Positions 1 through 64,000 of a stretch of DNA of 64,000 nucleotides are shown here, one piece after another; positions within the stretch are counted from its first letter, which is position 1; every line of letters starts with the position of its first letter. Source of the DNA: Alphaproteobacteria bacterium. Its GTDB lineage: Bacteria > Pseudomonadota > Alphaproteobacteria > MPNO01 > UBA830. The stretch spans positions 1,344,001 through 1,408,000 of the forward strand of contig OZ219790.1 of NCBI GenBank assembly GCA_964291215.2, in the 5' to 3' direction. The notes below the pieces were generated by a model. That model saw nothing but the letters and a program-made list of their open reading frames with translations. It did no database searches and was not told the origin of the DNA. The translations under genes and the position numbers were made by a program.

Positions 1-2249
1 CAAGCTCTCCGAGGCCTCGGCTATGCTTTCACGATGCGTCATGGGAGGAGGCCGCCGTGGCGCACCTCCTGCAACGCCCGATGTCGACGATTTCGGATCA
101 ACAGCAAGTGGCTCCATGTCGTGGGACCCTGACGTGCAAGTTCCCGCACCGCAAGCGCGGCCGGGAGGCAAGAGATCGGCCCGTGCTACAAGGGCGTCCT
201 GGGCCTCGTACATGGCAGTGTAGCTACCAGCTGTGCGGCAGCCACCTGCTGCGCGAACTGACCTTTGTCGTCGAGGCTACCGCGCGACTGATGAAGAGCC
301 TGCTCCGCGAGGTCTGCCACAAGGTCAACAAGAGCGCATCCAAAACCCTGAACGACGCCGGGCGCAAGCGCTACCGCACCATCAGGGCGCCAGGGAACTG
401 CCCGACATCCCGACGAAAGGAAAACGTGGACGCAAACGCGCACAACCTGCACGAACGTCTCGTGAAACACGAAAACCTGCGCTTCACAGGCGACCATCGC
501 GGTAGGGAACCGGGTTACCCCCCGCACAGAACCGGACGTGCGCTGTTCGCTCCTCCCCTGACGACAAGGCGCTGGTTTGGCCACGGGCTCAGTGGGCAGC
601 GGTGAGGGTGTCTATGTCCCCGGTGAAGTCCTTTTGGGAGCGTCGCCGAAGGGCACGCAGCTGTTTGCATTGGTGTATGAACTTCTGCAGGCTGCTTCCT
701 GGAACGGCGTAGTAGCAGCCGTTGATAACTCACCACTTGGCCGTTTCGTGCCGGTTATCGTGCCACCGCCTGCGCAAGGCCTCCTTGATCCGCCGCAGGG
801 TGCCCGTTTGCGACCGACCCTGAACCTGCCTTTCCTCGTCTGTTCGCAGAAGTGCGTCATGCCGAGGAAGTCGAACGTCTTGTCCACGCTTCCGGCGGTT
901 CGCTCTGGCAAACCGACCGAACTCGATGATTTTCCGGGTGCAGTTCAAGTGGGCCAGTCTCTCCCCAAGGTCTCAGCGCCGCCCAGATGCTGAAAGCCGC
1001 ACACGAAGTCGTCCGCATAATGATCGTGTCGCCTCCAGCCATCCGCTTGCGCCAGTGGTTCTGGAACCAGTCGTACGTAGTGCAGGTTCGCAAGGCATGG
1101 CGCCGCCCCTTGCGGTGTTCCCTTGCCAGTCGGTCCCTTCCATGACGCCGGCGTCACTTGATGATCAGACCCCCCGATCCGTTTCCCGAGCATCGCAACC
1201 AGATGGTCGCGGTTGTCGAAGGGGCGTCAACGATCCAGTTGACCTTCCGCCGTTCCACCGTGACGGCGCATGATGCGCCCCGGCCGGAAGCCGTAACTAA
1301 ACCCGAGGAACTCCGTCTCGCGGCACCAGAATCACACCGCCCGCTGAAGAATCTTGTCCTCCAGCGAGGCAAGTTGCCCTCCATCCTCCTTGGGTATGTA
1401 AACCCTGGAGGCGCCCGGTACGCACCCCTGTGCACACGGGCGTGCAGGCAGTTCCACACCCTCCGCGTACGCTTGCCACACAACGCCCCGCCGCCGCGTC
1501 CTTCCTCAAGGAATGGAACGCATCGTGCAGAACGTCGACCGTCACGTGGTGGAGTAAAGACGCTCTTCCGGGTTCCTCTTCGCTACCTGCGTTCAGCCGC
1601 CTGTGACCCCCGCTTCTGCGCGCGGCGCGGGCCAACCGCATTGCCCTTCCCTCCAACAACTCCGCAGGCTCCGAAGAACCCTTGTTCGCCGCCTTCAGCG
1701 GTACTATGGCCGAATCTGACTTCTCGTTCATCATCGGCTTACGGAATTTCCTCTGCGGCCCCTCCACGACAGAGGGGCAAGACCTCCCAGGTCCCTGCCT
1801 CGGCCATGGTTCTCGGACCCCGCGGAGCCCCCCTCACCAACGCGGCTCGTTGCCTTCGGCCACGACCTCGGCACTCCGGTTTCAAAGCATCTCGTGGCTC
1901 AATAGCCTGCCGCTCCCCAACGCTTCGCCTCACGACGCATGGTTCACGGAGAAATTAGCCTCTCTCGGGACTTGCACCCGGCCACATTCCACCAGTTTGC
2001 CTGGCGCACCCGACGTCAGCTTCACCAACAATGCCGGAGAACAGAAGATCAGGATGGCAAAGCTCAAGGTGTCCGGATGCTTCCGCTCCACGCAAAAGCT
2101 TGGTGCCGGGGCTCAAGCTACCTCACCTCCATGGCCGCACTCGGCTACAATCATCACGTCGCAACCCAGATCGCCCTCGACGGAAAAGCCGCAGACATCA
2201 TCAACGAGCACTACGACCAATCAGAACCCAACTAGGGGTGAGTAGATAC
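1..2249 (+). mobile_element. Decayed IS66-family element (3' part, runs off the window start), interrupted by a group II intron
   Basis: Frameshifted IS66 transposase motifs (QLCGSHLLRELTF, AHNLHERL, FTNNAGEQKIRMAKLKVSGCFRS). Right terminal repeat ggggtgagtagatac ends at 2249. Near-identical to 45850-49710. Confidence 0.9.
496..2009 (-). mobile_element. Group II intron (probably bacterial class E) with decayed reverse transcriptase, antisense within the IS66 transposase
   Basis: Minus strand starts GTGCGCCAGG at 2009 and ends with domain V/VI-like gcacgtccggttctgtgcggggg...ccctaccgcgat at 496. RT remnants: MMNEKSDSAIVPLKAANKG, HYADDFVCGFQ, TFDFLGMTHFC. Removing it rejoins gacc|ccgacgtc with no duplication. 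Confidence 0.9.
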
Positions 2250-2254
2250 GTTTT

Positions 2255-4155
2255 GTGCATGCTGCGGGGATGCAGATTGGTCTTCGTCATTTCGATTCGC
2301 TTGCCTGGTGCGCTGCGCTCCGACGACCCGTCACGGTCTGGCCCGCGAGCTGTGCGAGCGCACCGGTTGGCAGAATTCCTGCGGCCGGCCTGTCGGCGGC
2401 GGCGTTGCCGACGCTGGCGAAGCGCTCAGGTCTTGAGCTTCCGCTGCCGTGCGACATCCGAGCGCCGGCCCCGCCGTCCCGGCCGAAGAGGTTCCCGACA
2501 CCAGGGCAGCCTGCCCGCTGGAGGATCTCGGCCCGACCTCGCCCGGACGCCGATGATCGTCGGCTCCGGGAAGCGATGATGGCGATGCACCATCCGCCGG
2601 GATGGGCGGGCAGGTGCGCTATTGGATCCGCCGCTGCGGCGGGATCGGATCCGCGACCTGGCAGCTGCGGGCGCGGGACGAGTGGATGGTCCGCCGACGC
2701 CCGCGCCGCCAACATCAGGTGCGTGATCTGCAATCATCGGTTTCTTCCCGGCGTCCGGGTCCACGGCCTCTGCGCATGGCCGCGCAGCGGGCAGCCGACG
2801 ACCGGGAAGCTCGCGGTGCGCCCGGCGGCGGCCTGCACCCATGTCCGCCCGGAGCAGCTACTGCTATCATTGCGCCGGCCGTTGCCGGGCGAGGCCGGCA
2901 CGGTGCGGGTCCTGGCTGGCGGAAGAGGCAGGACGCAGCGGCGCCCGGTCGGCGCGCTGGCGGGCGCCTGTGACGGCACCGATGCGGACTGGGCGGAGCG
3001 GGAGTATGGGCGCACGCGCTGCAGCGACGGGCGGCGGCGCATCATTGACATGGGCGAAGAACATGGGGGAGGATCTGCCGGTCATCTTTCCGGAGAAGGC
3101 GGAGCAGAAGGCCGCCTGCCGGTTGCTGTCGAACCCGAGGATATCCATGTTCTGGAATCGCATTTCGAGGCGACCGCTGCCGGACGGAGCCTTTCATCCT
3201 TGCAGAACACGACGGCGATCAACTGCACCGGACTGACGGCGGGCCTGGAGAGGATCGGCGGCAAGGGCAGCGCCGGCATCCTTGCCGGGTTGGCAGTGAC
3301 GCCGGAGGGCCGGCCTCCGGGCCTGTTCGCGGCGGCCTTCCGGAAAGAGCCCGGGGAAGACAGCCGGCGCGGGCGGGGGAGCTCGCGGCGGCCTGCCCGG
3401 ATGTGCGTGTGGCTGCGACCGCGACTTGCTCGCCTGCGCCGTGAAGGACGGAAACGCATTGCTGGTGCGCGCGAGCCGCGAAACAGTGTGTGCGAACGGG
3501 CGGCAAAGAGTGCCTTTGGAAGCATGTCGCGGCCCGCCCGCGGTCACGGAACTGACAATCCCGGCCGCCCGCGTGCGCGCAAGGAACGCATCGCCCGCCT
3601 CGAGATCCGCACGGCGGAAGTCGAGGTGACGCCGCCGGAACCGCGGTGCGGAGCCGCTGCCCATGTTTGCCGTCTCGGCGACCGACGGCGACCCCTGGCT
3701 GCTTCTGACGACCGAGCGGCCGGCCGACGCCGTGCACGCCGCGACCGGCTGGTGAGATGGAGCATCGAGACATGGTGCTGAAAACCGGGACCCGGATCAA
3801 GGACCGCCGGCTCGACAACGCCGCCGACCTTCGCAAGTGCCTCGCCTTCGACGCGGTCACCGCCGTCCATGTCCTGACCGTCCTCGTTCGCCCCGAGACC
3901 CCGGCGACCAAAGTGTTTCAGGAAGAGGACCTCGACCTTCTCTCCACGCTGCTCGAGGCGCAGGGGCACCGGAACGTCGTGCGGTCGGGCACGGCACGAC
4001 ATCAGGGCGGCAGTCATCGACATCGGGCGCCTTGTCGGCTTTCATCCCTCGCTGAGGCAGCCGCTCCCGGGAACGAAAAAGGTCTGGCAGGGTCTTGAGC
4101 GGCTGCACTGGGCCATCCAGGTCCGAGACGCTATCGGCGAGAAAAAGCGGGAATA
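2255..4155 (+). pseudogene. Decayed DUF4338 (DruA-like) domain fused to an IS4/Tn5-type transposase
   Basis: Fragments across frames: GGQVRYWIR, ATWQLRARDEW, ANIRCVICNHRFLPGVRVHGL (DUF4338-like), then DWAEREYG, EQKAACRLLSNPRIS, QNTTAIN, LAVTPEGRP, RWSIETW, LKTGTRIKDRRLD (IS4 transposase). Confidence 0.8.
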
Positions 4156-4169
4156 GGATTGCCTATACA

Positions 4170-4462
4170 AGTGCGGGACGTTGAAAGACTACGGTCCCCC
4201 GCACTGCAGCTGCTTGCGGGTCAGTTCGGCGAACTATCGCTCGACCTGGTTGATCCAGGACGCAGAGGTTGGTGTGAAGTGGACGTGCCAGTGCGTCCGC
4301 CGCGCCAGCCAGGCTTTGACCGTCGCGGTCTTGTGGGTGGCGTAGTTGTCCATGACGATGTGGATATCCAGCCCCTCGGGGACGGAGCGGTCGATCTCCT
4401 TGAGAAACTCCCTGGCCCGGTGGCGCCGGTAGCACATGCCGATCACCGAGCCCGTGACGATA
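4170..4462 (-). pseudogene. IS630-family transposase C-terminal fragment
   Basis: YRRHRAREFLKEID...IHIVMDNYATHK...HFTPTSASWINQVER motifs. Confidence 0.85.
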
Positions 4463-4506
4463 TTGTAACGTCGCGCTGTAGTTGTTCTCCATCGGAGGCG
4501 GCATAG

Positions 4507-4746
4507 ATGGCCACTGATAACTACAATTTCGTGGGTGATCCGGAACCGAACCGATGGCGCGTTTTTGCGAGCGTGTGTGGTTGGATCGTGGCCCCGTGGT
4601 TTATGATCCTACTGTGGTTTATTGGCGGCCCTGAACTTCGAAAGAATGTAGCTGATGGTTTCCGAGTGGTGGTGGGGTTGTTGGCCTTATTGTTCGTTGT
4701 TGCGGTCATAGCGGCCCCGGGAAGTGCCGTTTTCAGCGCGCCGTGA
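4507..4746 (+). CDS. Small two-TM hypothetical membrane protein (79 aa)
   Basis: ATG preceded by ggagg, two hydrophobic segments, lower GC than its neighbours. Confidence 0.5.
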   Translation: MATDNYNFVGDPEPNRWRVFASVCGWIVAPWFMILLWFIGGPELRKNVADGFRVVVGLLALLFVVAVIAAPGSAVFSAP

Positions 4747-4892
4747 GGCGATGGACCGGCCGAAGCCCGGTCAGCCCGTACGGTCGAGAAACGCGCGCGG
4801 CGACCATATCTCGACCGGCCCGTAGCGCGGTTCCGTGAAGTCCCGCTCTCACTCCCGTATGCGCCGCAGTGAGATTCGAACTTGCCTGCATG

Positions 4893-5203
4893 ATCGGGAT
4901 AGGGTGGAGCCTCACGGCTCCACCCCTCCCACACCACCGTGCATACGGGTCCGTACACAGCGGTTCGACGGATTTAAGCTGCGGCACGGCATCGCAGGGT
5001 GGCGAGGTCGAGCCTGTCGAAGAAGGCATTGGGTAGCGCGTATGCGAGCGCGGGGCTGTTGCTGAGCCGCCATGGGCCGTGGGCACTGCCGGCGGTTTTC
5101 GCCGCTAGGTCCTTGCCCACACCGAGACGGCGTAGCGCCGCAAAGCGGGTCCGCCCGCGCTTCCACTGCATCCAGACGATGGCGCGGAGCCGCCGTCTGA
5201 CCC
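4893..5203 (-). mobile_element. 3' remnant of a class C (IIC) group II intron: maturase C-terminus plus domains V/VI
   Basis: VRRRLRAIVWMQWKRGRTRFAALRRLGV...HGPWRLSNSPAL, followed by gaaccgctgtgtacggacccgtatgcacggtggtgtgggaggggtggagccgtgaggctccaccctatcccgat. Truncated by IS256. Confidence 0.85.
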
Positions 5204-5690
5204 GATTACGCAACCTGATGTCTGGAAATTGTCGTGAAGCTGATCGAGCTGTTTCCATTTGATGTATGCCTTGGTTTCGGTTTCCCATTTTTCCTCGACG
5301 AGGACTGCGGTTGAGAGACGCTCCAACGAGGCGAGGTTCGGAAAGACCCTGACTTTGGCGGTGCGCCGCTTGAGTTCTTGCTGGATCGGTCGCTCGATGC
5401 CGTTCAAGGTTCGCATACGCTTGTGGTGAGCATCGGGCAAGGTGAAGACAGCGAGCCCCGCATTGTTTTCCAGCCAGGAAGCCTGGATGCTTGTCGCGAT
5501 AGCTGGCCACGAGGGCGCCCGGTTCAGCCTCGGCGAACTGGAGTGAGGAGGCGTGGCTCCGAGCTGTTTTCCAATACGTTTCCTGATGTCGTTGTTCGGT
5601 GCACGGCGTTTTGTGCCAGGTGGAACTGGCAGCGCTGCCACATCGCCGCGCCTAGCACCGCGCCGCTTTCAGCCCGGCATCCGAGACGAT
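5204..5690 (-). mobile_element. IS256-family remnant (transposase C-terminus and right end)
   Basis: WQRCQFHLAQNA, RMRTLNGIERPIQQELKRRTAKVRVFPN. End sequence tttccagacatcaggttgcgtaatc. Confidence 0.85.
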
Positions 5691-5756
5691 GAAGGTCGTA
5701 CCATGCAGGGCTAGCCCGAAGTTCCAGAAAATTCCGGCTGAAATGCACGTCAAGTC

Positions 5757-6665
5757 GTAACTGCTCGCCCCTGCTAATCATTGATCGCCTTTTCTGATGG
5801 CGTTCGCATCCAGGAACTCGCCGCCGATCCGGTCCTCGACGCTCTTCCGTCCCGGGAGAAGCACTGGCTCGACATCCTGCGCATGATCGCCTACCGCGCC
5901 GAAACCCGGAGGATGACGGCCGCGGCGAAGGAGCAGGGCAGGAAACCGCGCCCGCGAAGACCCCTCCGCGCCCTCCTGCAGGCCACGGTGATTCCATGCT
6001 GATTCCGAGACGCGAAATCCGAATGTGTCGGGGCTCGCGTTATCACGGATCGCCCCTTGATCGCAATTTTTCGCGCCGAGAAAGTCTCATTGAGCCTTGG
6101 CGGCACGATTGCAGCGCGACGCAGACCGAAAAATCTCGCCGGTCGCCGCTGGATTAGCGGCGTGGGATCGCCGTGGCCTGCAGGCCGACGCTGAAATCCT
6201 CTCCGAACTCGAACCGGGGTCCTCCGGGTGCGCATCCCCGGATCCGCCTGCAACGCCGGCGATGCCGCCATCGTGGGGCTGCTGAAGGAATTCAACAAAA
6301 CCGGTACCTGCGTTCTCGGAACCGAACTCCGCATGGTCTACGATCTGCCTCCGAAGCCCGCCTGAGCGGCCGCCGGAGGGCCATGGTTCTTGCCTGCCAA
6401 TTCTCCCGAGGTCAGGACATCTGAAGCTGCACTGCCGAACTCCTCAGCCGGCACGATGGAACCCGCGCCGCGGGCTCGACACCGCGTTGCTGACCCGGCG
6501 CCACCGGCCGGAAAGCAAGACCGGCCGAAGACCAGAACGGTTCTTGCCCACCGGAACCCGCACCTCCGGTTCCCGGCAATGGGCCAGGGAAGGGGACAAG
6601 AAAAGATGCTTGGCCCGAACGCCGTCAGGAACGGCAATTTATGACCAGCAGGGATGAGCAGTTAC
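5757..6665. mobile_element. Internally deleted element bounded by IS66-type terminal inverted repeats, containing a fragment of an unrelated putative transposase
   Basis: gtaactgctcgcccctgct at 5757 pairs with agcagggatgagcagttac ending at 6665. Internal LDILRMIAYRAET...LLKEFNKTGT...TELRMVYDL resembles an unclassified transposase C-terminus, ending ggtcaggacatctga (6424). Confidence 0.65.
5983..6176. mobile_element. 194-bp MITE with about 19-bp TIRs and an 8-bp target duplication
   Basis: cctgcagg at 5975-5982 and 6177-6184. TIRs are ccacggtgattccatgctg and cggcgtgggatcgccgtgg. Excision restores the reading ALLQADA. Confidence 0.8.
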
Positions 6666-6830
6666 TCAATGAGTTGAATTTGAATTACGTGATATGTCTT
6701 CATGTCGAGATCAGATGTTTTCGACCCCGTGCGCCCGTTTGTCCACTTGTGAAGGCCGGGGTGCAACCATTTCGTCAATGTTCCCTATTTGTTTTATGGG
6801 GCCGTGGAACTGTCGAGCCTGCGCAGGAGA

Positions 6831-7236
6831 TCAGGGAACGCGGCGTCCGGCCACGCCATCGGCGGGTAGGGTAAGGGGAGACGCAAACGACCTTTCCGCG
6901 CTCAAGGTAACGGCGCTGGCGCACGACGACATGGCGGATCTGCGCCACAGAATGCGCATGCCCCGAACAACCGCCAAGTGTATGTCCACCTCGCCGACGA
7001 TCTGCAGCATGGCGCTTCCAGGCGAACCGCCGCGTCCCTCAAGCAGGTCATGGGCCGTAGCGCGAGCGCCGGTTTCCTCCACCCGCGCTTCGCACCTCCC
7101 GATCACTCCCCGGCCAAGCCGCGCGGCACGAACTCGCGCCAGCCGCTGGCGGCCGCCCGCCCCGGGAGACGCGCTCCCATTCCCCGTCGGTCACCATCAC
7201 CGCGCGCTGGCGCCGCCCTTCTTCTCCGCCGCTCAT
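6831..7236 (-). pseudogene. Frameshifted small hypothetical gene, possibly ribbon-helix-helix type
   Basis: MSGGEEGRRQRAVMVTDGEWERVSR start resembles RHH/MobC-like proteins. The frame is broken downstream. Confidence 0.3.
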
Positions 7237-7385
7237 GGCCGCCAGACGACCGAAACGACAGTCACATCCGGAAACACACGGCTATCCTTTCATGACACGT
7301 AACTACTTTCCCCTTGGTTTCGGCTTGCTTTGGTCGTTATTTCCCGAGAACCTTCCCGAGCGGGCCACGGTTTCGTGACAGCGGG

Positions 7386-7418
7386 TTGACACCGCAGACC
7401 GCGCCGGCTACGTAGTTT
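7386..7418 (+). promoter_or_regulatory. Candidate sigma70 promoter of the IS-borne methyltransferase
   Basis: Perfect TTGACA at 7386, also present at the equivalent position in the related elements (45071 and about 49432 on minus). The -10 match is weak. Confidence 0.35.
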
Positions 7419-7430
7419 CGTCGCTTCAGA

Positions 7431-8081
7431 CGGGGCTTCTATTTCGGATCAAAGGCGACGAACGGTCTGTGCCAGATGCTTCTGGGCCTCCAGCCCCCGC
7501 ATTGTGCTTATGTCGAAACGCACTTGGGAGGCGGGGCTCTGATGAAGCGCAAGGCCGCTGCGGCGCGCAGCATCGGGATCGACCGCGACCGGCGTGTGCT
7601 TGACGGGTTCGAGTGCAGCTACCCTGTGGAGCTTGTTCACGGCTGCGCCCACGCGTTTCTGGCCGGCTTCCCGTTCCAGGGCGCGGACCTGGTCTACAGC
7701 GACCCATCTGCGCGCGACCCGCCGATCGCGACGGCGGTACCGCCACGACTACACCGAGGCCGACCATGTCGCTCTCCTCGACCTGCTCAAGGTCCTGCCG
7801 TGCCAGGTGATGGTCTCGGGACACCCCTCGGCGCTGTATGACGACATGCTGCGGGACTGGCGCCGGATCGCGCTTCAGGTGACGACCCGGGGCCAGGTCC
7901 GCACCGAGATGGTCTGGTTCAACTTCGCGCCCGACCGGATGCACTGGGCCGGCCATGCCGGGCGGGACAGGACCGACCGCCAGCGCATCAAGCGCAAGGC
8001 CGCCCGCTGGGCTACAAGAAGATGCCGCCGGGCGAGCGCCTCGCGGTGGTCTCTGCGATCATGGCGGCGGAGGCGGAGTGA
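7431..8081 (+). pseudogene. Dam/D12-class DNA adenine methyltransferase, frameshifted
   Basis: YFGSK, YVETHLGGGALM (SAM-binding motif I), LVYSDP (the expected DPPY is cut by a small deletion near 7705), HDYTEADHVALL, VMVSG, RTEMVWFNF. Stop overlaps the transposase start (TGATG). Confidence 0.85.
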
Positions 8082-9507
8082 TGCCAACGGTGAACGGGGC
8101 ATCGCTGCGCGCGGAACTCGATGACGCGAAGGCCCGGATCACCACGCTGCGCGCGGACGGCAAGGTGTCCGAAGAGGTCGACGCCGTGATCGGGGTCCTG
8201 CTGCCGGGCATCCTGGTGGCGGTGTTCCTCGAGAAGGCCACGCCGAAGACCTCGCGCAACTCCGGCCTCCCGCCGTCGCAGACCGCGCGGCGCGCCGGCA
8301 AAGGCTCCCGCGGCAAGGGACCGAAGGCGAGGGAGACGGCATCGGGCAACCTGCGCACGGTCACCGTCATCGGGTCCAGCCCGGTCACCGAGTGCCGGCA
8401 ATGCGGCCATGACCTGTCCGCAACCGTGTGCGCCGGACACGAGGAGCGTGTCGAGATCGACATCGTCTTCGAGACCGTCGAGCGCCGGGTCGAGGCCGAG
8501 ATCAAGGACTGCCCGCGCTGCCGCGCCCGGAACAAGGGCGCGTTCCCCGACACCATGCCGGGGCCGCTCCAGTATGGACCCGGCATCGTTGCCTGTGCCG
8601 TGCACCTGCTCTGCGCGCAGATGGTCCCGTTCAAGCGCACCGCAGCCATGATCCGGGCGATGACCGGACGGCTGCTCTCCGAGGCCACGCTTCTCGGCTT
8701 CGTCTCGCGCCTGCATCAGGCGCTGGAACCATGGGAGGCCGCCACGACCGGGAAACTCCTCGCCATGCCCGTGCTGAACGTCGACGAAACCTCGCTGCGG
8801 GTGGACGGAAAGAACCACTGGATCCACGTCTGCTCCGGCGGACCGGTCACCGTCAAGCGGCTGCACCGCAAGCGCGGATGCGAGGCCATCGACGACATCG
8901 GCATCATCCCACGCTACCCAGGCGTCATCGTCCACGACTGCTGGAACTCACCTACGCACACTGCAAGCATCAGCTGTGCGGCGCCCATCTGTTGCGCGAG
9001 CTTCAGGCCGTGACCGACAGCAACGGCTGGCCGTGGGCGCAGAGAATGCGCAGGCTTATCGCGCGCCGGCAGGTCATGCGGCGGCCGGACAGGCGCCTCT
9101 CCATGCGCCAGTACAGGCGAATCGCACGATGCTACAGGGAGATCCTGGAGCAGGGCCGAAAGGAAATGCCCGAGATCCCGAAAAGAGAAAAAGGCCGCCG
9201 GGGACCGGTCGCCAAGTCCGATGCCCACAACCTTCTCGAACGCCTCGCCGCCCAGAGACGGAACGTCCTGCGCTTCTCAAGGCGGGCCGACACACCGTTC
9301 TTCAACAATCGCGCTGAACGAGACTTCCGGATGGCCAAGGTCAAGCAGAAGGTCTCCGGCTGCTTCCGAACCATCGCCTGCGCAAACGCCTGGTGCCGCA
9401 TATCAAGCTACCTCCGGACAATGGCGGCACTCGGATACAACCCGCTCGTCACCATCAACATCGCCCTTCAGGAAAAGGCCGTTGACTGTCTCAATCAACT
9501 CGAATAA
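8081..9507 (+). pseudogene. IS66-family transposase, frameshift near 8945
   Basis: KTSRNSGLPPSQT, CxxC Zn finger, QYGPGI, LNVDETSLRVDG, VHDCW, HQLCGAHLLREL, FNNRAERDFRMAKVKQKVSGCFRT. Confidence 0.92.
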
Positions 9508-9686
9508 TATCGGGGCAAGTAGTTACCTTGGACGCTGCATTCGAGGATTGGGCGAAAAGCTTGGACGACCGGGAGTGAGCCGCCCTCCAGCATTGCCCGC
9601 CGCCACCTCTTCCTGACGCGCCGTTCTGTCCGGAACCGCCTGCGCCGAGCGGATTTCTCCGACGCTGAAGCCAGAAGGGACCCGCC

Positions 9687-10244
9687 ATGACTCTCCTCGT
9701 TGCCGGACTCGCGCTTTTCATCGTCCTGCACCTGGTTCCGAGCGTTCCCCCCCTTCGCGCTGGCCTTGTCGCCGGTATGGGAGAGAAGCGGTATCGCGGC
9801 GCGTTCTCGGGCCTCGCGCTCCTGGCCCTCGTAATGATCGTGTGGGGCTATTCGGCGGCTCCGTTCGAGCCGGTCTATTCGCCTCCGGACTGGGGGCGGC
9901 AGGCAACGATGTGGCTGGTGCCGGCGGCGTTCGTGCTGTTTGCGGCGGCCAATATGCCGACGCACATCCGGTCCGTCGTCCAGCACCCCATGCTGCTCGG
10001 GCTCCTTCTCTGGGCGCTCGCCCATCTGGCAGCGAACGGCGACCTGCGCTCGCTCATGCTCTTCGGGGGCCTGGCGGGATTCTCCGTGGCGGCGGCGGTG
10101 AGCGCCGTAGCGCGCGGCAAACGGCCCCCCGCCGACAGGAAGCCGCGCCTCGCGATGGATGCGGCGGCGCTTGCGTCGGGGCTCGTCGCCGCTGCCGTCT
10201 TCGCATATTTCCACGCCGCATTGTTCGGCGTGCCGGTGCTGTAG
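9687..10244 (+). CDS. nnrU: NnrU-family membrane protein
   Basis: LLVAGLALFIVLHL, HPMLLGLLLWALAHLAANGD motifs. Confidence 0.85.
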   Translation: MTLLVAGLALFIVLHLVPSVPPLRAGLVAGMGEKRYRGAFSGLALLALVMIVWGYSAAPFEPVYSPPDWGRQATMWLVPAAFVLFAAANMPTHIRSVVQHPMLLGLLLWALAHLAANGDLRSLMLFGGLAGFSVAAAVSAVARGKRPPADRKPRLAMDAAALASGLVAAAVFAYFHAALFGVPVL

Positions 10245-10257
10245 GGCCCTTTCCGGG

Positions 10258-10815
10258 CTACCGGCCTGCCGGGCGGGTCTCCGGGCCCGAGACGCCGGCG
10301 CCCTCGAAGGTGGCCATGTCCGCATGGCAACGGGCGGCGGCCCTGAGCAGCGCGAGCGCCAGCGCCGCGCCCGACCCTTCGCCGAGGCGCATGCCGAGAT
10401 CGAGCAGCGGCGCCTTGCCCCAGAGCGCCAGCAGCCGCCCGTGCGCCGGCTCGGCGGAGAGGTGGCCGGCCTGGCAGGGGTCGAGGCCGGAGGGGTCGAG
10501 CGCGTGGAGCACGGCCGTCGCCGCCGCCGCGCCGTAGTCGTCGAGCAGCACCGGCACGCGGCCCATGCGGGCGGCCACGAGCGCGCCGAACATGGCGGCG
10601 GTCTCGAAGCCGCCGAGGCGGCGCAGCACCTCCAGCGGCGGCCGGCCGCCATGCCGGGCGGTGCCGAGCCGCACCGTTTCGACCTTGGCTTCGAGCCGCG
10701 CACCGGAAACCCCCGTTCCGGGCCCGGTCCAGTCCTCCGCCCTGCCCCCGTGCAGCGCGTGCGCAATGGCGGCGGCCGAGGTCGTGTTGGCGATACCCAT
10801 CTCGCCGAATCCCAC
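10258..10815 (-). pseudogene. cobT: Nicotinate-nucleotide--dimethylbenzimidazole phosphoribosyltransferase, C-terminal half only
   Basis: [38 protein letters not shown]. The N-terminal half is replaced by IS66 sequence. Confidence 0.9.
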
Positions 10816-11294
10816 GCTACCCAGGCGTCATCGTCCACGACTGCTGGAACTCACCTACGCACACTGCAAGCATCAGCTGTGCGGCGCCCATCTGTTGCGC
10901 GAGCTTCAGGCCGTGACCGACAGCAACGGCTGGCCGTGGGCGCAGAGAATGCGCAGGCTTATCGCGCGCCGGCAGGTCATGCGGCGGCCGGACAGGCGCC
11001 TCTCCATGCGCCAGTACAGGCGAATCGCACGATGCTACAGGGAGATCCTGGAGCAGGGCCGAAAGGAAATGCCCGAGATCCCGAAAAGAGAAAAAGGCCG
11101 CCGGGGACCGGTCGCCAAGTCCGATGCCCACAACCTTCTCGAACGCCTCGCCGCCCAGAGACGGAACGTCCTGCGCTTCTCAAGGCGGGCCGACACACCG
11201 TTCTTCAACAATCGCGCTGAACGAGACTTCCGGATGGCCAAGGTCAAGCAGAAGGTCTCCGGCTGCTTCCGAACCATCGCCTGCGCAAACGCCT
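10809..11294 (+). repeat. 486-bp direct duplicate of IS66 transposase segment 8906-9391
   Basis: Appears identical by eye (offset 1903), including the same frameshift. Confidence 0.9.
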
Positions 11295-11701
11295 AGTGTC
11301 TTGTCATTCGTCAAATGTCGAATAAAGGCGTTTGAGTTTCACGCGGGCATCGTCGGTGGTGAACTGCCAATCCACCTTGGCCTGGATGCGGTCGCCTGCC
11401 AGGCGGCGACTTCCCGGCGTAACACCTCGATGCAGTCGATGCGGCGGTTCAGGCGGATCATGACGTTGAGTTCCACCACGTTCAGCCAACTGCCGTGCTT
11501 GGGGGTGTAGACGAACTCGAAGCGGTCCCACAGGGCCTTGGCCTCGTCCGGCGGGTAGGCCTCGTAGAGGGCGCCGGGGAGTGTTGAGATTGTCCATCAC
11601 CAGGGTGATGGTGGTGGCATCTTGGTAGCGCCCGGCGATGTCGGCCAGGAACTGCGCCCAATCGATCTTGCGCTCGGTTACCTTGGTCATGCGCTTGCCG
11701 G
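11293..11701 (-). mobile_element. IS630-family element, right-end fragment
   Basis: LVMDNLNT, YTPKHGSWLN, WQFTTDDARVKLKRLY. End ctagtgtcttgtca. Inverted copy of about 12400-12805. Confidence 0.88.
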
Positions 11702-12805
11702 CTAGTGTTATGTCAGCAATGATATGTCGTACATTTGGTGCTAGACTGTCCGTCCATTCGGGATGGAGGTCGGAGTATGAAACGCTACGTGGTGACCCTG
11801 GACGAACGGGCAGAACTTTCGGAGATCAAGGGCTCGCACCTGTCGCAAAAGGTAATCAACGCCCTGCTTAACTGCGACGAGAGCGCGTTCAATGAATGCC
11901 AGATGACCGGGAAGGTCATTGCTGAGATTCTGCGCATCAGCATGCGCAAAGTAGACCGAGTAAAGAAGCGTTTCGAGGGGCTGGAGGCGGCATTGGGTGG
12001 CCGGCGCCGTCCTACCTATATGCGAAAAGCCGACGGCGTCTTCGAGGCGCGTGGCCCTGAGTTGTGGTGAACCGCCTGAGGGTTACGCGCAATGGTCGTT
12101 GCGGCTGCTGGCCGACCGCGTTGTCGAGCTTGGTTACACCGTGTCACACGAGACGGTGCGGCGTGTTCTAAAAAAAACTGCCTCAAGCCATGGCAGCGGG
12201 TGGGTGATTCCTCCTCAAGGGAACGCCGACTTCGCCGCAGCGAAGGTGCTCGATCGCCGCCCCGCCGCCTTCCCCGTGGTCTGCATGGACGAAACGCCCC
12301 GACCGGCGAGACACGGCAACCGATCGCCATGGCGCCGGGACGGGCGTAACGACTACGAGTATCGACGTTGCGGTACCTGCAACGTCTTCACGGAACCCCT
12401 GGCCGGCAAGCGCATGACCAAGGTAACCGAGCGCAAGATCGATTGGGCGCAGTTCCTGGCCGACATCGCCGGGCGCTACCAGGACGCCACCACCATCACC
12501 CTGGTGATGGACAACCTCAACACTCCCCGGCGCCTTCTATGAGGCCTACCCGCCGGACGAGGCCTTGTGGGACCGCTTCGAGTTCGTCTACACTCCCAAG
12601 CACGGCAGTTGGCTGAACGTGGTCGAACTCAACGTCATGATCCGCCTGAACCGCCGCATCGACTGCATCGAGGTGCTACGCCGGGAAGTTGCCGCCTGGC
12701 AGGCGACCGCATCCAGGCCAAGGTGGATTGGCAGTTCACCACCGACGATGCCCGCGTGAAACTCAAACGCCTTTATCCGACATTTGACGAATGACAAGAC
12801 ACTAG
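11702..12805 (+). mobile_element. IS630-family element, full span but decayed
   Basis: Ends ctagtgttatgtca and tgacaagacactag with CTAG targets. WSLRLLADRVVEL, SHETVRRVLKK with an A9 run, VVCMDE, DYEYRRCGT, MDNLNT. Confidence 0.9.
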
Positions 12806-13277
12806 TGCGGTATCCGACCGTAATGAAGCGCGGCGGCGGCAGCGCCCGTCCCGCGCCGCCGCGTTGCGGCCGGGGGTCCGTGCGCCGTGTTGTGAAATGT
12901 CCGATTTCGTCCGACGAGGGGGCGTTGTAGGCAGATCTGGAGGTCTATTCGGGAGCGGATTTCGTTGTCGATATGCCGGTTCCGACCTTGAGACGGTGCC
13001 ACCAACTTCAAGAACGGCCACTCTGACACGGTTGTCCGCCGCCAACCGCGACAACAGAATGGTCCTGGGGGTGGCGCCAGCCCGGAACGAGCCGCGATGA
13101 TGGCCGCCGGGGTGCCCGATCCGGCGCCGGATGCATGCTCCGGGCGCTTGTGCAGGCACCGGGATGGTGGCAGGGTTCTTAGGTGCCGCGGTGCCGCCGG
13201 TCCAGCCCGGTCCCGGAGCATCGGCTCCGGCGGCAGTGCCAGACCGCCGAACCACCACCGTCAGGAGGACCGAGACC

Positions 13278-14042
13278 ATGGCCGACGAACCCCACACCAG
13301 GATCGGCACGCCCACTTCGGATACCCAGCGCTTCCGCATGCGCGGAAAGGACGTGCTGAACGAGATCGTCGGCGAGAAGTCATTCTCGGAAACCTTCTAC
13401 TTCATCGTCACCGGGCGCGAACTCGCTCCCAAAAAGGTCCGAGTCTTCGACGCCTGCATGGTAATCCTGATGGATCACGGGCTGACGCCGACGGCGCTCG
13501 TCGCGCGAATGGTTCACGACTCGCTGTCCGACGACATACAGCTCCCGATGATCGCCGGCGCGATGATGGTCGGCAACAAGTTCGCCGGAACCATGGCCGG
13601 CGCCGGGGCGCTCTACAGGGAAGGCGCAGCTGCGGAGGAAGACGCGCGGCAATGGGCCGCGGGCGTCGTGCGGCGTTTCCGCGAACAGAAGAAGTTCATC
13701 CCGGGTTACGGCCACCCCTACTACTTCCCAACCGATCCGCGGGCCGACCGAATGTTCGAGATTGCAGCCGAGGCTGGCTGCGAAGGCCGCTATATCGAAC
13801 TGGCGCGGATCCTCGGAGAGGAGATTGCGAGCACCCGCGGCAAACCGCTGACGCTCAACGTCACCGGAGCCCTCGGCGCGGTGCTTAACGAGATCGACTT
13901 CCCGGTCGCGGTGATGCGCTCGGTTGCCGCCGTCGGGCGCGCGGCCGGCCTGATCGCGCATGTCCACGAGGAGATGGACAATCCGATCGTTCCGGCAGTG
14001 GTGGATTTCATCAACGGCATCGAATATCGCGACCCCGAATAG
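13278..14042 (+). CDS. Citrate synthase-family / citryl-CoA lyase-like protein
   Basis: aggagg RBS. DHGLTPT, IPGYGHP, DPRA, LNVTGA, GRAAGLIAHVHEE. Confidence 0.85.
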   Translation: MADEPHTRIGTPTSDTQRFRMRGKDVLNEIVGEKSFSETFYFIVTGRELAPKKVRVFDACMVILMDHGLTPTALVARMVHDSLSDDIQLPMIAGAMMVGNKFAGTMAGAGALYREGAAAEEDARQWAAGVVRRFREQKKFIPGYGHPYYFPTDPRADRMFEIAAEAGCEGRYIELARILGEEIASTRGKPLTLNVTGALGAVLNEIDFPVAVMRSVAAVGRAAGLIAHVHEEMDNPIVPAVVDFINGIEYRDPE

Positions 14043-14087
14043 CTCGGCATCAGCCATGCTGCCAACAGGTATCGCCTGCCGGCGGGG

Positions 14088-15398
14088 TCAGCGGCCAACC
14101 GAGCGTTCGAGGGCAGGATAGCGTGCCAGCAGCGTGATCCCCCGCGCTCCCATGAAGATCGTCAGGGCGGCCCACAGCCCGTGGTTTCCCCATACCGGGA
14201 TCAGGCCAGCACATGCGACGAGGTAAACGGCCAGCGAGACCACCATGGCGTTGCGCATCGTGCGACCGCGCGTGGCACCGAGGAACACGCCGTCGAGCAC
14301 GAACGGTATCACCGATGCCAGCGGCAGGATCTGCGACCAGACGAGATATTCCCGCGCCGAATCCCGGACCTCGACAATCCCGGTCAGGAGATCGATGATC
14401 AACGGTCCTCCGGCCACATACACCGCGGCGAATCCGACAGCCGCCATCAGCGCCCACAATGCCGATGTCCGTACGGCTTCGCGGAACTCCCGGCGGTCGC
14501 GGCCGCCGACGGCACCGCCGCCAAGGGCCTCGGCTGCATGGGCAAACCCGTCCAGCGCATGCGCCATGAAGGTCTGGAAATTCAGGAGGATCGCGTTGGC
14601 GGCGAGCACGACATCCCCGAACGCGGCACCGCGCACTGTAAAATAGGCAAAGGCGAACACCAGGCATATCGTGCGCACGAAGATGTCCACGCTCAGCACA
14701 AAGGTGCGCCGGAGCGCGGCGCGGTCGAGAATGCGTTCGCGGACGAAGGCGCCGCCCACCCGTCTCAGAATCGGGCGCGCAAGCCACAGCCCGAGGCCCA
14801 TGGCGCCGAATTCAGCAATGACCGTGGCTGCCGCCACACCCTCTACATCCCATCCGAGACCCAAAACGAAGACGAGGTCGAGGACAATGTTGGCACCGTT
14901 CAGGAAGAGCTGGTGCCAGAGCGCGGTCCGCGCCTGCCGGCAACCGATGAACCAGCCCAGCAGCGCGAAGTTCATCAACGTCGCCGGCGCGCCCCAGATC
15001 CGCACCGAGTAATATTCCCGGGCGAGATCCTCGACCGCCGGCGAGGCGTCGACGAGCGCAAGCGTGGCCAGCAACACCGGATACTGCAGCAGGATCAGGG
15101 CCAGCGACACCGGTGCCGCAATGATCGCGGCACGCGCCAGGCACGCGCGCACCTCGTCGCCGTCGCGGGCGCCGAAAGCCTGCGCCGTCAAACCGCCCGT
15201 CCCCATCCGGAGGAAGCCGAAACCCCAGTAGAGGAAAGTGAAGATCATTGCCCCAACCGCCACCGCGCCGAGGAATTTCGGTTCCGGGAGATGCCCCATC
15301 ACGGACGTGTCGACGGCTCCGAGGAGCGGTACCGAGACGTTGGAGACGATGATCGGGCCAGCGATGCGCCAGACCCGGCTATGGCTTTCACGAGTCAT
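14088..15398 (-). CDS. MATE family efflux transporter (DinF-like)
   Basis: SNVSVPLLGAVDT, FLRMGTGGLTAQAFG, about 12 TM segments. Confidence 0.92.
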   Translation of the reverse strand: MTRESHSRVWRIAGPIIVSNVSVPLLGAVDTSVMGHLPEPKFLGAVAVGAMIFTFLYWGFGFLRMGTGGLTAQAFGARDGDEVRACLARAAIIAAPVSLALILLQYPVLLATLALVDASPAVEDLAREYYSVRIWGAPATLMNFALLGWFIGCRQARTALWHQLFLNGANIVLDLVFVLGLGWDVEGVAAATVIAEFGAMGLGLWLARPILRRVGGAFVRERILDRAALRRTFVLSVDIFVRTICLVFAFAYFTVRGAAFGDVVLAANAILLNFQTFMAHALDGFAHAAEALGGGAVGGRDRREFREAVRTSALWALMAAVGFAAVYVAGGPLIIDLLTGIVEVRDSAREYLVWSQILPLASVIPFVLDGVFLGATRGRTMRNAMVVSLAVYLVACAGLIPVWGNHGLWAALTIFMGARGITLLARYPALERSVGR

Positions 15399-15472
15399 TG
15401 GGTCGGGACAGCTGCAGCATTTCGTGGTTTATTGCCCGGAAGCTAACACCTCCCTCACGACGAGTCGCCACC

Positions 15473-16114
15473 ATGTCCGGACAGATTGCAGAAGGCCTGA
15501 TGCTCGCAACCGACGGTCGTACGCGGTGCTTCTGGCCCGGCGCCGACCCGGCCTATACCGCCTATCACGACGACGAGTGGGGTATGCCGGTCGCCGACGA
15601 CCGACGCCTGTTCGAGAAGATCTGCCTTGAGGGTTTTCAGTCCGGCCTGTCCTGGCTGACCATCCTTCGCAAGCGGGAGAATTTCCGCCACGCGTTCGCG
15701 GACTTCGATTACGAGACGGTTGCCGGCTTTGGCGACGGCGAAATCTCCGCCCTTCTCAAGGACACCGGCATCATCCGCCATCGCGGCAAGATCGAGGCCA
15801 CGATAAACAATGCCCGCCGCGCCCGCGAGATGGCGGCGGAATACGGTTCTCTCGGCGCGTTCTTCTGGAGGTGGGAGCCAGACCCCGAAACGCGCCCCCC
15901 GGCCATCGACTATGCGACGCTCCGCACCCTCGGAAGGACAGCCGAATCGACAGCGCTGTCAAAGGAACTGAAGCGGCGGGGATGGTCTTTCGTGGGCCCC
16001 ACCACGATGTATGCCTTCATGCAGGCGATGGGCATGGTCAACGATCACATCGCGGGATGTTTCGCGCATGAGAGCGTCGAACGGGCACGGGCGGCGTTCG
16101 TTCGCCCGCTATAG
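15473..16114 (+). CDS. tag: DNA-3-methyladenine glycosylase I
   Basis: YHDDEWG, LEGFQSGLSWLTILRKR, FVGPTTMYAFMQAMGMVNDH. Confidence 0.95.
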   Translation: MSGQIAEGLMLATDGRTRCFWPGADPAYTAYHDDEWGMPVADDRRLFEKICLEGFQSGLSWLTILRKRENFRHAFADFDYETVAGFGDGEISALLKDTGIIRHRGKIEATINNARRAREMAAEYGSLGAFFWRWEPDPETRPPAIDYATLRTLGRTAESTALSKELKRRGWSFVGPTTMYAFMQAMGMVNDHIAGCFAHESVERARAAFVRPL

Positions 16115-16119
16115 GACTG

Positions 16120-16694
<575 letters not shown>

Positions 16695-16698
<4 letters not shown>

Positions 16699-17693
16699 AT
16701 CACGAACTCGCTCATGGCTTCGGGTGCATACAGCGCCTCCGGTGTCAGCCTGCGGTGGCAGACGCCCTGCTCGTGGCAGTACTGGAGGAATGCATCTATG
16801 GTAACGCGGTTGGCCTCGATTCCATAGGGCCAGAGCCCGTTTCCGCCGAACACCTTCGAACCGACGCGCCCGGCATGCTCGTAGCCCCAGGGCACCGGTA
16901 TCTGCGATGCCGTGACACTGGTCAGGCGTGCAACGCTGCGATCCCGAGCCTCCTCGAACGCGGTCATGAGATTGCGGGCGATCCAGCGGTTGCGTTCATA
17001 GACATCGCGGCGAATGGCTATCGTGTGCATGATCGGATAGATGCCGGTCTCCTCGAAATACGCCTCCTCGACCGGCCGGTAATCGGGAAACAGGCGCGCG
17101 ACGCCGGGATGGCCCTGCTCGAACACGGCCGGAGGATGCGCCGAGATCATGCAGTCTATGTCGCCGGCGAGGAGCATGTCCGAAAGCGACCTGTCCGGCA
17201 CCTGGACATAACGCACGCCTTCGGGCAGCCGGAGATCGGCCATTTCGACACGGCCCGGCGCGTTGACGCCAGCCTGGACCCATTCGACCTTGTCGAGCGC
17301 GACGCCGCCGTGATGATGGAGCCAGCCGCGGGCGTAGACGGTCGCCGTCTGCGACCATTCCGGAATCCCGATCCGCCCTCCCCTGAGATCCTCCGACGTC
17401 CCGATGTTGCCGTCGCTCCGGATATAGAACGCCGAATGGCGGAACACACGGCTGACGAACACCGGGATGCCGGTAATCGGCGGATCATCGCGAGAGAGGA
17501 TAGAGCAGTACTTGGCGAAGGACAGCTCCGAGACCTCCCATTCGAGAGACTTGGCAAAGCGATAGAATATCTCCTCGACCTCCATCTTGAGATGGGTGAT
17601 CCTGATCCCGTTCGGCTTGACCGCGCCCGAGGCAATGTCGCGCACATGGTCGTAGTCCCAGGTCGCCAAGGTCAACTCGATATCGTTTGCCAT
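16695..17693 (-). CDS. 4,5-dihydroxyphthalate decarboxylase-like (periplasmic-binding fold) protein
   Basis: LTLATWDYDH, SELSFAKY, IPVFVSRVFRHS, TGIYPIMH, WPYGIEANR. Confidence 0.8.
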
Positions 17694-18677
17694 TCCCGCG
17701 CTCTCCCGCTGCGTTGCGCGGACCCTGGGGACCAGCCCGCTTGCCGAGCCGGACCTGAGAAGAGCGCAGCAGCCGTGGCCGCCAACCCGTCAGGCACCGC
17801 GTCTGCGGCCTTATACCAGCGCCGGTGCCGGCGGTCATCCCGCGGAGGTCTGCAGTGGGGCGACAGCCTCCTGCCCTCCCCGTGCGATTGCCGTGCGAGG
17901 CTCGCCGCCACGACGGTCCGGCGAGCGGATTCTCAAGGCCTGCACCGGCGCCTCCCGCTCCCACAGGGACGAAGTTTTCCAGACCGGATCATCAGGCTTC
18001 CGGTCTATGAAGAACGTGAGCACTATGGCCGCCACGACTATTGCTGCGGCAGCGGCGCCGACGATGACAGGTCTATTCACAGCGCACCTCGCCCGCACCT
18101 TCGGTGCCAACCAAATGAAAAACACCTCTCGTCTCTCCTCGAACATGGACCCTGGCTCAGCCAAAAAAGAGGGCTCATCGTATCCGTGTCGAACGACTGG
18201 TGTCGGCAGCCTGATCCGGTCGCGACGGAACATGACTTCGAGTAGGCGAGTTGTCTCGCGGGATCTTACACCGAGTTCGAGCCGCAGGTACCTCCAACGA
18301 CCTTCGAATGGGCGGCAAGCTACAGAACAGGTTCGGTGTGCAATACCGTTAGCTGCCCCTTTTGCCGGATTTCGCGTCCAAGAACGCAATGGCTGACGGC
18401 AGAAGGCCACACCTGCTGCCTATGAGCGTGGCGCAGTTTGATTGACAGTCGGACAACAGCTTGCGTGGCATCATATTTGCCGGCTTCCAGTCCGAAGTGC
18501 AACGCCCGGCCCTTCCCGGAGCGAGGGCGTAGCCCGAAACCGGTCGTCGAAGGAGTGCGGGCCGGCGTCGCCCCCAAGGCTTGACCATGGGCCGGCGGGT
18601 TGAGAAACAGGCAACCTTCGTCTAAGAAAGGTCCGCGAAGCGCAAAATCGCGCACTGCAATCAAGGGAAGTCCGGAG

Positions 18678-19598
18678 ATGGCGCCAGGATCCGACATCGA
18701 CCCCCAGGAAGCAAAGGAGAAGATACTCGGCTACTGCCTTCGCAAAGGCGCGCTCGCTGCCGGCGTGGCTGACATAGACGTGGTCGAGCGCATCGCTCCG
18801 GAGGGCCACCGGCCGAGCGACATGTGGCCGCGTGCGCGCTCGATCATCGCGCTCGGCGTCGGCGGCCAGACACAGGGCGCCTGGAGCATACCCGCCCGCG
18901 CGATGAGCTATTTCGGCTCGACCGAGACGCGCGCCTACACGATCGCCTATGGCTGCGCCTTCTTCATCGAGAACACCTATGGCCAGCGCGCAATCTACTG
19001 CCCTCCGGACATGGATCCGGAGGCCGGGCCGCGGACGCCGTTCCAGAGTCTGAAGCTGCACGCCGAAATCGCGGGCATCGGCGCGCGTTCGCTCGCCGGC
19101 GACATCCTCCTGCATCCGGAGTTCGGCTACATGTACTTCGCCTCGGTGTTCACCGAGCTCGAACTGCCGCCGGACCGGCCGATGGAGGACAATCCGTGCC
19201 CGACGCCGTCCTGCGTCGACCTGTTCCGCAGATCCGGCCAGACCCCGTGCATGAAGTTCTGCCCGGTCCAGTGCCTGTCCGGCGACATCGACGAGGACGG
19301 CAGGCAGCGCGAGATGCGCTACGACATGGCGGCCTGCGCGGAGATGACGCAGCAATTCGAGACTCTGCCCGACCTGTTCGAAGCCGCCATCGGCGGCAGC
19401 GACGAAGGCGAGCGCGAAGACCTCCTGTTCGGCCCTGACAACAAGATGCTGTGGTACAAGATGTCGGTCGGCTCCGGCGGGCTGCTGGCCCAGTGCTTCG
19501 AATGCATGCGGGTCTGCCCGATCGCGACCCAAGCGCCGATGGCCGATCCGATCCGCCGCCGCAACGCGCGGGCGGCGGACGGCCGGGACGGCCGATGA
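18678..19598 (+). CDS. QueG / reductive-dehalogenase-like iron-sulfur protein
   Basis: GALAAGVAD, SLKLHAEIAGIG, ILLHPEFG, SVFTELEL. Cys motifs CPTPSC...CMKFCP and C...CFECMRVCP. Confidence 0.75.
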   Translation: MAPGSDIDPQEAKEKILGYCLRKGALAAGVADIDVVERIAPEGHRPSDMWPRARSIIALGVGGQTQGAWSIPARAMSYFGSTETRAYTIAYGCAFFIENTYGQRAIYCPPDMDPEAGPRTPFQSLKLHAEIAGIGARSLAGDILLHPEFGYMYFASVFTELELPPDRPMEDNPCPTPSCVDLFRRSGQTPCMKFCPVQCLSGDIDEDGRQREMRYDMAACAEMTQQFETLPDLFEAAIGGSDEGEREDLLFGPDNKMLWYKMSVGSGGLLAQCFECMRVCPIATQAPMADPIRRRNARAADGRDGR

Positions 19599-21583
19599 GC
19601 CGCGGACTTCGCCGCGACCAGATCGGCGTTACCGAAGCCCTCATCGGCACCTACGGCAACACCATCTTCGAGCTCAGCCACAACTACCAGATCCGGCGCG
19701 GCGACCCGGTCCGCGAACTCGACTGGGAAGAAATCGAGCGCCAGCGCGAGAACGCCGGCCTCTCCGACCCGGAGATCGCGCGCAAGCTTGGACTGACCCA
19801 CGAGCAGGTTACCTATATCCGCGTCATGACCGAACACCGCCGCTTCAACCGGCGGCGGTATCCGCGGCTCTACGATCTTGGTGGCGGCCGCCGCTTCCGC
19901 GCCGAGCGCTTCACCCCCCACGAGGACCGCTTCGCCTTCAGCGCCGAGGCGCTCGCGCTCCGCGGCGCGCTGGCGTTCGATCCCGCGCACGCCACCCGGT
20001 TCCTGCGCGATGGCCACTGGAACGCCGATACAGTCGGCTCCTGGCTGGCCGCTCGCGCAGAGGCGGCCCCGGATACAGCGGCCGCGCGCGAGGGGGGCGC
20101 CGGGATGACCTACGGTGAGGTCTTCGAGGCGGCGCTGCGCACTGCGAACGGGCTTCTCGAGCTCGGTATCCGAAAGGGCGACGTGGTCGGAGTCCAGCTT
20201 CCCAACACGCTGGATTTCATGACCTTCTATTTCGCGGCGACGATGATCGGCGCCATTGTCTCGACGATGCACATGCCGTACCGCGGCGGAGAGATGGAGC
20301 CGCTTTTGCGTCACGGCCATGTCCGCGCCGTGCTGTGCGGCCCCGCAACCGACTCCCATGATGCGCCGGCGACCATGCTGGCGCTCCGCGATTCCGTTGC
20401 AACGCTCGAGCATGTGATCGTCGCCAGCGACAGCGCACCGCCCGGCACGCTTGCCCTACCGCAGCTGCGCGGTGCAGTCACCGGTATTGCCAATCCCCCG
20501 GTCGCCGCCGACCCTGCAATCCTGTGCTTCACATCGGGCACGTCGGCAGCACCGAAGGCGGTCGTTCACAACTATCACACGATGCTCTCGAACAACCGGA
20601 ACGCGGCCGCCCTTTATGCGCTCGCACCCGACGACATCGTGCTCGGGTTGCCGCCGTTCACCCACGCCTTCGGCATTTGCGTCATGAACCTTACTCTGAT
20701 GGCGGGCGCCACCGGCCTGCTGATGCGGGCGTTCAGCCCCGAGGACCTGATGGAGTTGATCGAGACCGGCCGCCCGTCGGTGTTGTTCGCGGCACCCGCC
20801 CACATCGCCGCCAGCATGGCCGCTGGCCTCCTCGGGACGCGCGACCTTTCGTCGCTCCGGATTGCGACGATTTCGGGCTCGACCTGTCCTCCCGAGGTCG
20901 CCCATGCCCTCGAAGACGCCATGCCCAACGGTTCGGTCGGACAGATGTGGGGCATGAGCGAGTGCTTCATGGGCCTGCACACACCGTTCGACGGCCCGGC
21001 CGCACGGCGGTGCGAGAGCCTCGGCGGTCCGACGCCGACATTCGAGATACGGATCGCAGGCCCCGACGATTCCTCCGCCGAGGACGGCGGCGAGGGCGAG
21101 CTGCAGATCCGCGGCTGTTCAGTGATCGCAGGCTATTTCGACAACGAGCAGGCCAACCGCGACGCCTTCACCGCCGACGGCTGGTTCCGCACGGGAGACC
21201 TCGCGGCCCGCGACGGCAATGGCGATGTCCGCATCACGGGACGCGTCAAGGACATCATCAACCGCGGCGGCATCAAGATCAATCCGACGGATGTAGAGGC
21301 CGTGATCGACCGCCATCCGGCCGTGGTCGCTTCGGCCATCGTACCCGTTCCCGACAACGTGCTCGGCGAGAGGGCCGCCGTCCACGTCCAGCCTCTCAAG
21401 GGCGCCGCCCTCACTCTCGATGACATCTGCCGCTGGCTCGACGAGCACGGGATCGCCAAGATGAAATGGCCCGAAGCGCTGGAATTCGTCGACGAGATGC
21501 CGATGACGCCGACGCGCAAGATCATCAAGAGCGCCCTTGTCGCGGGGCGCCGGCGACCTCCTGGCAAAGACCGGAATCATTAG
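19595..21583 (+). CDS. Acyl-CoA ligase (AMP-binding) with an N-terminal HTH-like extension
   Basis: ATGA overlap with the upstream gene. FTSGTSAAPK, WGMSE, GWFRTGD, GRVKDIINRGG. Confidence 0.88.
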   Translation: MSRGLRRDQIGVTEALIGTYGNTIFELSHNYQIRRGDPVRELDWEEIERQRENAGLSDPEIARKLGLTHEQVTYIRVMTEHRRFNRRRYPRLYDLGGGRRFRAERFTPHEDRFAFSAEALALRGALAFDPAHATRFLRDGHWNADTVGSWLAARAEAAPDTAAAREGGAGMTYGEVFEAALRTANGLLELGIRKGDVVGVQLPNTLDFMTFYFAATMIGAIVSTMHMPYRGGEMEPLLRHGHVRAVLCGPATDSHDAPATMLALRDSVATLEHVIVASDSAPPGTLALPQLRGAVTGIANPPVAADPAILCFTSGTSAAPKAVVHNYHTMLSNNRNAAALYALAPDDIVLGLPPFTHAFGICVMNLTLMAGATGLLMRAFSPEDLMELIETGRPSVLFAAPAHIAASMAAGLLGTRDLSSLRIATISGSTCPPEVAHALEDAMPNGSVGQMWGMSECFMGLHTPFDGPAARRCESLGGPTPTFEIRIAGPDDSSAEDGGEGELQIRGCSVIAGYFDNEQANRDAFTADGWFRTGDLAARDGNGDVRITGRVKDIINRGGIKINPTDVEAVIDRHPAVVASAIVPVPDNVLGERAAVHVQPLKGAALTLDDICRWLDEHGIAKMKWPEALEFVDEMPMTPTRKIIKSALVAGRRRPPGKDRNH

Positions 21584-21860
21584 CGATTGAGGCGCAGACC
21601 GCGGGCACCGGAAGAATACTGCACACCGTGCGACCTGTCCGGCCATAGCCGATCTCGACGAGGTGCCCACGGTCGACCGCCATCGGCAAGGCCCGGCGGA
21701 TCGCCGGGCTATACCATTGGCCAGGCGCTGGTTTCCCGGACCCCGAGCGCTACGCCCGGCCCCGCCTGGCGCTGCCGGTGGATGACAGACTCACGAGGCA
21801 CCGCTATGGTGCGGCCAGCGACAATCGTCCGCCCCCCCCAGCAACAGGGAGCAAGCGATC

Positions 21861-22928
21861 ATGGCCGGCGCACAACCCTATGTCTTTACCGCGGCGCGTC
21901 CACAGCCCGACGCGCACGGCCCGAAGCCCGACAGCTTCACCGTCGACATACACTGCCACGTGCACATACCGGCCGCCGCCGAGATCGCCGAGCCTCATTT
22001 CCGTCTCGAGTTCGAGCCAGCGCTGCGATTCGCAGGCGAACTTTCGCAGGTAGTGAACCAGCAACAGGCTACCGACCGCATGCCGCACCTGACAACCATC
22101 GATCACAGGCTGATCGACATGGACAAGATGGGCATCGATCTCCAAACAATCATCCCGCCACCCTTCCAGGCCTATTACTGGCTCGATCCCGATGTCGGCA
22201 TGAAGGCAGCCGAACGGGTCAATGACGGGCTCGCCGAGATCGTCGACGGCATGCCCGACAGGTTCATCGCATTCGGGACCATTCCCCTCCAGGATACCGA
22301 CATGGCCATCGCCGAGCTCGAGCGTGGCGTCAATAGGCTCGGTCTCAACGGATTCCAGATCCTGACCAACGTCAACGGCAGCGAGATCTCCGACCGGCGG
22401 CTCGACCGGTTCTGGGAGAAGGCCCAGGAACTCGACACACTGATCTTCATCCACCCCAACGGCTTCACGTCTGCCGAGCGCTTCACCGACCACTACTTCA
22501 ACAACGTGATCGGAAACCCCCTCGAAACCACGGTCGCGGTGCATCGCCTGATCTTCGACGGGGTGATGGAACGCTATCCCGGCCTGCGCATCCTTCTCGC
22601 TCATGGCGGCGGCTACCTGCCGGCCTATTCTGGGCGGATCGACCATGTCTGGGGAGCGCGGGAGGACGGGCGCCAGAACCTTCCCCATCCGCCCACGACC
22701 TACCTAAAGCGCATGTGGCTCGACACGGTGGTCTTCACGACCCACCAGCTCGAATACCTCATCAGACAGTACGGCGTCGACAAGGTCGTGATGGGCACCG
22801 ACTATCCCTACGACATGGGCGACTACGATCCGGTCGGGCTGGTGGATTCCGTCGAGACGCTGTCGGACACCGACAAGCAGGCCATCTGGGGCGGCAACGC
22901 ACGGGCCCTCCTCAAGATCGACGGCTGA
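21861..22928 (+). CDS. Amidohydrolase_2 family (ACMSD-like decarboxylase/hydrolase)
   Basis: VDIHCH, FIHP, LLAHGGGYLP, MGTDYPYDM. Confidence 0.9.
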   Translation: MAGAQPYVFTAARPQPDAHGPKPDSFTVDIHCHVHIPAAAEIAEPHFRLEFEPALRFAGELSQVVNQQQATDRMPHLTTIDHRLIDMDKMGIDLQTIIPPPFQAYYWLDPDVGMKAAERVNDGLAEIVDGMPDRFIAFGTIPLQDTDMAIAELERGVNRLGLNGFQILTNVNGSEISDRRLDRFWEKAQELDTLIFIHPNGFTSAERFTDHYFNNVIGNPLETTVAVHRLIFDGVMERYPGLRILLAHGGGYLPAYSGRIDHVWGAREDGRQNLPHPPTTYLKRMWLDTVVFTTHQLEYLIRQYGVDKVVMGTDYPYDMGDYDPVGLVDSVETLSDTDKQAIWGGNARALLKIDG

Positions 22929-23017
22929 CCGCGACCTGCGGCGTCCGCCCTGCGGGCTGTCGCGGCGCTCGCACATCCACGGTGGTGCCAGATGCGCGTA
23001 CCGAACTCTATCGCCGG

Positions 23018-25669
23018 TCAAAAATTCAGCGATATGTCGCGGTGGGACGACATGCAGCCGGCAATCGTCGAGGCCTGCCTGCTGTTGAGGCGCACCTGCG
23101 AGCGCAGGCCGATCGTGTCCCTGATCGCCGCCTCGTAGGCGCCAAGCCCGGGCTGCAGTTCGGCGACCGCCCGCTGCCGCCAGACAAGTTCAGCCGCGTA
23201 GCGCTGCAGGCCCTCGGTGAGGTTGCGTGCAGCGCGTTCGCGGTCCGGTTTGGCGCGGGCGAGCGCCCGGCGCGCGCGTGAGAAACGCGACTTTACGTGG
23301 CTCGCGCCGTCAAGCCCTTCGAAGAGCTTTTCCGCCTCCTTGAACCGCAGCACGGCTTCCGCCGGCGCCAGGGTATCGACAACCGGCTTCAGCGCCTCCA
23401 GCCGCCCGCCAATCGCGGCGAGGTTCTCAGTCTGGTCGACGATCGCGAGAATCCTCGCCACGGGCTCGTAGGCGTCGTCGACCGCGCGGCGATACTTCCT
23501 GCGGGCAGTGGTTTCCGCCTTGGCAAGCGCGACATAGGTCTTGTGATCGGCCTCCCACCCTTCGGGCAGCGTCGCCTCGAGGGCCGCAATCTCGCGCGAG
23601 ACCTCCTCGATCTGCACCCGCAGGTCCGAAGCATCGACGCCATCGCGCCGTCGCTGGCGAATCCCGTCCTCGACATCCGCCGCCTCGGCGGCCAGTTCGC
23701 GAATATCGAGTTGAATTCTCCTGACCGTACGGTGGAGCGGCCGGTAGACGGGAGTGAACGCTTGGACATCCGACGCCGCAACTTGCACCGCAGCGACATG
23801 CCCGAACACGCTGTCCGCCGACTGCAGTCCCTCGTCGAAGGCAGAACGCAATGGCGACGGCAGATACGACCTGTCGAGCTCCCCGGCCGCGGCGATGGCG
23901 CTGCGCAACTCGTCGCGGCGCGCGCCGTAGGCCTCGAACAGCATCTCCTCCATGCACAGCTGGAGGCGGGGGTTCTTCGGCGGCGGCGCGGTCTCCGAGG
24001 TCAGATAGACCCTCGTGGGAAGATAGTTCACGAGCCCCGGCCAGACGCCAACGACGGCGAGGCCGGCGAGCTGCAGGAGAATAAACGGGACGACGCCCGC
24101 ATACATCTGGATGGTCTTGACCGACGGCGGCGCGACGCCGCGCAGGTAGAACAGCGCGAATCCGAAAGGCGGGGTGAGGAACGATGTCTGCATGTTGACC
24201 CCGATCATGACACCGAGCCATACGGCGGTGACGTTGGCCGAGGTGTCGGCGAGCAGTATCGGCGCGATGATCGGTACCACGACGACCGCAATCTCGATGA
24301 AGTCGAGGAAGAAGCCGAGAATGAAGATGACGGCCATGACGACGACGAACTTCGTGATGAAGCCGCCGGGAAGCCCGAACAGGAAATCGCGTACGAGATC
24401 CTCGCCGCCGAACGCGCGAAACGCCGCCGTCAACATGGCGGCGCCGAGAAGGATGATGAAGACCAGCGACGTCGTCTTCGCGGTCTCGATCATCACCCCC
24501 TGGAGGATGCCCTCGATGCGATAGGTGCGCCAGAGGCTCCAGACCACGGCCGTCAGCAGCGCCGCGACCGCGACCGCGGCAAGGGCAACGCCGGTCCATT
24601 CGGACATGGTCTGCGTGTTCTTGATGTTGATGTCGTAGCTGTAGAGAAGCGCCACGAGGGCGGCGACGGCTGCGATCGCCAGGATGGCGGGCGCGAACGC
24701 TCCGCGCTCCCGGGCCTTCAGGCGGTACCCGGCCATGATCACGGCGCCGATCGCGCCGATCGCACCGGCCTGGTTCACCGTCGCGACACCCATGATGATG
24801 GAACCGAGGACGATGAAGATCAGGGCAAGCGGCGGCACCAGCGCCAATGCGACCTTGAGCAGGAACCGGGCGTCGAAGCCGCTGTCGGACCGCACCGGCG
24901 GCGCGACCTTGGGGCGCAGCAGCGAAATGATCAGGATGTAGGCCATGTAGAGGCCCACGAGCACCAGTCCCGGCAGCAGCGCGCCGAGGAACATGTCGCC
25001 CGCGCTCGTCGAGGTGAGGCTGAATTCGCTCGGCAGCGACGCCTGACCTGTAGCCGCCTTGAACTCGGCCTTGCGGAGCGTGCTGGCCTGGTCGGTGGCG
25101 CTGGCGAGCTGGTCGGCGAGGATGATCAGCACTATAGACGGCGGGATGATCTGGCCCAGTGTCCCTGAAGCGCTGATGGTGCCGGTGGCGAGCGATTTCG
25201 AGTAGTTCGCGCGCAGCATTACCGGCAACGAGATGAGTCCCATCGCCACGACCGTCGCGCCGACGATTCCCGTGGTCGCCGCCAAGAGCGCGCCGACGAA
25301 CACCACCGCGATGCCAAGGCCGCCGGGGATCGGCCCGAAGAGCTGGGCCATCGTGATAAGAAGGTCTTCCGCTACCTTGGAGCGCTCGAGCATGATGCCC
25401 ATGAAAACGAAGAGCGGAATCGCGATCAGCGTGTCTCGCTCGACCTCCCAGTAGACGCCGCGGAAGTTGGTAACGCCGGCGTTCAGCCATTGCTGGGGGC
25501 CACCATGGAGAAAATACGCGTCGGGATTGCCGGTGAAGACGTAACCGCAGAGCGCCGCAAGCCCGATCGACAGGATCGCGGATCCGGGGAGCGCGAAGGC
25601 GACGGGATAGCCCGAGGCCAAGGCGGCCGCCATCGTGGCGAGGAGGATGACGAGAAAGACGATTTCCAT
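23018..25669 (-). CDS. TRAP transporter large permease (DctM family) with a long C-terminal soluble extension
   Basis: LIAIPLFVFMG, SGTLGQIIPPS, SFLTPPFGFALFYL. Confidence 0.92.
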   Translation of the reverse strand: MEIVFLVILLATMAAALASGYPVAFALPGSAILSIGLAALCGYVFTGNPDAYFLHGGPQQWLNAGVTNFRGVYWEVERDTLIAIPLFVFMGIMLERSKVAEDLLITMAQLFGPIPGGLGIAVVFVGALLAATTGIVGATVVAMGLISLPVMLRANYSKSLATGTISASGTLGQIIPPSIVLIILADQLASATDQASTLRKAEFKAATGQASLPSEFSLTSTSAGDMFLGALLPGLVLVGLYMAYILIISLLRPKVAPPVRSDSGFDARFLLKVALALVPPLALIFIVLGSIIMGVATVNQAGAIGAIGAVIMAGYRLKARERGAFAPAILAIAAVAALVALLYSYDINIKNTQTMSEWTGVALAAVAVAALLTAVVWSLWRTYRIEGILQGVMIETAKTTSLVFIILLGAAMLTAAFRAFGGEDLVRDFLFGLPGGFITKFVVVMAVIFILGFFLDFIEIAVVVVPIIAPILLADTSANVTAVWLGVMIGVNMQTSFLTPPFGFALFYLRGVAPPSVKTIQMYAGVVPFILLQLAGLAVVGVWPGLVNYLPTRVYLTSETAPPPKNPRLQLCMEEMLFEAYGARRDELRSAIAAAGELDRSYLPSPLRSAFDEGLQSADSVFGHVAAVQVAASDVQAFTPVYRPLHRTVRRIQLDIRELAAEAADVEDGIRQRRRDGVDASDLRVQIEEVSREIAALEATLPEGWEADHKTYVALAKAETTARRKYRRAVDDAYEPVARILAIVDQTENLAAIGGRLEALKPVVDTLAPAEAVLRFKEAEKLFEGLDGASHVKSRFSRARRALARAKPDRERAARNLTEGLQRYAAELVWRQRAVAELQPGLGAYEAAIRDTIGLRSQVRLNSRQASTIAGCMSSHRDISLNF

Positions 25670-25694
25670 GGCCGGGCTGCCGCGCCGCGATACG

Positions 25695-26735
25695 CTAGGG
25701 CGCGCCCTGGTGGCCGGTGGACCGGGCGTCGCTGTCGCCGAGAAGCACCGCGGCGTTGCGCAGTGCGTAGCCGAGGAATTGCATCAGCATGCTCAACGCA
25801 TAGACCAGCAGGAAACCGGCCATCAGATACTTCACATACATGCCGTAGCCGCTCTGGGTGACCTCATAGCTGAGAAGCGGGGCGTTTATCAGGTTGGATT
25901 TGCCCCACATCCCGGAGGTCAGGATGACCCAGCAGAGCGGAACCCCGAGAATTATCGAACCCACGACATTCGACCAGGCCTTGGCCCGGTCGCTAAGCGC
26001 CGTGTAGATCACGTCGACACGCACGTGCCCTTCCTCGATCAACGTGTAGGCGCTCGCGAACAGGAACAGGGCAGCGTACCAGAAACGAACAAGATCGCCC
26101 ATGAAGGCCTGCTCGTAGGAGAAAACGAACCGCGCCACCACGATCTGGAATTCGGCGAGCACGATCAGGAGCGCCAGCCATATGAATCCCAGAGAACGCC
26201 GGAAATACGCGATCACCAGCGCGACCGCCATCAACGGAAAGTGAATCAGCTTGCCGCGGTAGCTGGACCGCCCGAGGTCCTTGGCGAGGCTCTCGCCGAC
26301 GATGTCGCGGAGCAGCCCCTCGACGCGCAGGAACGAGATCACCATGTCGGCGACGCCGACGAGAAGGACGCCCCAGAACGCCGCCCGGGCAATGTAGGCG
26401 GCGACGGCGGCGAAGCTGGTCGCGTCCGTCATCAACGTGCGGCCGCGCGCGAGGAGCACGAAGGCACAGGCCACGGCCACGGTGGCAACATAGAACAGGA
26501 GCTGAAGCGACCCGAGTACGACACCCGCGCCGTCAAGGGGCTGGTCAGGCTCGGCAGCACCTGGCCAGCCGACGTCAGCGAGCAGGGTTCCGACGCCCGG
26601 CCAGCCGCCCCAGAAAATCAGGAAGTTGTTCAGCGTGAAGGCCAGCGCCATCCCGGCAACCGCCAGCGCCGCCGCCCGAAGCACCCTTCCAAGGGCCCGC
26701 GAACGGCGTCCCGTACCCTGCGATGCCGAGGCCAT
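25695..26735 (-). CDS. TRAP transporter small permease (DctQ family), extended
   Basis: AYTLIEEGHVRVDVIY, multiple TM segments, operon position. Confidence 0.88.
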   Translation of the reverse strand: MASASQGTGRRSRALGRVLRAAALAVAGMALAFTLNNFLIFWGGWPGVGTLLADVGWPGAAEPDQPLDGAGVVLGSLQLLFYVATVAVACAFVLLARGRTLMTDATSFAAVAAYIARAAFWGVLLVGVADMVISFLRVEGLLRDIVGESLAKDLGRSSYRGKLIHFPLMAVALVIAYFRRSLGFIWLALLIVLAEFQIVVARFVFSYEQAFMGDLVRFWYAALFLFASAYTLIEEGHVRVDVIYTALSDRAKAWSNVVGSIILGVPLCWVILTSGMWGKSNLINAPLLSYEVTQSGYGMYVKYLMAGFLLVYALSMLMQFLGYALRNAAVLLGDSDARSTGHQGAP

Positions 26736-26827
26736 GATCCCCACGCAGTCACCCGTCTCCCGGGGGATGCCGGATACTGAAAGCGGAGCCCGAAGGCTCC
26801 GCTTTCTCCGTAAATCGTATCCGGCCG

Positions 26828-27970
26828 CTAGACGCCGAGGACGCGGTTGCGCTGGGCGACATAGGCCTGGTCGGAAATCTTCGACCAGCCGCCCAGATCC
26901 TTGCGTGCAGCCAGGAAGCTCTCGTGTATGGTCTTGGCGAGCGCGCTGTGGGAGACCACGGTTTCGAAGACCTCGGCCGCAGCCTCTCCGAAACTGTCAT
27001 AGACATCGTCGTTGAACTTGCGCAGCTTGACGCCGTGCTCGCTCAGGAGCTTGGCCAGCGCGGCACCGTTCTTGGCATTGTACTCAGCCATCATGACGTC
27101 GTTTTCCATGCCGGCGGCGGCCTCAATCAGAATCTGGTCGGACTTTGTCAGCTTGCCCCACCACGATGCGTTCATGCCCAGCGAGAGCATCGCGCCCGGC
27201 TCGTGCATGCCCGGATAGTAGTAGAACTTCGCCGCCTCGTAGAACTTCATGAAGCTGTCGTTCCACGGGCCGACCCACTCGGTGGCGTCGATCGCGCCCG
27301 ACACCAGGTTCTCGTAGATCTGGCCGCCGGGAAGCGACACCGGCGAGGCGCCGAGCTTGGCCATGACGTCGCCACCGAGGCCCGGAATGCGCATCTTGAG
27401 CCCCTTGAGGTCGTCCGAGGAGTTGATTTCCTTGTTGAACCAGCCGCCCATCTGGACGCCCGTATTGCCGCACATCACGGCCTTGAGGCCGAAGTCACCG
27501 GCCAGCTTGTCCCACAACTCCTGTCCGCCACCGAAGCGGATCCAGGCGTTGATCTCGGTGTAGGTCAGGCCGAAAGGCACCGACGTGAAGTACGCCCAGC
27601 CGGGATGCTTGCCCTTCCAGTAGTAGTCAGCGGCGTGATAGGCTTGCGCGTTGCCGGACGCGACCTCGTCGAACGAATCGAACGCGCCGACCCGCTCACC
27701 GGCCGCGAAGTACTGGACCTTGATGCGGCCTTCGGTCATGTCCTCGACGCGCTTGGCAAAGCGCTGGGCGCCTGTGCCAAGGCCGGGAAAGTCACGCGGC
27801 CAAGTCGTAACGATCGCCATTTCGGTGCGCTTCTGGGCAACCGCAGGCGCAGAGATCGCAGCAGTTGCCCCTGCCCCGGCAAGCGCCGCACCCTTAATAA
27901 AGGACCGCCGTCCCGCGGTCTTGGCGCCCCCCCCCTTTTCCGTGATCTGCTTGTTGTCGTTGGTCATCAC
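26828..27970 (-). CDS. TRAP substrate-binding protein (DctP/TakP type) with Tat signal
   Basis: RRSFIK twin-arginine motif, YYWKGK, GNTGVQMGGWF, LKMRIPGLGG. Confidence 0.93.
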   Translation of the reverse strand: MMTNDNKQITEKGGGAKTAGRRSFIKGAALAGAGATAAISAPAVAQKRTEMAIVTTWPRDFPGLGTGAQRFAKRVEDMTEGRIKVQYFAAGERVGAFDSFDEVASGNAQAYHAADYYWKGKHPGWAYFTSVPFGLTYTEINAWIRFGGGQELWDKLAGDFGLKAVMCGNTGVQMGGWFNKEINSSDDLKGLKMRIPGLGGDVMAKLGASPVSLPGGQIYENLVSGAIDATEWVGPWNDSFMKFYEAAKFYYYPGMHEPGAMLSLGMNASWWGKLTKSDQILIEAAAGMENDVMMAEYNAKNGAALAKLLSEHGVKLRKFNDDVYDSFGEAAAEVFETVVSHSALAKTIHESFLAARKDLGGWSKISDQAYVAQRNRVLGV

Positions 27971-28382
27971 TTACCATCCTCCATCTCTTGAAGCGGCGCC
28001 CGGCGAAACCACTCGACCATCCAAGATTTCAGCATTCAGATTATCATGTCCGGCCACCACGATTGCCGCCGTTTATACCACAGCCCGAATTCCGACAAAA
28101 CGTCTGGTAAAGAGCATGCCCACGGCTCCGAAACGCGCCGCTCCGGCAGGGTTCCGGCGCTCCTTGGTTGCACCCGCCTGCGGAGAGCCTGCGGCGCGGA
28201 TTTTGCCGCTGCTCTTCAATTCGGTACCGGCCGATGGTATCGTCGGATTTCTTGCCCCTGCTTGAACATGGTGGTGCGTCGTCGGCATTGGATGAGGCTG
28301 GCGGGCATTCTCGTGGCATCCACCCTGGCGCGCCGATCCATGGCCGGCAACCGGCCTCCTTCCAGATCCGCCGAAACCCGCA

Positions 28383-29609
28383 ATGCTCCGAACCGTCGTC
28401 AAGAATCCGTATTTTGCCCTGTTCTGCGCCGTCGGCATCGTCTTTCTTGCCTATGGCAGCCGCCAGAGTTTCGGAATCTACCTCCGCCCCATCACCGTCG
28501 AGATGGGATGGGGGCGCGAAAGCCTGTCGCTGGTCTTCGGAACCCAGGCGCTGGTCTACGGGCTGGCGGCGCCGTTCGTCGGCGCGGTCGCCGACAAGTG
28601 GGGTCCGGCGCGGGTCCTCATGGCCGCGGGCCTGATGTATTCCGGCGGCATCTTCCTGATGTCGCAGCAGGTGACGCCGGAAGGCATGTTGCTGAGTGCC
28701 GGGCTTCTCGGCGGCATCGGCTCTGCGGGGTGCGCACTCTCGATGGTGCTGGCCATCATCGCCCGCATCGCCCCCGACCACCGGCGCAGCCTGTGGTTCG
28801 GCGTTATCACCTCGGGAGCGACAGCGGGACAGTTCGTTCTGGTCCCCTCCGGTCAGTACATCATCAACGATCACGGCTGGCTTATCGCCCTGATCGCACT
28901 GTCGCTGTTCGTCCTCCTGATCCTGCCGCTCGGCTTCATGCTGGGCACCGCCGCGGGCCGGATCACACCCGACGAGAAGGACAACCGAGGACTCTTCGCA
29001 GCGCTCGGCGAGGCGCGCCGCCACCGCGGATTCTGGCTTCTCGTTCTCGGCTTTTTCACCTGCGGCTTCCAGATCCAGTACATAAACAACCACCTTCCGG
29101 CCTATCTCCAGGACATGAATCTCGATCCCATTGTCGGCGCATTCGCGATCTCGGTGATCGGCATCTTCAACATGATCGGAACCTGGGTCTCGGGCTGGCT
29201 GGGCGACCGCTACCGCAAGAAGTACCTGCTGGCGGTTCTCTATTTATTGCGCTCGCTGATATTCATGATCTTCATCCTCATCCCGCTATCCGAGTGGTCC
29301 GTCTACATCTTCGCCGCCAGCGTCGGGCTCCTGTGGCTCGCGACCGTGCCGCTCACCTCCGGCATCGTGTTCCACATGTTCGGCGCGCGCTACATGGCCA
29401 CGCTCTACGGAATCGTATTCCTCAGCCACCAGGCCGGCAGTTTTACCAGCGTCTGGCTCGGCGGAAGGATCTGGGATCTGACGGGTTCCTACGAACTCGC
29501 CTGGTGGATCGTGATCATCGGCGGCGCACTCGCATCCCTGCTCCACTGGCCCATAGATGACCGGCCGGTCTCGGAGGTCCTCGCCGACCGCCGCGCCGCG
29601 GCGACCTGA
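28383..29609 (+). CDS. MFS transporter
   Basis: GSRQSFGIYL, GAVADKWG, GWLGDRY, 12-TM pattern. Confidence 0.9.
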   Translation: MLRTVVKNPYFALFCAVGIVFLAYGSRQSFGIYLRPITVEMGWGRESLSLVFGTQALVYGLAAPFVGAVADKWGPARVLMAAGLMYSGGIFLMSQQVTPEGMLLSAGLLGGIGSAGCALSMVLAIIARIAPDHRRSLWFGVITSGATAGQFVLVPSGQYIINDHGWLIALIALSLFVLLILPLGFMLGTAAGRITPDEKDNRGLFAALGEARRHRGFWLLVLGFFTCGFQIQYINNHLPAYLQDMNLDPIVGAFAISVIGIFNMIGTWVSGWLGDRYRKKYLLAVLYLLRSLIFMIFILIPLSEWSVYIFAASVGLLWLATVPLTSGIVFHMFGARYMATLYGIVFLSHQAGSFTSVWLGGRIWDLTGSYELAWWIVIIGGALASLLHWPIDDRPVSEVLADRRAAAT

Positions 29610-29617
29610 CATGACGC

Positions 29618-30544
29618 GTGCCACCGGCCTCTGCCCGTCGGGGAGATGATGCGTTGCCGACGCGATCCGACGGCTCCTACGCACCGGCGCTGAACAACTT
29701 GCGCGCCGTCCTGTGGATGCTCGCGGCGGTGACCCTGCTGACGGCGATGTTCGTCGTCATCAAGCAGATGATCACCGAACTGCCGGTGTTCGTGGTCGCG
29801 CTGGCGCGGACCTTCTTTTCCCTTGCATGCCTGCTGCCCTGGCTGGCCCGCGTCGGTCCTGCCGGCATCCGCACCACCCGGATCGGCATGCATTTCCTGC
29901 GCAGCTTCTGCGGTATCGCGGCGTTCGTGCTTATTGTCTACGCCCTGCAGTGGCTGATTCTTGCCGATGCGATGGTACTTGCCTTCACCTCACCGTTCTG
30001 GTCGATCCTGATTTCCGCTCTGGTGCTCGGCGAGGCCATCCGCGGCAACCGCATCGCAGCTGCCCTCGTAGGATTCTGCGGCGTGGTGATGATCGTCAAG
30101 CCGCAGGGTGGCATCGAACTTGCAATGCTTCTCGCTCTCGGCAGTGCGGTGATGACGTCGAGCGCAATGATCTCGATGAAGCACCTGTCCTCGACCGAAC
30201 CGCCGACCCGGATCGTGTTCTATTTCATGCTGTTCGGAACGCTGCTGCTGGTACCGCCGGCTGCCGCCACCTGGCAAACGCCGACCCTCGAACAGCTCGG
30301 ATGGCTGGTCCTGACAGGTGTGCTCGGAGCCGTCGGCCAGGCGTTTCTCGCCCGCGCCTACGACGCCGGCGAGATCAGCATTGTCGCGCCGCTCGATTTC
30401 GTGCGCCTGCCGGTGGCGGCGCTGCTCGGCTACATCGTGTTCAGCGAAATCCCCGACCTGTGGTCGATTGCCGGCACAGTCATCATCATCTGCGCCGCGA
30501 TATATCTTGCCCGCGCCGGTACCCGGCGGCTGCGGAGCACGTGA
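29618..30544 (+). CDS. DMT/EamA family transporter (start uncertain)
   Basis: FTSPFWSILISALVLGE, 10-TM pattern. Confidence 0.88.
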   Translation: MPPASARRGDDALPTRSDGSYAPALNNLRAVLWMLAAVTLLTAMFVVIKQMITELPVFVVALARTFFSLACLLPWLARVGPAGIRTTRIGMHFLRSFCGIAAFVLIVYALQWLILADAMVLAFTSPFWSILISALVLGEAIRGNRIAAALVGFCGVVMIVKPQGGIELAMLLALGSAVMTSSAMISMKHLSSTEPPTRIVFYFMLFGTLLLVPPAAATWQTPTLEQLGWLVLTGVLGAVGQAFLARAYDAGEISIVAPLDFVRLPVAALLGYIVFSEIPDLWSIAGTVIIICAAIYLARAGTRRLRST

Positions 30545-30636
30545 CGTGGAATTGCATCCGGCCGGCAGCGGCGTTACCGCGATGCCTGTCCAGGCGACCA
30601 ATCCCGCCTGCGGAGGCCGGGGACCCTCGGGCCGGA

Positions 30637-31920
30637 TCAGCTACCGCCGCCAGGCGTAGCGCGCTCTGACGCCTTTTCGTTCCCGGTGGCCTCCGCCGCC
30701 GGCTCGTCCTTTGCATCCTCGCCCTCCGGCATGCCCGAGCGGATCCACAGTCCCCAGGCCTGGCGTTCCGTCACGGTCATCCCGGTCTTGTTGCCGAGCG
30801 GCATGGCATTCGACAGGATCGACTGCTTGAACACGCGGGCACTGTGCCGGCGAATGTCGGCGACAGTATCAAGCATGACGCCGCCCGGCGCCTTGTCGAG
30901 GTCGGGATCGGCAGGTCTCTCGGCATGACAGCTCACGCAGCGGGCCTGTGAAATCGCAAGAATATCGCCGGCTGACGGGACCTCGCGATCGGCGAGGGAC
31001 GGATCCTCGGGCCGCCAGCTCAGATAGGCGATCAGCAGGATCATCAGAACCACCGCCGTCGGCCACTGCCAGCGCAGGGTGCGGATAGGGCACCCGCTGT
31101 GCATCAGGTTGAAGAAATGCCGTATCGTCGCCCCGACCAGCAGCACCAGCGTCACCACAAGCCAACTGTGCTCGTTGTCGTACAGCATCGGGTAATGCTG
31201 GCTGATCATCATCAGAATGACCGGCAGCGTGAGATAGTTGTTGTGCGTCGAACGGTGCTTGCCTTGGATGCCGAGCGCGGGATCGGGCTCCTCGCCGGCA
31301 ATCAGCGCGTTCACGACCTTCTTCTGGTTGGGAATGATGATGAAGAACACGTTCCCCACCATGATCGAGCCGACCATAGCGCCGACATGAACGAACGCTG
31401 CGCGGCCGCTGAACAGATGGGTCAGGAAATAGGCCGAAAAAGCGATCAGGGCGAAGACGGCGGCCGACAGCAGAAGCGGATGGCTGTTGAACGGCGAGCG
31501 GCACAGCCCGTCATAGATAAGCCAGCCGCCAGCGAAGAACGCGACGCTGATGGCGACCGCCTCCCACGGCTGGAGGTCGAGCACCTCCTTGTCGATGAGG
31601 TAGCTCTCGGCGCCCCAGTAGTAGATCACCGCGAGAAGCGCGAAGCCCGAGAGCCAGGTGAAGTACGCCTCGTACTTGAACCAGTGGAGCTCTTTCGGAA
31701 GTTCCTCGGGCGCGACCACGTACTTGCGCATGAGATAGAATCCGCCACCATGCACGTTCCACGATTCGCCGCCGACGCCTGACGGCAAGCCGGCATGCTT
31801 CCGCAAGCTGAAGTCGAGGAAGATGAAATAGAACGACGTGCCGATCCACGCGATGCCAGCGATCACGTGAAGCCACCGGAGGCCCAACTCCAGCCAGTCG
31901 GCGTAGGCAATTTCCAGCAT
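30637..31920 (-). CDS. puuD: Urate hydroxylase PuuD (membrane domain plus cytochrome c)
   Basis: RWLHVIAGIAWIG, VHGGGFY, RSTHNNYLTLPV, C-terminal CVSCH heme motif. Confidence 0.92.
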   Translation of the reverse strand: MLEIAYADWLELGLRWLHVIAGIAWIGTSFYFIFLDFSLRKHAGLPSGVGGESWNVHGGGFYLMRKYVVAPEELPKELHWFKYEAYFTWLSGFALLAVIYYWGAESYLIDKEVLDLQPWEAVAISVAFFAGGWLIYDGLCRSPFNSHPLLLSAAVFALIAFSAYFLTHLFSGRAAFVHVGAMVGSIMVGNVFFIIIPNQKKVVNALIAGEEPDPALGIQGKHRSTHNNYLTLPVILMMISQHYPMLYDNEHSWLVVTLVLLVGATIRHFFNLMHSGCPIRTLRWQWPTAVVLMILLIAYLSWRPEDPSLADREVPSAGDILAISQARCVSCHAERPADPDLDKAPGGVMLDTVADIRRHSARVFKQSILSNAMPLGNKTGMTVTERQAWGLWIRSGMPEGEDAKDEPAAEATGNEKASERATPGGGS

Positions 31921-31929
31921 GTACGGCTC

Positions 31930-32280
31930 CTAGCTACCGCGATAGCTCGAATAGCCGTAAGGAGAGATCAGGAGCGGCACATGGTAGTTCTGCGCCGGAT
32001 CCGAAATGCGGAAGCGAACCGGCACAATGTCGAGAAAGGCCGGTGACGAACCGTCGGCCTTCCTGCCGAAATAGTCTCCGACATGGAACTCCAGCTGGTA
32101 GATGCCAGCGGCAAGATCGACGCCTTCGAGCAGTGGCTCCTCGCAACGCCCGTCCTCGTTGGTCCGACTTCTCGCAATGCGGAACAGGGTAGAACCATCC
32201 AGCCTGTGGAGATCCAGTTCGACGCCCGCTGCCGGCATACCGCCAGCGAGGTCAAGTACATGCGTCGTCAAACGCCCCAT
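31930..32280 (-). CDS. uraH: 5-hydroxyisourate hydrolase
   Basis: LTTHVLD, YHVPLLISPYGYSSYRGS. Confidence 0.95.
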   Translation of the reverse strand: MGRLTTHVLDLAGGMPAAGVELDLHRLDGSTLFRIARSRTNEDGRCEEPLLEGVDLAAGIYQLEFHVGDYFGRKADGSSPAFLDIVPVRFRISDPAQNYHVPLLISPYGYSSYRGS

Positions 32281-32681
32281 ACCCGTCTCCCGGGAAGAGA
32301 AGGATTGCCGGACAGCGGCGACAGGCTATCCGCCGTCATCTCCCGGCTGCCGGACTGTCCGACCGTGCCGCGGTCGGCCCGGAGGTCGCCACCATCGCCG
32401 TCCCGCAACGTCAATCCGCATAATACCGCGCCACGGAAAACTTGGCGAGTTCCGTCAGACGGGCCGGGAAAGGACAGTCCGGCCGCCCCGGGATTGGCGA
32501 CCGCTGCATGCCTCCCGGCAACATGCGGGGCTTGCGCAACCGTGGAGAACCTGTCTGGAACTGCGCCGCGGAACCGCCCGCACCACCGTCCTCGCGGACA
32601 TCCGCCTTGAACTTTTGCGGGCGCAGGCGAAAATGCACCTGCTTTCGGCCCGAGGGTCCCGACAGGCGAGTTGAGATTCCG

Positions 32682-33602
32682 ATGGATTCACCCTACCCGC
32701 GCGACCTCGCCGGCTACGGCGCCAGCCCGCCGCAGGCAAACTGGCCCGGCGGCGCCCGCCTGGCCCTGCAGTTCGTCATCAACTACGAGGAAGGTGGAGA
32801 AAACGCCGTCATCCACGGCGATCCGGCCTCCGAGGCATTTCTCTCCGAGATCATCGGCGCCGACGCACGCGCAGGCGTCCGCCACATGAGCATGGAGTCG
32901 ATCTACGAATACGGCAGCAGGGCCGGAGTCTGGAGGCTGCTACGGCTGTTCGGCGACCACGAGATCCCGGTCACCTTCTTCGCGATTGCAATGGCGCTCG
33001 AGCGCACCCCAGCAGTCGCCGACGCCGCGCTCGCCGCCGGACACGAGATGTGCAGCCATGGCTGGCGCTGGATCGACTATCAGTACGTGCCCCCCGATGT
33101 CGAACAGGAACACCTCATGCGGGCCATCGACATCCACACCCGGATCTGCGGTGAACGCCCGCTCGGCTGGTACACCGGACGTACCAGTCCCAACACCCGG
33201 CACCTCGTCGCCGATGAGGGCGGATTCCTCTACGACGCCGACGACTACAATGACGATCTCCCCTACTGGACAGAAGCCGCCGGCAAGCCGCACCTCGTGG
33301 TCCCATATACCCTGGACGCTAACGACATGCGCTTCGCAACCGCCCAGGGATTCAATTCGGGCGACCAGTTCCTGACCTACCTGAAAGACACGTTCGACAC
33401 GCTTTACGAAGAGGGCGCGACCACCCCGAAAATGATGTCGGTCGGACTGCACTGCCGGCTAGCCGGGCGCCCGGGACGGTTCGCCGCCCTCAAGCGCTTC
33501 GTCGAATACGCACGAGGGCATGATGATGTCTGGTTCTGCCGGCGCATCGACATCGCCCGCCACTGGCGCGAGCGCCATCCTCACGGCGACGGGACGCGGT
33601 AG
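32682..33602 (+). CDS. puuE: Allantoinase PuuE (polysaccharide deacetylase fold)
   Basis: YPRDLAGYG, NYEEGGE, ESIYEYGSRAG, PYTLDANDMRF, GLHCR. Confidence 0.95.
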   Translation: MDSPYPRDLAGYGASPPQANWPGGARLALQFVINYEEGGENAVIHGDPASEAFLSEIIGADARAGVRHMSMESIYEYGSRAGVWRLLRLFGDHEIPVTFFAIAMALERTPAVADAALAAGHEMCSHGWRWIDYQYVPPDVEQEHLMRAIDIHTRICGERPLGWYTGRTSPNTRHLVADEGGFLYDADDYNDDLPYWTEAAGKPHLVVPYTLDANDMRFATAQGFNSGDQFLTYLKDTFDTLYEEGATTPKMMSVGLHCRLAGRPGRFAALKRFVEYARGHDDVWFCRRIDIARHWRERHPHGDGTR

Positions 33603-33606
33603 CGTC

Positions 33607-34125
33607 GTGGCTCCCCCCGAAACCCGGCATGCCGGCAGCCTGTTGCCCGCCGAGCTCCCAAGCACCCTCGACGGCATCTACGAGCACTCGCCATGGGTCG
33701 CCGAGCGGATCGATCCGGCAGTGATTTCCGTCGGCGCGGATGTCGTTGCCTCTCTGGCCACGGCCATGCGCAACATCGTCGACAATGCCGGCGAAGACCT
33801 GCAGCTCGCGCTGCTGCGCGCCCATCCGGATCTCGCCGGCAGGCTTGCCGTCGGCGAAGCTCTCACCGATGCTTCCGCAGGCGAACAGGCGGGCGCAGGA
33901 CTGGACCGGTGTTCGCCGGAGGAATTCGAGGAGTTCCGGTCGCTCAACGATCGCTACAAGGAAAAGTTCGGGTTTCCCTTCATCCTCGCGGTGCGCGGCC
34001 GCGCCCGCAGCGAGATACTGCGCATCTTCCGCCAACGCGTGGACAATGACCGCCGCGCGGAGTTCACGGAGGCACTTGAACAAGTGCACAGGATCGCGCG
34101 GTTGCGCCTCGAGGATAGATTCTGA
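33607..34125 (+). CDS. uraD: OHCU decarboxylase
   Basis: GIYEHSPWVAE, RAHPDLAG, KFGFPFILAV, IARLRL. Confidence 0.9.
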   Translation: MAPPETRHAGSLLPAELPSTLDGIYEHSPWVAERIDPAVISVGADVVASLATAMRNIVDNAGEDLQLALLRAHPDLAGRLAVGEALTDASAGEQAGAGLDRCSPEEFEEFRSLNDRYKEKFGFPFILAVRGRARSEILRIFRQRVDNDRRAEFTEALEQVHRIARLRLEDRF

Positions 34126-34674
34126 CGGACGGCAAAGAGACGCTCCGGCAGTCCCCGCCCGTACCGGCTGCCCACACCGGCCCTGGCGGTTTTGGCCTGC
34201 GAGGGCCCAAATACAGCGACGCAGTGCATCGTGAGCGTCTGTTTCGATGTCGGGCGCTCGCACGCGGTGCCATGCCGATCGGCCAGCACAAACACCCTAA
34301 TGGCTGGAACGCACGGTTTTTCCCCGGGATTTCCCCGGAAAATCTGCTCGAACAGTGGACGAAACGACGCCTCGGCCAATTGCGGCCTTGCTCGCCGCGG
34401 CATCCGCGGACGTCATCGTCCTGTCAGCACGATGGAACTCGCACTTGATGGGTGGGTGGCCCACCGAAAGGTTGGACGAGCCGGTTCCGAGGCGTCCGAG
34501 TTCAACGGGAAGAGGGGTCAGGGCGGCGGAGGCCATTTTTTCGCTTCGCCAAATTCCTCGCGCCATCCCGGCTTCCCTTCTCAGGATTGGCGGCGGTTGG
34601 GCGATGTGAAGTCGCAGCCTCCTCCCGTCGTAGCCGGCCAGAACCAACCGGCGGCGCCAAGATGAACCTCCGAC

Positions 34675-34724
34675 GTAACTGCTCACCCGCTGGTTCCCGC
34701 TTGATGTCGGGGTAGAGCAACGAA
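34675..34724 (+). mobile_element. Solitary 50-bp IS66 left-end remnant
   Basis: gtaactgctcacccgctggttcccgcttgatgtcggggtagagcaacgaa matches the left ends at 45004 (+) and 49504 (-). Confidence 0.8.
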
Positions 34725-34947
34725 ATGCAATACTGCATGCCGGAGACCTGACCCGCGATCGCCGGACGTTCTACCAGCGGAGCGCGCCGCGCAGCATTAG
34801 GCTGTCTTCGGGAGCCGGCCCTGCCGGTGTGCGCCCTCGAGGCCGAGCACCGTCCAGAAACCGCTTCCGCCGGTGCCTCGCGAGTGCGGGGAACAGCCGA
34901 CTGTACGCTACGAGCAAGCGACCGACAGCGGGTACCCGGAAAACCCG

Positions 34948-36255
34948 TCAGAAGGCTGCGTCCCGGCCCTGCACCTTCGCGATCTCCCTGGCATTCGGGT
35001 TGACCGACGGCCGAAACGGAATCTCGACCACCCGCCCGCCGGCCGCCTTGCCGGGTTCGGTCTGGTACTGCTCCGGAAGCCATATCCTGACGGCGGTGCC
35101 GATTTCCGACATTGCGATCGGCACATACCCCATCGCGATGTTGGTCTCCAGTTCCGGCGAATACCACGGAGAGGTGACGTAACCGACCGGATCGCCTCCG
35201 TCGGCTCCGGAAATCAGCCAGAAATCAGAGGCATAGTCTTCGACAGGCTTGCCTTCGAATGCCATGCCGACAAGCGTCAGCTTGAACGGCGGGTTGCCGG
35301 CCTCTACCTCGGCGCGCACCTGTTCCAGCCTTGCCCTGCCGATGTAGTCGGCCTCCTTGGTGCGTGGCACCTGATAGCCGAGATTGCACTGGAACGGCAG
35401 GGTCTCGGCATCCAGGTCCTGGCCCCAGGACAGGATACCGGCGGCGATCCGGCGATGATGCGCCGGCGCAATGACCATCAGCTCATGTGGCTTTCCCGCC
35501 TCGAGAACGGCATACCAGAGCTTTTCGGCATGCAGCGTCGCATCGCGGAGATAAAACTCGTAGCCCTTCTCACCGGAAAAGCCTGTCTGGGAAACAACGA
35601 CGTCGCAGCCGGCGACGTGGGCCTCCATCAGGCCGTAGGATCGCAGGTTGCGAACCTCCTCGCCGATCAGGTCGGCCATCAGATCGACGGATTTCGGTCC
35701 CTGGATCTGCAGCGGGCAGACATCGATCTCGTCGATCTCGACATCGGCCTTGAAACCGGTGTTCACGCCCTGGAGCCAGAACATGATGTCGGAGTCGGAC
35801 AGGCTGAACCAGAACTCGTTTTCGGACAGGCGCAGAAGCACTGGATCGTTGAGAATCCCGCCCTTCTCGTTGCAGAGAATGACGTACTTGCCGTTCATCG
35901 GCTCAATGCGGCCGGCGTCGCGGGTAATGACGTGGTTGACGAAGGCTTCGGCGTCCGGGCCGGCGACGCGGACCTGGCGTTCGACCGCGACGTTCCACAT
36001 GGTGACATGGTCGACCAGAGCACCGTACTCGACCATCGCGCCGCCGTCTTCCGGTCTGACATAGCCGCGCGGATGGTAGGTTCGGTTATAGACGGTCGCG
36101 CGCCAGCAACCGGCCTCGTGCGACAGGTGCCAGTAGGGCGACTTGCGCACCCGTGTCGATATCAGCAGTTCCGTCGGCGTCGGCCCCGACTGGCGCAGGT
36201 TGATCGGCACCTTGCGGTCGGACTGGTCGACCGAATTCTCATAATTGACGGCCAT
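34948..36255 (-). CDS. GcvT/DmdA-like folate-dependent aminomethyltransferase
   Basis: STRVRKSP, WNVAVERQV, GILNDPVLLRL, QIQGP, SQTGFSGEKGYE. Confidence 0.88.
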   Translation of the reverse strand: MAVNYENSVDQSDRKVPINLRQSGPTPTELLISTRVRKSPYWHLSHEAGCWRATVYNRTYHPRGYVRPEDGGAMVEYGALVDHVTMWNVAVERQVRVAGPDAEAFVNHVITRDAGRIEPMNGKYVILCNEKGGILNDPVLLRLSENEFWFSLSDSDIMFWLQGVNTGFKADVEIDEIDVCPLQIQGPKSVDLMADLIGEEVRNLRSYGLMEAHVAGCDVVVSQTGFSGEKGYEFYLRDATLHAEKLWYAVLEAGKPHELMVIAPAHHRRIAAGILSWGQDLDAETLPFQCNLGYQVPRTKEADYIGRARLEQVRAEVEAGNPPFKLTLVGMAFEGKPVEDYASDFWLISGADGGDPVGYVTSPWYSPELETNIAMGYVPIAMSEIGTAVRIWLPEQYQTEPGKAAGGRVVEIPFRPSVNPNAREIAKVQGRDAAF

Positions 36256-36669
36256 CGGACATTCATCCTGTGATGCGTCGACGCTTATGGTGTCGCGCAG
36301 TGATTGCATAGGCCTCCGCGGGCGGCGCTCCCCGCCGGATACCGCCTCCGGGCGGGGAACTCCGGCAAACCTGCCCGCGGCATCGTCCCGATCGGAACGG
36401 ACCCACAGGGCAACCGCGAATCTGTGGAGGTGGTCCTTATGCCCCAGGCGGCGGCAAGTCAATACCGCATTCCGGTCTTTTTTTGCACGGTGTCACATGT
36501 CGTCCGCCAGGCGTTCTGGACCGCTCCGAACGGACGGTCCGGCATACCTGCCTGGACAGGGGAATGCGACGAGGACCCGGCGCTGGGCGGCATCGTCCGG
36601 GCGCTATCGCAGTCGGGCGACGATTGTGCGACAGTAGATCGGGCGAGCCAGCAAGGCGCGGAGGGCACG

Positions 36670-39105
36670 TTGAAAACGCATGCGCGGGTAGTCGTGATCG
36701 GCGGCGGCGTGGTCGGCGTCTCGACGCTTTACCACCTTGCCAGAAAGGGGTGGTCCGATGTCGTTCTCTGCGAACGCACCGAACTGACAGCCGGGTCGAC
36801 ATGGCATGCGGCGGGACTGCTGCCGCTGTTCAACATGAGCTACGGCGTCGGACAGCTGCACAAGTATTCCGTCGACCTCTACAAGGCCTTGCCGGCCGAG
36901 ACCGGTCAGGATGTGAGCTTCCATGTCACCGGCAACCTGCGACTCGCGACCAACCGCGAACGCATGGACGAGTACCGCAAGTACTGCGGAACCGCCAACA
37001 CCATCGGCGTGCCGTTCGAGATCGTCACGCCTGCCGAGATCGCGGAGCTGTGGCCGCTCTGCAATGTCGAGGGGCTCGTCGGTGCGCTCTATCATCCCCA
37101 TGACGGCCACATCGCGCCAGCGGACATCACCCAGGCAATGGCGACGGGCGCCCGCAACAGAAGCGCGGAGATCTACCGTAACACTTCCGTCACCGCGCTG
37201 GAGCAGACGCCCGGCAGCGAATGGCTGGTCCGGACGACGGGTGGTGACATAACCTGTGAACACATCGTCTGCGCAACCGGCAACTACAGCTGGCATACCA
37301 GCCAGATGCTCGGAATCTACATCCCGACCATCCCGGTCGAGCACCAGTACATCGTCACCGACGAGGTGCCCGAACTCGTCGAGCGGCACCGGCAGGGTCT
37401 CCCGGAAATGGCGGTGCTACGCGAATCGGACGCGTCCTACTACCTGCGCGAGGAGCGCCAAGGCTACATTCTCGGACCGTACGAGAAGGGCGCGCCGGCG
37501 CGCTTCAAGGACGGCGTCCCTGACAGCTTCGAACGCGACCTGTTTCCCGGCGACCTCGACCGGCTGATGCCGCATGTCGAGGCGGCCATCAACCGCGTGC
37601 CAAGCTTCGAGCATGCCGGCATCAAGGACATCGTCAACGGCCCGATCGCCTACACCCCGGATGGCAATCCTCTGGTCGGACCGGCCTGGAACCTGCGGAA
37701 CGTCTGGCTGAACGAGGGCCACAGCTTCGGCATCACCGCCGCTGGCGGCGCCGGCTGGCAGCTGGCCGAATGGATCGTCGAAGGTCAGCCGTCGATCGAC
37801 ATGATGGATGTCGACCCCCGCCGCTTCGGCGCCTATGCCAACAAGCCTTACGTCAAGGCCAAGAACGAGGAAGCCTACGAGCACGTCTTCATCATTCACT
37901 ATCCGGACGAGGAGCGGCCTGCCGCGCGTCCGGCCAAGACCAGCCCGATCCACGATCTCCTCGACGGCATGGGCGCGGTCTGGGGCCAGCGCTATGGCTG
38001 GGAGCGGCCCAACTGGTTCGCGGCCGAGGGCGTCGAGCGCAAGGATGTCTGGAGCTTCCGGCGCACCAACTATTTCCCCCATGTGGGGCGCGAGCACCGC
38101 AACGTCCGCGACAATGTCGGCATCATCGACATCACGGGCTTCTCCAAGTTCCTGGTCTCCGGACCCGGCGCCGAAGCCTGGCTGGATCGGCTCGTCTGCC
38201 GCCGGCTGCCCAGAGCGACGGGCCGCGTCAACCTGTCGCACGCCCTGACCCCGACGGGCGGCGTGCGCTCCGAATTCACGATCATGCGCGACGGCCCACA
38301 TTGCTTCTACCTCGTAAGCTCGGGCGCCGCCGAGCGGTTTGACGGCGACTATCTCGCGAAGAATTTGCCGCCCGACGGCAGCGTCCGCCTCGACAACCTG
38401 ACGACGTCGCATGCCACGCTCGTGATCGCCGGTCCGAACGCACGCGCGGTAATGTCGAAGATTACAGAGACCGATCTCGACAATGAATCGTTCAAGTGGC
38501 TGACCGGGCAGCACACCCATGTCGGACTGGCGCCGGCACGGCTGATGCGGCTCAATTTCGTCGGCGAGCTCGGCTGGGAAATTCACCACCCCGTCGAATA
38601 CCAGCGGCACATTTTCCTCGAACTCATGCGCGCCGGCGCCGAATTCGATATCGGCCAGTGCGGGATGCGGGCCATGGATTCGTTGAGGATCGAGAAGTCC
38701 TATCGCATGTGGGCCCAGGATCTGACCCGCGAATACACCATCCTGGAAGCAGGCCTCGGACGGTTCGCCGCCATCGACAAGGGGGAGTTTGTCGGCCGCG
38801 AAGCACTCGTACGCCAACAGGCGGAAGGCGTGCCGCGGAAATTCGTCACCATGGAGGTTGAGGGCATCGAGGACGCCGACCCCAACGGCAACGAGCCATT
38901 GTGGCGGGATGGCGCCATGATCGGACGCGCCACCGCCGGCGCCTACGGCCATCACGTGGAGAAGTCGCTGGCGATCGGCTATGTCGATGCCGGGCACGGA
39001 GAGGTCGGCACGCTGCTCGAAATCGAGATCCTGGGGAAGCGTCATCCGGCGCGCGTGATCCCCGAATCCCCGCACGATCCCGGCAACGAGCGACTCCGCG
39101 CCTGA
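36670..39105 (+). CDS. Dimethylglycine dehydrogenase-like FAD/GcvT-family oxidoreductase
   Basis: VIGGGVVG, LTAGSTWHAAG, YTPDGNP, GWERPNWF, FVGELGWE. TTG start inferred. Confidence 0.92.
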   Translation: MKTHARVVVIGGGVVGVSTLYHLARKGWSDVVLCERTELTAGSTWHAAGLLPLFNMSYGVGQLHKYSVDLYKALPAETGQDVSFHVTGNLRLATNRERMDEYRKYCGTANTIGVPFEIVTPAEIAELWPLCNVEGLVGALYHPHDGHIAPADITQAMATGARNRSAEIYRNTSVTALEQTPGSEWLVRTTGGDITCEHIVCATGNYSWHTSQMLGIYIPTIPVEHQYIVTDEVPELVERHRQGLPEMAVLRESDASYYLREERQGYILGPYEKGAPARFKDGVPDSFERDLFPGDLDRLMPHVEAAINRVPSFEHAGIKDIVNGPIAYTPDGNPLVGPAWNLRNVWLNEGHSFGITAAGGAGWQLAEWIVEGQPSIDMMDVDPRRFGAYANKPYVKAKNEEAYEHVFIIHYPDEERPAARPAKTSPIHDLLDGMGAVWGQRYGWERPNWFAAEGVERKDVWSFRRTNYFPHVGREHRNVRDNVGIIDITGFSKFLVSGPGAEAWLDRLVCRRLPRATGRVNLSHALTPTGGVRSEFTIMRDGPHCFYLVSSGAAERFDGDYLAKNLPPDGSVRLDNLTTSHATLVIAGPNARAVMSKITETDLDNESFKWLTGQHTHVGLAPARLMRLNFVGELGWEIHHPVEYQRHIFLELMRAGAEFDIGQCGMRAMDSLRIEKSYRMWAQDLTREYTILEAGLGRFAAIDKGEFVGREALVRQQAEGVPRKFVTMEVEGIEDADPNGNEPLWRDGAMIGRATAGAYGHHVEKSLAIGYVDAGHGEVGTLLEIEILGKRHPARVIPESPHDPGNERLRA

Positions 39106-39141
39106 CGTCCCCCGCGCCTCCGGCCGACGCCGGATCTGGCG

Positions 39142-39681
39142 TCAGGCCTGCGGCCCGTATTCGAGCGCCGCGTCCTCAAGCCAGCGCCGCGCGTAGTCGG
39201 CGAAGCTCTGCGCAATCGTGATCTCGTAACCCGGCTCGTCGGCCGGACGACGCAGCAGGACAGGCACCTTCGCAAGCAGGCTGCGGGCACAGCGACCGGC
39301 GCCCAGCCGGTCGAGGTCCAGGGTCATGCCCTTGGCCAGCACATCCTGCGCGTGCTGGCCGGTGAGGAAGAAGGTAACGCTGCCGTCGCCAACGACGGTG
39401 ACCGCGGCATGCAACCTGGCAAGCGCCTCTTCGAGCCGCTTTGCGACCTCGTTCCCGCGGTCTGTCTCGACCAGCCACTCGTCGGGTCCAAGCCAGAGGA
39501 TCCGCGCGTCGTCCCCCTGATGCACGGCGCCCGGCACGACGGGCGGCTCGACGCCGATGACGGCCGCAACCCCGCCCGCGAAGGCCGGGTCATCCGGGTT
39601 GCCGCGCAGATTGATGCGCCCCCGCGGCGGGCATTCCGTCAGCGCCACCGGCGGGACCGAGGCTTCGGCGGATTTATCCAT
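39142..39681 (-). CDS. soxG: Sarcosine oxidase gamma subunit
   Basis: INLRG, LWLGPDEWL, SFADY, operon position. Confidence 0.9.
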   Translation of the reverse strand: MDKSAEASVPPVALTECPPRGRINLRGNPDDPAFAGGVAAVIGVEPPVVPGAVHQGDDARILWLGPDEWLVETDRGNEVAKRLEEALARLHAAVTVVGDGSVTFFLTGQHAQDVLAKGMTLDLDRLGAGRCARSLLAKVPVLLRRPADEPGYEITIAQSFADYARRWLEDAALEYGPQA

Positions 39682-42643
39682 GGAGGCGCTCTCCGCCGGG
39701 ATCGTAGAAACGCGGATCACAGATTGCCGCCCGCGCAACGCCATCATCGAGCGGTACATGGACGGTTGGCGACTCGCGGTCGCGACCGCCGTTCACCAGC
39801 GCCAGCGCGATCGAGCGTCCGAGGGTTGCGCTCCAGTAGCTCGACGTGACATGGCCGATCATGGTTTCGGGAAAACCGGACGGCGGCGCCGGCAGGATTT
39901 GTGCGCCTTCGGGCAGGACCTGTTCCGGATCCTCCGTCTTGAGGCCGACCAGACGTTTGCGCATCGGATCGATCATCCCGCTTCGCGAGAGCGAACGGCG
40001 GCCGATAAAGTCCTTCTTCCTGCTCAGGATCCAGCTCATCTCGAGATCATGCGGCGTGACCGTGCCGTCGGTTTCCTGGCCGACTGCAATGAAGCCCTTC
40101 TCCGCCCGCAGCACATGCATGGCGTCGGTTCCGAAAGGGGTGATGCCGCGCCCCTGCTCCATCAGCGCCGTCCACAGGGTCATGCCGTGGCCTGACGGGA
40201 CCACGATCTCGTAGGACAGCTCGCCGGTGTAGCTGACCCGGAACAGCTGCGCCGGAAGCCCCGCTACGTGGCCCCGGCGCCAGCTCATGAACGGAAAAGC
40301 TCCCGGTGCGAGATCGACGTCACCAGTGAGCCCGGCGAGTACCTCGCGGGCCATCGGACCCGCGAGAGCGGCAGTGCAGAACTGCTCCGTCTGCGACGTC
40401 AGATAGACCCTGAGTTCGGGCCATTCGGTCTGCAGCCACTCCTCCAGCCATGCAAGGACACGGGCCGCATTGCCGGAGGTCGTGGTCATCAGGTATCGGT
40501 TCTCGCCGAGACGCGCGGTCACCCCGTCATCGAACACCATGCCGTCTTCGCCCAGCATCAACCCGTAACGGCAACGGTCCACCTCGAGCCGGTCCCATGC
40601 GTTGGTGCAGATGCGATTGAGGAATTCAGCCGCATCCGGTCCCTGGATCGAGATCTTTCCGAGCGTCGACGCATCCATGACGCCGACGGCATGGCGCACG
40701 GCAAGACACTCCCGCGAGACGGCGTCGTGCCTGTTCTCGCCGGGCTTCGGATAGTAGAAGGGCCTCTTCCACTGACCGACATCCTCGAAGACGGCGCCGT
40801 TCTCCTCGTGCCAGGACTGCATCGGCGTGCGACGGACCGGATCCGCAAGGTCCCCGACATCGCGGCCCGCCATGGCGCCGAAGGTGACGGGCGTGTAAGG
40901 CGGCCGGAAAGTCGTCGTGCCGATATCCGCAACCGGCACGCCCCGCGCGCCAGCGAGGATGGCGAGCCCGGCCAGATTCGCTGTCTTGCCCTGATCAGTT
41001 CCCATGCCAAGGGTCGTGTACCGCTTGAGATGCTCGACTGATTCATATCCCTCGCGCGCAGCGAGCTCGACATCGGCGGCGGTGACATCATTCTGGAAGT
41101 CGACAAAACGCCGCGCTTCACCGCCTGCCGTCCGGGCCGGAACCAGCAACAGCGCAACCGGCGGCGCCTCGGCTGCAACGGCGGCCTCCGCGATGTCGCT
41201 GTCGTTCGAGGCCGCGCCTGCGGCGGCGCGGCCCTCGCGGATGCAGGAGATGGTATCGGTGGCACCGTTGACCGCGCCCGCCGAGCGCAGGCGCTGCAGT
41301 GAGCCCACGGGCACGAAACCACGCAACGCCTCGTCGTAGCGCAGCTTTCCCCCGGACTGGGAATGGAGATGCACGGCCGGATTCCAGCCGCCGGACATGG
41401 CAATCAGATCGCAATCAAGGCTGCGCCCCGGCCCCGCGATGGCGCCATCGGCGCCAAGCGGGGCGACATGGGCCGAACGCACGCGTCGGCGCCCGGCGGT
41501 ATCGACCACGGCCTGGCCTTGCAGGACCTCGACCCCGGCCGCGCGAGCCGCCGCCGCAGGCGCCGCTTCATCCTGCCTGAGATCGACGACCGCGGCGATC
41601 TCGATGCCGCGCCGCGCGAGATCGAGGGCCGTGCCGTAGGCGCTGTCGTCGTTGGTGACGACCAGCGCACGCCGGCCCGGGCGCACCGCAAAGCGGTTCG
41701 CGTAGGCGCGCGCCGCGCCGGCCAGCATGATTCCGGGCCGGTCGTTGTTCGCGAAGATCAGCGGCCGCTCGATCGCACCCGTAGCCAGGATCACGGCGTC
41801 CGCGCGGATCCGCCACAGGCGCTGACGCGGAAGATGCTCCGGCGCCAGCGGGCCGAGGTGGTCGGTGACCTGTTCCAGCGCGGTCAGGAAATTATGATCG
41901 AAATACCCGGTCACGGTCGTCCGCGCCAAGATCCGGACATTGTTCATGGCTTCGAGGGCGACGGCCGTTTCCGCAGCCCACCGGGCGCCGAACCCGTCCT
42001 CCGGTTCGGCCATGTTCAGGAGCGAACCGCCCGGGAGACTCCCGTCGTCGGCAAGCAGGACCCGGCCTCCGCCGTGCGCGGCGGCCTCCGCCGCAGCAAG
42101 CCCGGCCGGACCGGCGCCGACGACCAGGACATCGCAATGCGCATTCATGCGCTCGTAGCGATCCGGATCCGGACCGTCGGGTGCACGACCGAGACCCGCC
42201 ATGCGCCGGATCATCCGCTCGTAGAAATGCCAGCCGCGCCGCGGCCACATGAAGGTCTTGTAGTAGAATCCGGCGGGAATGAGCCGATGCGCCAGGTCAT
42301 TGACTGCCGCGGCGTCGAAACCGGGTCCGGGCCAGCAATTGACGCTCGCCGCGGCCAGTCCCTCATAAAGCTCGATCCGGGTGGCCCGAAGATTGGGGAT
42401 GCTGCGCGGGCCCGACTCCAGTTGCACCAGCGCGTTCGGCTCCTCGGCACCCGCGGACAGGATGCCGCGGGGACGGTGGTACTTGAAGCTCCGCCCGACC
42501 AGGTGCACGCCGTTGGCGAGGAGTGCCGAGGCCAGCGTGTCGCCGCCAAGACCGGTGTAGCTGCGCCCGTTGAAGGAGAAGCCGACCGACCGCGACCGGT
42601 CGACCGCGCCTCCGTCGGGCAAACGGTGCGGCTGACCGGTCAC
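39674..42643 (-). CDS. soxA: Sarcosine oxidase alpha subunit
   Basis: GDTLASALLANG, RSFKYHRPRG, KRYTTLGMGTDQGK, TTFRPPYTP. Confidence 0.96.
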   Translation of the reverse strand: MTGQPHRLPDGGAVDRSRSVGFSFNGRSYTGLGGDTLASALLANGVHLVGRSFKYHRPRGILSAGAEEPNALVQLESGPRSIPNLRATRIELYEGLAAASVNCWPGPGFDAAAVNDLAHRLIPAGFYYKTFMWPRRGWHFYERMIRRMAGLGRAPDGPDPDRYERMNAHCDVLVVGAGPAGLAAAEAAAHGGGRVLLADDGSLPGGSLLNMAEPEDGFGARWAAETAVALEAMNNVRILARTTVTGYFDHNFLTALEQVTDHLGPLAPEHLPRQRLWRIRADAVILATGAIERPLIFANNDRPGIMLAGAARAYANRFAVRPGRRALVVTNDDSAYGTALDLARRGIEIAAVVDLRQDEAAPAAAARAAGVEVLQGQAVVDTAGRRRVRSAHVAPLGADGAIAGPGRSLDCDLIAMSGGWNPAVHLHSQSGGKLRYDEALRGFVPVGSLQRLRSAGAVNGATDTISCIREGRAAAGAASNDSDIAEAAVAAEAPPVALLLVPARTAGGEARRFVDFQNDVTAADVELAAREGYESVEHLKRYTTLGMGTDQGKTANLAGLAILAGARGVPVADIGTTTFRPPYTPVTFGAMAGRDVGDLADPVRRTPMQSWHEENGAVFEDVGQWKRPFYYPKPGENRHDAVSRECLAVRHAVGVMDASTLGKISIQGPDAAEFLNRICTNAWDRLEVDRCRYGLMLGEDGMVFDDGVTARLGENRYLMTTTSGNAARVLAWLEEWLQTEWPELRVYLTSQTEQFCTAALAGPMAREVLAGLTGDVDLAPGAFPFMSWRRGHVAGLPAQLFRVSYTGELSYEIVVPSGHGMTLWTALMEQGRGITPFGTDAMHVLRAEKGFIAVGQETDGTVTPHDLEMSWILSRKKDFIGRRSLSRSGMIDPMRKRLVGLKTEDPEQVLPEGAQILPAPPSGFPETMIGHVTSSYWSATLGRSIALALVNGGRDRESPTVHVPLDDGVARAAICDPRFYDPGGERLHG

Positions 42644-42933
42644 GGGGCGTCTCCGCCGCCATCGTCCGGCGGCACCTCGCCCATCAGGTAGACCGAAATG
42701 ATCTCGTGGGTCACCGTGTGGCGCTCGACATTGAACCAGCGCCCGCAGCCGTGGCTATGGCACCACCGTTCGCGGTGCCGGCCTCTGGGATTGGCGCGCA
42801 TGAACAGGTAGTCGGCCCACTGCGCGTCGTCGAGAGCATCCGGGTCGGCCGGCCGCCGGATGTGGGCTTCGCCGCCACACGTGAACTCGCTCTCGTCGCG
42901 CTCGCCGCACCAGGGGCAGGAAATCAGGAGCAT
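42640..42933 (-). CDS. soxD: Sarcosine oxidase delta subunit
   Basis: CPWCGERDESEF, ERWCHSHGCGRWFN. Confidence 0.95.
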   Translation of the reverse strand: MLLISCPWCGERDESEFTCGGEAHIRRPADPDALDDAQWADYLFMRANPRGRHRERWCHSHGCGRWFNVERHTVTHEIISVYLMGEVPPDDGGGDAP

Positions 42934-42940
42934 CCCGTCC

Positions 42941-44191
42941 TCAATGAGAAACCGCGGCCGCGCCGTGCTCGTCGATCAGCCGACCGCTGTCGAACCGCTT
43001 CAGGGCGAAAGCAGCATTCAGATCGTGGGGCCGGTCCCGGGCGATGGTGTGGGCGAACACCCAGCCCGACCCCGGAGTCGCCTTGAACCCGCCGGTGCCC
43101 CAGCCGCAATTGATGTAGAGGCCCTCGACCGGGGTCTTGCCGACGATGGGACTGGCGTCCGGGCAGATGTCGACGATGCCGCCCCACTGGCGCAGCATGC
43201 GCAGCCGCGAAAAGACCGGAAACAGTTCGACCAGCGCTCCCATCTGGGCCTCGACGATCTGGAAGCTGCCGCGCTGGGAATAGGAGTTGTAGCCGTCGAT
43301 CCCGGCGCCGATGACCAGTTCGCCCTTGTCCGACTGGCTGACATAGACATGCACCGCGTTCGACATCACGACGCTGTGCAGGATAGGCTTGACCGGCTCG
43401 GACACCAGCGCCTGCAGCGCATGGCTTTCTATCGGCAACCGGAGCCCGGCCATCGCGGCAAGCACGCTCGAGTGCCCGGCCGCCACCAGGCCGATCTTTC
43501 GGGCAGCGATGTATCCGCGGGTCGTGTCGAGGCCGCGCACGCGGCCGCCGGCGACGGTGATTCCGACCACCTCGCAGTTCTGGATGATGTCGACGCCGCG
43601 GGCATCTGCCGCCCGCGCGAATCCCCATGCGACGGCGTCGTGCCGGGCGACCCCGCCGCGTTTCTGAATGGAGGCGCCGAGAATCGGGTAGCGGACATCC
43701 TGCGCGGTGTTGATGATCGGTACCGCGGCCTTGACGCCGTCTGGATCGAGCATTTCGGAATCGATGCCGTTCAGCCGGATCGCCCGGACGCGGCGGGACA
43801 TCTCTCTCAGGTCATGCTCGTTGTGCGCCAGGTTGAGTACGCCCCGCTGGCTGAGCATGATGTTGAAGTTCAACTCCCGGCTGAGGCCCTCGTACAGCCT
43901 CAGCGATTTCTCGTAGAGATGCGCGCTCTCGTCCCACAGGTAGTTCGACCTGATGATGGTGGTGTTGCGTCCCGTATTGCCGCCGCCAAGCCATCCCTTC
44001 TCCAGCACGGCGACGTTGTCGAGACCGTGCTCCCTGGCAAGGTAGTAGGCTGTCGCCAGACCGTGGCCGCCGCCACCCACGATGACCACATCGTAGGACG
44101 GGCGGGGATTCGGGCTGCGCCACGCCCGCGGCCAGTTCCGATGATAGGCAAGGGCGTTACGGGCAAGGCTGAAGATCGAATAGCGGGCCAT
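42941..44191 (-). CDS. soxB: Sarcosine oxidase beta subunit
   Basis: [43 protein letters not shown]. Confidence 0.96.
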
Positions 44192-44539
44192 GAGTCCTTC
44201 GGATAATCCACCCCTCCCCCTGATGTTCCCCGGAAGCGCACCCGGCCGGAATCCCCCGCTGCCCGGGAACAGCTGCATGTGCGGCGCACCGGACAATAGA
44301 GATACAATCCGGCTTGAGCGGATACAATCCTGCCTTCTTCACGCAGGACTATCCAACGCATCCTTGATGCAGAGAGCGAGGCTGGGCCGGCCTGCATCGG
44401 TCGGGAGTTTTCCGTTGCGTGACAGACGGTTGGGCCCGGTCTCTGGCCGCGGTTCCGCGCGCAGGGCGCGTTGTCCGTTCAAGAGCGTCGTTCCGTTCCC
44501 CCGGGACGGACGGCGCCCGAGGGAACAGATAACGGAGAC

Positions 44540-44928
44540 ACGCGCATCCATGCCCCCATCAACGAGCGGACGGTCCACCGCACCTTCAGGGAGAAGAAAC
44601 CCGGACGATACGGCCTGACCGTCATCGACAGGGACCTGCCCGCCTTCGGCTTCACCGTCGCCAGGAACGGGACCAAGACCTTCTTCGTCCGGGCCTCACG
44701 CTCCGAAGACCGTCCTCGGCACCGCCGAGGACATGACCGCCGCCGAGGCGAGGGAGAAGGCCCTTGCCGCCATCGCGGAAGCCAGGGCCGACCGCGAGAC
44801 CGGGCCGCTGTTCGCCGACTTCGTGGCCGACTTCATGCGCCGCCAGGGGCAGCGCTGGAAGCCGTCCACGAGGGCGGGCAACGCCCACCTGATCGACCGC
44901 TACCTCGTACCCTTCTTCGGCGCGATGC
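44540..44928 (+). pseudogene. Tyrosine integrase N-terminal (arm-binding) remnant
   Basis: DRDLPAFGFTVARNGTKTFFVR, MTAAEAREKA, WKPST...IDRYLVPFFG. Fused by deletion to a DUF4338 fragment. Confidence 0.7.
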
Positions 44929-46338
44929 CCGCCGCCTGGAAAATCGCCCCGCGCGACACCTTCATCGGATGGACACCCGAGCAGCGTCAGAAGAACCTGC
45001 CGCGTAACTGCTCACCCCCTGGTTCCGGCATGATGTCGGGGTAGAGCAACGAACGGGTTTTCGTGGAAATTTGACACCCGATTCGTTTAGTGGTGGTCAT
45101 CGAGAACGACGGGGACCGCCAGTGGGCTACTTTGGATCGAAGGCGACGAGCGGGCTGTGCCAGCTGCTTCCGGGGCTCCGCATGATCTGTATGTGGAAAC
45201 GCATCTCGGAGGCGGCGCGCTGATGAAGCGCAAGGCGGAGTACCGGAAGATGCCGCCGGGCGAGCGCCAGGCGATGCTCGCAACGATCATGACCGTCGAG
45301 GCCGGGTGATGGCGATGGTCAACGCGGCGTCGCTGCGCGAGGAGTTCGAAGCGACCCGGATCGCAGCGCTGCGTGCGGCCGGCAAGGTGTCGGAAGAGGC
45401 CGTGATCCGGGTCCTCCTGCTCGACATCCTCATCGTCGTCCTTCTGGAGAAGACCACGCACGAGCCGGAACTCCGGCCTGCCGCCGTCACAGACGGACAA
45501 GAGCGCGAGGCGTGCCGGGAGCAACGGCAAGGGCCCGAAGCCGAACCGGCAGATGGGCGACAACCTGCGCAAGACCATCGTCGAGGAAACGGTCGCGGCC
45601 TGCGACGCCTGCGGCGCTGACATCGACGGCCCCGTCGATCGGGAGCGCCGCGTCCTCTACGACATCGTGTTCGAGGTCGTCGAGCGCCGCGTCGAGATCA
45701 AGGAATGCCCGAAGTGCAAGGCCCGGGGCCGGTTCCCCGACAACATCCCGTGCAGTACGGCATCGGCATCCAGGCCCTCGTCATCAACCTGCTGGTCGCC
45801 CAGATGCTGTCCCTGCGCCGTCGCGCTCGTGCAGGCGATCTCCGGCATCAAGCTCTCCGAGGCCTCGGCTATGCTTTCACGATGCGTCATGGGAGGAGGC
45901 CGCCGTGGCGCACCTCCTGCAACGCCCGATGTCGACGATTTCGGATCAACAGTAAGTGGCTCCATGTCGTGGGACCCTGACGTGCAAGTTCCCGCACCGC
46001 AAGCGCGGCCGGGAGGCAAGAGATCGGCATCATCCCGTGTTACAAGGGCGTCCTGGGCCTCGTACATGGGCCAGTGTAGCCACCAGCGGCAGCCACCTGC
46101 TGCGCGAACTGACCTTTGTCGCCGAGGCTGCCGCTGGGCGCGACTGATGAAGAGCCTGCTCCCTGCCACAAGGTCAACAAGAGCGCATCCAAAACCCTGA
46201 ACGACGCCGGGCGCTACCGCACCATCAGGGCGCCAGGGAACTGCCCGACATCCCGCCGCCGCCGAAAGGAAAACGTGGACGCAAACGCGCACAACCTGCG
46301 TCTCGTGAAACACGAAAACCTGCGCTTCATAGACGACC

Positions 46339-47863
46339 ATCGCGGTAGGGAACCGGGTTACCCCCCGCACAGAACCGGACGTGCGCTGTTCGCTCCTCCC
46401 CTGACGACAAGGCGCTGGTTTGGCCACGGGCTCAGTGGGCAGCGGTGAGGGTGTCTATGTCCCCGGTGAAGTCCTTTTGGGAGCGTCGCCGAAGGGCACG
46501 CAGCTGTTTGCATTGGTGTATGAACTTCTGCAGGCTGCTTCCTGGAACGGCGTAGTAGCAGCCGTTGATAACTCACCACTTGGCCGTTTCGTGCCGGTTA
46601 TCGTGCCACCGCCTGCGCAAGGCCTCCTTGATCCGCCGCAGGGTGCCCGTTTGCGACCGACCCTGAACCTGCCTTTCCTCGTCTGTTCGCAGAAGTGCGT
46701 CATGCCGAGAAAATCGAACGTCTTGTCCACGCTTCCGGCGGTTCGCTCTGGCAAACCGACCGAACTCGATGATTTTCCGGGTGCAGTTCAAGTGGGCTAG
46801 TCTCTCCCCAAGGTCTCAGCGCCGCCCAGATGCTGAAAGCCGCACACGAAGTCGTCCGCATAATGATCGTGTCCCGCTTGCGCCAGTGGTTCTGGAACCA
46901 GTCGCACGTAGTGCAGGTTCGCAAGGCGCCGCCCCTTGCGGTGTTCCCTTGCCAGTCGGTCCCTTCCATGACGCCGGCGTCACTTGATGATCAGACCCCC
47001 CCGGAGCATCGCAACCAGATGGTCGCGGTTGTCGAAGAACCCACGGGCGTCAACGATCCAGTTGACCTTCCGCCGTTCCACCGTGACGGCGCATGATGCG
47101 CCCCGGCCGGAACCGAGGAACTCCGTTTCGCGGCACCAGAATCACACCGCCCGCTGAAGAATCTTGTCCGAGGCAAGCGGTCGTTGCCCTCCATCCTCCT
47201 TGGGTATGTAAACCCCGGAGGCGCCCGGTACGCACCCCTGTGCACACGGGCGTGCAGCAGTTCCACACCCTCCGCATACGCTTGCCACACAACGCCCCGC
47301 CGCCGCGTCCTTCCTCAAGGAATGGAACGCATCGTGCAGAGCGTCGACCGTCACGTGGTGGAGTAAAGACGCTCTTCCGGGTTCCTCTTCGCTACCTGCG
47401 TTCAGCCGCCTGTGACCCCCGCTTCTGCGCGCGGCGCGGGCCAACCGCATTGGCCTTCCCTCCAGCAACTCCGCAGGCTCCGACGAACCCTTGTTCGCCG
47501 CCTTCAACGGTACTATGGCCGAATCTGACTTCTCGTTCATCATCGGTTTACGGATTAGTTCCTTTCCTCTGCGGCCCCTCCACGACAGAGGGGCAAGACC
47601 TCCCAGGTCCCTGCTTCGGCCATGGTTCTCGGACCCCGCGGAGCCCCCGTTCGCCTCACCAACGCGGCTCGTTGCCTTCGGCCACGACCTCGGCACTCCG
47701 GTTTCAAAGCATCTCGTGGCTCAATAGCCTGGCCTGCCGCTCCCCAACGCTTCGCCTGGCGCCTCACGACGCCCGACGCATGGTTCACGGAGAAAGTGGT
47801 GGTTAGCCTCTCTTCCTGCCGGGACTTGCACCCGGCCACATTCCACCAGTTTGCCTGGCGCAC
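46339..47863 (-). mobile_element. Second copy of the group II intron, same insertion site in the IS66 transposase
   Basis: GTGCGCC start at 47863, ccctaccgcgat end at 46339. Near-identical to 496-2009. Confidence 0.9.
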
Positions 47864-47898
47864 CCGATGTCAGCTTCACCAACAATGCCGGAGAACAG

Positions 47899-49504
47899 GT
47901 ATCTACTCACCCCTTGTTGGGTTCTGATTCATAGTGCTCGTTGATGATGTCTGCGGCTTTTCCGTCGAGGGCGATCTGGGTGGCGACGAGTGGGTTGTAG
48001 CCGAGTGCGGCCATGGAGGTGAGGTAGCTTGAGCTCCGGCACCATGCTTTTGCGTGGAGCGGAAGCATCCGGACACCTTGAGCTTGACCTTTGCCATCCT
48101 GATCTTCTGTTCTCCGGCATTGTTGGTGAAGCTGACGTTGGGGTCGTCTGTGAAGCGCAGGACTGACTTTTCGTGTTTCACAAGACGTTCGTGCAGGTTG
48201 TGCGCGTCGGACTTGCGTCCACGTTTTCCTTTCGTCGGGATGTCGGGCAGTTCCCTGGCGCCCTGATGGTGCGGTAGCGCTTGCGCACGGCCCGGCGTCG
48301 TTCAGGGTCTTGGATGCGCTCTTGTTGACCTTGTGGCAGACCTCGCGGAGCAGGCTCTTCATCAGCCGCGCCCAGCGGTAGCCTCGACGACAAAGGTCAG
48401 TTCGCGCAGCAGGTGGCTACCGCACAGCTGGTGGCTACACTGGCCCATGTACGAGGCCCAGCAGTCAGGACGCCCTTGTAGCACGGGATGATGCCGATCT
48501 CTTGCCTCCCGGCCGCGCTTGCGGTGCGGGAACTTGCACGTCAGGGTCCCACGACATGAAGCCACTTACTGTTGATCCGAAATCCGGTCTCGTCGACATC
48601 GGGCGTTGCAGGAGGTGCGCCACGGCGGCCTCCTCCCATGACACGAGCGCATCGTGAAAGCATAGCTGAGGCCTCGGAGAGCTTGATGCCGGAGATCGCC
48701 TGCACGAACGCGACGGCACGGCGCAGGGACAGCATTTGGGCAACCAGCAGGTTGATGACGAGGGCCTGAATGCCGATGCCGTACTGCACGGGATGTTGTC
48801 GGGGAACCGGCCCTTGGTCCGGGCCTTGCACTTCGGGCATTCCTTGATCTCGGCGCGGCGCTCGACGACCTCGAACACGATGTCGTAGAGGACGCGGCGC
48901 TCCCGATCGACGGGGTCGACGCCGTCGATGTCGGCGCCGCAGGCGTCGCAGGCCGCGACCGTTTCCTCGACGATGGTCTTGCGCAGGTTGTCGCCCATCT
49001 GCCGGTTCGGCTTCGGGCCCTTGCCGTTGCTTCCGGCACGCTCTCGTCCTTGTCCGTCTGTGACGGCGGCAGACCGGAGTTCCGGCTCGTTTTGCGCGTG
49101 GTCTTCTCCAGAAGGACGACGATGATGATGTCGAGCAGGATGACGAGGACGCGGATGACGGCCTCTTCCGCCACCTTGCCGGCCGCACGCAGCGCCGCGA
49201 TCCGGGTCTTGGCCGCTTCGAACTCCTCGCGCGCCGCGTTGACCGTCGCCATCACCCGGCCTTGCGCTTCATCAGCGCGCCGCCTCCGAGATGCGTTTCC
49301 ACATACAGATCATGCGGAGGCTGGAGCCCCGGAAGCAGCTGGCACAGCCCGCTCGTCGCCTTCGATCCAAAGTAGCCCACTGGCGGTCCCCGTCGTTCTC
49401 GATGACCACCACTAAGCGAATCGGCATGCAGTGTCAAATCTCCACGAAAACCCGTTCGCTGCTCTGCCCCGACATCAAGCGGGAATCAGGGGGTGAGCAG
49501 TTAC
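47899..49504 (-). mobile_element. Intron-free sister IS66 inserted in inverted orientation
   Basis: TIRs at 47899 (gtatctactcacccc) and 49504 (ggggtgagcagttac). 8-bp TSD gagaacag (47891-47898, 49505-49512). Confidence 0.92.
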
Positions 49505-50079
49505 GAGAACAGAAAATCAGGATGGCAAAGGTCAAGGTGTCCGGATGCTTCCGCTCCACGCAAAAGCATGGTGCCAAGCTACCTCACCTCCATGGCCGCA
49601 CTCGGCTACAATCATCACGTCGCAACCCAGATCGCCCTCGACGGAAAAGCCGCAGACATCATCAACGAGCACTACGGCCAATCAGAACCCAACTAGGGGT
49701 GAGTAGATACCCTGCCGCTGGTGGTCGATAACCCGGGATTCCTCATCATGCCCTGGCTTTCCGTCGCGAACCCTGGGTCCCGCATCCTCGCCATCATGCG
49801 ACGCCGACTGCCCGATGACTGGACCAGACGTTACAACATCACCCCGGTCCTCATCGAGACCTTCGTCCAGACACCGCGCTACACCGAAGCCGTCTACAAG
49901 GCCTCAGGATGGATCCGTGTCGGAACCAAGAAAGGACGAGGCCGCTACGCACAAGAAATTCGACAAGCCAAAAAAAGACATCTGGCTGAGGCCTCTGCGC
50001 AAGTACTGGAAATGCATCCTCAACCGGTGAAAATCGCCCGCAATCACCTCGTGACCGAACGCTTACGTGCAGCGGGTGC

Positions 50080-52555
50080 GTAAGCGTTCGTTCGTGCGGT
50101 GATGACGATCTGCGCTGAGGTTTGTTTTGGTGATTCGGAGAAGGGGGCTGGTAAATTTTTTTTGACGGTGCCATCAGGTCGTGCATGGTCATGTGCATCG
50201 AGGATTTCGTGTCATCATCGGGGGCGGACGCCGCTGGCGATGTGCCGCAGTCGTCATATCGTGATTCGGCCACCTGGAAGTCCCTGTACGATCGCGAGCG
50301 TATTCGAGCCAAGGCTGCGGAAGCCCGCACGGCGGTTGCGGATGCCCGCACGAAGGCTGCGGAGGGTCGCTGTGAGGAGCTGCGCTTGCAGGAGGTGGAG
50401 GGGCGCAGCCGCGCGAATTCCCTGAAGGCGATTTTCGAGAGCAATCGCGAGAAGCTGGCAGCTGCCCGTGCGGAGGTCAGGGAAGTTCGGCGGACGGCGA
50501 AGCAGTTTCTTGCGCTGAAGCAGGAGGTTGCACGTCCGGGCAGGCTTCTTGCCGAGGCCGGCGCGCGGAAGCGGTCGACGGTGGTGTCGCTGCGCATGGA
50601 GAATGCCGGCCTGAAGACCGCGATGAGGGTTCTGAAGGGTCGGGGCGCTCGAGGCGGAGAACGACAAGCTTCACAGGTCGTCGATGTACGGGCGCAAGAG
50701 CGAGAAGAGGCAGCGGGCGCCATCGAAGTGCGGCCAGCAGTGCGGCACTCTTGGCCGCGGCCGGCGCTCGAGGAGGTGGAGGAGCGGCTGGAAGTGGCGG
50801 AGGACGCGCGCTCGTGCTGCGGCACGCTGCCAACGGTTTGCACCAGGATCATCGAGATCAGGGCGCACAAGCGGCGGATTGTCCGCCCGCGCCGGGGCTG
50901 TGACTGCCCCGGTTCACCGAGCGAGGTGGCGGCGCGGCTGTTTCCCGGCACCGCATTCGGGTGTGGACGCATGTGCTGCACGAGCGCGTGCATGCGGCCC
51001 TTGCGCCGCGCCGCCCGACCAGGGGCTTTCGCCGGGAACGCCGGCCAGCTCCACGAGCCGGATGCTGCCCCTGTTCGAGCCGCTTCGGGACGCGATCCTC
51101 GCGCACCGGAACGAGGCGAGTCTGCGCCATGCCGATGCATCCGGGCCCTGAGGGAGGTCCGGAAGTCGCGCCGCGCCTGCTCTGGACGTCGGTCAGCCGT
51201 GACGCGGTCCTCTTCCACCCCTCGCGCAGCACCGAGGTCGCGGCGAAGCTGTTCGCGGACGCCGTCGGCCCCATGTATCCGGTCTGCGACCGCTACGGCG
51301 CCTGCAAGAAGCTGGCGCGCCTGTGGCCCTTCATCATCCTGTGCTGTTGCCGGGCGCATTGTCGGCGCGACTTTCCGGACTGCGCCGGCCGCAGCTGGAG
51401 GGGTGGGCGGACGAATGGATCGATCGCGGAGATCTGCCGCCTGAACACGGCTCGACTGCCTTGCTTCCGGCGGCCGGTCGGCGGCGGCGTTCGAGGCCGC
51501 GCAGGCGGCGCCGGAGACTGCGGTCGCCGCGCTGTTTGCGGCAGCGCCAGCTGGAGAGGCTTCCGAAAGCGGCGCCGGAAGGCAGGCCGCTGCGCTCAAC
51601 CATCGCGCAGGCGTGTTCGTCGACCATGGACAACAATTTCGGGGAAAGGGCTGTCAGGGGCCCGGCCAACGGGCGGAAGCCCGGCTTCGGTTCCGACAGC
51701 ATGGACGGCGTGCGGCTGTCATGTACACGGTCCTGTTCACGGTCGCGAGGAGCGGCCTCGACGTTCTGCGCTGGCTTGATGCCTGCGCGGAGAACGGCGG
51801 CCCGGCGATCTGTCGCCCTGGTTGCCGTGGCCCGGAGAGGCGGCGGAGATTCGCGGCGCCGCCGTGAGCGGCGAGGTCGAGTGCCGCTGCCACGGGCGCG
51901 ACTTCATGATCGCGCAGATGCGGCTGCTGCGCGAACTGACGATCACGGAGTGGACCCCATCGCCCGCGCCTTCTGCCGCCGCCGGCCCCGAAGCTGATCA
52001 CGTCGGACACCGAGCCGCCGCCCCGAAGACCCTCAACGAGCTCCGCCCGCTGACACTACCTCGAATACACGCGCCTGGTCGACCCGCAGATGCGCTACGC
52101 GGTCCATGACCGGAACGGCGAGCCGCTGCTCGGCTTCTCGACCGCCGCATGGAGCGCGCACTGCAACACCACGCCCGTGCTTTGCGAGATCTTGGTCGAG
52201 GTCCCGCACCGCGGCGTCTGCCGGCCGCGTCGGAACAACCAGGGGCGCGGCCGCTACGACCGACATGACAGGGTCGACAAGTCGAAGAAGGACATCTGGC
52301 CCGCTCCGCAAGGACTGGAAGCGGACCCTCAATCGCTGAACCCTGCAACCGGCACAGGATGGTGCTCAGCTCCTCCTCCGCAGCGCCGGGACAAAACCGC
52401 AACCAATGCGGAAAACACGGCATGGCGCCAGTGCCTGCCAACCTCACCGCGCATCCCGGTGCACGAAACCGCTCCGGATGACGCTGGAACTCCCTGACAA
52501 AGGCCCGTCAAACGGACGAAAACAACAACACCTCACCCCACGAACGAACGCTTAC
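50080..52555 (+). mobile_element. Decayed IS66-family element: transposase followed by a DUF4338 gene
   Basis: TIRs gtaagcgttcgttcgtgcggtga and tcaccccacgaacgaacgcttac (22/23). YGRKSEK, VCDRYGA, AHCRRDF, DNNFGERAVRGP, then QMRYAVHDRNG...FSTAAW...GRGRYDRH...KKDIW. Confidence 0.85.
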
Positions 52556-52589
52556 CTTCGGTCAAACCATGCGTGGCTTGTCGGGGTCC

Positions 52590-55500
52590 TCACCCGCCGT
52601 CAAGAATGTCCTTCAGCGTCTCGCAGGATGAGGCCGGCTCCACGCTGCGCGCGAACTCCGGGGGGATGAAGAGGGGGTTGCCGGGAGACCAGAGTTCCAC
52701 GCTCCCGGCATTGTCCTCGAAATACTCCGTGCCCGTCGTCACCCGCAACTCTTCGGTCATGCCCGGCGCCAGCAACCCGTATTCGCGCCGCCCCATCGGC
52801 CGGACCTCAACGCCCGGCGCCATGAGGCCGGGCGCTGCGACGATCCGGTCCAGATCCTCCATCGTCACGATCGGGGGCAGACACGTCAACATGGCGATAT
52901 CGTCCTGCGTCGCGGCGTCGATATCGAACCCTGCGCCCCGGGCGTCGTCCGCCTCGCGTTCGATCGCGGCGACGAGGCCGGCGCGTCCGCGCTCGTCCCG
53001 GCCCGAGAGCACGCCTTGCGATATCGCGCCGGGCAGCCGCGCCAGAATCGGCTGCAGGCGCCCGACCACAGTCTCGAACAGGCCGATGCGCTCGCGGAGC
53101 GCGCGGTAGATGTCGGTCTCGACCGTCCCCTTGCAGTGCAGGTTGACGATCCGGACGATCGCGTGCGCCTGGCCCAGCCGGTCGATGCGCCCGATGCGTT
53201 GTTCGACCCGCATGGGGTTCCACGGCATGTCGTAATTGACCGCTGCGCCGCAGAACTGGAAGTTCAGGCCCTCGGCCGCGGCGTCGGTGCACAGCAGGAT
53301 ATCGGCTTGCCCTTCGCGGAACCGCCGTTTCGCATCGTCCCTGTTCATGCCGCGCCATGCGCCGTCGGCTCCGGGCGCCTCTCCGCCGCGCCCGGAGAAG
53401 CACAGCAGCGTCCACTCGCCGTTCTCGAGAAGGGCGTCGCGCAGGAAATCCATGGTGTCGGTATATTGGGTGAAGACCATCGCCTGGCGGTAGCCGTCCT
53501 GGCGCAATTCGCGCAGAACGCCCTTCAGGCTGTCGAGCTTGCTGTCCGGCGGAAGCTGCCCGACCGCGCCGAGCAGGCGGTCGATTTCCGCAGCCTGTTC
53601 GAGGACGAGGGCCCTGCGTTCGAGGCCCGCTGCATCGTCGGTGTCGGTGGCCTCGTCGGCTGCATCGTCGTCCGGCAAATCCTCATCAAGGCCGAAGAGG
53701 TTCTCGCGCACATCGCCGACGATGGCGTCGCGGCGCTTGCGCAGAGTCTCATGCAGCGCCGCGAAGCTGCTGGCGAGCCGGCGGCGGTAAATCGTCATGA
53801 CAAACCCGACCGCCGTGCGCTCCTTCTCGCTCGCCCGGCCGTATGCTATGGCAATGTAATCCTCGACAGCGTCGTAGAGCGCCCGTTCATCATCCGTCAT
53901 GTCGAGAAAGCGGTCCTCGACCCGGCGCTCCGCGATCGGCGTCTTCATCGTCCCTTCCCGGAAGTAGCGCCGCAGCAATTCGCGGGTGTTACGCGAGATC
54001 AGCCTGCGCACCGGGGCGCCGGCCCGCGCGATCGCGACCGCGCCCCGGCGTTCGTCGCTCTCAAGCCGGCGCCGCGGAATGCCCGCCTCGTCGCGCAGCG
54101 CGCGCAGCGCCTTGCTGGCCTTCAGCCGGGATAGGCCGGTCAGGCGTTCCGCCTCGGTTCTCCCGATCTTGCCATAGGCGCGCTCGGCCGCACGGAACAG
54201 AGACGCCATGCGCTCCAGTGCCTCCGCCGAAGGGTTCCGCTGTTCAATATCGTCAAAGAAGTCGAGAAACGCCCGTTCATGCCATTCCGGCGGCAAGCCG
54301 AGCAGGTCGAGCAGGTCGTGGACCTCGACGGGGTGCACTTGCATCGGCGTCGCCGTCAGCAGGACCAGCCCTTTCGTGCGGTCCTTCAGGCCGCGCATGA
54401 GCCGGAGCAAGGCGTTGGGGCCGCCTTCCTGCTGGCTGCCGGGGGCGCGGCGCCGGGCGTGATGCGCTTCGTCGAGCACCACAAGGTCCCACGGCTCCGC
54501 CCTTTCCAGCAGGTCCGCCTGCCGCTCGCTCCGGCGCATCAATTGGCTGGAGGCGATCACGACCGGCTCGCGATGCCATGTTTCGCGCCCGGCGGCGTGC
54601 TCATGGCGCCCTTGCAACGCCGGCGAGGGATGCCATGCCAGCTTGCCGCCATCGTAGATCGGCCAGTTCAGGTTGAACTTCTCTCGCAGCTCGACCTGCC
54701 ACTGGACGAGCACGGCCTTCGGCGCCAGGATCAGGATACGCTTGGCCCGTCCCGCCAGCCATGCTTGGCGCAGCAGCAGCCCGGCCTGGACGGTCTTTCC
54801 CAGCCCCACCTCGTCGGCGATCAGCAGCCGGGGCGGCCAGTTGCCGTACAAGCGCTCGAATGCCCGCGCCTGATGCGGCCAGGGATCGACCGGCGCGGTC
54901 GCCTCGCCAACCCGCACACCGCCGCCCGGCCGCGACGGCGCCTCCCGGATGAAGGCCCAGACCCGCGTGCGCAGCGTGCTGGCTGGCGGCAGGTCGGCGC
55001 CGTTATCGGGCCGCGGGTCTGGCCGGCGCACGAGCAGCCTTGGCACCTCGTCCACCCGTTCCAGCCGCGCCGGCCGGCCCGTCTTCGGCATGAAGCGCAT
55101 CAGGTCGCGGCGCGCCGCCTCCGGCACGTCCAGCACAATCGCGCGCTGCGCCCTGTCGGCCCAGAGGTTGGCGAAATTCGCCTCCTCCGCATCGACCCGC
55201 CCCGGCTCAGGTCCCCAGCTGGTATAGACGCTGATGCTCTCCCAATTGGCCTGCCAGCCGGCACCAGTCTCGTTGATGCTGCCGGTCCAGGCCAGCCGAT
55301 CGCCGGCCAGGTCCTCGATGATCCCGGTCTTCTCGTGGAAAATACCGCTGTCGGCCACCGGCTCTCGTGCGGCATTGCAGGGCACGGCGACCCTGACTGT
55401 GAGAAACCCGCCCGCGACCATCCACGCCAGCAGTTCCAGCGCGCCTGCCGCCGCCGGGTCGGGCGGGGCCAGCGGCAGACATGCCAAGTGCCGCTCAACC

Positions 55501-55760
55501 AAAGCGCGGAGGTCGTCTCCCTGCCGGATCGCCCCGATCTCGTCCGACCCCAGCGTGCAGCCGACCACCAGCCGCATCCGGCCGTCATTGCGCACCAGCC
55601 CTTCGATGCCGCGCGCCGCCAGCGCCAGCGCCCCGGCGTTGAAATACCCGGTCAGCCGGTCGTAGCGCTCCGCGTCCTCAAGCGCGGGAACGTAGAACAG
55701 CCGGACAAGGCCGCCGTCCTCGGGCGTGTATTTCAGGCGCCATGCGCGATCCCGCAGCAT
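52590..55760 (-). CDS. SNF2-family helicase with an N-terminal PLD-like nuclease domain
   Basis: FHEKTGII...TGSINET (HxK), LIADEVGLGKT, LDEAHHAR, LLTATP, NYDMPWNPMRVEQRIGRIDR. Confidence 0.92.
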   Translation of the reverse strand: MLRDRAWRLKYTPEDGGLVRLFYVPALEDAERYDRLTGYFNAGALALAARGIEGLVRNDGRMRLVVGCTLGSDEIGAIRQGDDLRALVERHLACLPLAPPDPAAAGALELLAWMVAGGFLTVRVAVPCNAAREPVADSGIFHEKTGIIEDLAGDRLAWTGSINETGAGWQANWESISVYTSWGPEPGRVDAEEANFANLWADRAQRAIVLDVPEAARRDLMRFMPKTGRPARLERVDEVPRLLVRRPDPRPDNGADLPPASTLRTRVWAFIREAPSRPGGGVRVGEATAPVDPWPHQARAFERLYGNWPPRLLIADEVGLGKTVQAGLLLRQAWLAGRAKRILILAPKAVLVQWQVELREKFNLNWPIYDGGKLAWHPSPALQGRHEHAAGRETWHREPVVIASSQLMRRSERQADLLERAEPWDLVVLDEAHHARRRAPGSQQEGGPNALLRLMRGLKDRTKGLVLLTATPMQVHPVEVHDLLDLLGLPPEWHERAFLDFFDDIEQRNPSAEALERMASLFRAAERAYGKIGRTEAERLTGLSRLKASKALRALRDEAGIPRRRLESDERRGAVAIARAGAPVRRLISRNTRELLRRYFREGTMKTPIAERRVEDRFLDMTDDERALYDAVEDYIAIAYGRASEKERTAVGFVMTIYRRRLASSFAALHETLRKRRDAIVGDVRENLFGLDEDLPDDDAADEATDTDDAAGLERRALVLEQAAEIDRLLGAVGQLPPDSKLDSLKGVLRELRQDGYRQAMVFTQYTDTMDFLRDALLENGEWTLLCFSGRGGEAPGADGAWRGMNRDDAKRRFREGQADILLCTDAAAEGLNFQFCGAAVNYDMPWNPMRVEQRIGRIDRLGQAHAIVRIVNLHCKGTVETDIYRALRERIGLFETVVGRLQPILARLPGAISQGVLSGRDERGRAGLVAAIEREADDARGAGFDIDAATQDDIAMLTCLPPIVTMEDLDRIVAAPGLMAPGVEVRPMGRREYGLLAPGMTEELRVTTGTEYFEDNAGSVELWSPGNPLFIPPEFARSVEPASSCETLKDILDGG

Positions 55761-55763
55761 GGG

Positions 55764-58676
55764 TCAGTGTTCGTCGTCGCGCCAGAGCCTGAGCTGTTCC
55801 GGCTCATCGACATGCTCGCCGTAGGCCAGCCGGCTCAGCTTGTAGAGCGCCTCGAAGTCGTTGCCCGAAGCCGCCGCCTCGCCTTCGAGGGCGATGCCCG
55901 TGAACGCCCCGGACACCGGCAGCACCTCAAGCACAGCTTCAAGCGCCGCGAAGAAACGAGGGTTTCGGTCCATCCCCGCATCCGCGAGCAACTCCCGCGC
56001 GGCGTCCAGCGAGCGCAGGCGCGCCAGATTGGCGCCGTGGTGGATGACATCGATCATGCCGCGCGAACCGTCGGCGGGGCCGAGCGTTCCCTTGGCCGCC
56101 CGGCGCGCACTGTCCCACAGCAGGATGTCGCCGCCCTTCCTTTCGCCCAGCCGGCCCACGATGCCGCGGTCGAGGTCGGCACCCACGGCGCGGGCCAGCC
56201 GCAACGCCTCGTCATAGGAGAACGCCGGCGCCTTGAAGGCGTCCCACGCCAGCACGAAGAAGGCGGTCGGGGCGTCAAGGTCGGAATCGGCCTTCATGTG
56301 CGTCAGCATCTCCAGCCGCCAGCGCTTGACCTCGCGGCGCGCGGCGTCGAGCGCGTCCTCCGGCGTCGCCGCGTACGGGTCCCACTCGAACGGTAGTTGC
56401 TGCCGCCGCTCCTCCGGCATCTCGCGCGGCGAGCCGCGCCTGAGCGGCCAGTGGCGCGAGAATGCCTCGAGCGCCGGGCCGAAGCAGGCCAGATAGAGAT
56501 CCACCCCGGCGATCCCCGCCTCCTGGAACTCACCGATCCGCCGCCGGACGGCCTGCGCCACCTGCGGCTCCACATCCTCCCAGTAGAGGCCCTGCTCCGT
56601 GTCGGCGTCCTTCGCGCGCGGGCGGCAGGCCAGGAAAACCGTGCTGTTCGCCGCCGCCTTGTCCCGGATATGCAGGCTGCCCTCGGCTTCCGTGTTGACC
56701 GGCCAGGACGCGGTGATCGTGAACCCCGCTTCCATCAGGCCCGCGGCAAGCGCGTCCCACGCCCCTGTCGCCTTGTGCGTGAACATCAGCGTCATGACGC
56801 CGTCGGGCTTCAGCACCCGCCGGCATTCGGCGAAGATCGACGCCATGCGCTCCCGGTAGTCGCGGCCCGCCAACGCCTTCGCCCCCTTCTCGCCCCGAAA
56901 ACGCGCCGGGTTCGCCACCGCCTCGTTCTCCTTGTCGGTCAGGACGCGCCGAAACAGGTCCGGAAACACATGCCCGGCGGTGCGCTTCAGCCAGACATAG
57001 AAGAAGTCCGAGAGTTCCGCATACATGACGTTGTCGTAATAGGGCGGGTCCATGACCACCGCGTCGATGCTGCCGTCCGCGACATGGTCGAGGCTGTCGC
57101 CCGACTTGCAGGTGACGGTGACCGGCGGAGGTGTATGTTCGACGGCGAACAGACTGCCATCGCCGCCGGCTTGCGGACGGACAAGCGACACGAGTTCCTT
57201 GATGCACTTGGCGGTCTGGCCGATGGCCCAGTCGTAACCCACACCAGCGACGAGAGGGGCCATTTCGGCGTAGGACCACTTGAACGAGAAGTCGTGACGG
57301 TCGAATGCTCCCAACAACACCTCTCGGTTGGCGTGCCAGCGGGTCATCCGCGCGTTGTAGTTCAGGAGCTTGTCGAGCGAGAGCGCCAGGTACCCGTATG
57401 CCGCTTGGCGGATGTCGGTCAGCCGGCCGGCCTCGCGGTCAGCCTCCAGCATCTCCCGGAAGACCTCGACGCTCGTGCCGTGGCACAGAAGCTGCCGGGG
57501 CGAAAACAGGTCGCGCCAGTACGGCATCCCGTATCGTTGTGGCTCGGTGGTCTTGTTGCCATCCGGAATCCGCTCGCCGGGGATGATGTCAAACGCCTCC
57601 CATTCGGGGAGTTTCTCGTCGAGGAGCGCCGCAATCTCGGCACCATTGTCGTCCTCCGGCTGCGGTGCCCGGTAGCCGCGCACCCACCGGTCCTGGCCCC
57701 GCCTGCCGGACTTCAGTATCTTGCCCGGTACGCGCTGCTTGTAGACCACCGCGTAGAGCTGCTCGCCCATGGCCCCGGCCCGCGCCTGGCGCTTGATCTC
57801 GTCGCCGTCGATGACGCGCCCGCAGTCCGCATACGGGCAGGCCCCCGCCCCGCGCGATACCGTGCCCGACGACTGGTCCCGCGCATCGCCCACGATCTCG
57901 AACGAGCACACCCGGCCAGCCGGCCCCGCGCCCGTCTCCGGCTTCAGCCGAACCCCGGTGCCGTCCGGCGCCAGCCGCCAATTCGGCGACAAAGGCACCA
58001 AACCCGCGCAATACGGGCACGAAATCGTCCGCGCCCAAAGGTAGCCTTCTACCCGAGCGCCTTCTGACTCAGCGGGAAATATCCCTTGGTATTTCGGCTC
58101 CGCCCGGCGTAGAAAGTCGGCCGTCAATTCATGGAACTCGGAAAACAATCGAGAACCATATTGAGCAGGCCACTCTGTCGTGGCCCTGAGGATCAGGGCA
58201 GCCACCGGGTTCAGGTCGTTGGCAAAGGAAGCCAATCCGAGACGGGCAGCTTCGATCGGAATGCTGCCCCCGCCGGCGGTCGGATCAAGAACCGTCGTGC
58301 CAGACAACGCGCTGCCTGCTACAGATCCGATCCACCGAATTTCGTCGGAACTCGGAGAATAGGTGAACGCCCGTCGGTACCCGTAGGGATCGGGCCCGAG
58401 ATTCCGTCCAGTTCTCTTGGCAGCGTCGATCCGGTGACGGGTGGCCACCGGGTCGCCATGAATGCCCAGAACATGAAGGAACCTGTCGCGGTCCGCATCC
58501 GCCGGCAGCAGCGACGCCAGAACGGCCGCACGCGATGCAACCAGAGGCCGACGCGCCCACCAGACGTGGAGGTAATACGTCGGAGGCAACGCCGTCATAG
58601 ACCGCCGCTCCCGCACACTTTCCTCCCCAAGCGCCGCAATCGGAAGCCAACGCTCGATCAGACGGGTGTCGGACAT
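55764..58676 (-). CDS. DUF1156-domain adenine DNA methyltransferase with Zn ribbon
   Basis: LHVWWARRPL, VLDPTAGGGSIP, CPYC, MDPPYYDNVMYAELSDFF. Confidence 0.92.
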   Translation of the reverse strand: MSDTRLIERWLPIAALGEESVRERRSMTALPPTYYLHVWWARRPLVASRAAVLASLLPADADRDRFLHVLGIHGDPVATRHRIDAAKRTGRNLGPDPYGYRRAFTYSPSSDEIRWIGSVAGSALSGTTVLDPTAGGGSIPIEAARLGLASFANDLNPVAALILRATTEWPAQYGSRLFSEFHELTADFLRRAEPKYQGIFPAESEGARVEGYLWARTISCPYCAGLVPLSPNWRLAPDGTGVRLKPETGAGPAGRVCSFEIVGDARDQSSGTVSRGAGACPYADCGRVIDGDEIKRQARAGAMGEQLYAVVYKQRVPGKILKSGRRGQDRWVRGYRAPQPEDDNGAEIAALLDEKLPEWEAFDIIPGERIPDGNKTTEPQRYGMPYWRDLFSPRQLLCHGTSVEVFREMLEADREAGRLTDIRQAAYGYLALSLDKLLNYNARMTRWHANREVLLGAFDRHDFSFKWSYAEMAPLVAGVGYDWAIGQTAKCIKELVSLVRPQAGGDGSLFAVEHTPPPVTVTCKSGDSLDHVADGSIDAVVMDPPYYDNVMYAELSDFFYVWLKRTAGHVFPDLFRRVLTDKENEAVANPARFRGEKGAKALAGRDYRERMASIFAECRRVLKPDGVMTLMFTHKATGAWDALAAGLMEAGFTITASWPVNTEAEGSLHIRDKAAANSTVFLACRPRAKDADTEQGLYWEDVEPQVAQAVRRRIGEFQEAGIAGVDLYLACFGPALEAFSRHWPLRRGSPREMPEERRQQLPFEWDPYAATPEDALDAARREVKRWRLEMLTHMKADSDLDAPTAFFVLAWDAFKAPAFSYDEALRLARAVGADLDRGIVGRLGERKGGDILLWDSARRAAKGTLGPADGSRGMIDVIHHGANLARLRSLDAARELLADAGMDRNPRFFAALEAVLEVLPVSGAFTGIALEGEAAASGNDFEALYKLSRLAYGEHVDEPEQLRLWRDDEH

Positions 58677-58699
58677 CGGCGCGCTACGCTCTTGCCGGA

Positions 58700-59659
58700 T
58701 CATCGCTTCGTGATCTTGGGACCGGCGTAGACCACATAAACAGGCTTGTCTGCCTCGACGGGCCAGGAAAAATGCAGACGCAGCGTCTGGTGCTGCACCT
58801 TGCCGTGCCATGTGCAAAACAGCGTGTCTGCCCGGTTCTCCGGATGGGTAAACGTCAACTCTTGTCGAAATTTCAATTTTTCTGTGTCCGACGAGTCAGA
58901 AAACCACGCACGGTCGCCCGTGAAATAATCATTGTAGATTCGGTGGCCCTCTTCGTTGCGTTTGCCGTCATCATCAAAAGCGCTCGCGAAACGGTTCAAC
59001 ACCTCGATCAGCACCACAAGTCGATCAGCAGCGCTTCTGGCAAACGGAACCGCTTCGAGCGGCGCAAAGCACTCCTTCGCAAACACCAGGTTTGGGAAAC
59101 GGTTGCTTGATGCCTTACGCAAATCGTTCCACGAACGCAGCGGCGGCGCGCGATGCCGTAGCGATTCTTCCAGCGTTTCCGCACCCCACCAGTTCTCGAC
59201 CGCGGCGTTGCGGTCGTCCAGACCCTCGGCCTTGCGAACCCAGATTATATCTATGGGGGAAAGGCACCACTCGGACGGAGCCAGGCTGACCAGGCCGCAA
59301 TCTACGCCGTGCAGGGATCTGAAGGCCGCTTCGCCGATGGCCGTGTCTGTGACGACCTCGCCGTCATGTTCCAGCCAGTCATCATCGCGGTGCCTTCGCA
59401 CATCGTCCCAGAACGGGCCGGACCGGGTCAGCCAACTCATGACGGCGCGCTGGCGTTCGATGTCAAGGCTCCCGATTGCTCTCCGCAGCGGCAGCCCCGG
59501 TATCGGCTTGGTATTCAAGAATGCCCCATTGCTTTGGACTTCGATGCCGAAGCTCTTGGCCGTCTTGCGCAAGGCCATCAGCCGGGACAATGCATCCCGA
59601 AACCCCGCCAGATCGTGAAATTGCCCGTGGACGGACAGGTCGTTGACCAGCAGGTCCAT
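58700..59659 (-). CDS. Hypothetical protein, probable Menshen NsnC-type effector (C-terminus possibly RelE-like)
   Basis: Third gene after DUF262 and DUF3696 ATPase. C-terminal WHGK...RLHF...VYVVYAGPK. Confidence 0.6.
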   Translation of the reverse strand: MDLLVNDLSVHGQFHDLAGFRDALSRLMALRKTAKSFGIEVQSNGAFLNTKPIPGLPLRRAIGSLDIERQRAVMSWLTRSGPFWDDVRRHRDDDWLEHDGEVVTDTAIGEAAFRSLHGVDCGLVSLAPSEWCLSPIDIIWVRKAEGLDDRNAAVENWWGAETLEESLRHRAPPLRSWNDLRKASSNRFPNLVFAKECFAPLEAVPFARSAADRLVVLIEVLNRFASAFDDDGKRNEEGHRIYNDYFTGDRAWFSDSSDTEKLKFRQELTFTHPENRADTLFCTWHGKVQHQTLRLHFSWPVEADKPVYVVYAGPKITKR

Positions 59660-59660
59660 G

Positions 59661-60800
59661 TCAACTCCAGCCGGCGAAGTAGCTCATGTCACGATCAAAT
59701 TGATCGAAGAAACCATCTGGCCAGCCATCGATGTTACCACCGCGGTCGATTGCCGGACTCTCGACTTGCGGCTTGGCGTCACTTGTCTCCGCTCGAGGTC
59801 GGAAAAAGTGGAGCGCGATATCCTCGTGCGACAAAACACCGGATTTTACCGACCGGCGAATACCACTCAGGATATGATCGCTATGTGTTTCGACCATGAC
59901 CTGCACACCGGTGGACGAAACCTCCGCCAGAAACTCGCCCATTGCAGCTTGCCCCGCCGGGTGCAAATGCACTTCGGGATTCTCAATCAACAGCAAATTA
60001 CCTGCTTCCGATGACAGTGCCGCAACCACGATAGGAAGGACCTGTGTAAGCCCGAAGCCGGTATGCATCGGCCGATGGAAATCCGTTCCGGTAGAAGTCC
60101 GGAGACCCAAGGTTACGGCGTTGGCGCGAGTGACTTTCTCGACAACCAGCCCGCACCCCGGAAAAAATCGCGCCATTCTTTCTTCGACCTGGTGAAGCAA
60201 TGTAGGAGGTGCGCCAGAAAGCACGAGCCCTCCCGTCAGTTCAAGGTGCCCCTTCGAAAACAGCATGCTGACCGCATGCTCACCTTGAGGTCCCACTACC
60301 TGTGCTTCTTGAGGATCCTTCAGCATATACGTCTCTTGTGGCCCGAGCCTCTCGGCAGAAAGGTAGGTCAACCCCCGCAGCTGTTGCGCCAAGAAGCCTT
60401 GTCCGTGCGGATGAAACAACAGATTATTGAGCGGACCGGGCCTTGACTTTTCCTTTCCATCGACCGAAACATGCGCCACATGCATGGCCATGTTCTCGCG
60501 TTCACCGGAAAATACCCATTTGTAAGTTCTGCTCTCGTGAACCAACTCAAGGCTGAATTCCCGACGCCCGTACTCCTCGTCGATCACATCCGCCGCTGTG
60601 CCAAGGCATATCGTCTCCCCGTTGAGCATTAGCCGCGGAGACCATTGGTGCTCTCGCATGGTCTGATGCATCAATACCAGCGCCTGCATGACCGATGACT
60701 TTCCTGAGGCGTTGCCGCCGGACAGCAGCGTCAGGGGTTGGAGCTGCAGCTTCAGCACCTCGAAACACTTGAAGTGCCGAAGGTCAATTTGAGTAATCAC
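59661..60800 (-). CDS. ABC/AAA ATPase with DUF3696 C-terminus (Menshen NsnB-like)
   Basis: GGNASGKS Walker A, GFGLTQVLP, IENPEVHLHP, ETHSDH, WPDGFFDQ. Confidence 0.85.
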   Translation of the reverse strand: MITQIDLRHFKCFEVLKLQLQPLTLLSGGNASGKSSVMQALVLMHQTMREHQWSPRLMLNGETICLGTAADVIDEEYGRREFSLELVHESRTYKWVFSGERENMAMHVAHVSVDGKEKSRPGPLNNLLFHPHGQGFLAQQLRGLTYLSAERLGPQETYMLKDPQEAQVVGPQGEHAVSMLFSKGHLELTGGLVLSGAPPTLLHQVEERMARFFPGCGLVVEKVTRANAVTLGLRTSTGTDFHRPMHTGFGLTQVLPIVVAALSSEAGNLLLIENPEVHLHPAGQAAMGEFLAEVSSTGVQVMVETHSDHILSGIRRSVKSGVLSHEDIALHFFRPRAETSDAKPQVESPAIDRGGNIDGWPDGFFDQFDRDMSYFAGWS

Positions 60801-61884
60801 CGAGCACCTCCCGAATCGCTTCCCGTGTCATGGCGAAGCGGGTCCTCACTTTTGTCGCATCATTCGGCCCATAGGTAATCGCAATATTGAAATTCTCATT
60901 GTCGAGTAGTTGATAAACCGCTCCGCGAACCAGATCAGCAGATGATTCGACAAGATTTTCATCGTAATGGGAAAACTCCGTGGACATGACATCCCAGAAA
61001 GAAGCATTCAATACTGAACGCCTTTCCTGACCTGGTTGGTGTTTTCGGAAGGCGAAATTGCCGAACAACTGCAAATTGTTGGAAAGGCCTCGGCGGAAAG
61101 CAACGGAAACGCGCGCTAATTGTATTCGATTCATCTTGTTCATCTTACGCAAGCAATCGGCCAGAAATTGGTCCATATCTCCACGGTAATCGTTCAGATC
61201 CAGGAGTCTGAATGCGCAAAATCGGTTGACAAATTCTCGATCTCTCATGGTCTTAAAATTCAAGCTATTACCAGTCGATTTTCGAAAAATATCCGTTTGC
61301 GCTTCTTTCTTGAGAAAGAGAGTCCCTGCGCCCATGAACAAGGAATTCCGCATCTGTTGGCGGGTTAGCGGGACGCCTCCATTGACCCTTTCGAAGATAT
61401 CCAGCCGGGCGCGCTCCGGCACTTTCGAGTCGATAACGTAGAAGATGAGATTGCAGTCCTCGACACGGTTCTGGATCTTGACGGGCAAGTCCGAAAATCT
61501 CCGGTTATTGAGCCCTATCCTGTCGGGGAGATTTAGCCTCAACTCATCCTTGACGAAACGGTGGAATGTAGAGAGACGCTGCAAGCCGTCCACTACCACC
61601 ATGCGTCCCCGATCATCCTCCGCGATGTAGAAGACGGGCAGGGGTATTCGCATGATGACCGATTCGACCAATTTGCTCTGCTTGTTTTCCGGCCAGATGA
61701 AGTCACGCTGGAAGTCCGGGTCCATGATGTAGTTGGACTGGTCGATCCGCCGGATGACGTCATGGACTGTCCGGTTCTCGTGCCTGATCAGGAGATCATC
61801 GAGCGGATAGTCGCCCCACGATGTGTCCTTTTGGTCCAGACCTTCCGGTTCCTCGTAGTCTGGTGTGGTTTCTTTTTCTTGCAT
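60784..61884 (-). CDS. DUF262 (ParB-like/GmrS) protein (Menshen NsnA-like)
   Basis: PDFQRDFIW, SKLVES, VVDGLQRL, IFERVNGG. Confidence 0.88.
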   Translation of the reverse strand: MQEKETTPDYEEPEGLDQKDTSWGDYPLDDLLIRHENRTVHDVIRRIDQSNYIMDPDFQRDFIWPENKQSKLVESVIMRIPLPVFYIAEDDRGRMVVVDGLQRLSTFHRFVKDELRLNLPDRIGLNNRRFSDLPVKIQNRVEDCNLIFYVIDSKVPERARLDIFERVNGGVPLTRQQMRNSLFMGAGTLFLKKEAQTDIFRKSTGNSLNFKTMRDREFVNRFCAFRLLDLNDYRGDMDQFLADCLRKMNKMNRIQLARVSVAFRRGLSNNLQLFGNFAFRKHQPGQERRSVLNASFWDVMSTEFSHYDENLVESSADLVRGAVYQLLDNENFNIAITYGPNDATKVRTRFAMTREAIREVLGDYSN

Positions 61885-61892
61885 GACCCGTG

Positions 61893-62360
61893 CTACCTTT
61901 TCGGCTCGGTCAAGAGGCGCCGCAGCGCGGTCAGTACCCGGCGCGGGTTCTTGCGGTGCATGGCCATGCCCAGCCAGTAGGCCGCCTCTTCGCGCCCCAT
62001 CGCCTCTATGCCTTCCGCCACGGCGCGCATGTTGTCGCGGCTGCGCATCGGCGCCAGCGTCCGGAAGAGCAGGCCGAGCATGAGGGCGAGGTCCTCGCTC
62101 AGCGCATGGCTCCGTTCCGCCGCATCGACCTGCCGGCCCGGCTTCACGCCTGCCTGCGACAGCCTTTTCAGCACCCGGTGCTCCACCAGGTCGAGATTGC
62201 GGCCCCTGAGACCGGCGATGCGCAGCGCGCAGGCCACGTGCGGCGAGGCGGCGGCCGGCAACTGCCAGACCTCGTAGGCAGAGTCCGCCGGCCCGTGGCG
62301 GCGCACCCGCAACTCGTAACGCGGCGCGGACGCCTGCGCCGCCCGTTCCGCCCGCGCCAC
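61893..62360 (-). CDS. Small conserved hypothetical protein of the DUF499 system (position of the DUF3780-type gene)
   Basis: GTG start overlaps the ATPase stop. MGREEAAYWLGMAMHRKNPRRVL C-terminus. Confidence 0.75.
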   Translation of the reverse strand: MARAERAAQASAPRYELRVRRHGPADSAYEVWQLPAAASPHVACALRIAGLRGRNLDLVEHRVLKRLSQAGVKPGRQVDAAERSHALSEDLALMLGLLFRTLAPMRSRDNMRAVAEGIEAMGREEAAYWLGMAMHRKNPRRVLTALRRLLTEPKR

Positions 62361-64000
62361 TACGCCCGGGCCTCCGCCGCAACATACGCCGCGCCGCTCG
62401 CGAACCGGCTGAGCCGTCCGGTCAGTTTCTCCGCAGCGTCGCCGGCCATCGGCAGCCCGCTCTCGAAGGTCAACTCGAACCCGGCCTCAAGGTTGGCAGA
62501 GCTGGCGTCGCGAAGCTGCGGCTCCAGGAACTCCCGGACCGGCTGCGCATCAGCCACCGGCCCCCGGAACTCCAGCTCGAAACTGCCGCCGCCGCGGGTC
62601 TCGTACCCTCCGGTCAGGGTGACGATCCGTTCCGCCCCGGAAATCGCGCCCACCGCATTGAAAAGCGGAAAGGCGTCGTCGGCATCGAACAGGCGGATGG
62701 TCAGCGCCGCGACGACCTCCACCTTCTTCGCGCGCGCCTGCTCCCAGAGTTGCTGGAGCGCTTCGCGAAGAATGCCTTCCGCAGCCAGGGAGACGACAGA
62801 CGGGCCGGGAGGCTCCCCGCCCTCGCACCGTCCTCCGTTTTCCGCCCCTTCCGTTTCCTCGCCGCCAGCGCTGCCCGCGGCGGGATCGGGCGGCCTCTCC
62901 CGCGGCCAGATCTCCTTATTCCGTGCATAGGCCATCGTGAAGACCGTCGCCTGCTCGTCGATCCCGATCGCGGCCGGCGGATCGCCCGGCCCGCACAGCA
63001 GGTCTCCGCGCCGATACACATACTCGCCCTGCTCGATGCCCCGCCGCACGCCGCGCACGAAGATGTCGTCGCCCGCCAGGATCGGCAGGGCCGGGTCGCG
63101 GCGGAACTCGTCGCGCAACGACCGCGTCGACATCTGCCCCTTCCCGAGCGGCGTCCGGTCGCGCACATAGGCGGGCGAGTCCGGCTCGTCCTCGGGCAGG
63201 CGCAGCTTGTTCAGGTCACGCAGCGCCCGCACGACCTGCTGCTGCCCCGCGCCCGGCCGGTCCGAGGTCGAGTGCATGTCGATCGCCGTATGCGCCAGAT
63301 CGATGTCGCCCCCGCCGACACGGTGGCGCGAGGGGTAGAACACATGCCGGTAGCACTGCTGGACGGCAAGCGCCAGGTCATGCTCCGAACGCACCTCCAT
63401 CTCGCGCAACTGGGCCTGCTGGTGCTCCGCCAGATCGACCAGACGTTCCGGCTTCTTCATGTCCCGCAGCGCCAGCCGGCGGCGGGTCCAGCGGCGCATG
63501 TCCTCCCCGCGCTCCCCGTCGGCCGCCACGAAGACCAGATTGTTGCGGAGCAGGCGCAGGGCGGCGCCTTCCGATCCCTTCCTCTCAAAGATGCGCCCGA
63601 TCAAAGCCGGCACAGCCTCGACCGAGGCGCCGACGGTCACGGCCTCATAGCCGAGAACCACCAGTTTCGGGCGACCGTCCCCAACCTCGTCGGCCACGTC
63701 GAACGGGCCGCCCGGAAACGGTACCGCCTCCAGCGTCCCGCCGTTGAAGATCGTGCGGATCCGGTCGTTCAGCTCCGCCCGCACGTCCCCGGCGTCGATA
63801 TGGTCTTCCGTGCGCCGGATCATCTGGTTCAGATTGGCCTCCGCCAGAAAGCGCATCGGCGCGCCGGGACGGTCGTCGAGATAGGCGGACTCGGCAATGA
63901 ACCTCTTGCGCGCCTCCTCGACGAAGCCGATGTCCATCGACGCACCCAGCACCGAATAGCGCAGCCGCTCCGGCGATACCCCCTTCAGCGGGTCGTTGAA
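62360..64000 (-). CDS. DUF499-family AAA+ ATPase, C-terminal part (runs off the window)
   Basis: Frame open to the window edge. SAYLDD, RFLAEANLNQ, RNNLVFVAAD, YRHVFYP. Context with DUF1156 and SNF2. The Walker motifs lie outside the window. Confidence 0.8.
   Translation of the reverse strand, partial: FNDPLKGVSPERLRYSVLGASMDIGFVEEARKRFIAESAYLDDRPGAPMRFLAEANLNQMIRRTEDHIDAGDVRAELNDRIRTIFNGGTLEAVPFPGGPFDVADEVGDGRPKLVVLGYEAVTVGASVEAVPALIGRIFERKGSEGAALRLLRNNLVFVAADGERGEDMRRWTRRRLALRDMKKPERLVDLAEHQQAQLREMEVRSEHDLALAVQQCYRHVFYPSRHRVGGGDIDLAHTAIDMHSTSDRPGAGQQQVVRALRDLNKLRLPEDEPDSPAYVRDRTPLGKGQMSTRSLRDEFRRDPALPILAGDDIFVRGVRRGIEQGEYVYRRGDLLCGPGDPPAAIGIDEQATVFTMAYARNKEIWPRERPPDPAAGSAGGEETEGAENGGRCEGGEPPGPSVVSLAAEGILREALQQLWEQARAKKVEVVAALTIRLFDADDAFPLFNAVGAISGAERIVTLTGGYETRGGGSFELEFRGPVADAQPVREFLEPQLRDASSANLEAGFELTFESGLPMAGDAAEKLTGRLSRFASGAAYVAAEARA

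Follow-up and report, generated by a model that had tools for sequence, protein, structure and literature searches.

Deletions of five to seven bases, dense in dead mobile elements and sparser in single-copy non-coding DNA, in a sponge-associated bacterium

Mobile elements riddled with short gaps lie beside a largely intact gene block in the genome of a sponge-associated bacterium (the source genome, G000), raising the question of how such gaps arise and why they are dense in mobile DNA. The window, by which we mean the whole stretch of 64,000 nucleotides analysed here, had been described in a sequence-only reading as carrying private deletions of 2-15 bp, often between short direct repeats, in every IS, intron and integrase next to intact host genes, with a deletion-biased process filtered by selection, a repeat-targeted inactivation or an assembly artefact as possible causes. 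We compared it with other copies in its genome, with a 94%-identical relative (G001) and with a second species of the same genus (G002). The deletions were real and the quoted sites right, while their size, privacy and universality had been misdescribed; among the causes, a deletion-biased process with selection held up, and repeat targeting and artefact did not. The dead jumping genes are dense, and the single-copy non-coding DNA sparser, in real deletions of 5-7 bases, and we found no description of such a fixed-length pattern in the literature. Coordinates of the features are collected in Table 1.

Table 1. Features of the window that bear on the deletion pattern
Feature	Position	Strand	Remarks
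Copy A, left arm, inner part	1..495	+	Element start cut off by window edge
Group II intron in copy A, eroded	496..2008	-	Rfam RF02005 at 1808-1974 (-), 68 bits
IS copy A, right end with right TIR	2009..2249	+	Few deletions
Mutator/IS256-type transposase remnant	5204..5715	-	Pfam Transposase_mut on ORF 5105-5641 (-)
Host block, single-copy, colinear with G001	13077..44352		93-94% identity; 5-9 bp deletions mostly intergenic
DctP/MFS intergenic spacer	27860..28328		Six 6-9 bp deletions relative to G001, one strain-polymorphic
Left 8-bp TSD of copy B, CCTGCCGC	44996..45003	+	Read off the sequence
Copy B, left arm	45004..46338	+	IS66-family; opens with TIR GTAACTGCTCACCCC
Group II intron in copy B	46339..47862	-	End coordinate approximate; Rfam RF02005 at 47624-47828 (-), 110 bits
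IS66-family copy C, complete	47899..49504	-	Inverted, nested in copy B, TSD-flanked
Copy B, right end with right TIR	49513..49710	+	Followed by TSD CCTGCCGC at 49711-49718
Eroded repeat family	50081..52555		25-41 copies by repeat depth

Copies A and B are IS66-family elements, each with a group II intron inside, and belong to a family of about 180-200 genome copies. Aligned over 2121 columns, copy A (1-2044) and copy B (45849-47898) are 91.8% identical and differ by 26 mismatches and 22 gap openings, the latter amounting to 148 gap bases. As had been read, ATCATC is found near 46029 and missing near 180, GCGAGGT is found near 307 and missing near 46163, and the stretches at 1921 and 47748 (22 and 36 nt, respectively) differ by two 7-bp gaps. 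IS66 elements are characterised by a DDE_Tnp_IS66 transposase, an 8-bp target duplication and terminal inverted repeats starting with GTAA. The family here shares the transposase, the 8-bp duplication and the GTAA starts with single-ORF IS66 elements, its terminal repeats being GTAACTGCTCACCCC and GTATCTACTCACCCC; copy B as a whole (45004-49710) is still bounded by CCTGCCGC on both sides and copy C by the 8-bp GAGAACAG (47891-47898 and 49505-49512), bearing out the claim that terminal repeats and target duplications survive. Unlike the few intact IS66 copies of the relatives, however, the approximately 200 copies here are all broken, and PF03050 matches are weak on many of them, including copy C (C1:1392050-1392469).

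The direction of change was read from a reconstruction of the family that keeps each column present in at least 3 of 101 copies. The resulting 1792-bp sequence matches residues 69-483 of a 488-aa IS66 transposase of G001 in a single frame (E 1e-103), while copy B matches the same protein in pieces only. With the missing segments reinserted, the transposase can again be read in one frame, so the gaps are deletions. The average copy carries 30.8 deletions, 0.3 insertions and 28.4 substitutions, and lacks about 258 bp through about 31 small deletions. At 1.8 kb, the reconstruction has space for the transposase alone. Relative to it, the left arm of copy A has 15 deletions of 5-14 bp each over 611 bp and that of copy B 29 over 1526 bp; the right end of copy A has 2 over 254 bp, and most genome matches to this stretch show 0 gaps.

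The size of the deletions was then characterised on 252 left-normalised, polarised distinct deletions from four repeat families. Single-base deletions number 33 and those of 2-4 bp 14, followed by 28 of 5 bp, 64 of 6 bp and 50 of 7 bp, before the counts fall to 5 of 8 bp and 7 of 9 bp, with 31 of 11-14 bp and 7 of 18 bp. The real class is therefore sharp at 5-7 bp (142/252) rather than spread over 2-15 bp. The 12-13 and 18 bp classes would come from the merging of adjoining deletions, since by a hand estimate (30 junctions x 7 / 1300) about 16% of newly arising deletions should fuse with a junction already there. The group II intron, in which the RF02005 ribozyme domain is recognised in both window copies, is present in about 60 genome copies at a constant position in the IS, with a mean load of 38.1 deletions and 38.5 substitutions; the genome has only 2 RVT_1 matches at E<=1e-10 and the window none, so that no intact intron-encoded reverse transcriptase was seen here. 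Among distinct deletions, 13 of 20 are of 5-7 bp in the Mutator/IS256-type remnant (about 100 copies), with a spectrum as in the IS66 family, and 16 of 42 in the family at 50081-52555 (10 copies aligned), which had been read as an integrase and whose long ORFs matched no family in a Pfam search. Repeats account for 35% of the genome, and in dead IS copies there are 10-25 deletions per kb when every size is counted. That every IS is eroded is nevertheless not so: another IS66 family of about 12 copies is 99.5-100% identical, with 0-1 gaps in each copy except one with 3.

The junctions bear on ordinary slippage of the replication machinery between short direct repeats, brought to light as selection relaxes in a symbiont confined to its host, which we consider an improbable source of these deletions. 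Junction microhomology averages 1.84 bp against 0.87 bp by chance (about twofold), and 20% of deletions resemble the loss of a tandem unit against 8% by chance. Short direct repeats are indeed enriched, as had been proposed, but they explain a minority of deletions, and 25-39% lack microhomology altogether. Deletional bias in decaying bacterial DNA was reportedly described by Mira, Ochman and Moran in 2001, and deletions exceed insertions here both among distinct events of the IS66 family (113 vs 26) and in unique DNA (76 vs 12). According to the excerpts of Danneels et al. 2018 (PMC6054270) consulted, symbiont pseudogenes likewise show deletions far in excess of insertions, a pile-up under relaxed selection and microhomology at about 40% of sites in the absence of Ku/LigD. 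In the same excerpts, however, pseudogene indels follow a power law in which the shortest sizes dominate, with a 3n excess. The pattern seen here is instead a narrow 5-7 bp peak (5-6 bp in G002) beside a 2-4 bp trough, with 2-4 bp deletions nearly absent, almost none of 8-10 bp, 8 bp ten times rarer than 7 bp, and a one-sided AT anchor in G002. The sister lineage G001 is monotonic at the same loci, with no peak (a 220-contig draft, 566 kb examined). Slippage or microhomology repair therefore fits poorly, because the 5-7 bp ruler is sharp and the microhomology weak. No motif or flanking hairpin was found at the G000 deletion sites, nor any clustering of sites in its repeat families. AT lies at one deletion end in 20.8% of cases (10.6±2.2% by chance) and GC in 46.5% (33.2±3.2% by chance), and the sequence determinant in G000 is a weak boundary bias alone.

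An assembly or polishing artefact within repeats would be another way to produce gaps, and public-run contigs are too fragmented within high-copy repeats to confirm junctions copy by copy. The independent Logan contig of the source run, however, shows 0 differences over 15,547 nt of single-copy DNA with such deletions (27269-42815), and the low-copy parts of 2225-4760 match run contigs exactly. Individual 6-9 bp segments are variably kept or missing in the runs of other samples: X13 and X1 have CGCAGC at 27856, and X14 is without 6 further bp at 27866. Moreover, the deletions avoid coding DNA, which an artefact would not do, and a second genome, that of G002, carries the same signature. An artefact is thus hardly credible. 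The G002 signature sits at 5-6 bp and is AT-anchored: among 58 distinct deletions, 20 are of 5 bp, 30 of 6 bp and 3 of 7 bp, with the 2-4 and 8-10 bp classes empty, and 60.4% of 53 have AT at their start or end (8.2±3.7% by chance).

Single-copy DNA was examined in 354 kb aligned to G001, where segments of 5-9 bp are missing 76 times in G000 and 12 times in G001 (binomial p 1.6e-12). One-base indels are split 120 vs 93, and 2-4 bp segments are extra in G000 43 times and lacking 43 times. The density of 5-9 bp deletions per kb rises from 0.136 in confident coding DNA through 0.225 in ambiguous to 1.09 in non-coding single-copy DNA, and these deletions concentrate in fast-evolving stretches. The gene block at 13077-44352 is largely intact, with full-length Pfam domains for most ORFs; its contrast with the mobile DNA is one of lower density, not of absence, as unique DNA carries 5-9 bp deletions too. 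A deletion-biased process filtered by selection is borne out as genome-wide, lineage-specific and graded in density, although not in the slippage or microhomology form proposed for it.

These data also bear on repeat-targeted inactivation of duplicated DNA, whether RIP-like or through CRISPR self-targeting. Fungal RIP makes C-to-T transitions and requires duplication. The resemblance lies in repeated mobile DNA that is riddled and dead beside intact unique genes, the old families within the 35% of repeats being those affected, and G000 has two CRISPR-Cas loci. By contrast with RIP, the changes here are deletions, unique DNA is hit in the same size class (the 76 segments of 5-9 bp lacking, against 12), and the young repeats of the 12-copy family are spared. 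Singleton deletion:substitution ratios are of the same order in repeats (0.03-0.06) and in single-copy non-coding DNA (about 0.02-0.04). CRISPR self-targeting found no support, as 0/111 spacers match the eroded elements or any other G000 DNA outside the arrays, and the RIP-like candidate was rejected for failing to spare unique DNA and for its clean young repeats. We regard targeting of repeats as very improbable.

The gene inventory that the sequence-only reading had called for took in five genomes, G000 and four relatives. MutS and MutL are uninterrupted in G000 (981- and 670-aa frames), which speaks against mismatch-repair deficiency, and both are likewise uninterrupted in all four relatives, as are RecA, RecJ, XseA (ExoVII), RNase HI, RNase HII, the Pol I 5'-exonuclease and one DnaG in all five genomes. 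Ku (PF02735) and ATP-dependent ligase (PF01068) were each found in 0/5 genomes, so that scars of non-homologous end joining, which presuppose Ku and LigD, were rejected, and NucS was not found in G000. No difference found among the repair genes examined accounts for the lineage effect.

Taken together, we lean slightly towards a genome-wide, lineage-specific 5-7 bp deletion pattern that is selected out of genes and that likely reflects a single strand-polar synthesis skip escaping MutS. During DNA synthesis, about six template bases would be passed over at once in a strand-polar step, and the resulting loop would exceed what MutS recognises and so go unrepaired. According to the excerpts of PMC8235422 consulted, the insertion/deletion loops bound by MutS have at most four nucleotides, and MutS may thereby set the lower size limit. 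A ruler of this kind, together with an AT (or purine-pyrimidine) start on one side only, suggests that the event is polar and constant in length. Escape from mismatch repair does not by itself give the drop from 7 bp (50) to 8 bp (5). One candidate for the step is that a stretch as long as a primer is dropped during the joining of Okazaki fragments, an idea to which the ruler and the AT start on one side lend a little support; bacterial DnaG primers are usually given as about 10-12 nt, which counts against it. The density in old mobile families would follow from the copies being neutral inside and from copy-to-copy spread through transposition in trans and gene conversion.

A ruler could also be supplied by a nuclease, topoisomerase or recombinase making staggered breaks 5-7 bp apart (or 4 bp with trimming), with the stretch between the cuts lost on rejoining. 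A ruler made of protein would be expected to leave deletions of constant length with little microhomology and no motif, and its model is TOP2A K743N: tumours with this variant are, in the excerpts of PMC8795545 consulted, enriched in 6-8 bp deletions that lie outside repeats and have little microhomology, a signature (ID_TOP2A) attributed to one enzyme. The same excerpts, however, describe these deletions as always accompanied by 2-4 bp duplications and as needing eukaryotic end joining. In this bacterium the duplications are missing (43 extra and 43 lacking in G000, and insertions are rare in repeats), on which ground an ID_TOP2A-like signature was rejected. With Ku and ATP-dependent ligase not found, and NucS likewise in G000, there is no known end-joining route, and an AT anchor at one end only favours a polar enzyme over a symmetric dimeric one. 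Staggered breaks therefore appear unlikely.

The sharing of deletions among copies raises the possibility, compatible with the synthesis skip, that they arise mainly during element copying, through a transposition-coupled error in an active non-autonomous lineage or through spread by gene conversion, which mismatch repair would not police because loops of 5-7 nt are invisible to it. Element dynamics, and not just neutral decay in place, would then contribute to the density in mobile DNA. Rather than being private, most deletions are polymorphic and common to several copies: CATCAT is retained in 31 of 101 aligned copies, GCGAGGT is absent from 24 of 101, and singletons make up 20 of 96 deletions of at least 5 bp against 335 of 632 substitutions. 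The ratio of such deletions to substitutions climbs from its singleton value to at least 0.9 in the highest-frequency class. Part of this excess sharing comes from a scoring asymmetry, in that substitutions were scored against the majority base and deletions against presence, but a uniform process acting in place does not predict that deletions should be shared so much more than substitutions. The copies are mosaics, with a pairwise site compatibility of 0.39 between indels and 0.51 between substitutions and little distance dependence; their presence/absence matrix is graded like a ladder, from about 8 deletions in a copy up to 42, and the gap:mismatch ratio peaks (1.06) in the least diverged repeat pairs. 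We nevertheless hold an origin mainly in copying to be possible but doubtful. The size class is also seen in single-copy DNA, where there is no transposition or conversion, and the RNA-copied intron and the DNA transposons have one spectrum. Finally, the younger, nested copy C carries 18 deletions over 1780 bp (10.1 per kb) and the older copy B around it about 18 per kb, the opposite of progressive loss from a single master.

Mobile DNA lies at both ends of the window, with a single-copy middle at 13077-44352. The source genome (G000; two contigs, 6.15 Mb, 64% GC) is rich in repeats, with 2.18 of its 6.15 Mb (35%) having at least one repeat match and 23% having at least ten, while the IS66-family element seen as copies A, B and C in the window is present in about 180-200 copies and the group II intron inside A and B in about 60. 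Alignment of copy A with copy B gave 26 mismatches and 22 gaps. The sequence-only reading had held that these sister copies differ largely by private deletions of 2-15 bp; the three examples it quoted are present and the events are deletions, but most of them are shared rather than private and their sizes peak at 5-7 bp. It was correct that TIRs and 8-bp target duplications survive, because the imperfect TIRs of copies B and C are intact and their duplications are unbroken (CCTGCCGC for copy B and GAGAACAG for copy C).

Features of the window discussed in the text (window coordinates)
Feature	Position	Strand	Remark
IS66-family copy A	1-2249	+	start cut off by window edge
Group II intron in copy A	496-2008	-	Rfam RF02005 match
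Citrate-synthase ORF	13131-14042	+	profile positions 133-350 of 357 only, at repeat boundary; gene probably truncated
DctM	23018-25669	-	883 aa, unusually long for a TRAP transporter subunit; domain match split into three stretches
DctQ	25695-26744	-	349 aa, unusually long for a TRAP transporter subunit
IS66-family copy B	45004-49710	+	same intron as copy A
IS66-family copy C	47899-49504	inverted relative to B	complete, nested inside copy B
DruA/DUF4338 domain fragment	49709-49948	+	adjoins copy B on the outside
DISARM-like set	52590-63952	-	domain matches on ORFs
SNF2/ResIII helicase (DISARM-like set)	52590-55760	-	
DUF1156 + N6_N4 methylase (DISARM-like set)	55764-58817	-	
AAA_15/AAA_21 ATPase (DISARM-like set)	59661-60800	-	
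GmrSD_N protein (DISARM-like set)	60784-62385	-	

To describe the indels, 101 full-length IS copies were aligned. Indels occurred at many sites, most of them common to between 2 and more than 40 copies, with sizes peaking sharply at 5-7 bp, and the 'extra' segments were unique sequence rather than duplications. A 1792-bp reconstruction retaining every column present in at least 3 of the 101 copies matched a 488-aa IS66 transposase of the same-genus relative G001 in a single frame (residues 69-483, E 1e-103), whereas copy B matched it in fragments only, indicating that the segments are ancestral and that the events are deletions. The mean IS copy had lost 258 bp in 30.8 deletions and carried 28.4 substitutions and 0.3 insertions; the intron family had 38.1 deletions per copy, and a Mutator-type remnant family and the family at 50081-52555 behaved in the same way. 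A further family, at 11293-12805, was left out because a single match survived the 90% coverage filter. When 252 distinct deletions pooled from the four repeat families were left-normalised, 28 were of 5 bp, 64 of 6 bp and 50 of 7 bp, with 33 of 1 bp, 14 of 2-4 bp, 5 of 8 bp, 7 of 9 bp, 31 of 11-14 bp and 7 of 18 bp. New deletions spanning an older junction, expected at about 16% by a hand estimate, would explain the 12-13 and 18 bp classes.

Deletions in the repeat families were common to several copies far more often than substitutions were, a contrast that stems in part from the scoring, in which the reference was the majority base for substitutions and 'present' for deletions. The IS copies are mosaic, with a site compatibility of 0.39 between indels and 0.51 between substitutions and little dependence on distance. 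The number of deletions per copy climbs in a ladder from about 8 to 42, private substitutions being highest in the five least-deleted copies (8.4 versus about 2.4-4.1), and the younger nested copy C carries fewer deletions than its older host copy B (10 versus about 18 per kb). Two processes probably contribute to these patterns, gene conversion among the copies and the serial copying of non-autonomous elements. A 62-bp IS stretch at 45237-45298, which about 70 of the roughly 190 copies have, corresponds to the family's single large deletion polymorphism (74 bp). Elsewhere in the window, a second, low-copy IS66-type element (DDE_Tnp_IS66 match at 7955-9013) contains a 490-bp direct repeat (8906-9395 and 10809-11298; 99.8% identical, no gaps), a young duplication without deletions.

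Single-copy DNA was compared with G001, a draft genome 93-94% identical to G000 in host DNA and colinear with the window over 13067-44359. In 354 kb of aligned single-copy DNA, 76 segments of 5-9 bp (38 of 6 bp and 18 of 7 bp) were absent from G000 versus 12 absent from G001 (p 1.6e-12), while 1-bp indels numbered 120 versus 93. The 5-9 bp deletions of G000 reached 0.136/kb in confident coding, 0.225/kb in ambiguous and 1.09/kb in non-coding DNA; ORF-intactness classes were not used, because 'intact' excludes non-3n indels by definition and 'stops 1' rows probably reflect end effects. They were concentrated in fast-evolving stretches, six of them in the 470-bp DctP/MFS spacer at 27860-28328. 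The deletion-biased mutational process filtered by selection that the sequence-only reading had suggested is thus supported and sharpened by the excess in G000 and by the avoidance of coding DNA.

That reading had also stated that every IS is eroded and had raised the more speculative possibility of a mechanism that inactivates repeats. However, intact IS66 families are also present in G000, and one of them comprises about 12 copies of 99.5-100% identity, each with 0-1 gaps apart from a single copy with 3. CRISPR self-targeting was rejected as a candidate, since none of 111 spacers from two arrays matched elsewhere in the genome. Both arrays have 36-nt repeats and adjoining cas1 (contig C1, 574173-581202, about 97 repeats; contig C2, 2068487-2069557, about 17 repeats). 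Furthermore, singleton deletions of at least 5 bp per singleton substitution amounted to 0.06, 0.03 and 0.036 in three repeat families, comparable in order of magnitude to the ratio in unique non-coding DNA. Combined with the deletions in single-copy DNA, these results indicate that repeats are not the target of the deletion process and that all DNA is affected.

The signature was also found in G002, a congeneric genome of 6.1 Mb whose identity to G000 in a host gene is only 68%. In an eroded family of IS66 type, eight aligned copies yielded 58 distinct deletions, comprising 20 of 5 bp, 30 of 6 bp, 3 of 7 bp, one each of 1 and 11 bp and three large ones, with none of 2-4 or 8-10 bp among the 58. 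At least two species thus carry the signature, each with its own length setting (6-7 bp in G000 and 5-6 bp in G002). Two of the eight copies (L185 and L193) have no deletions, one of them with 327 substitutions, so that undeleted and heavily deleted copies exist side by side in this genome.

Assembly error in repeats had been offered as another explanation for the missing segments. A Logan contig of X12, the public run of the source sample, covers window 27269-42815 (15,547 nt) at depth 46 without a single difference, and the low-copy parts of 2225-4760 matched run contigs exactly; in high-copy repeats the run contigs are too short to be assigned per copy, leaving single junctions there neither confirmed nor refuted. 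By contrast, runs of other samples differed from the window by substitutions and single short indels: CGCAGC, absent from the window, is present at 27856 in X13 and X1, six further bases are missing at 27866 in X14, and nine and six additional bases occur at 34575 in X13 and at 36372 in X1, respectively. Given this contig agreement, the avoidance of coding DNA and the signature in G002, the artefact explanation was rejected. Window sequence occurred in public runs of sponge metagenomes, marine metagenomes and one coded host organism, the small word shares in sponge metagenome runs other than X1 being no evidence of habitat; the closest matches of one G000 host protein were alphaproteobacterial MAGs.

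We then considered the boundaries of the deleted segments. Neighbouring deletion sites in the four repeat families were no closer than random, and around G000 deletion sites neither a motif (within ±12 nt) nor flanking stems nor a GC bias was apparent. Microhomology was only about twice that expected by chance (1.84 versus 0.87 bp), with 25% of events having none, and about one fifth of events resembled loss of a tandem unit. Mini-hairpins with 2-bp stems inside deleted segments were weakly enriched (22.5% versus 12.1±2.8%), and those with 3-bp stems were not enriched. In G000, AT was found at the start or end of 20.8% of 202 events (10.6±2.2% by chance) and GC at that of 46.5% (33.2±3.2% by chance). 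In G002, AT boundaries rose to 60.4% of 53 events (8.2±3.7% by chance), a start of ATC or end of GAT was seen in 32.1% (3.6±2.5% by chance), and GC boundaries were depleted. Because the anchor is located at one end, it points to a polar, ruler-like step rather than a symmetric double cut.

The inventory of repair genes proposed in the sequence-only reading was run in five genomes of the genus. Each of the five has uninterrupted MutS, MutL, RecA, RecJ, XseA, RNase HI, RNase HII and Pol I 5'-exonuclease and one uninterrupted DnaG, and loss of these repair and replication genes was accordingly rejected as a cause; none of the five yielded Ku or ATP-dependent ligase. Searches of G000 revealed neither NucS nor Prim-Pol, and a search for TnpB offered no explanation of the signature. 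According to one study (PMC8235422), the loops bound by MutS contain at most four nucleotides. This limit would explain why 2-4 bp events are so scarce but leaves the tenfold fall between 7 and 8 bp unaccounted for.

Our best guess is that a fixed short stretch would be skipped during DNA synthesis, and primer-length loss at Okazaki joints would fit both the polarity and the purine-pyrimidine start. Transposon-borne DruA/DUF4338 modules may represent a second lead, with 41 matches in G000 and 70 in G002 versus 4, 0 and 8 in the relatives G001, G003 and G004, although these counts could simply track IS load. We tentatively propose, while regarding it as rather doubtful, that a dedicated strand-polar ruler removes 5-7 nt from a purine-pyrimidine step (AT in G002) genome-wide in this clade of sponge-associated Alphaproteobacteria, with a length set by species, either via primer-length loss at Okazaki joints or as a by-product of a transposon-borne DNA-modifying module. 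If so, it would represent a previously undescribed bacterial mutational process shrinking neutral DNA in fixed quanta.

Bacterial indel spectra are commonly described by smooth power laws. The literature, searched mostly at the level of search listings, yielded no account of a deletion class of fixed length in bacteria, and the signature is unusual. Symbiont pseudogenes are well known for a deletional bias, but there the sizes follow a power law with an excess of 3n lengths (PMC6054270), in contrast to the narrow 5-7 bp peak of G000. The human TOP2A K743N signature shares a narrow class (6-8 bp deletions), yet it is set apart by 2-4 bp duplications that always accompany it and by eukaryotic end joining (PMC8795545).

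A narrow, species-tunable class of 5-7 bp would imply a single molecular step with a ruler, comparable to cancer signatures leading to single enzymes, and provides a route into an undescribed replication or repair error of an uncultured symbiont clade. The one-sided AT anchor in G002 makes the mechanism testable from sequence alone via strand bias around the replication origin. The process is also a measurable driver of genome erosion, with about 258 bp gone per 1.8-kb IS copy in a genome of 35% repeats. As a practical warning, peppered elements will escape pseudogene callers and IS annotators, and their age is badly misjudged by pairwise identity.

Synteny between G000 and G001 breaks at 13067, adjoining a 46-copy repeat (12898-13067), and the G001 contig resumes on G000 contig C2 at 2504234, which looks like an IS-mediated rearrangement between two replicons. 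At the other end, about 26 kb in G000 (window 44359 to beyond 64000; C1 1388359-1414588), containing an IS cluster and a defence island, stands against 744 bp at the same G001 site. A second copy of 52506-58041 lies at C1 1878401-1883937 and differs from it by 151 mismatches and 3 one-base gaps.

Follow-up and report, generated by a model that had tools for sequence, protein, structure and literature searches.

The three DUF4338 (DruA-like) fragments in the window, which is the whole stretch of 64,000 nucleotides of alphaproteobacterial DNA analysed here, are interpreted as defunct copies of a conserved module that accompanies insertion sequences (IS) as an accessory, predicted to be a GNAT enzyme related to the Mom protein of phage Mu and likely to acylate or aminoacylate adenine in DNA. 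Taken as a whole, this reading is judged to stand at an even balance between right and wrong. Insertion sequences are generally regarded as encoding hardly more than their transposase. The presence in five IS families of a conserved and apparently catalytic module under purifying selection points to a hitherto unknown function in IS spread or control.

Three broken remnants in the window

The three DUF4338-like remnants that the original prediction had listed are all real and all broken (Table 1). Remnant 1 belongs to an IS4-family element that retains its right end (about 4160-4186) and lacks its left TIR, with an IS66 end adjoining at 2249. The start of this remnant had been placed at about 2580, and it actually lies near 2264 because the N-terminal module is included. 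Its direct Pfam match is weak (E 0.022); its own-genome relative L007 itself matches Pfam PF14236 at E 9.4e-25. The proposed N-terminal fusion to an IS4/Tn5 transposase agrees with the order of the parts and with the fused state of intact relatives (L008), but it is not visible in the window copy because the reading frame is too eroded.

Remnant 2, for which the Pfam search gave no match, does lie downstream of an IS66 transposase and within TIRs, as had been described, with the TnpC remnant upstream and the TIRs at 50080 and 52555; this window copy of the element has no target duplication. Remnant 3, which had been described as lying before a related IS end (44929-50030), is a single gene split by a 4.7-kb IS66 insertion with an 8-bp duplication, and its 3' half is indeed followed by an IS66-type right end. 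The rest of its 5' part and the transposase are gone.

Table 1. Positions of the DruA-like remnants and associated IS features in the window
Feature	Position	Strand	Evidence or remark
Eroded IS4-family element	2250..4186	+	blastn to three other full-length genome copies, same end base
Remnant 1, frameshifted DruA-like module made up of a helical N-terminal part and a GNAT, N-terminal to IS4 transposase	2264..2946	+	tblastn E 1.9e-31 with L007
IS4/IS50-like transposase remnant	2960..4150	+	iE 7.2e-8 at 3760-3954 with a profile built from 25 IS4 fusion proteins
Remnant 3, 5' piece, carries AAWKIAPRDTFIGW motif	44913..45003	+	tblastn E 2e-8; Pfam E 1.5e-4
8-bp target duplication CCTGCCGC, left copy	44996..45003	+	Sequence
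Later insertion that interrupts remnant 3; contains methylase-type IS66 copies, nested and eroded, plus a group II intron-like remnant	45004..49710	.	TIR positions, repeats, translations
8-bp target duplication CCTGCCGC, right copy	49711..49718	+	Sequence
Remnant 3, 3' piece of DruA-like gene	49711..50027	+	Pfam PF14236 E 5e-10, 39.5 bits, above cut-off; tblastn E 1e-35
IS66-type right TIR of element 3	50041..50066	+	Reverse complement starts GTAAGCGTTCG, as in element 2
Element 2, eroded two-gene IS66, 26-bp imperfect TIRs	50080..52555	+	Genome contains 12 or more further long copies
IS66 TnpC remnant of element 2, frameshifted	50185..51860	+	Pfam PF03050 E 3.8e-8
Remnant 2, stand-alone DruA-like gene immediately downstream of tnpC, many deletions	51855..52336	+	tblastn E 8e-23 with L001; profile iE 9.9e-7

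Family assignment and spread

Assignment to DUF4338 by HMM succeeded for one of the three remnants with Pfam alone, since 49709-49987 was the only window fragment above the curated cut-off of PF14236 (DruA/DUF4338; 27 bits), and the other two were assigned via close intact relatives. Intact copies in the same genome scored 74-130 bits, and 34 of the 44 PF14236 matches in the genome exceeded the cut-off. DruA-like fragments form 227 clusters in this genome, paired with ISAs1, IS4 or IS66 transposases, and the family comprises 8,042 representatives at 50% clustering. None of 50,697 phage records and 2 of 72,556 plasmids matched the module, and viral contigs searched with the IS4 fusion gave no match. 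Relatives at mostly 85-95% identity were present in four RNA libraries as contigs, which cannot demonstrate transcription. The presence in this genome of an IS66 element carrying a methylase was also upheld, in the form of a second IS66 type with a Dam-like gene whose Dam match is below the cut-off.

Linkage to transposases of five IS families

The anatomy of the elements, the linkage of the module to transposases, its retention and the purifying selection on it were demonstrated. Intact relatives were found on five IS families as identified with NCBIfam models (IS66, IS4, ISAs1, ISKra4 and IS1634), fused to the transposase in IS4, ISAs1 and some IS66 elements, and as an adjacent gene in IS66 (with an ATGA overlap), ISKra4 and IS1634; in other IS66 clades the DruA-like gene lies upstream of the transposase or is fused to it. 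Of the 120 best long relatives, all but one contain a Pfam domain of IS66 (57) or IS4 (62).

In one IS66 clade, TnpC was directly upstream of the gene in all 79 gene-led loci (ATGA overlap in 77), and the reverse search, which started from TnpC relatives of at least 44% identity with room downstream, found the gene carried in all 76 assessable loci (48/48 metagenome and 28/28 genome loci), these linkage counts including many near-identical copies, largely from one habitat-linked clade. TIRs with an 8-bp duplication were identified for 39 of the 79 loci and TIRs without a duplication for 24, and no TIR pair was found for 16; the 39 duplications displayed no clear target-site preference. The original view of the domain as an IS accessory is supported, and so is its separateness from any Druantia operon. 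The label "passenger", which had also been applied, understates its role: no loss of the gene was seen in this IS66 clade, and fusion to the transposase is frequent.

The carriers share with the IS66 family a TnpC above the cut-off of NF033517 (258 bits versus 180), TIRs mostly starting GTA and the 8-bp duplication, but they differ in having two genes only, with a TnpC of 720-890 aa that bears a long N-terminal extension and with the DruA-like gene downstream. The canonical IS66 layout is tnpA-tnpB-tnpC, and the ISBst12 group has a single gene. An element of 3,208 bp is occupied by ORFs of 721 aa and 293 aa, and tnpA and tnpB are absent. Likewise, the transposases of the IS4 (IS50/Tn5-like) and ISAs1 carriers are above the cut-offs of the corresponding NCBIfam models NF033590 and NF033564 (280 bits versus 160 for the IS4 fusion L008; 91 and 103 bits versus 70 for the ISAs1 fusions L010 and L013), and these carriers have defined ends shared by many copies, but they contain an extra N-terminal DruA-like module of 200-310 aa.

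Purifying selection was indicated by a median dN/dS of 0.21, calculated from 136 pairwise comparisons among 17 elements. A higher conservation of the module than of TnpC (median identity 86% versus 70%) was rejected as biased, because the loci had been picked by similarity to the module. A quick tree was calculated on selected rows without a clade test, so that neither a donor nor an order of events is claimed; its DruA-type row lies on a very long branch and is not assigned a place.

Predicted fold and kinship to Mom

The module is predicted to have a GNAT fold, to be akin to Mom and to possess an active site corresponding to that of Mom. The GNAT-like fold that had been proposed was recovered in an AlphaFold model (pLDDT 93.6), of which Mom was the nearest solved relative. 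In a structure comparison with 48,161 solved chains, Mu Mom (PDB 8bv8) ranked first (Z 14.3 with 165 aligned, rmsd 3.5), ahead of the second-ranked at Z 12.4, and the GNATs just below it, mostly protein or small-molecule acetyltransferases, followed within about 2 Z units. Foldseek placed Mom ninth among GNATs (E 2.4e-5), although its query TM-score of 0.40 was the highest of those listed. A fold search with the N-terminal module was uninformative (best Z 4.9; residues 1-48 only, folded without an alignment).

Profile comparisons also pointed to Mom. The PHROG Mom-like family (phrog_1384) was matched by 50 of 57 members, and any other PHROG by at most one. With hhalign, values of 96-97.5% were obtained against a 15-sequence Mom alignment, 85-96% against six-sequence Mom subsets, 1.5-2.4% against Mu Mom alone and 0.5% against six ordinary GNATs, the last being a weak control whose alignment mixes subfamilies. 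The Pfam Mom family PF25680 (cut-off 27.1 bits) was matched below its cut-off, at best with 26.1 bits (E 6.7e-6, L114) and with 21.5-22 bits in two ISAs1 fusions, and gave no match to own-genome copies. Sequence searches of solved structures with a single protein or a profile returned nothing at E ≤ 10.

Mu Mom is a Gly-tRNA-dependent N6-adenine DNA modifier that shares the GNAT fold and profile-level homology with the module and, like the module, is encoded by a transposable element (Mu). Unlike Mom, the module has an extra insert between strands (AAWK.APRD..IGW) and usually an N-terminal part of about 100 residues, and it resides on insertion sequences, where it is fused or coupled to transposases.

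H132, R194 and S208 are invariant in 62/62 proteins of all architectures, and Y133 (58 of the 62), D/E238 (60), R/K241 (59) and Y247 (61) are nearly so. The Mom study (PMC13219725) gives H58, R111, S124, Y59, D149, R151 and Y159 as active-site residues. By hhalign, H132 corresponds to H58, Y133 to Y59, S208 to S124, D/E238 to D149, R/K241 to R151 (with a one-residue gap) and Y247 to Y159. R194 is probably the counterpart of the essential R111, to judge from its spacing from S208 (14 residues, versus 13 between R111 and S124) and from the matching strand end; the hhalign register differs. According to the same study, an HTH-like insertion of Mom (175-209) is essential for activity and is the predicted DNA-binding part, and substrate and co-substrate are not predictable from structure. 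This insertion is absent from the module, which contains a short basic GRGRxDR loop instead.

That DUF4338 is a GNAT is already in print. The IS association was not found in print: a literature search found no paper linking DUF4338 or DruA to transposases; surveys of Mom-like families (Iyer et al. 2009, 2013) may describe the link.

Relation to Druantia and to the neighbouring defence locus

No other Druantia genes were found among the window neighbours scanned, in line with the original note; the neighbours in the window are transposases and a defence locus composed of Menshen and an Hma-like helicase/methylase/ATPase set. The claim that a defence locus lies next to the IS elements stands as to the locus, but a functional tie to the module was rejected, adjacency being its sole support and being expected by chance because 227 clusters occur in 6.15 Mb.

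Druantia type I is recognized by druA in an operon with a large DruE helicase (DUF1998/MZB). The genome has a single MZB match, in a 646-aa frame of the other contig, and a PADLOC scan of the six ORFs of the defence locus matched none of druB, druC and druD. The PADLOC DruA models gave at best E 9.7e-6 in this genome, versus 4.5e-80 for a DruA-type protein of another genome, and at best 5.6e-7 for the IS type. These weak scores, and the lack of a DruE-like helicase nearby, ruled out a Druantia system. The module and the DruA of Druantia type I (PADLOC PDLC00001/2) belong to the same Pfam family, PF14236 (intact copies E 1e-20 to 1e-37), and share the RD motif region, but the module is a protein of 293 aa or a transposase fusion, whereas DruA has 400-700 aa. 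The HY motif kept in the module is lacking in L197, the one PADLOC-type DruA examined, which gave 0.3% against Mom. Defence contexts also contain larger DUF4338 proteins, such as L198 (PADLOC E 1e-291) and L200 (additionally a match to SspF), and one PADLOC-type druA directly follows tniQ.

In a sample of the phylum, 16 of 19 positive genomes contained the IS type, which suggests that Pfam-based "Druantia DruA" labels in IS-rich genomes are often false defence calls. An indirect indication for adenine modification comes from a preprint (bioRxiv 2024.04.14.589459), in which PacBio data of cells with Druantia type I, a system that comprises the distant relative DruA, show an additional adenine signal at CAGCTGNC; the signal is called m6A there, and no writer gene is identified for it. 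The first five bases of CAGCTGNC fit the SASNY consensus of Mom, a fit with about 1 chance in 8. The module family is a testable candidate for this mark.

Possible function of the module

We infer the catalysis of the module, its DNA substrate, its adenine target, its donor (Gly-tRNA in Mom) and its purpose as follows. Being made together with the transposase, fused or from the adjacent gene, the module would work chiefly on DNA of the element or close to it. Such a mark would most likely protect the element and its carrier DNA from restriction on entry into a new host, and might in addition restrict re-use of the element ends. If the module modifies DNA, it represents a large family of candidate base-modifying enzymes, which includes natural fusions to sequence-specific transposases.

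Other mobile elements bear DNA-modifying genes, such as the methylase passengers of insertion sequences and the TET/JBP genes on fungal KDZ transposons. The IS carriers resemble them as transposons with a base-modifying enzyme (predicted for the module), but the enzyme is of another class, and the module is common to five IS families and often fused. As a tentative and rather doubtful extension, at least five unrelated IS families may each have recruited one Mom-related enzyme that uses charged tRNA to attach a bulky group to adenines of the element itself, which would constitute a general, transposase-tethered epigenetic layer of bacterial transposition, with the relative DruA writing the self-mark of Druantia type I.

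Alternatively, the module might be an active acyltransferase that acts on protein or tRNA, for instance on the partner transposase or on a factor of the host, and that tunes transposition. The predominance of protein and small-molecule acetyltransferases among the GNATs near Mom is consistent with this, as are the lack of the DNA-binding insert of Mom, the fusion or coupling to a transposase, which fits a partner protein, and the grouping of a DndF-fused DUF4338 with protein-targeting effectors in PMC10853773. However, the sequence kinship is specific to Mom and not to ordinary GNATs, and what five unrelated transposase families share is DNA as a substrate and no obvious protein target. This alternative is considered unlikely, although more probable than the others below.

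It is also conceivable, at a lower probability, that DNA modification is purely a step in transposition, or a switch for it, at the element's own ends or intermediates, without an anti-restriction role. Dam methylation gates IS10 and IS50. Such a switch would suit the Dam-like gene on the second IS66 type, the constant retention of the DruA-like gene in the IS66 clade and the compact element without room for tnpA and tnpB. However, IS66 transposases at 37-38% identity had no downstream copy in 4/4 loci, most IS4, ISAs1 and IS66 elements function without a DruA-like gene, and inspection of the TIRs revealed no motif common to the carrying families.

An anti-phage cargo, in which a stand-alone DruA benefits the host and the IS is its vehicle, appears improbable. 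The shared Pfam family, the larger DUF4338 proteins in defence contexts and the druA after tniQ favour it, but the IS type is matched weakly by the PADLOC DruA models, and the in-frame fusion to transposases and the joint decay at more than 200 places in the genome argue against selection at the level of the host. Finally, a non-catalytic nucleic-acid-binding factor derived from a Mom-like enzyme is similarly improbable: the protein is basic (49 K+R versus 31 D+E), most of its forms bear an additional helical module at the N-terminus, and the essential insert of Mom is missing from it, but its invariant residues are polar and lie at the catalytic positions of Mom, and the ISAs1 fusions retain the GNAT part only.

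DruA-like remnants in the window

The three DUF4338-like (DruA-like, PF14236) remnants predicted from the sequence were assessed by six-frame translation, Pfam and tblastn, the last with intact relatives found elsewhere in this genome as queries; all three were confirmed and all are broken. Remnant 2 is located downstream of an IS66 tnpC remnant, within terminal inverted repeats (TIRs) at 50080 and 52555. Remnant 3 is a single gene interrupted by a 4.7-kb insertion (45004-49710) with an 8-bp duplication, CCTGCCGC; its 3' half scored above the Pfam cut-off, and an IS66-type right end lies just beyond. Profile assignment to DUF4338 held unaided only for remnant 3; remnants 1 and 2 were assigned through tblastn with the intact relatives. 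The window copies are dead, and the interest lies in the family.

Features of the window (C1:1344001-1408000 of the source genome) and related loci of that genome
Feature	Position	Strand	Remarks
Remnant 1, DruA-like	2264-2946		tblastn E 1.9e-31
Eroded IS4-family element	2250-4186		remnant 1 at its start, transposase remnant downstream of it
Remnant 2, DruA-like	51855-52336		tblastn E 8e-23
Element 2 (IS66 copy)	50080-52555		
Methylase-type IS66	7440-9530; 45004-49710; C1:141635-143728 (L209)		
IS66-end/IS4-left-end junctions	2235-2275; C2:264804; C2:849798; C1:2478933		
Possible group II intron copies	~440-1960; 46330-47830		within IS66 copies
Defence island	52590-63952	-	Menshen nsnA/B/C flanked by HmaC-like ATPase and DUF1156 methylase + PLD/SNF2 helicase; Hma-like set
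Near-intact stand-alone genes (L001-L004)			~293 aa
Near-intact IS4 fusion (L008)			
Near-intact ISAs1 fusions (L010, L013)			

Linkage of the DruA-like gene to transposases

The Pfam profile search gave 44 PF14236 matches in the source genome, 34 above the cut-off, and none in 14 control genomes. A tblastn census grouped the DruA-like fragments into 227 clusters, a figure that should not be taken as a copy number. An ISAs1 transposase lay directly downstream in 74 of 107 ISAs1-type clusters, an IS4 transposase downstream in 44 of 71 IS4-type clusters, and an IS66 tnpC upstream in 19 of 49 stand-alone-type clusters; this typing is partly circular because the queries were taken from such elements, but the gene-transposase arrangement recurs at many separate sites.

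The stand-alone protein matched 7,333 of 7,999 scored candidates, and clustering at 50% leaves 8,042 representatives. In a GTDB scan 533 places were confirmed; the 79 best were mostly in Alphaproteobacteria MAGs, plus two Bryobacterales. In all of these best 79 loci tnpC was directly upstream, with an ATGA overlap in 77; TIRs with an 8-bp duplication were found in 39, TIRs alone in 24, and no TIR pair in 16. The two-gene IS66 elements, bounded by comparing within-genome copies, measured 3.2-3.8 kb. In the reverse search from TnpC, whose counts include repeated copies and whose query alignment was built from linked elements, 77 metagenome loci were obtained: at identities of at least 44% the gene was downstream in 48/48 assessable loci (seven more were incomplete or had no downstream room), at 37-38% in 0/4, and below 36% in 0/18, although 14 of these 18 matched DruA-like sequence at another position of the same strand. 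Of the 30 genome loci, 28 carried the gene, the other two being truncated. The median dN/dS was 0.21 for the DruA-like gene versus 0.46 for the C-terminal 330 codons of TnpC (136 pairs, 17 elements).

IS66 or IS4 fusions accounted for 119 of the best 120 long proteins. PF14236 occurred in 19 of 300 other genomes drawn evenly from the phylum, as the IS type in 16 and a distant large type in four (both in one); a transposase was adjacent or fused in 11 of the 16, the remaining five being fragments or contig ends. Carriers were IS66 (with the module upstream or downstream of the transposase or fused to it), two groups of IS4, ISAs1, ISKra4 and IS1634. In a quick tree, 75 GNAT domains grouped according to their carrier and arrangement, except that the IS4 fusions were unresolved; this fits repeated capture followed by co-inheritance. 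The module is part of mobile elements and has been retained there under purifying selection; gene layout shows it to be co-expressed with the transposase. At three DruA-ISAs1 loci (L119, L121, L134) the transposase occupies two overlapping frames broken near the same point, as a programmed frameshift would give.

Distinction from Druantia

No other Druantia genes had been seen, and no Druantia system is present here: the PADLOC DruA models reached at best E 9.7e-6 in the source genome, its single MZB match lies on the other contig, and the defence locus at 52590-63952 consists of Menshen inside a Hma-like set. The IS-borne module is not a Druantia system, and a function as defence cargo is very improbable. 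In another genome, a PADLOC-type druA (L197, G319:C1:2600223-2604245; E 4.5e-80) immediately follows tniQ, so that a defence-type druA can also reside in a Tn7-like element. Genes druA-E are listed in PMC7251935; a PacBio 'm6A' signal at CAGCTGNC is described for Druantia type I, its writer not being named (bioRxiv 10.1101/2024.04.14.589459), and types I and II are said to hold methyltransferase modules (bioRxiv 10.64898/2026.05.12.722862). DruA-like folds were noted in cyanophages (Phold preprint).

Relationship to Mom and proposed role

An AlphaFold2 model from a 57-sequence alignment (pLDDT 93.6) predicted a GNAT domain (~105-292) preceded by a small helical part at the N-terminus and a linker rich in proline. 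Among 48,161 solved chains, Mu Mom ranked first (Z 14.3, rmsd 3.5, 165 aligned; ordinary GNATs 12.4); in Foldseek it was ninth, among near ties, and in a viral structure library a named Mom was seventh, beneath unnamed or uncharacterised proteins. PHROGs gave a Mom-like family for 50 of 57 members. When profiles were compared, 74 non-redundant members scored 96-97.5% against 15 Mom sequences; the values were 85-96% against six-sequence Mom subsets, 0.5% against six ordinary GNATs and 2.4% against Mu Mom alone. Counterparts of Mom H58 and S124, and of R111 (matched on spacing alone), were invariant in 62/62 proteins across all arrangements, and those of Y59, D149, R151 and Y159 were kept in 58-61 of 62. 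The active site is predicted to be Mom-related. The N-terminal module is missing in ISAs1 fusions and the IS1634-linked protein, which makes the GNAT the conserved core. The predicted fold and the first rank of Mom support the proposed GNAT/Mom-like nature. The module lacks Mom's essential HTH-like insert; by this absence and by cut-off, it falls outside the Mom family.

The IS accessory module is real and widespread, and its function is most plausibly likened to that of Mom. Since the IS lineage never lost the gene while the host lets copies decay, it should benefit the element itself, which, together with restriction escape as Mom's known gain, favours protection during spread: the module would acylate adenine in DNA close to the element, and the acyl mark would shield the spreading element from restriction. 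We give this role an even chance. A protein or tRNA substrate is unlikely, a mark serving only within transposition slightly more so, and a non-catalytic factor the least probable of all.

Mom chemistry and residues are given in PMC13219725, the main text of which does not mention transposases or DruA; Mom fusions to nucleases are described in PMC7824862, and DUF4338 was termed a GNAT, fused to DndF, in PMC10853773. PMC13639185 and PMC12458937 held nothing relevant to the module, and no study of a DruA-like/IS link was found in the literature searched, two key surveys lying outside its coverage; the module is apparently unstudied so far. In Microbacterium phage Dropshot (L191, OR475279.1) a tRNA-Gly gene adjoins a mom-like gene, compatible with Mom's use of Gly-tRNA.

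Decay and neighbours of the IS copies

The element-2 family (the window copy and 12 others in the source genome) has eroded through many short deletions. The host genes of the window are intact. Against the majority sequence the 13 copies carried 726 substitutions, 41 insertions and 217 deletion events, 107 of the latter 5-7 bp long. The 43 distinct deletions of at least 4 bp, 26 of them common to two or more copies, had a mean microhomology of 2.3 bp versus 0.86 at random (maximum 1.33, 500 draws). An exact 8-bp target duplication was left in only 1/10 inspected copies, which suggests much rearrangement between copies.

Two eroded window copies within IS66 elements resemble a gene for a group II intron reverse transcriptase, a reading taken from the sequence, with no Pfam hit. 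The methylase-type IS66, with at least 10 near-identical copies, carries upstream of tnpC a ~230-aa Dam-like adenine methylase gene that matches Dam only weakly (TIGR00571 at E 1.7e-5, under the cut-off). In four of six inspected copies of the remnant-1 IS4 family, an end of this IS66 directly adjoins the left end of the IS4 element, which suggests either a favoured target or common descent from a composite element.

Follow-up and report, generated by a model that had tools for sequence, protein, structure and literature searches.

The window, a stretch of 64,000 nucleotides, carries at 7299–9526 an IS66 element of a lineage that we designate A, bounded on the plus strand by terminal inverted repeats (TIRs) at 7299–7313 (GTAACTACTTTCCCC) and 9512–9526 (GGGGCAAGTAGTTAC) that agree at 14 of 15 bases. 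Downstream of the left TIR lies a predicted sigma-70 promoter (7386–7414, plus strand; -35 box TTGACA at 7386–7391, 17-nt spacer, -10 box TACGTA at 7409–7414) with a predicted operator embedded in it (7393–7412, no strand assigned; half-sites CGCAG-N10-CTACG), followed by a leader (7415–7439, plus) predicted to form a hairpin over the ribosome-binding site, its 3' end shortened by an 8-bp deletion. These elements precede a Dam-fold pseudogene of the Upf31 family (7440–8081, plus), broken after 7439, 7705 and 8008, and a TnpC-type IS66 transposase pseudogene (8081–9507, plus), which is frameshifted near 8946 and has suffered several short deletions. The two genes meet at 8069–8083 (plus) in a GGAGG ribosome-binding site and a TGATG stop-start overlap (8079–8083), where the TGA of the Dam-fold gene (8079–8081) shares a base with the transposase ATG (8081–8083).

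The features that define IS66 membership are all present: the transposase remnants match PF03050 in two fragments (E 1.4e-18 and 1.2e-14), the TIRs start with GTAA, kin of this copy have 8-bp duplications, and neither tnpA nor tnpB was seen between the TIR and the transposase, where the Upf31-like gene stands alone. The lineage-B transposase ORF additionally exceeds the NF033517 cut-off. We take this single-transposase organization to be that of the ISBst12-type elements, with which it shares the GTAA-starting TIRs, the 8-bp duplications, the PF03050/NF033517 transposase and the lack of tnpA/tnpB; it differs from them in that a conserved 219-aa regulatory gene, with a predicted promoter, operator and leader hairpin, is placed between the left TIR and the transposase. 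Most known IS66 elements lack a Dam-fold gene. Target duplication is missing at the window copy (flanks CATGACAC and CTTGGACG); a sister copy on C2, 98.7% identical to it, has a perfect 8-bp duplication.

The window copy is dead and decayed. The 8-bp deletion after 7439 removes the start of the Dam-fold gene, a 5-bp deletion after 7705 makes DPPY read DPSA, a 7-bp deletion follows 8008, and translation in the first frame stops at 7841, short of the coupled TGA. An earlier, sequence-only reading of this DNA had placed a methyltransferase gene within the TIRs; it was right about the position of a Dam-fold gene between left TIR and transposase, but what lies there is a pseudogene that has lost both start and DPPY. 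Assembly error is ruled out for the 7439 and 7705 deletions, since both recur in contigs assembled from X1 and X2 reads, and such contigs likewise led us to reject it for the lineage-C deletion. Most of the bases missing through the 7439 and 7705 deletions are present in run X3. All three runs belong to one study, of which X1 may be the source sample.

Short deletions of this kind are a general feature of the IS copies across the genome (including those at 7299–9526 and 45004–49710), which have many deletions of 5–10 bp, often between micro-repeats and common to several copies; several were confirmed in read-derived contigs, and the adjoining metabolic genes are intact. Elsewhere in the window, 490 bp of the lineage-A transposase (10809–11298, plus; 99.8% identical to 8906–9395) interrupt a frame at 10258–11298 that its translation labels cobT-like. 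A 909-bp element at 5757–6665 has IS66-type GTAACTGCTC at both ends and no cassette, with similar ends at several genome sites, and further group II intron pieces lie at 1808–1974 and 4893–4965 (minus).

Two lineage-C copies form a three-level nest at 45004–49710, in which the outer IS66 copy (plus; 8-bp target duplication CCTGCCGC) encloses both a group II intron (about 46340–47863, minus strand; Rfam D1–D4 at 47624–47828) and a second IS66 copy of 1606 bp (47899–49504, minus; target duplication CTGTTCTC) whose transposase is broken. These copies had been read as a recurrence of the gene–transposase layout in a second lineage. They hold remnants of 42–62 codons, in which about 40 first codons are fused to the gene's end: 188 frameshifted nucleotides at 45122–45309 (plus) in the 45004 copy, and 42 codons ending in TGATG at 49380–49252 (minus) in the 49504 copy. 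In lineage C, a deletion between two AAGCGCAAGGC repeats removed the gene core, and joints omitting 461–465 nt were seen in runs X1 and X2. Full-length Dam-fold genes are present at two other lineage-C places in the genome, so the recurrence is true of the lineage and not of the copies cited for it. The remnant is in frame in 51 of 64 short copies; we rejected selection for coupling as the cause, because both repeats share one frame and the transposases are broken.

Genome-wide, three IS66 lineages (A, B and C) carry the Dam-fold gene, with 12 intact ORFs, all outside the window copies. Lineage A comprises two copies, both with pseudogenes. Lineage B comprises 11 aligned copies that are 99.4–100% identical, with ten intact genes and a perfect operator, and its transposase is frameshifted through deletions common to the copies. 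Lineage C has 191 left ends that include promoter and gene start, of which 177 lack the gene core and two have intact genes; its operator is eroded (TGCAG/TTAGT). Exact 8-bp duplications flank 10 of 13 lineage-B-type copies. In lineage C they flank 101 of 151 copies, with 95 distinct duplications overall, and 99 of 145 where the core is missing and a right end is present. Since 177 of 191 lineage-C copies lack the core and most have target duplications, the elements can do without the Dam-fold gene in cis, barring a spread of the deletion through gene conversion once the copies had inserted. No full-length lineage-A/C transposase frame was found in the genome, which implies that the lineage-C copies were either mobilised in trans or made uniform through gene conversion. 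A candidate helper, an intact transposase without methyltransferase gene at 34675, proved to be merely a left-end fragment, and the rest of the genome yielded no helper. More broadly, the genome contains hundreds of non-autonomous copies with target duplications for which no intact matching transposase was found in it.

In lineage C the operator is eroded, the gene core is gone and the copies have multiplied in non-autonomous form. Cassette loss may be tied to high copy number, on the example of one lineage in one genome; against such a link, lineage B has also spread (11 copies) while keeping gene and operator. Loci L079–L082 have a half-eroded operator alongside an intact gene. We also considered selection on the lineage-B gene after loss of its transposase, comparing nine shared transposase deletions with one at the variable 3' end of the gene, and set it aside, as the deletions are too few and mostly in frame.

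As reference for the encoded protein we used P0001, an intact lineage-B homologue of 219 aa, which has homologues in 3666 clusters at E <= 1e-10. Its structural model (pLDDT 74.9) has EcoDam as best match (Z 17.6, rmsd 2.3, 148 of 244 residues aligned), with residues 1–167 corresponding to EcoDam 7–270. Motifs I and IV lie about 92 residues closer together than they do in DpnM, which indicates that the target-recognition domain is missing. Among close homologues, DPPY is present in 120 of 120 (and in 138 of 144 covered distant homologues), and motif I (E[TS]HLGGG) and the motif II aspartate D50 are strongly conserved; some IS members have the canonical motif I EPFLGGG. At the motif III aspartate, 98% of the close group have a cysteine instead. 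Scores fall below the family cut-offs for both PF02086 (14.3 bits against 22) and TIGR00571 (24.6 against 114.85), and a homodimer prediction scored 0.28 against a mark of 0.42. Compared with the Dam/D12 alpha-class N6-adenine methyltransferases (EcoDam, T4Dam, DpnM), the protein is alike in catalytic fold and motif order with DPPY, but lacks some 90–100 residues of target-recognition domain, has a helical C-terminal tail in addition, and stays under the Pfam/TIGR cut-offs; its tested relative Upf31 showed no GATC methylation. As modelled, the IS-borne protein is a Dam catalytic fold with DPPY and without a target-recognition domain, and not a Dam.

The tail of the window gene (DRQRIKRKAARW) had been regarded as an extra basic extension. 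It is not specific to the IS, and corresponds to a helical C-terminal domain conserved in homologues and common to plasmid and phage members. W194 is invariant (118 of 118) among the close homologues, 76% of which (n=120) have F181; the tail aromatics read F/F/W in lineage B, H/R/W in lineage A (the window) and H/H or H/R/W in lineage C.

P0001 aligns over its full length (219 aa) with Upf31 of plasmid pB3 at 43% identity (E 3e-62). Upf31 lowered its own promoter about 50-fold, from 4.76 to 0.09 units, for which the tail residues Y180, F185 and W198 were required; these align with F176, F181 and W194 of P0001 (PMC11997246). The same study reports neither GATC nor SMRT-detectable methylation by Upf31, the SMRT test having used E. 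coli ER2796, an expression vector and motif finding, and not pBP136 (PMC11997246). It further states that overexpressed Upf31 caused no cost in the absence of its plasmid, proposes a contact with KorB, and describes a search covering plasmids only (PMC11997246). Upf31 (upf31.0; IncP-1beta plasmids pBP136, R751 and pB3) shares with the IS-borne family DPPY and the C-terminal tail, with its aromatics matched in lineage B, and its promoter has the TTGACA, the inverted repeat with 10-nt spacer and the register of the IS loci. The IS-borne gene differs in heading an IS, ahead of a transposase, in having a single operator where Upf31 has an array of three, and in its half-site (CATAG in IS loci and CGYAG in the window, against CATCG); the KorB contact proposed for Upf31 (PMC11997246) has no counterpart in the IS element. 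Repression by the IS-borne members is likely, though extrapolated from Upf31 at 43% identity.

The regulatory region is conserved along with the gene. Of 153 related loci, 149 have TTGAC 55–100 nt ahead of the gene, in a register shared with Upf31, and 86 distinct promoters yield the predicted consensus TTGACA-N-CATAG-N10-CTATG(CT), whose spacer is free and whose arms are conserved by position in 71/83/84/86/86 (left) and 84/85/86/76/74 (right) of the 86. The right operator arm overlaps the -10 box; the left arm sits in the promoter spacer, so its conservation is not explained by promoter function. The upf31 promoter has CATCG-N10-CGATG three times, in a register matching the IS loci. The operator half-site tracks the protein tree, with CATAG in IS loci, in their nearest phage relatives L093–L095 and in plasmid L234, and CATCG in Upf31, L131, L085 and L086. 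Across 44 distant loci, 109 sites were counted at spacer 10, against 4–23 at spacers 7–13, and 12 of the 13 exact operator sites of genome G000 are lineage-B promoters. The operator score averages 9.6 out of 10 where both tail aromatics are present (n=67) and 5.8 where neither is (n=5, one clade), and loss of F181 accompanies altered operators in two clades; as kin are not independent, this association is only a lead. In the element bodies and right ends, 102,655 nt of 46 elements contained one operator site, with three expected; we therefore rejected the right IS end as the place of a second operator or of a methylation site.

A leader stem is also predicted widely, with z < -1.5 in 67 of 89 distinct leaders and z -3.1 in the sister copy of the window element; the ribosome-binding region is unpaired at 24% in read-through RNA and at 43–45% in RNA from the predicted internal start. 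GATC pairs in the leader were considered as Dam sites and rejected, being missing in 34 of 89 leaders, and are taken as a by-product of the stem. In IS10 and IS50, the transposase is controlled by host Dam and by leader structure. The present elements resemble these in a low transposase promoter and in a leader hairpin predicted to block read-through translation, and differ in that the regulator is element-encoded and the site is a 20-bp bipartite one instead of GATC.

Genomic context supports the first reading in that the gene is part of the element. Among the best 80 of 556 genome matches (78 loci in 14 assemblies from several phyla), an IS66 transposase is next in 76 of 78 loci, the other two having a DDE_5 transposase and an unclassified neighbour; among the best 80 of 496 metagenome matches, 72 of 73 scorable loci (one lacked the anchor motif and six lacked downstream DNA) are IS66-type and one is DUF4277. 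Such best-match sets favour close relatives. A further 47 more distant loci (42 viral, three annotated, two genomic) gave no match to these transposases; distant homologues sit on P2-like phages, conjugative plasmids and islands, and a phylum sample of 401 genomes added only two other genomes, both non-IS. The TGATG arrangement, which had been offered as translational coupling, does exist in the window but is lineage-specific. In 76 of 78 genome loci the sequence would allow a stop-start overlap, against 9 of 73 metagenome loci, and in the 66 metagenome loci with the A/C transposase type of the window, 61 of which have a similar left TIR, it occurs in none, the gap being 2–61 nt; universal translational coupling is accordingly rejected.

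In a tree of 48 rows (midpoint root; L126 and L132 left out as short), all 31 IS-linked rows group together in a single clade (99/98) adjoining a phage protein. Genes that are 62–87% identical precede transposases that are 24–36% identical or unalignable, and intact gene and operator have been kept together in four or more IS66 lineages with divergent transposases, as well as in an unrelated IS. The latter is a 2785-bp DDE_5 element with AGCTCGACTTTGTACATT ends, in which the whole cassette precedes the DDE_5 transposase and of which two copies occupy different sites; at L215:1193–3976 it has 18-bp TIRs and the cassette about 500 nt inside the left end, both copies being in G401. IS1634-like neighbours at L153, L155 and L161 were dismissed as secondary insertions, and only L172 may be a true pairing. 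Synonymous codon changes exceed replacements in five of six comparisons. The cassette is portable and is likely to have originated in a phage or plasmid gene.

Of the roles suggested at the outset, control of transposition is the one we rate likeliest. To our knowledge, how TnpC-only IS66 elements limit their transposase has not been established. From the behaviour of Upf31 and the symmetry of the operator, we consider it moderately probable that these elements carry a portable autorepression cassette, in which a dimer at the operator limits a transcript that includes the transposase. Promoter, Upf31-family gene and transposase, which lies 0–60 nt downstream, would form one transcript (start site and co-transcription are predicted), and the dimer would bind both half-sites and block RNA polymerase. 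A newly arrived element would thereby undergo a burst of transposase followed by shut-down, the repressor from one copy would damp every copy sharing the operator, and read-through transcripts would have their ribosome-binding site masked by the leader hairpin. Counting against a pure repressor is the strong conservation of DPPY and of motifs I and II, for which it has no obvious need.

This conservation is what an active methylase with a very rare target would account for, the target being its own 20-bp operator and the methyl mark the switch, a reading that we regard as unlikely. Intact homologues do not lack DPPY (120 of 120 close ones have it), which leaves room for methylation of the promoter operator; hardly any variation is seen in the operator adenines, and none in the -11 A of the -10 box (86 of 86). 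Because the SMRT test relied on a vector in ER2796 and motif finding and not on pBP136, it could have overlooked methylation confined to a small number of long sites. Yet that study records no methylation for Upf31 (PMC11997246), the motif III aspartate is mostly cysteine, and the half-site variants (CGCAG/CTACG in the window, CATCG/CGATG in Upf31) alter different adenines, which leaves no single target base common to both arms. An improbable corollary is that transposase expression would follow replication, through hemimethylation, or arrival in a new cell. In its widest form, which we hold doubtful, a Dam-fold dimer lacking a recognition domain would both read and methylate the 20-bp operator including the -11 adenine, as a self-encoded, swappable epigenetic switch in IS, plasmids and P2-like phages that licenses transposase only once the DNA has replicated or reached a naive cell, and loss of the switch would lead to runaway of a lineage (the 177 core-less copies).

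A genome-wide or non-specific adenine methylase, protecting from restriction or rewriting host methylation as the sequence-only reading had also proposed, is very unlikely. The Dam fold and catalytic motifs are intact, homologues ride conjugative plasmids and P2-like phages, ten lineage-B copies hold an intact gene beside a frameshifted transposase, and autoregulation would suit a harmful methylase too; but the target-recognition domain is missing, profile scores are below cut-off, 177 copies persist without the gene core, and overexpression of Upf31 neither gave a methylation signal nor, when its plasmid was absent, imposed a cost (PMC11997246). Least probable of all is a hitch-hiker, an autoregulated gene whose promoter and ribosome-binding site the IS captured and which has no effect on transposition: dispensability in cis, the lack of overlap at all 66 metagenome loci with an A/C-type transposase and the many IS66 elements without the gene would fit it, but not the maintenance of an intact gene with operator across divergent IS66 lineages and an unrelated IS, nor the excess of synonymous changes, and a repressor of that promoter must also limit any co-transcribed transposase.

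Passenger methyltransferases of IS elements are mentioned in ISfinder, TnPedia, REBASE and reviews. The literature that we searched, which lay outside ISfinder, TnPedia, REBASE and subscription reviews, yielded no description of IS66 with an Upf31-type module. IS66 elements and Upf31 are each known, and their combination did not turn up in that literature; new here are the census of cassette loss, an operator that tracks both tree and tail residues, and the finding that the overlap is not general. Should the autorepression reading hold, a large family annotated as 'DNA adenine methylase' (3666 clusters) may be a portable autoregulator of IS, plasmids and phages, and many annotations and methylome predictions would need correction. 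The precisely defined operator supplies a sequence basis for Upf31 binding, and this genome provides a natural comparison of the states before and after loss of the cassette.

Two observations concern the non-IS homologues. L085 and L086, both with CATCG, lie on a common island with glycosylase-like and nitroreductase-like genes, and L085 also with a RadC-like gene (labels from translations). In the P2-like phage homologues L093–L133, operator arrays occur about 200 nt upstream of the match, and their junctions have clusters of CTGCAG, TGGCCA and GGTACC, 26-, 21- and 10-fold over the flanks, which recall the restriction-site clusters at IncP-1beta repeats.
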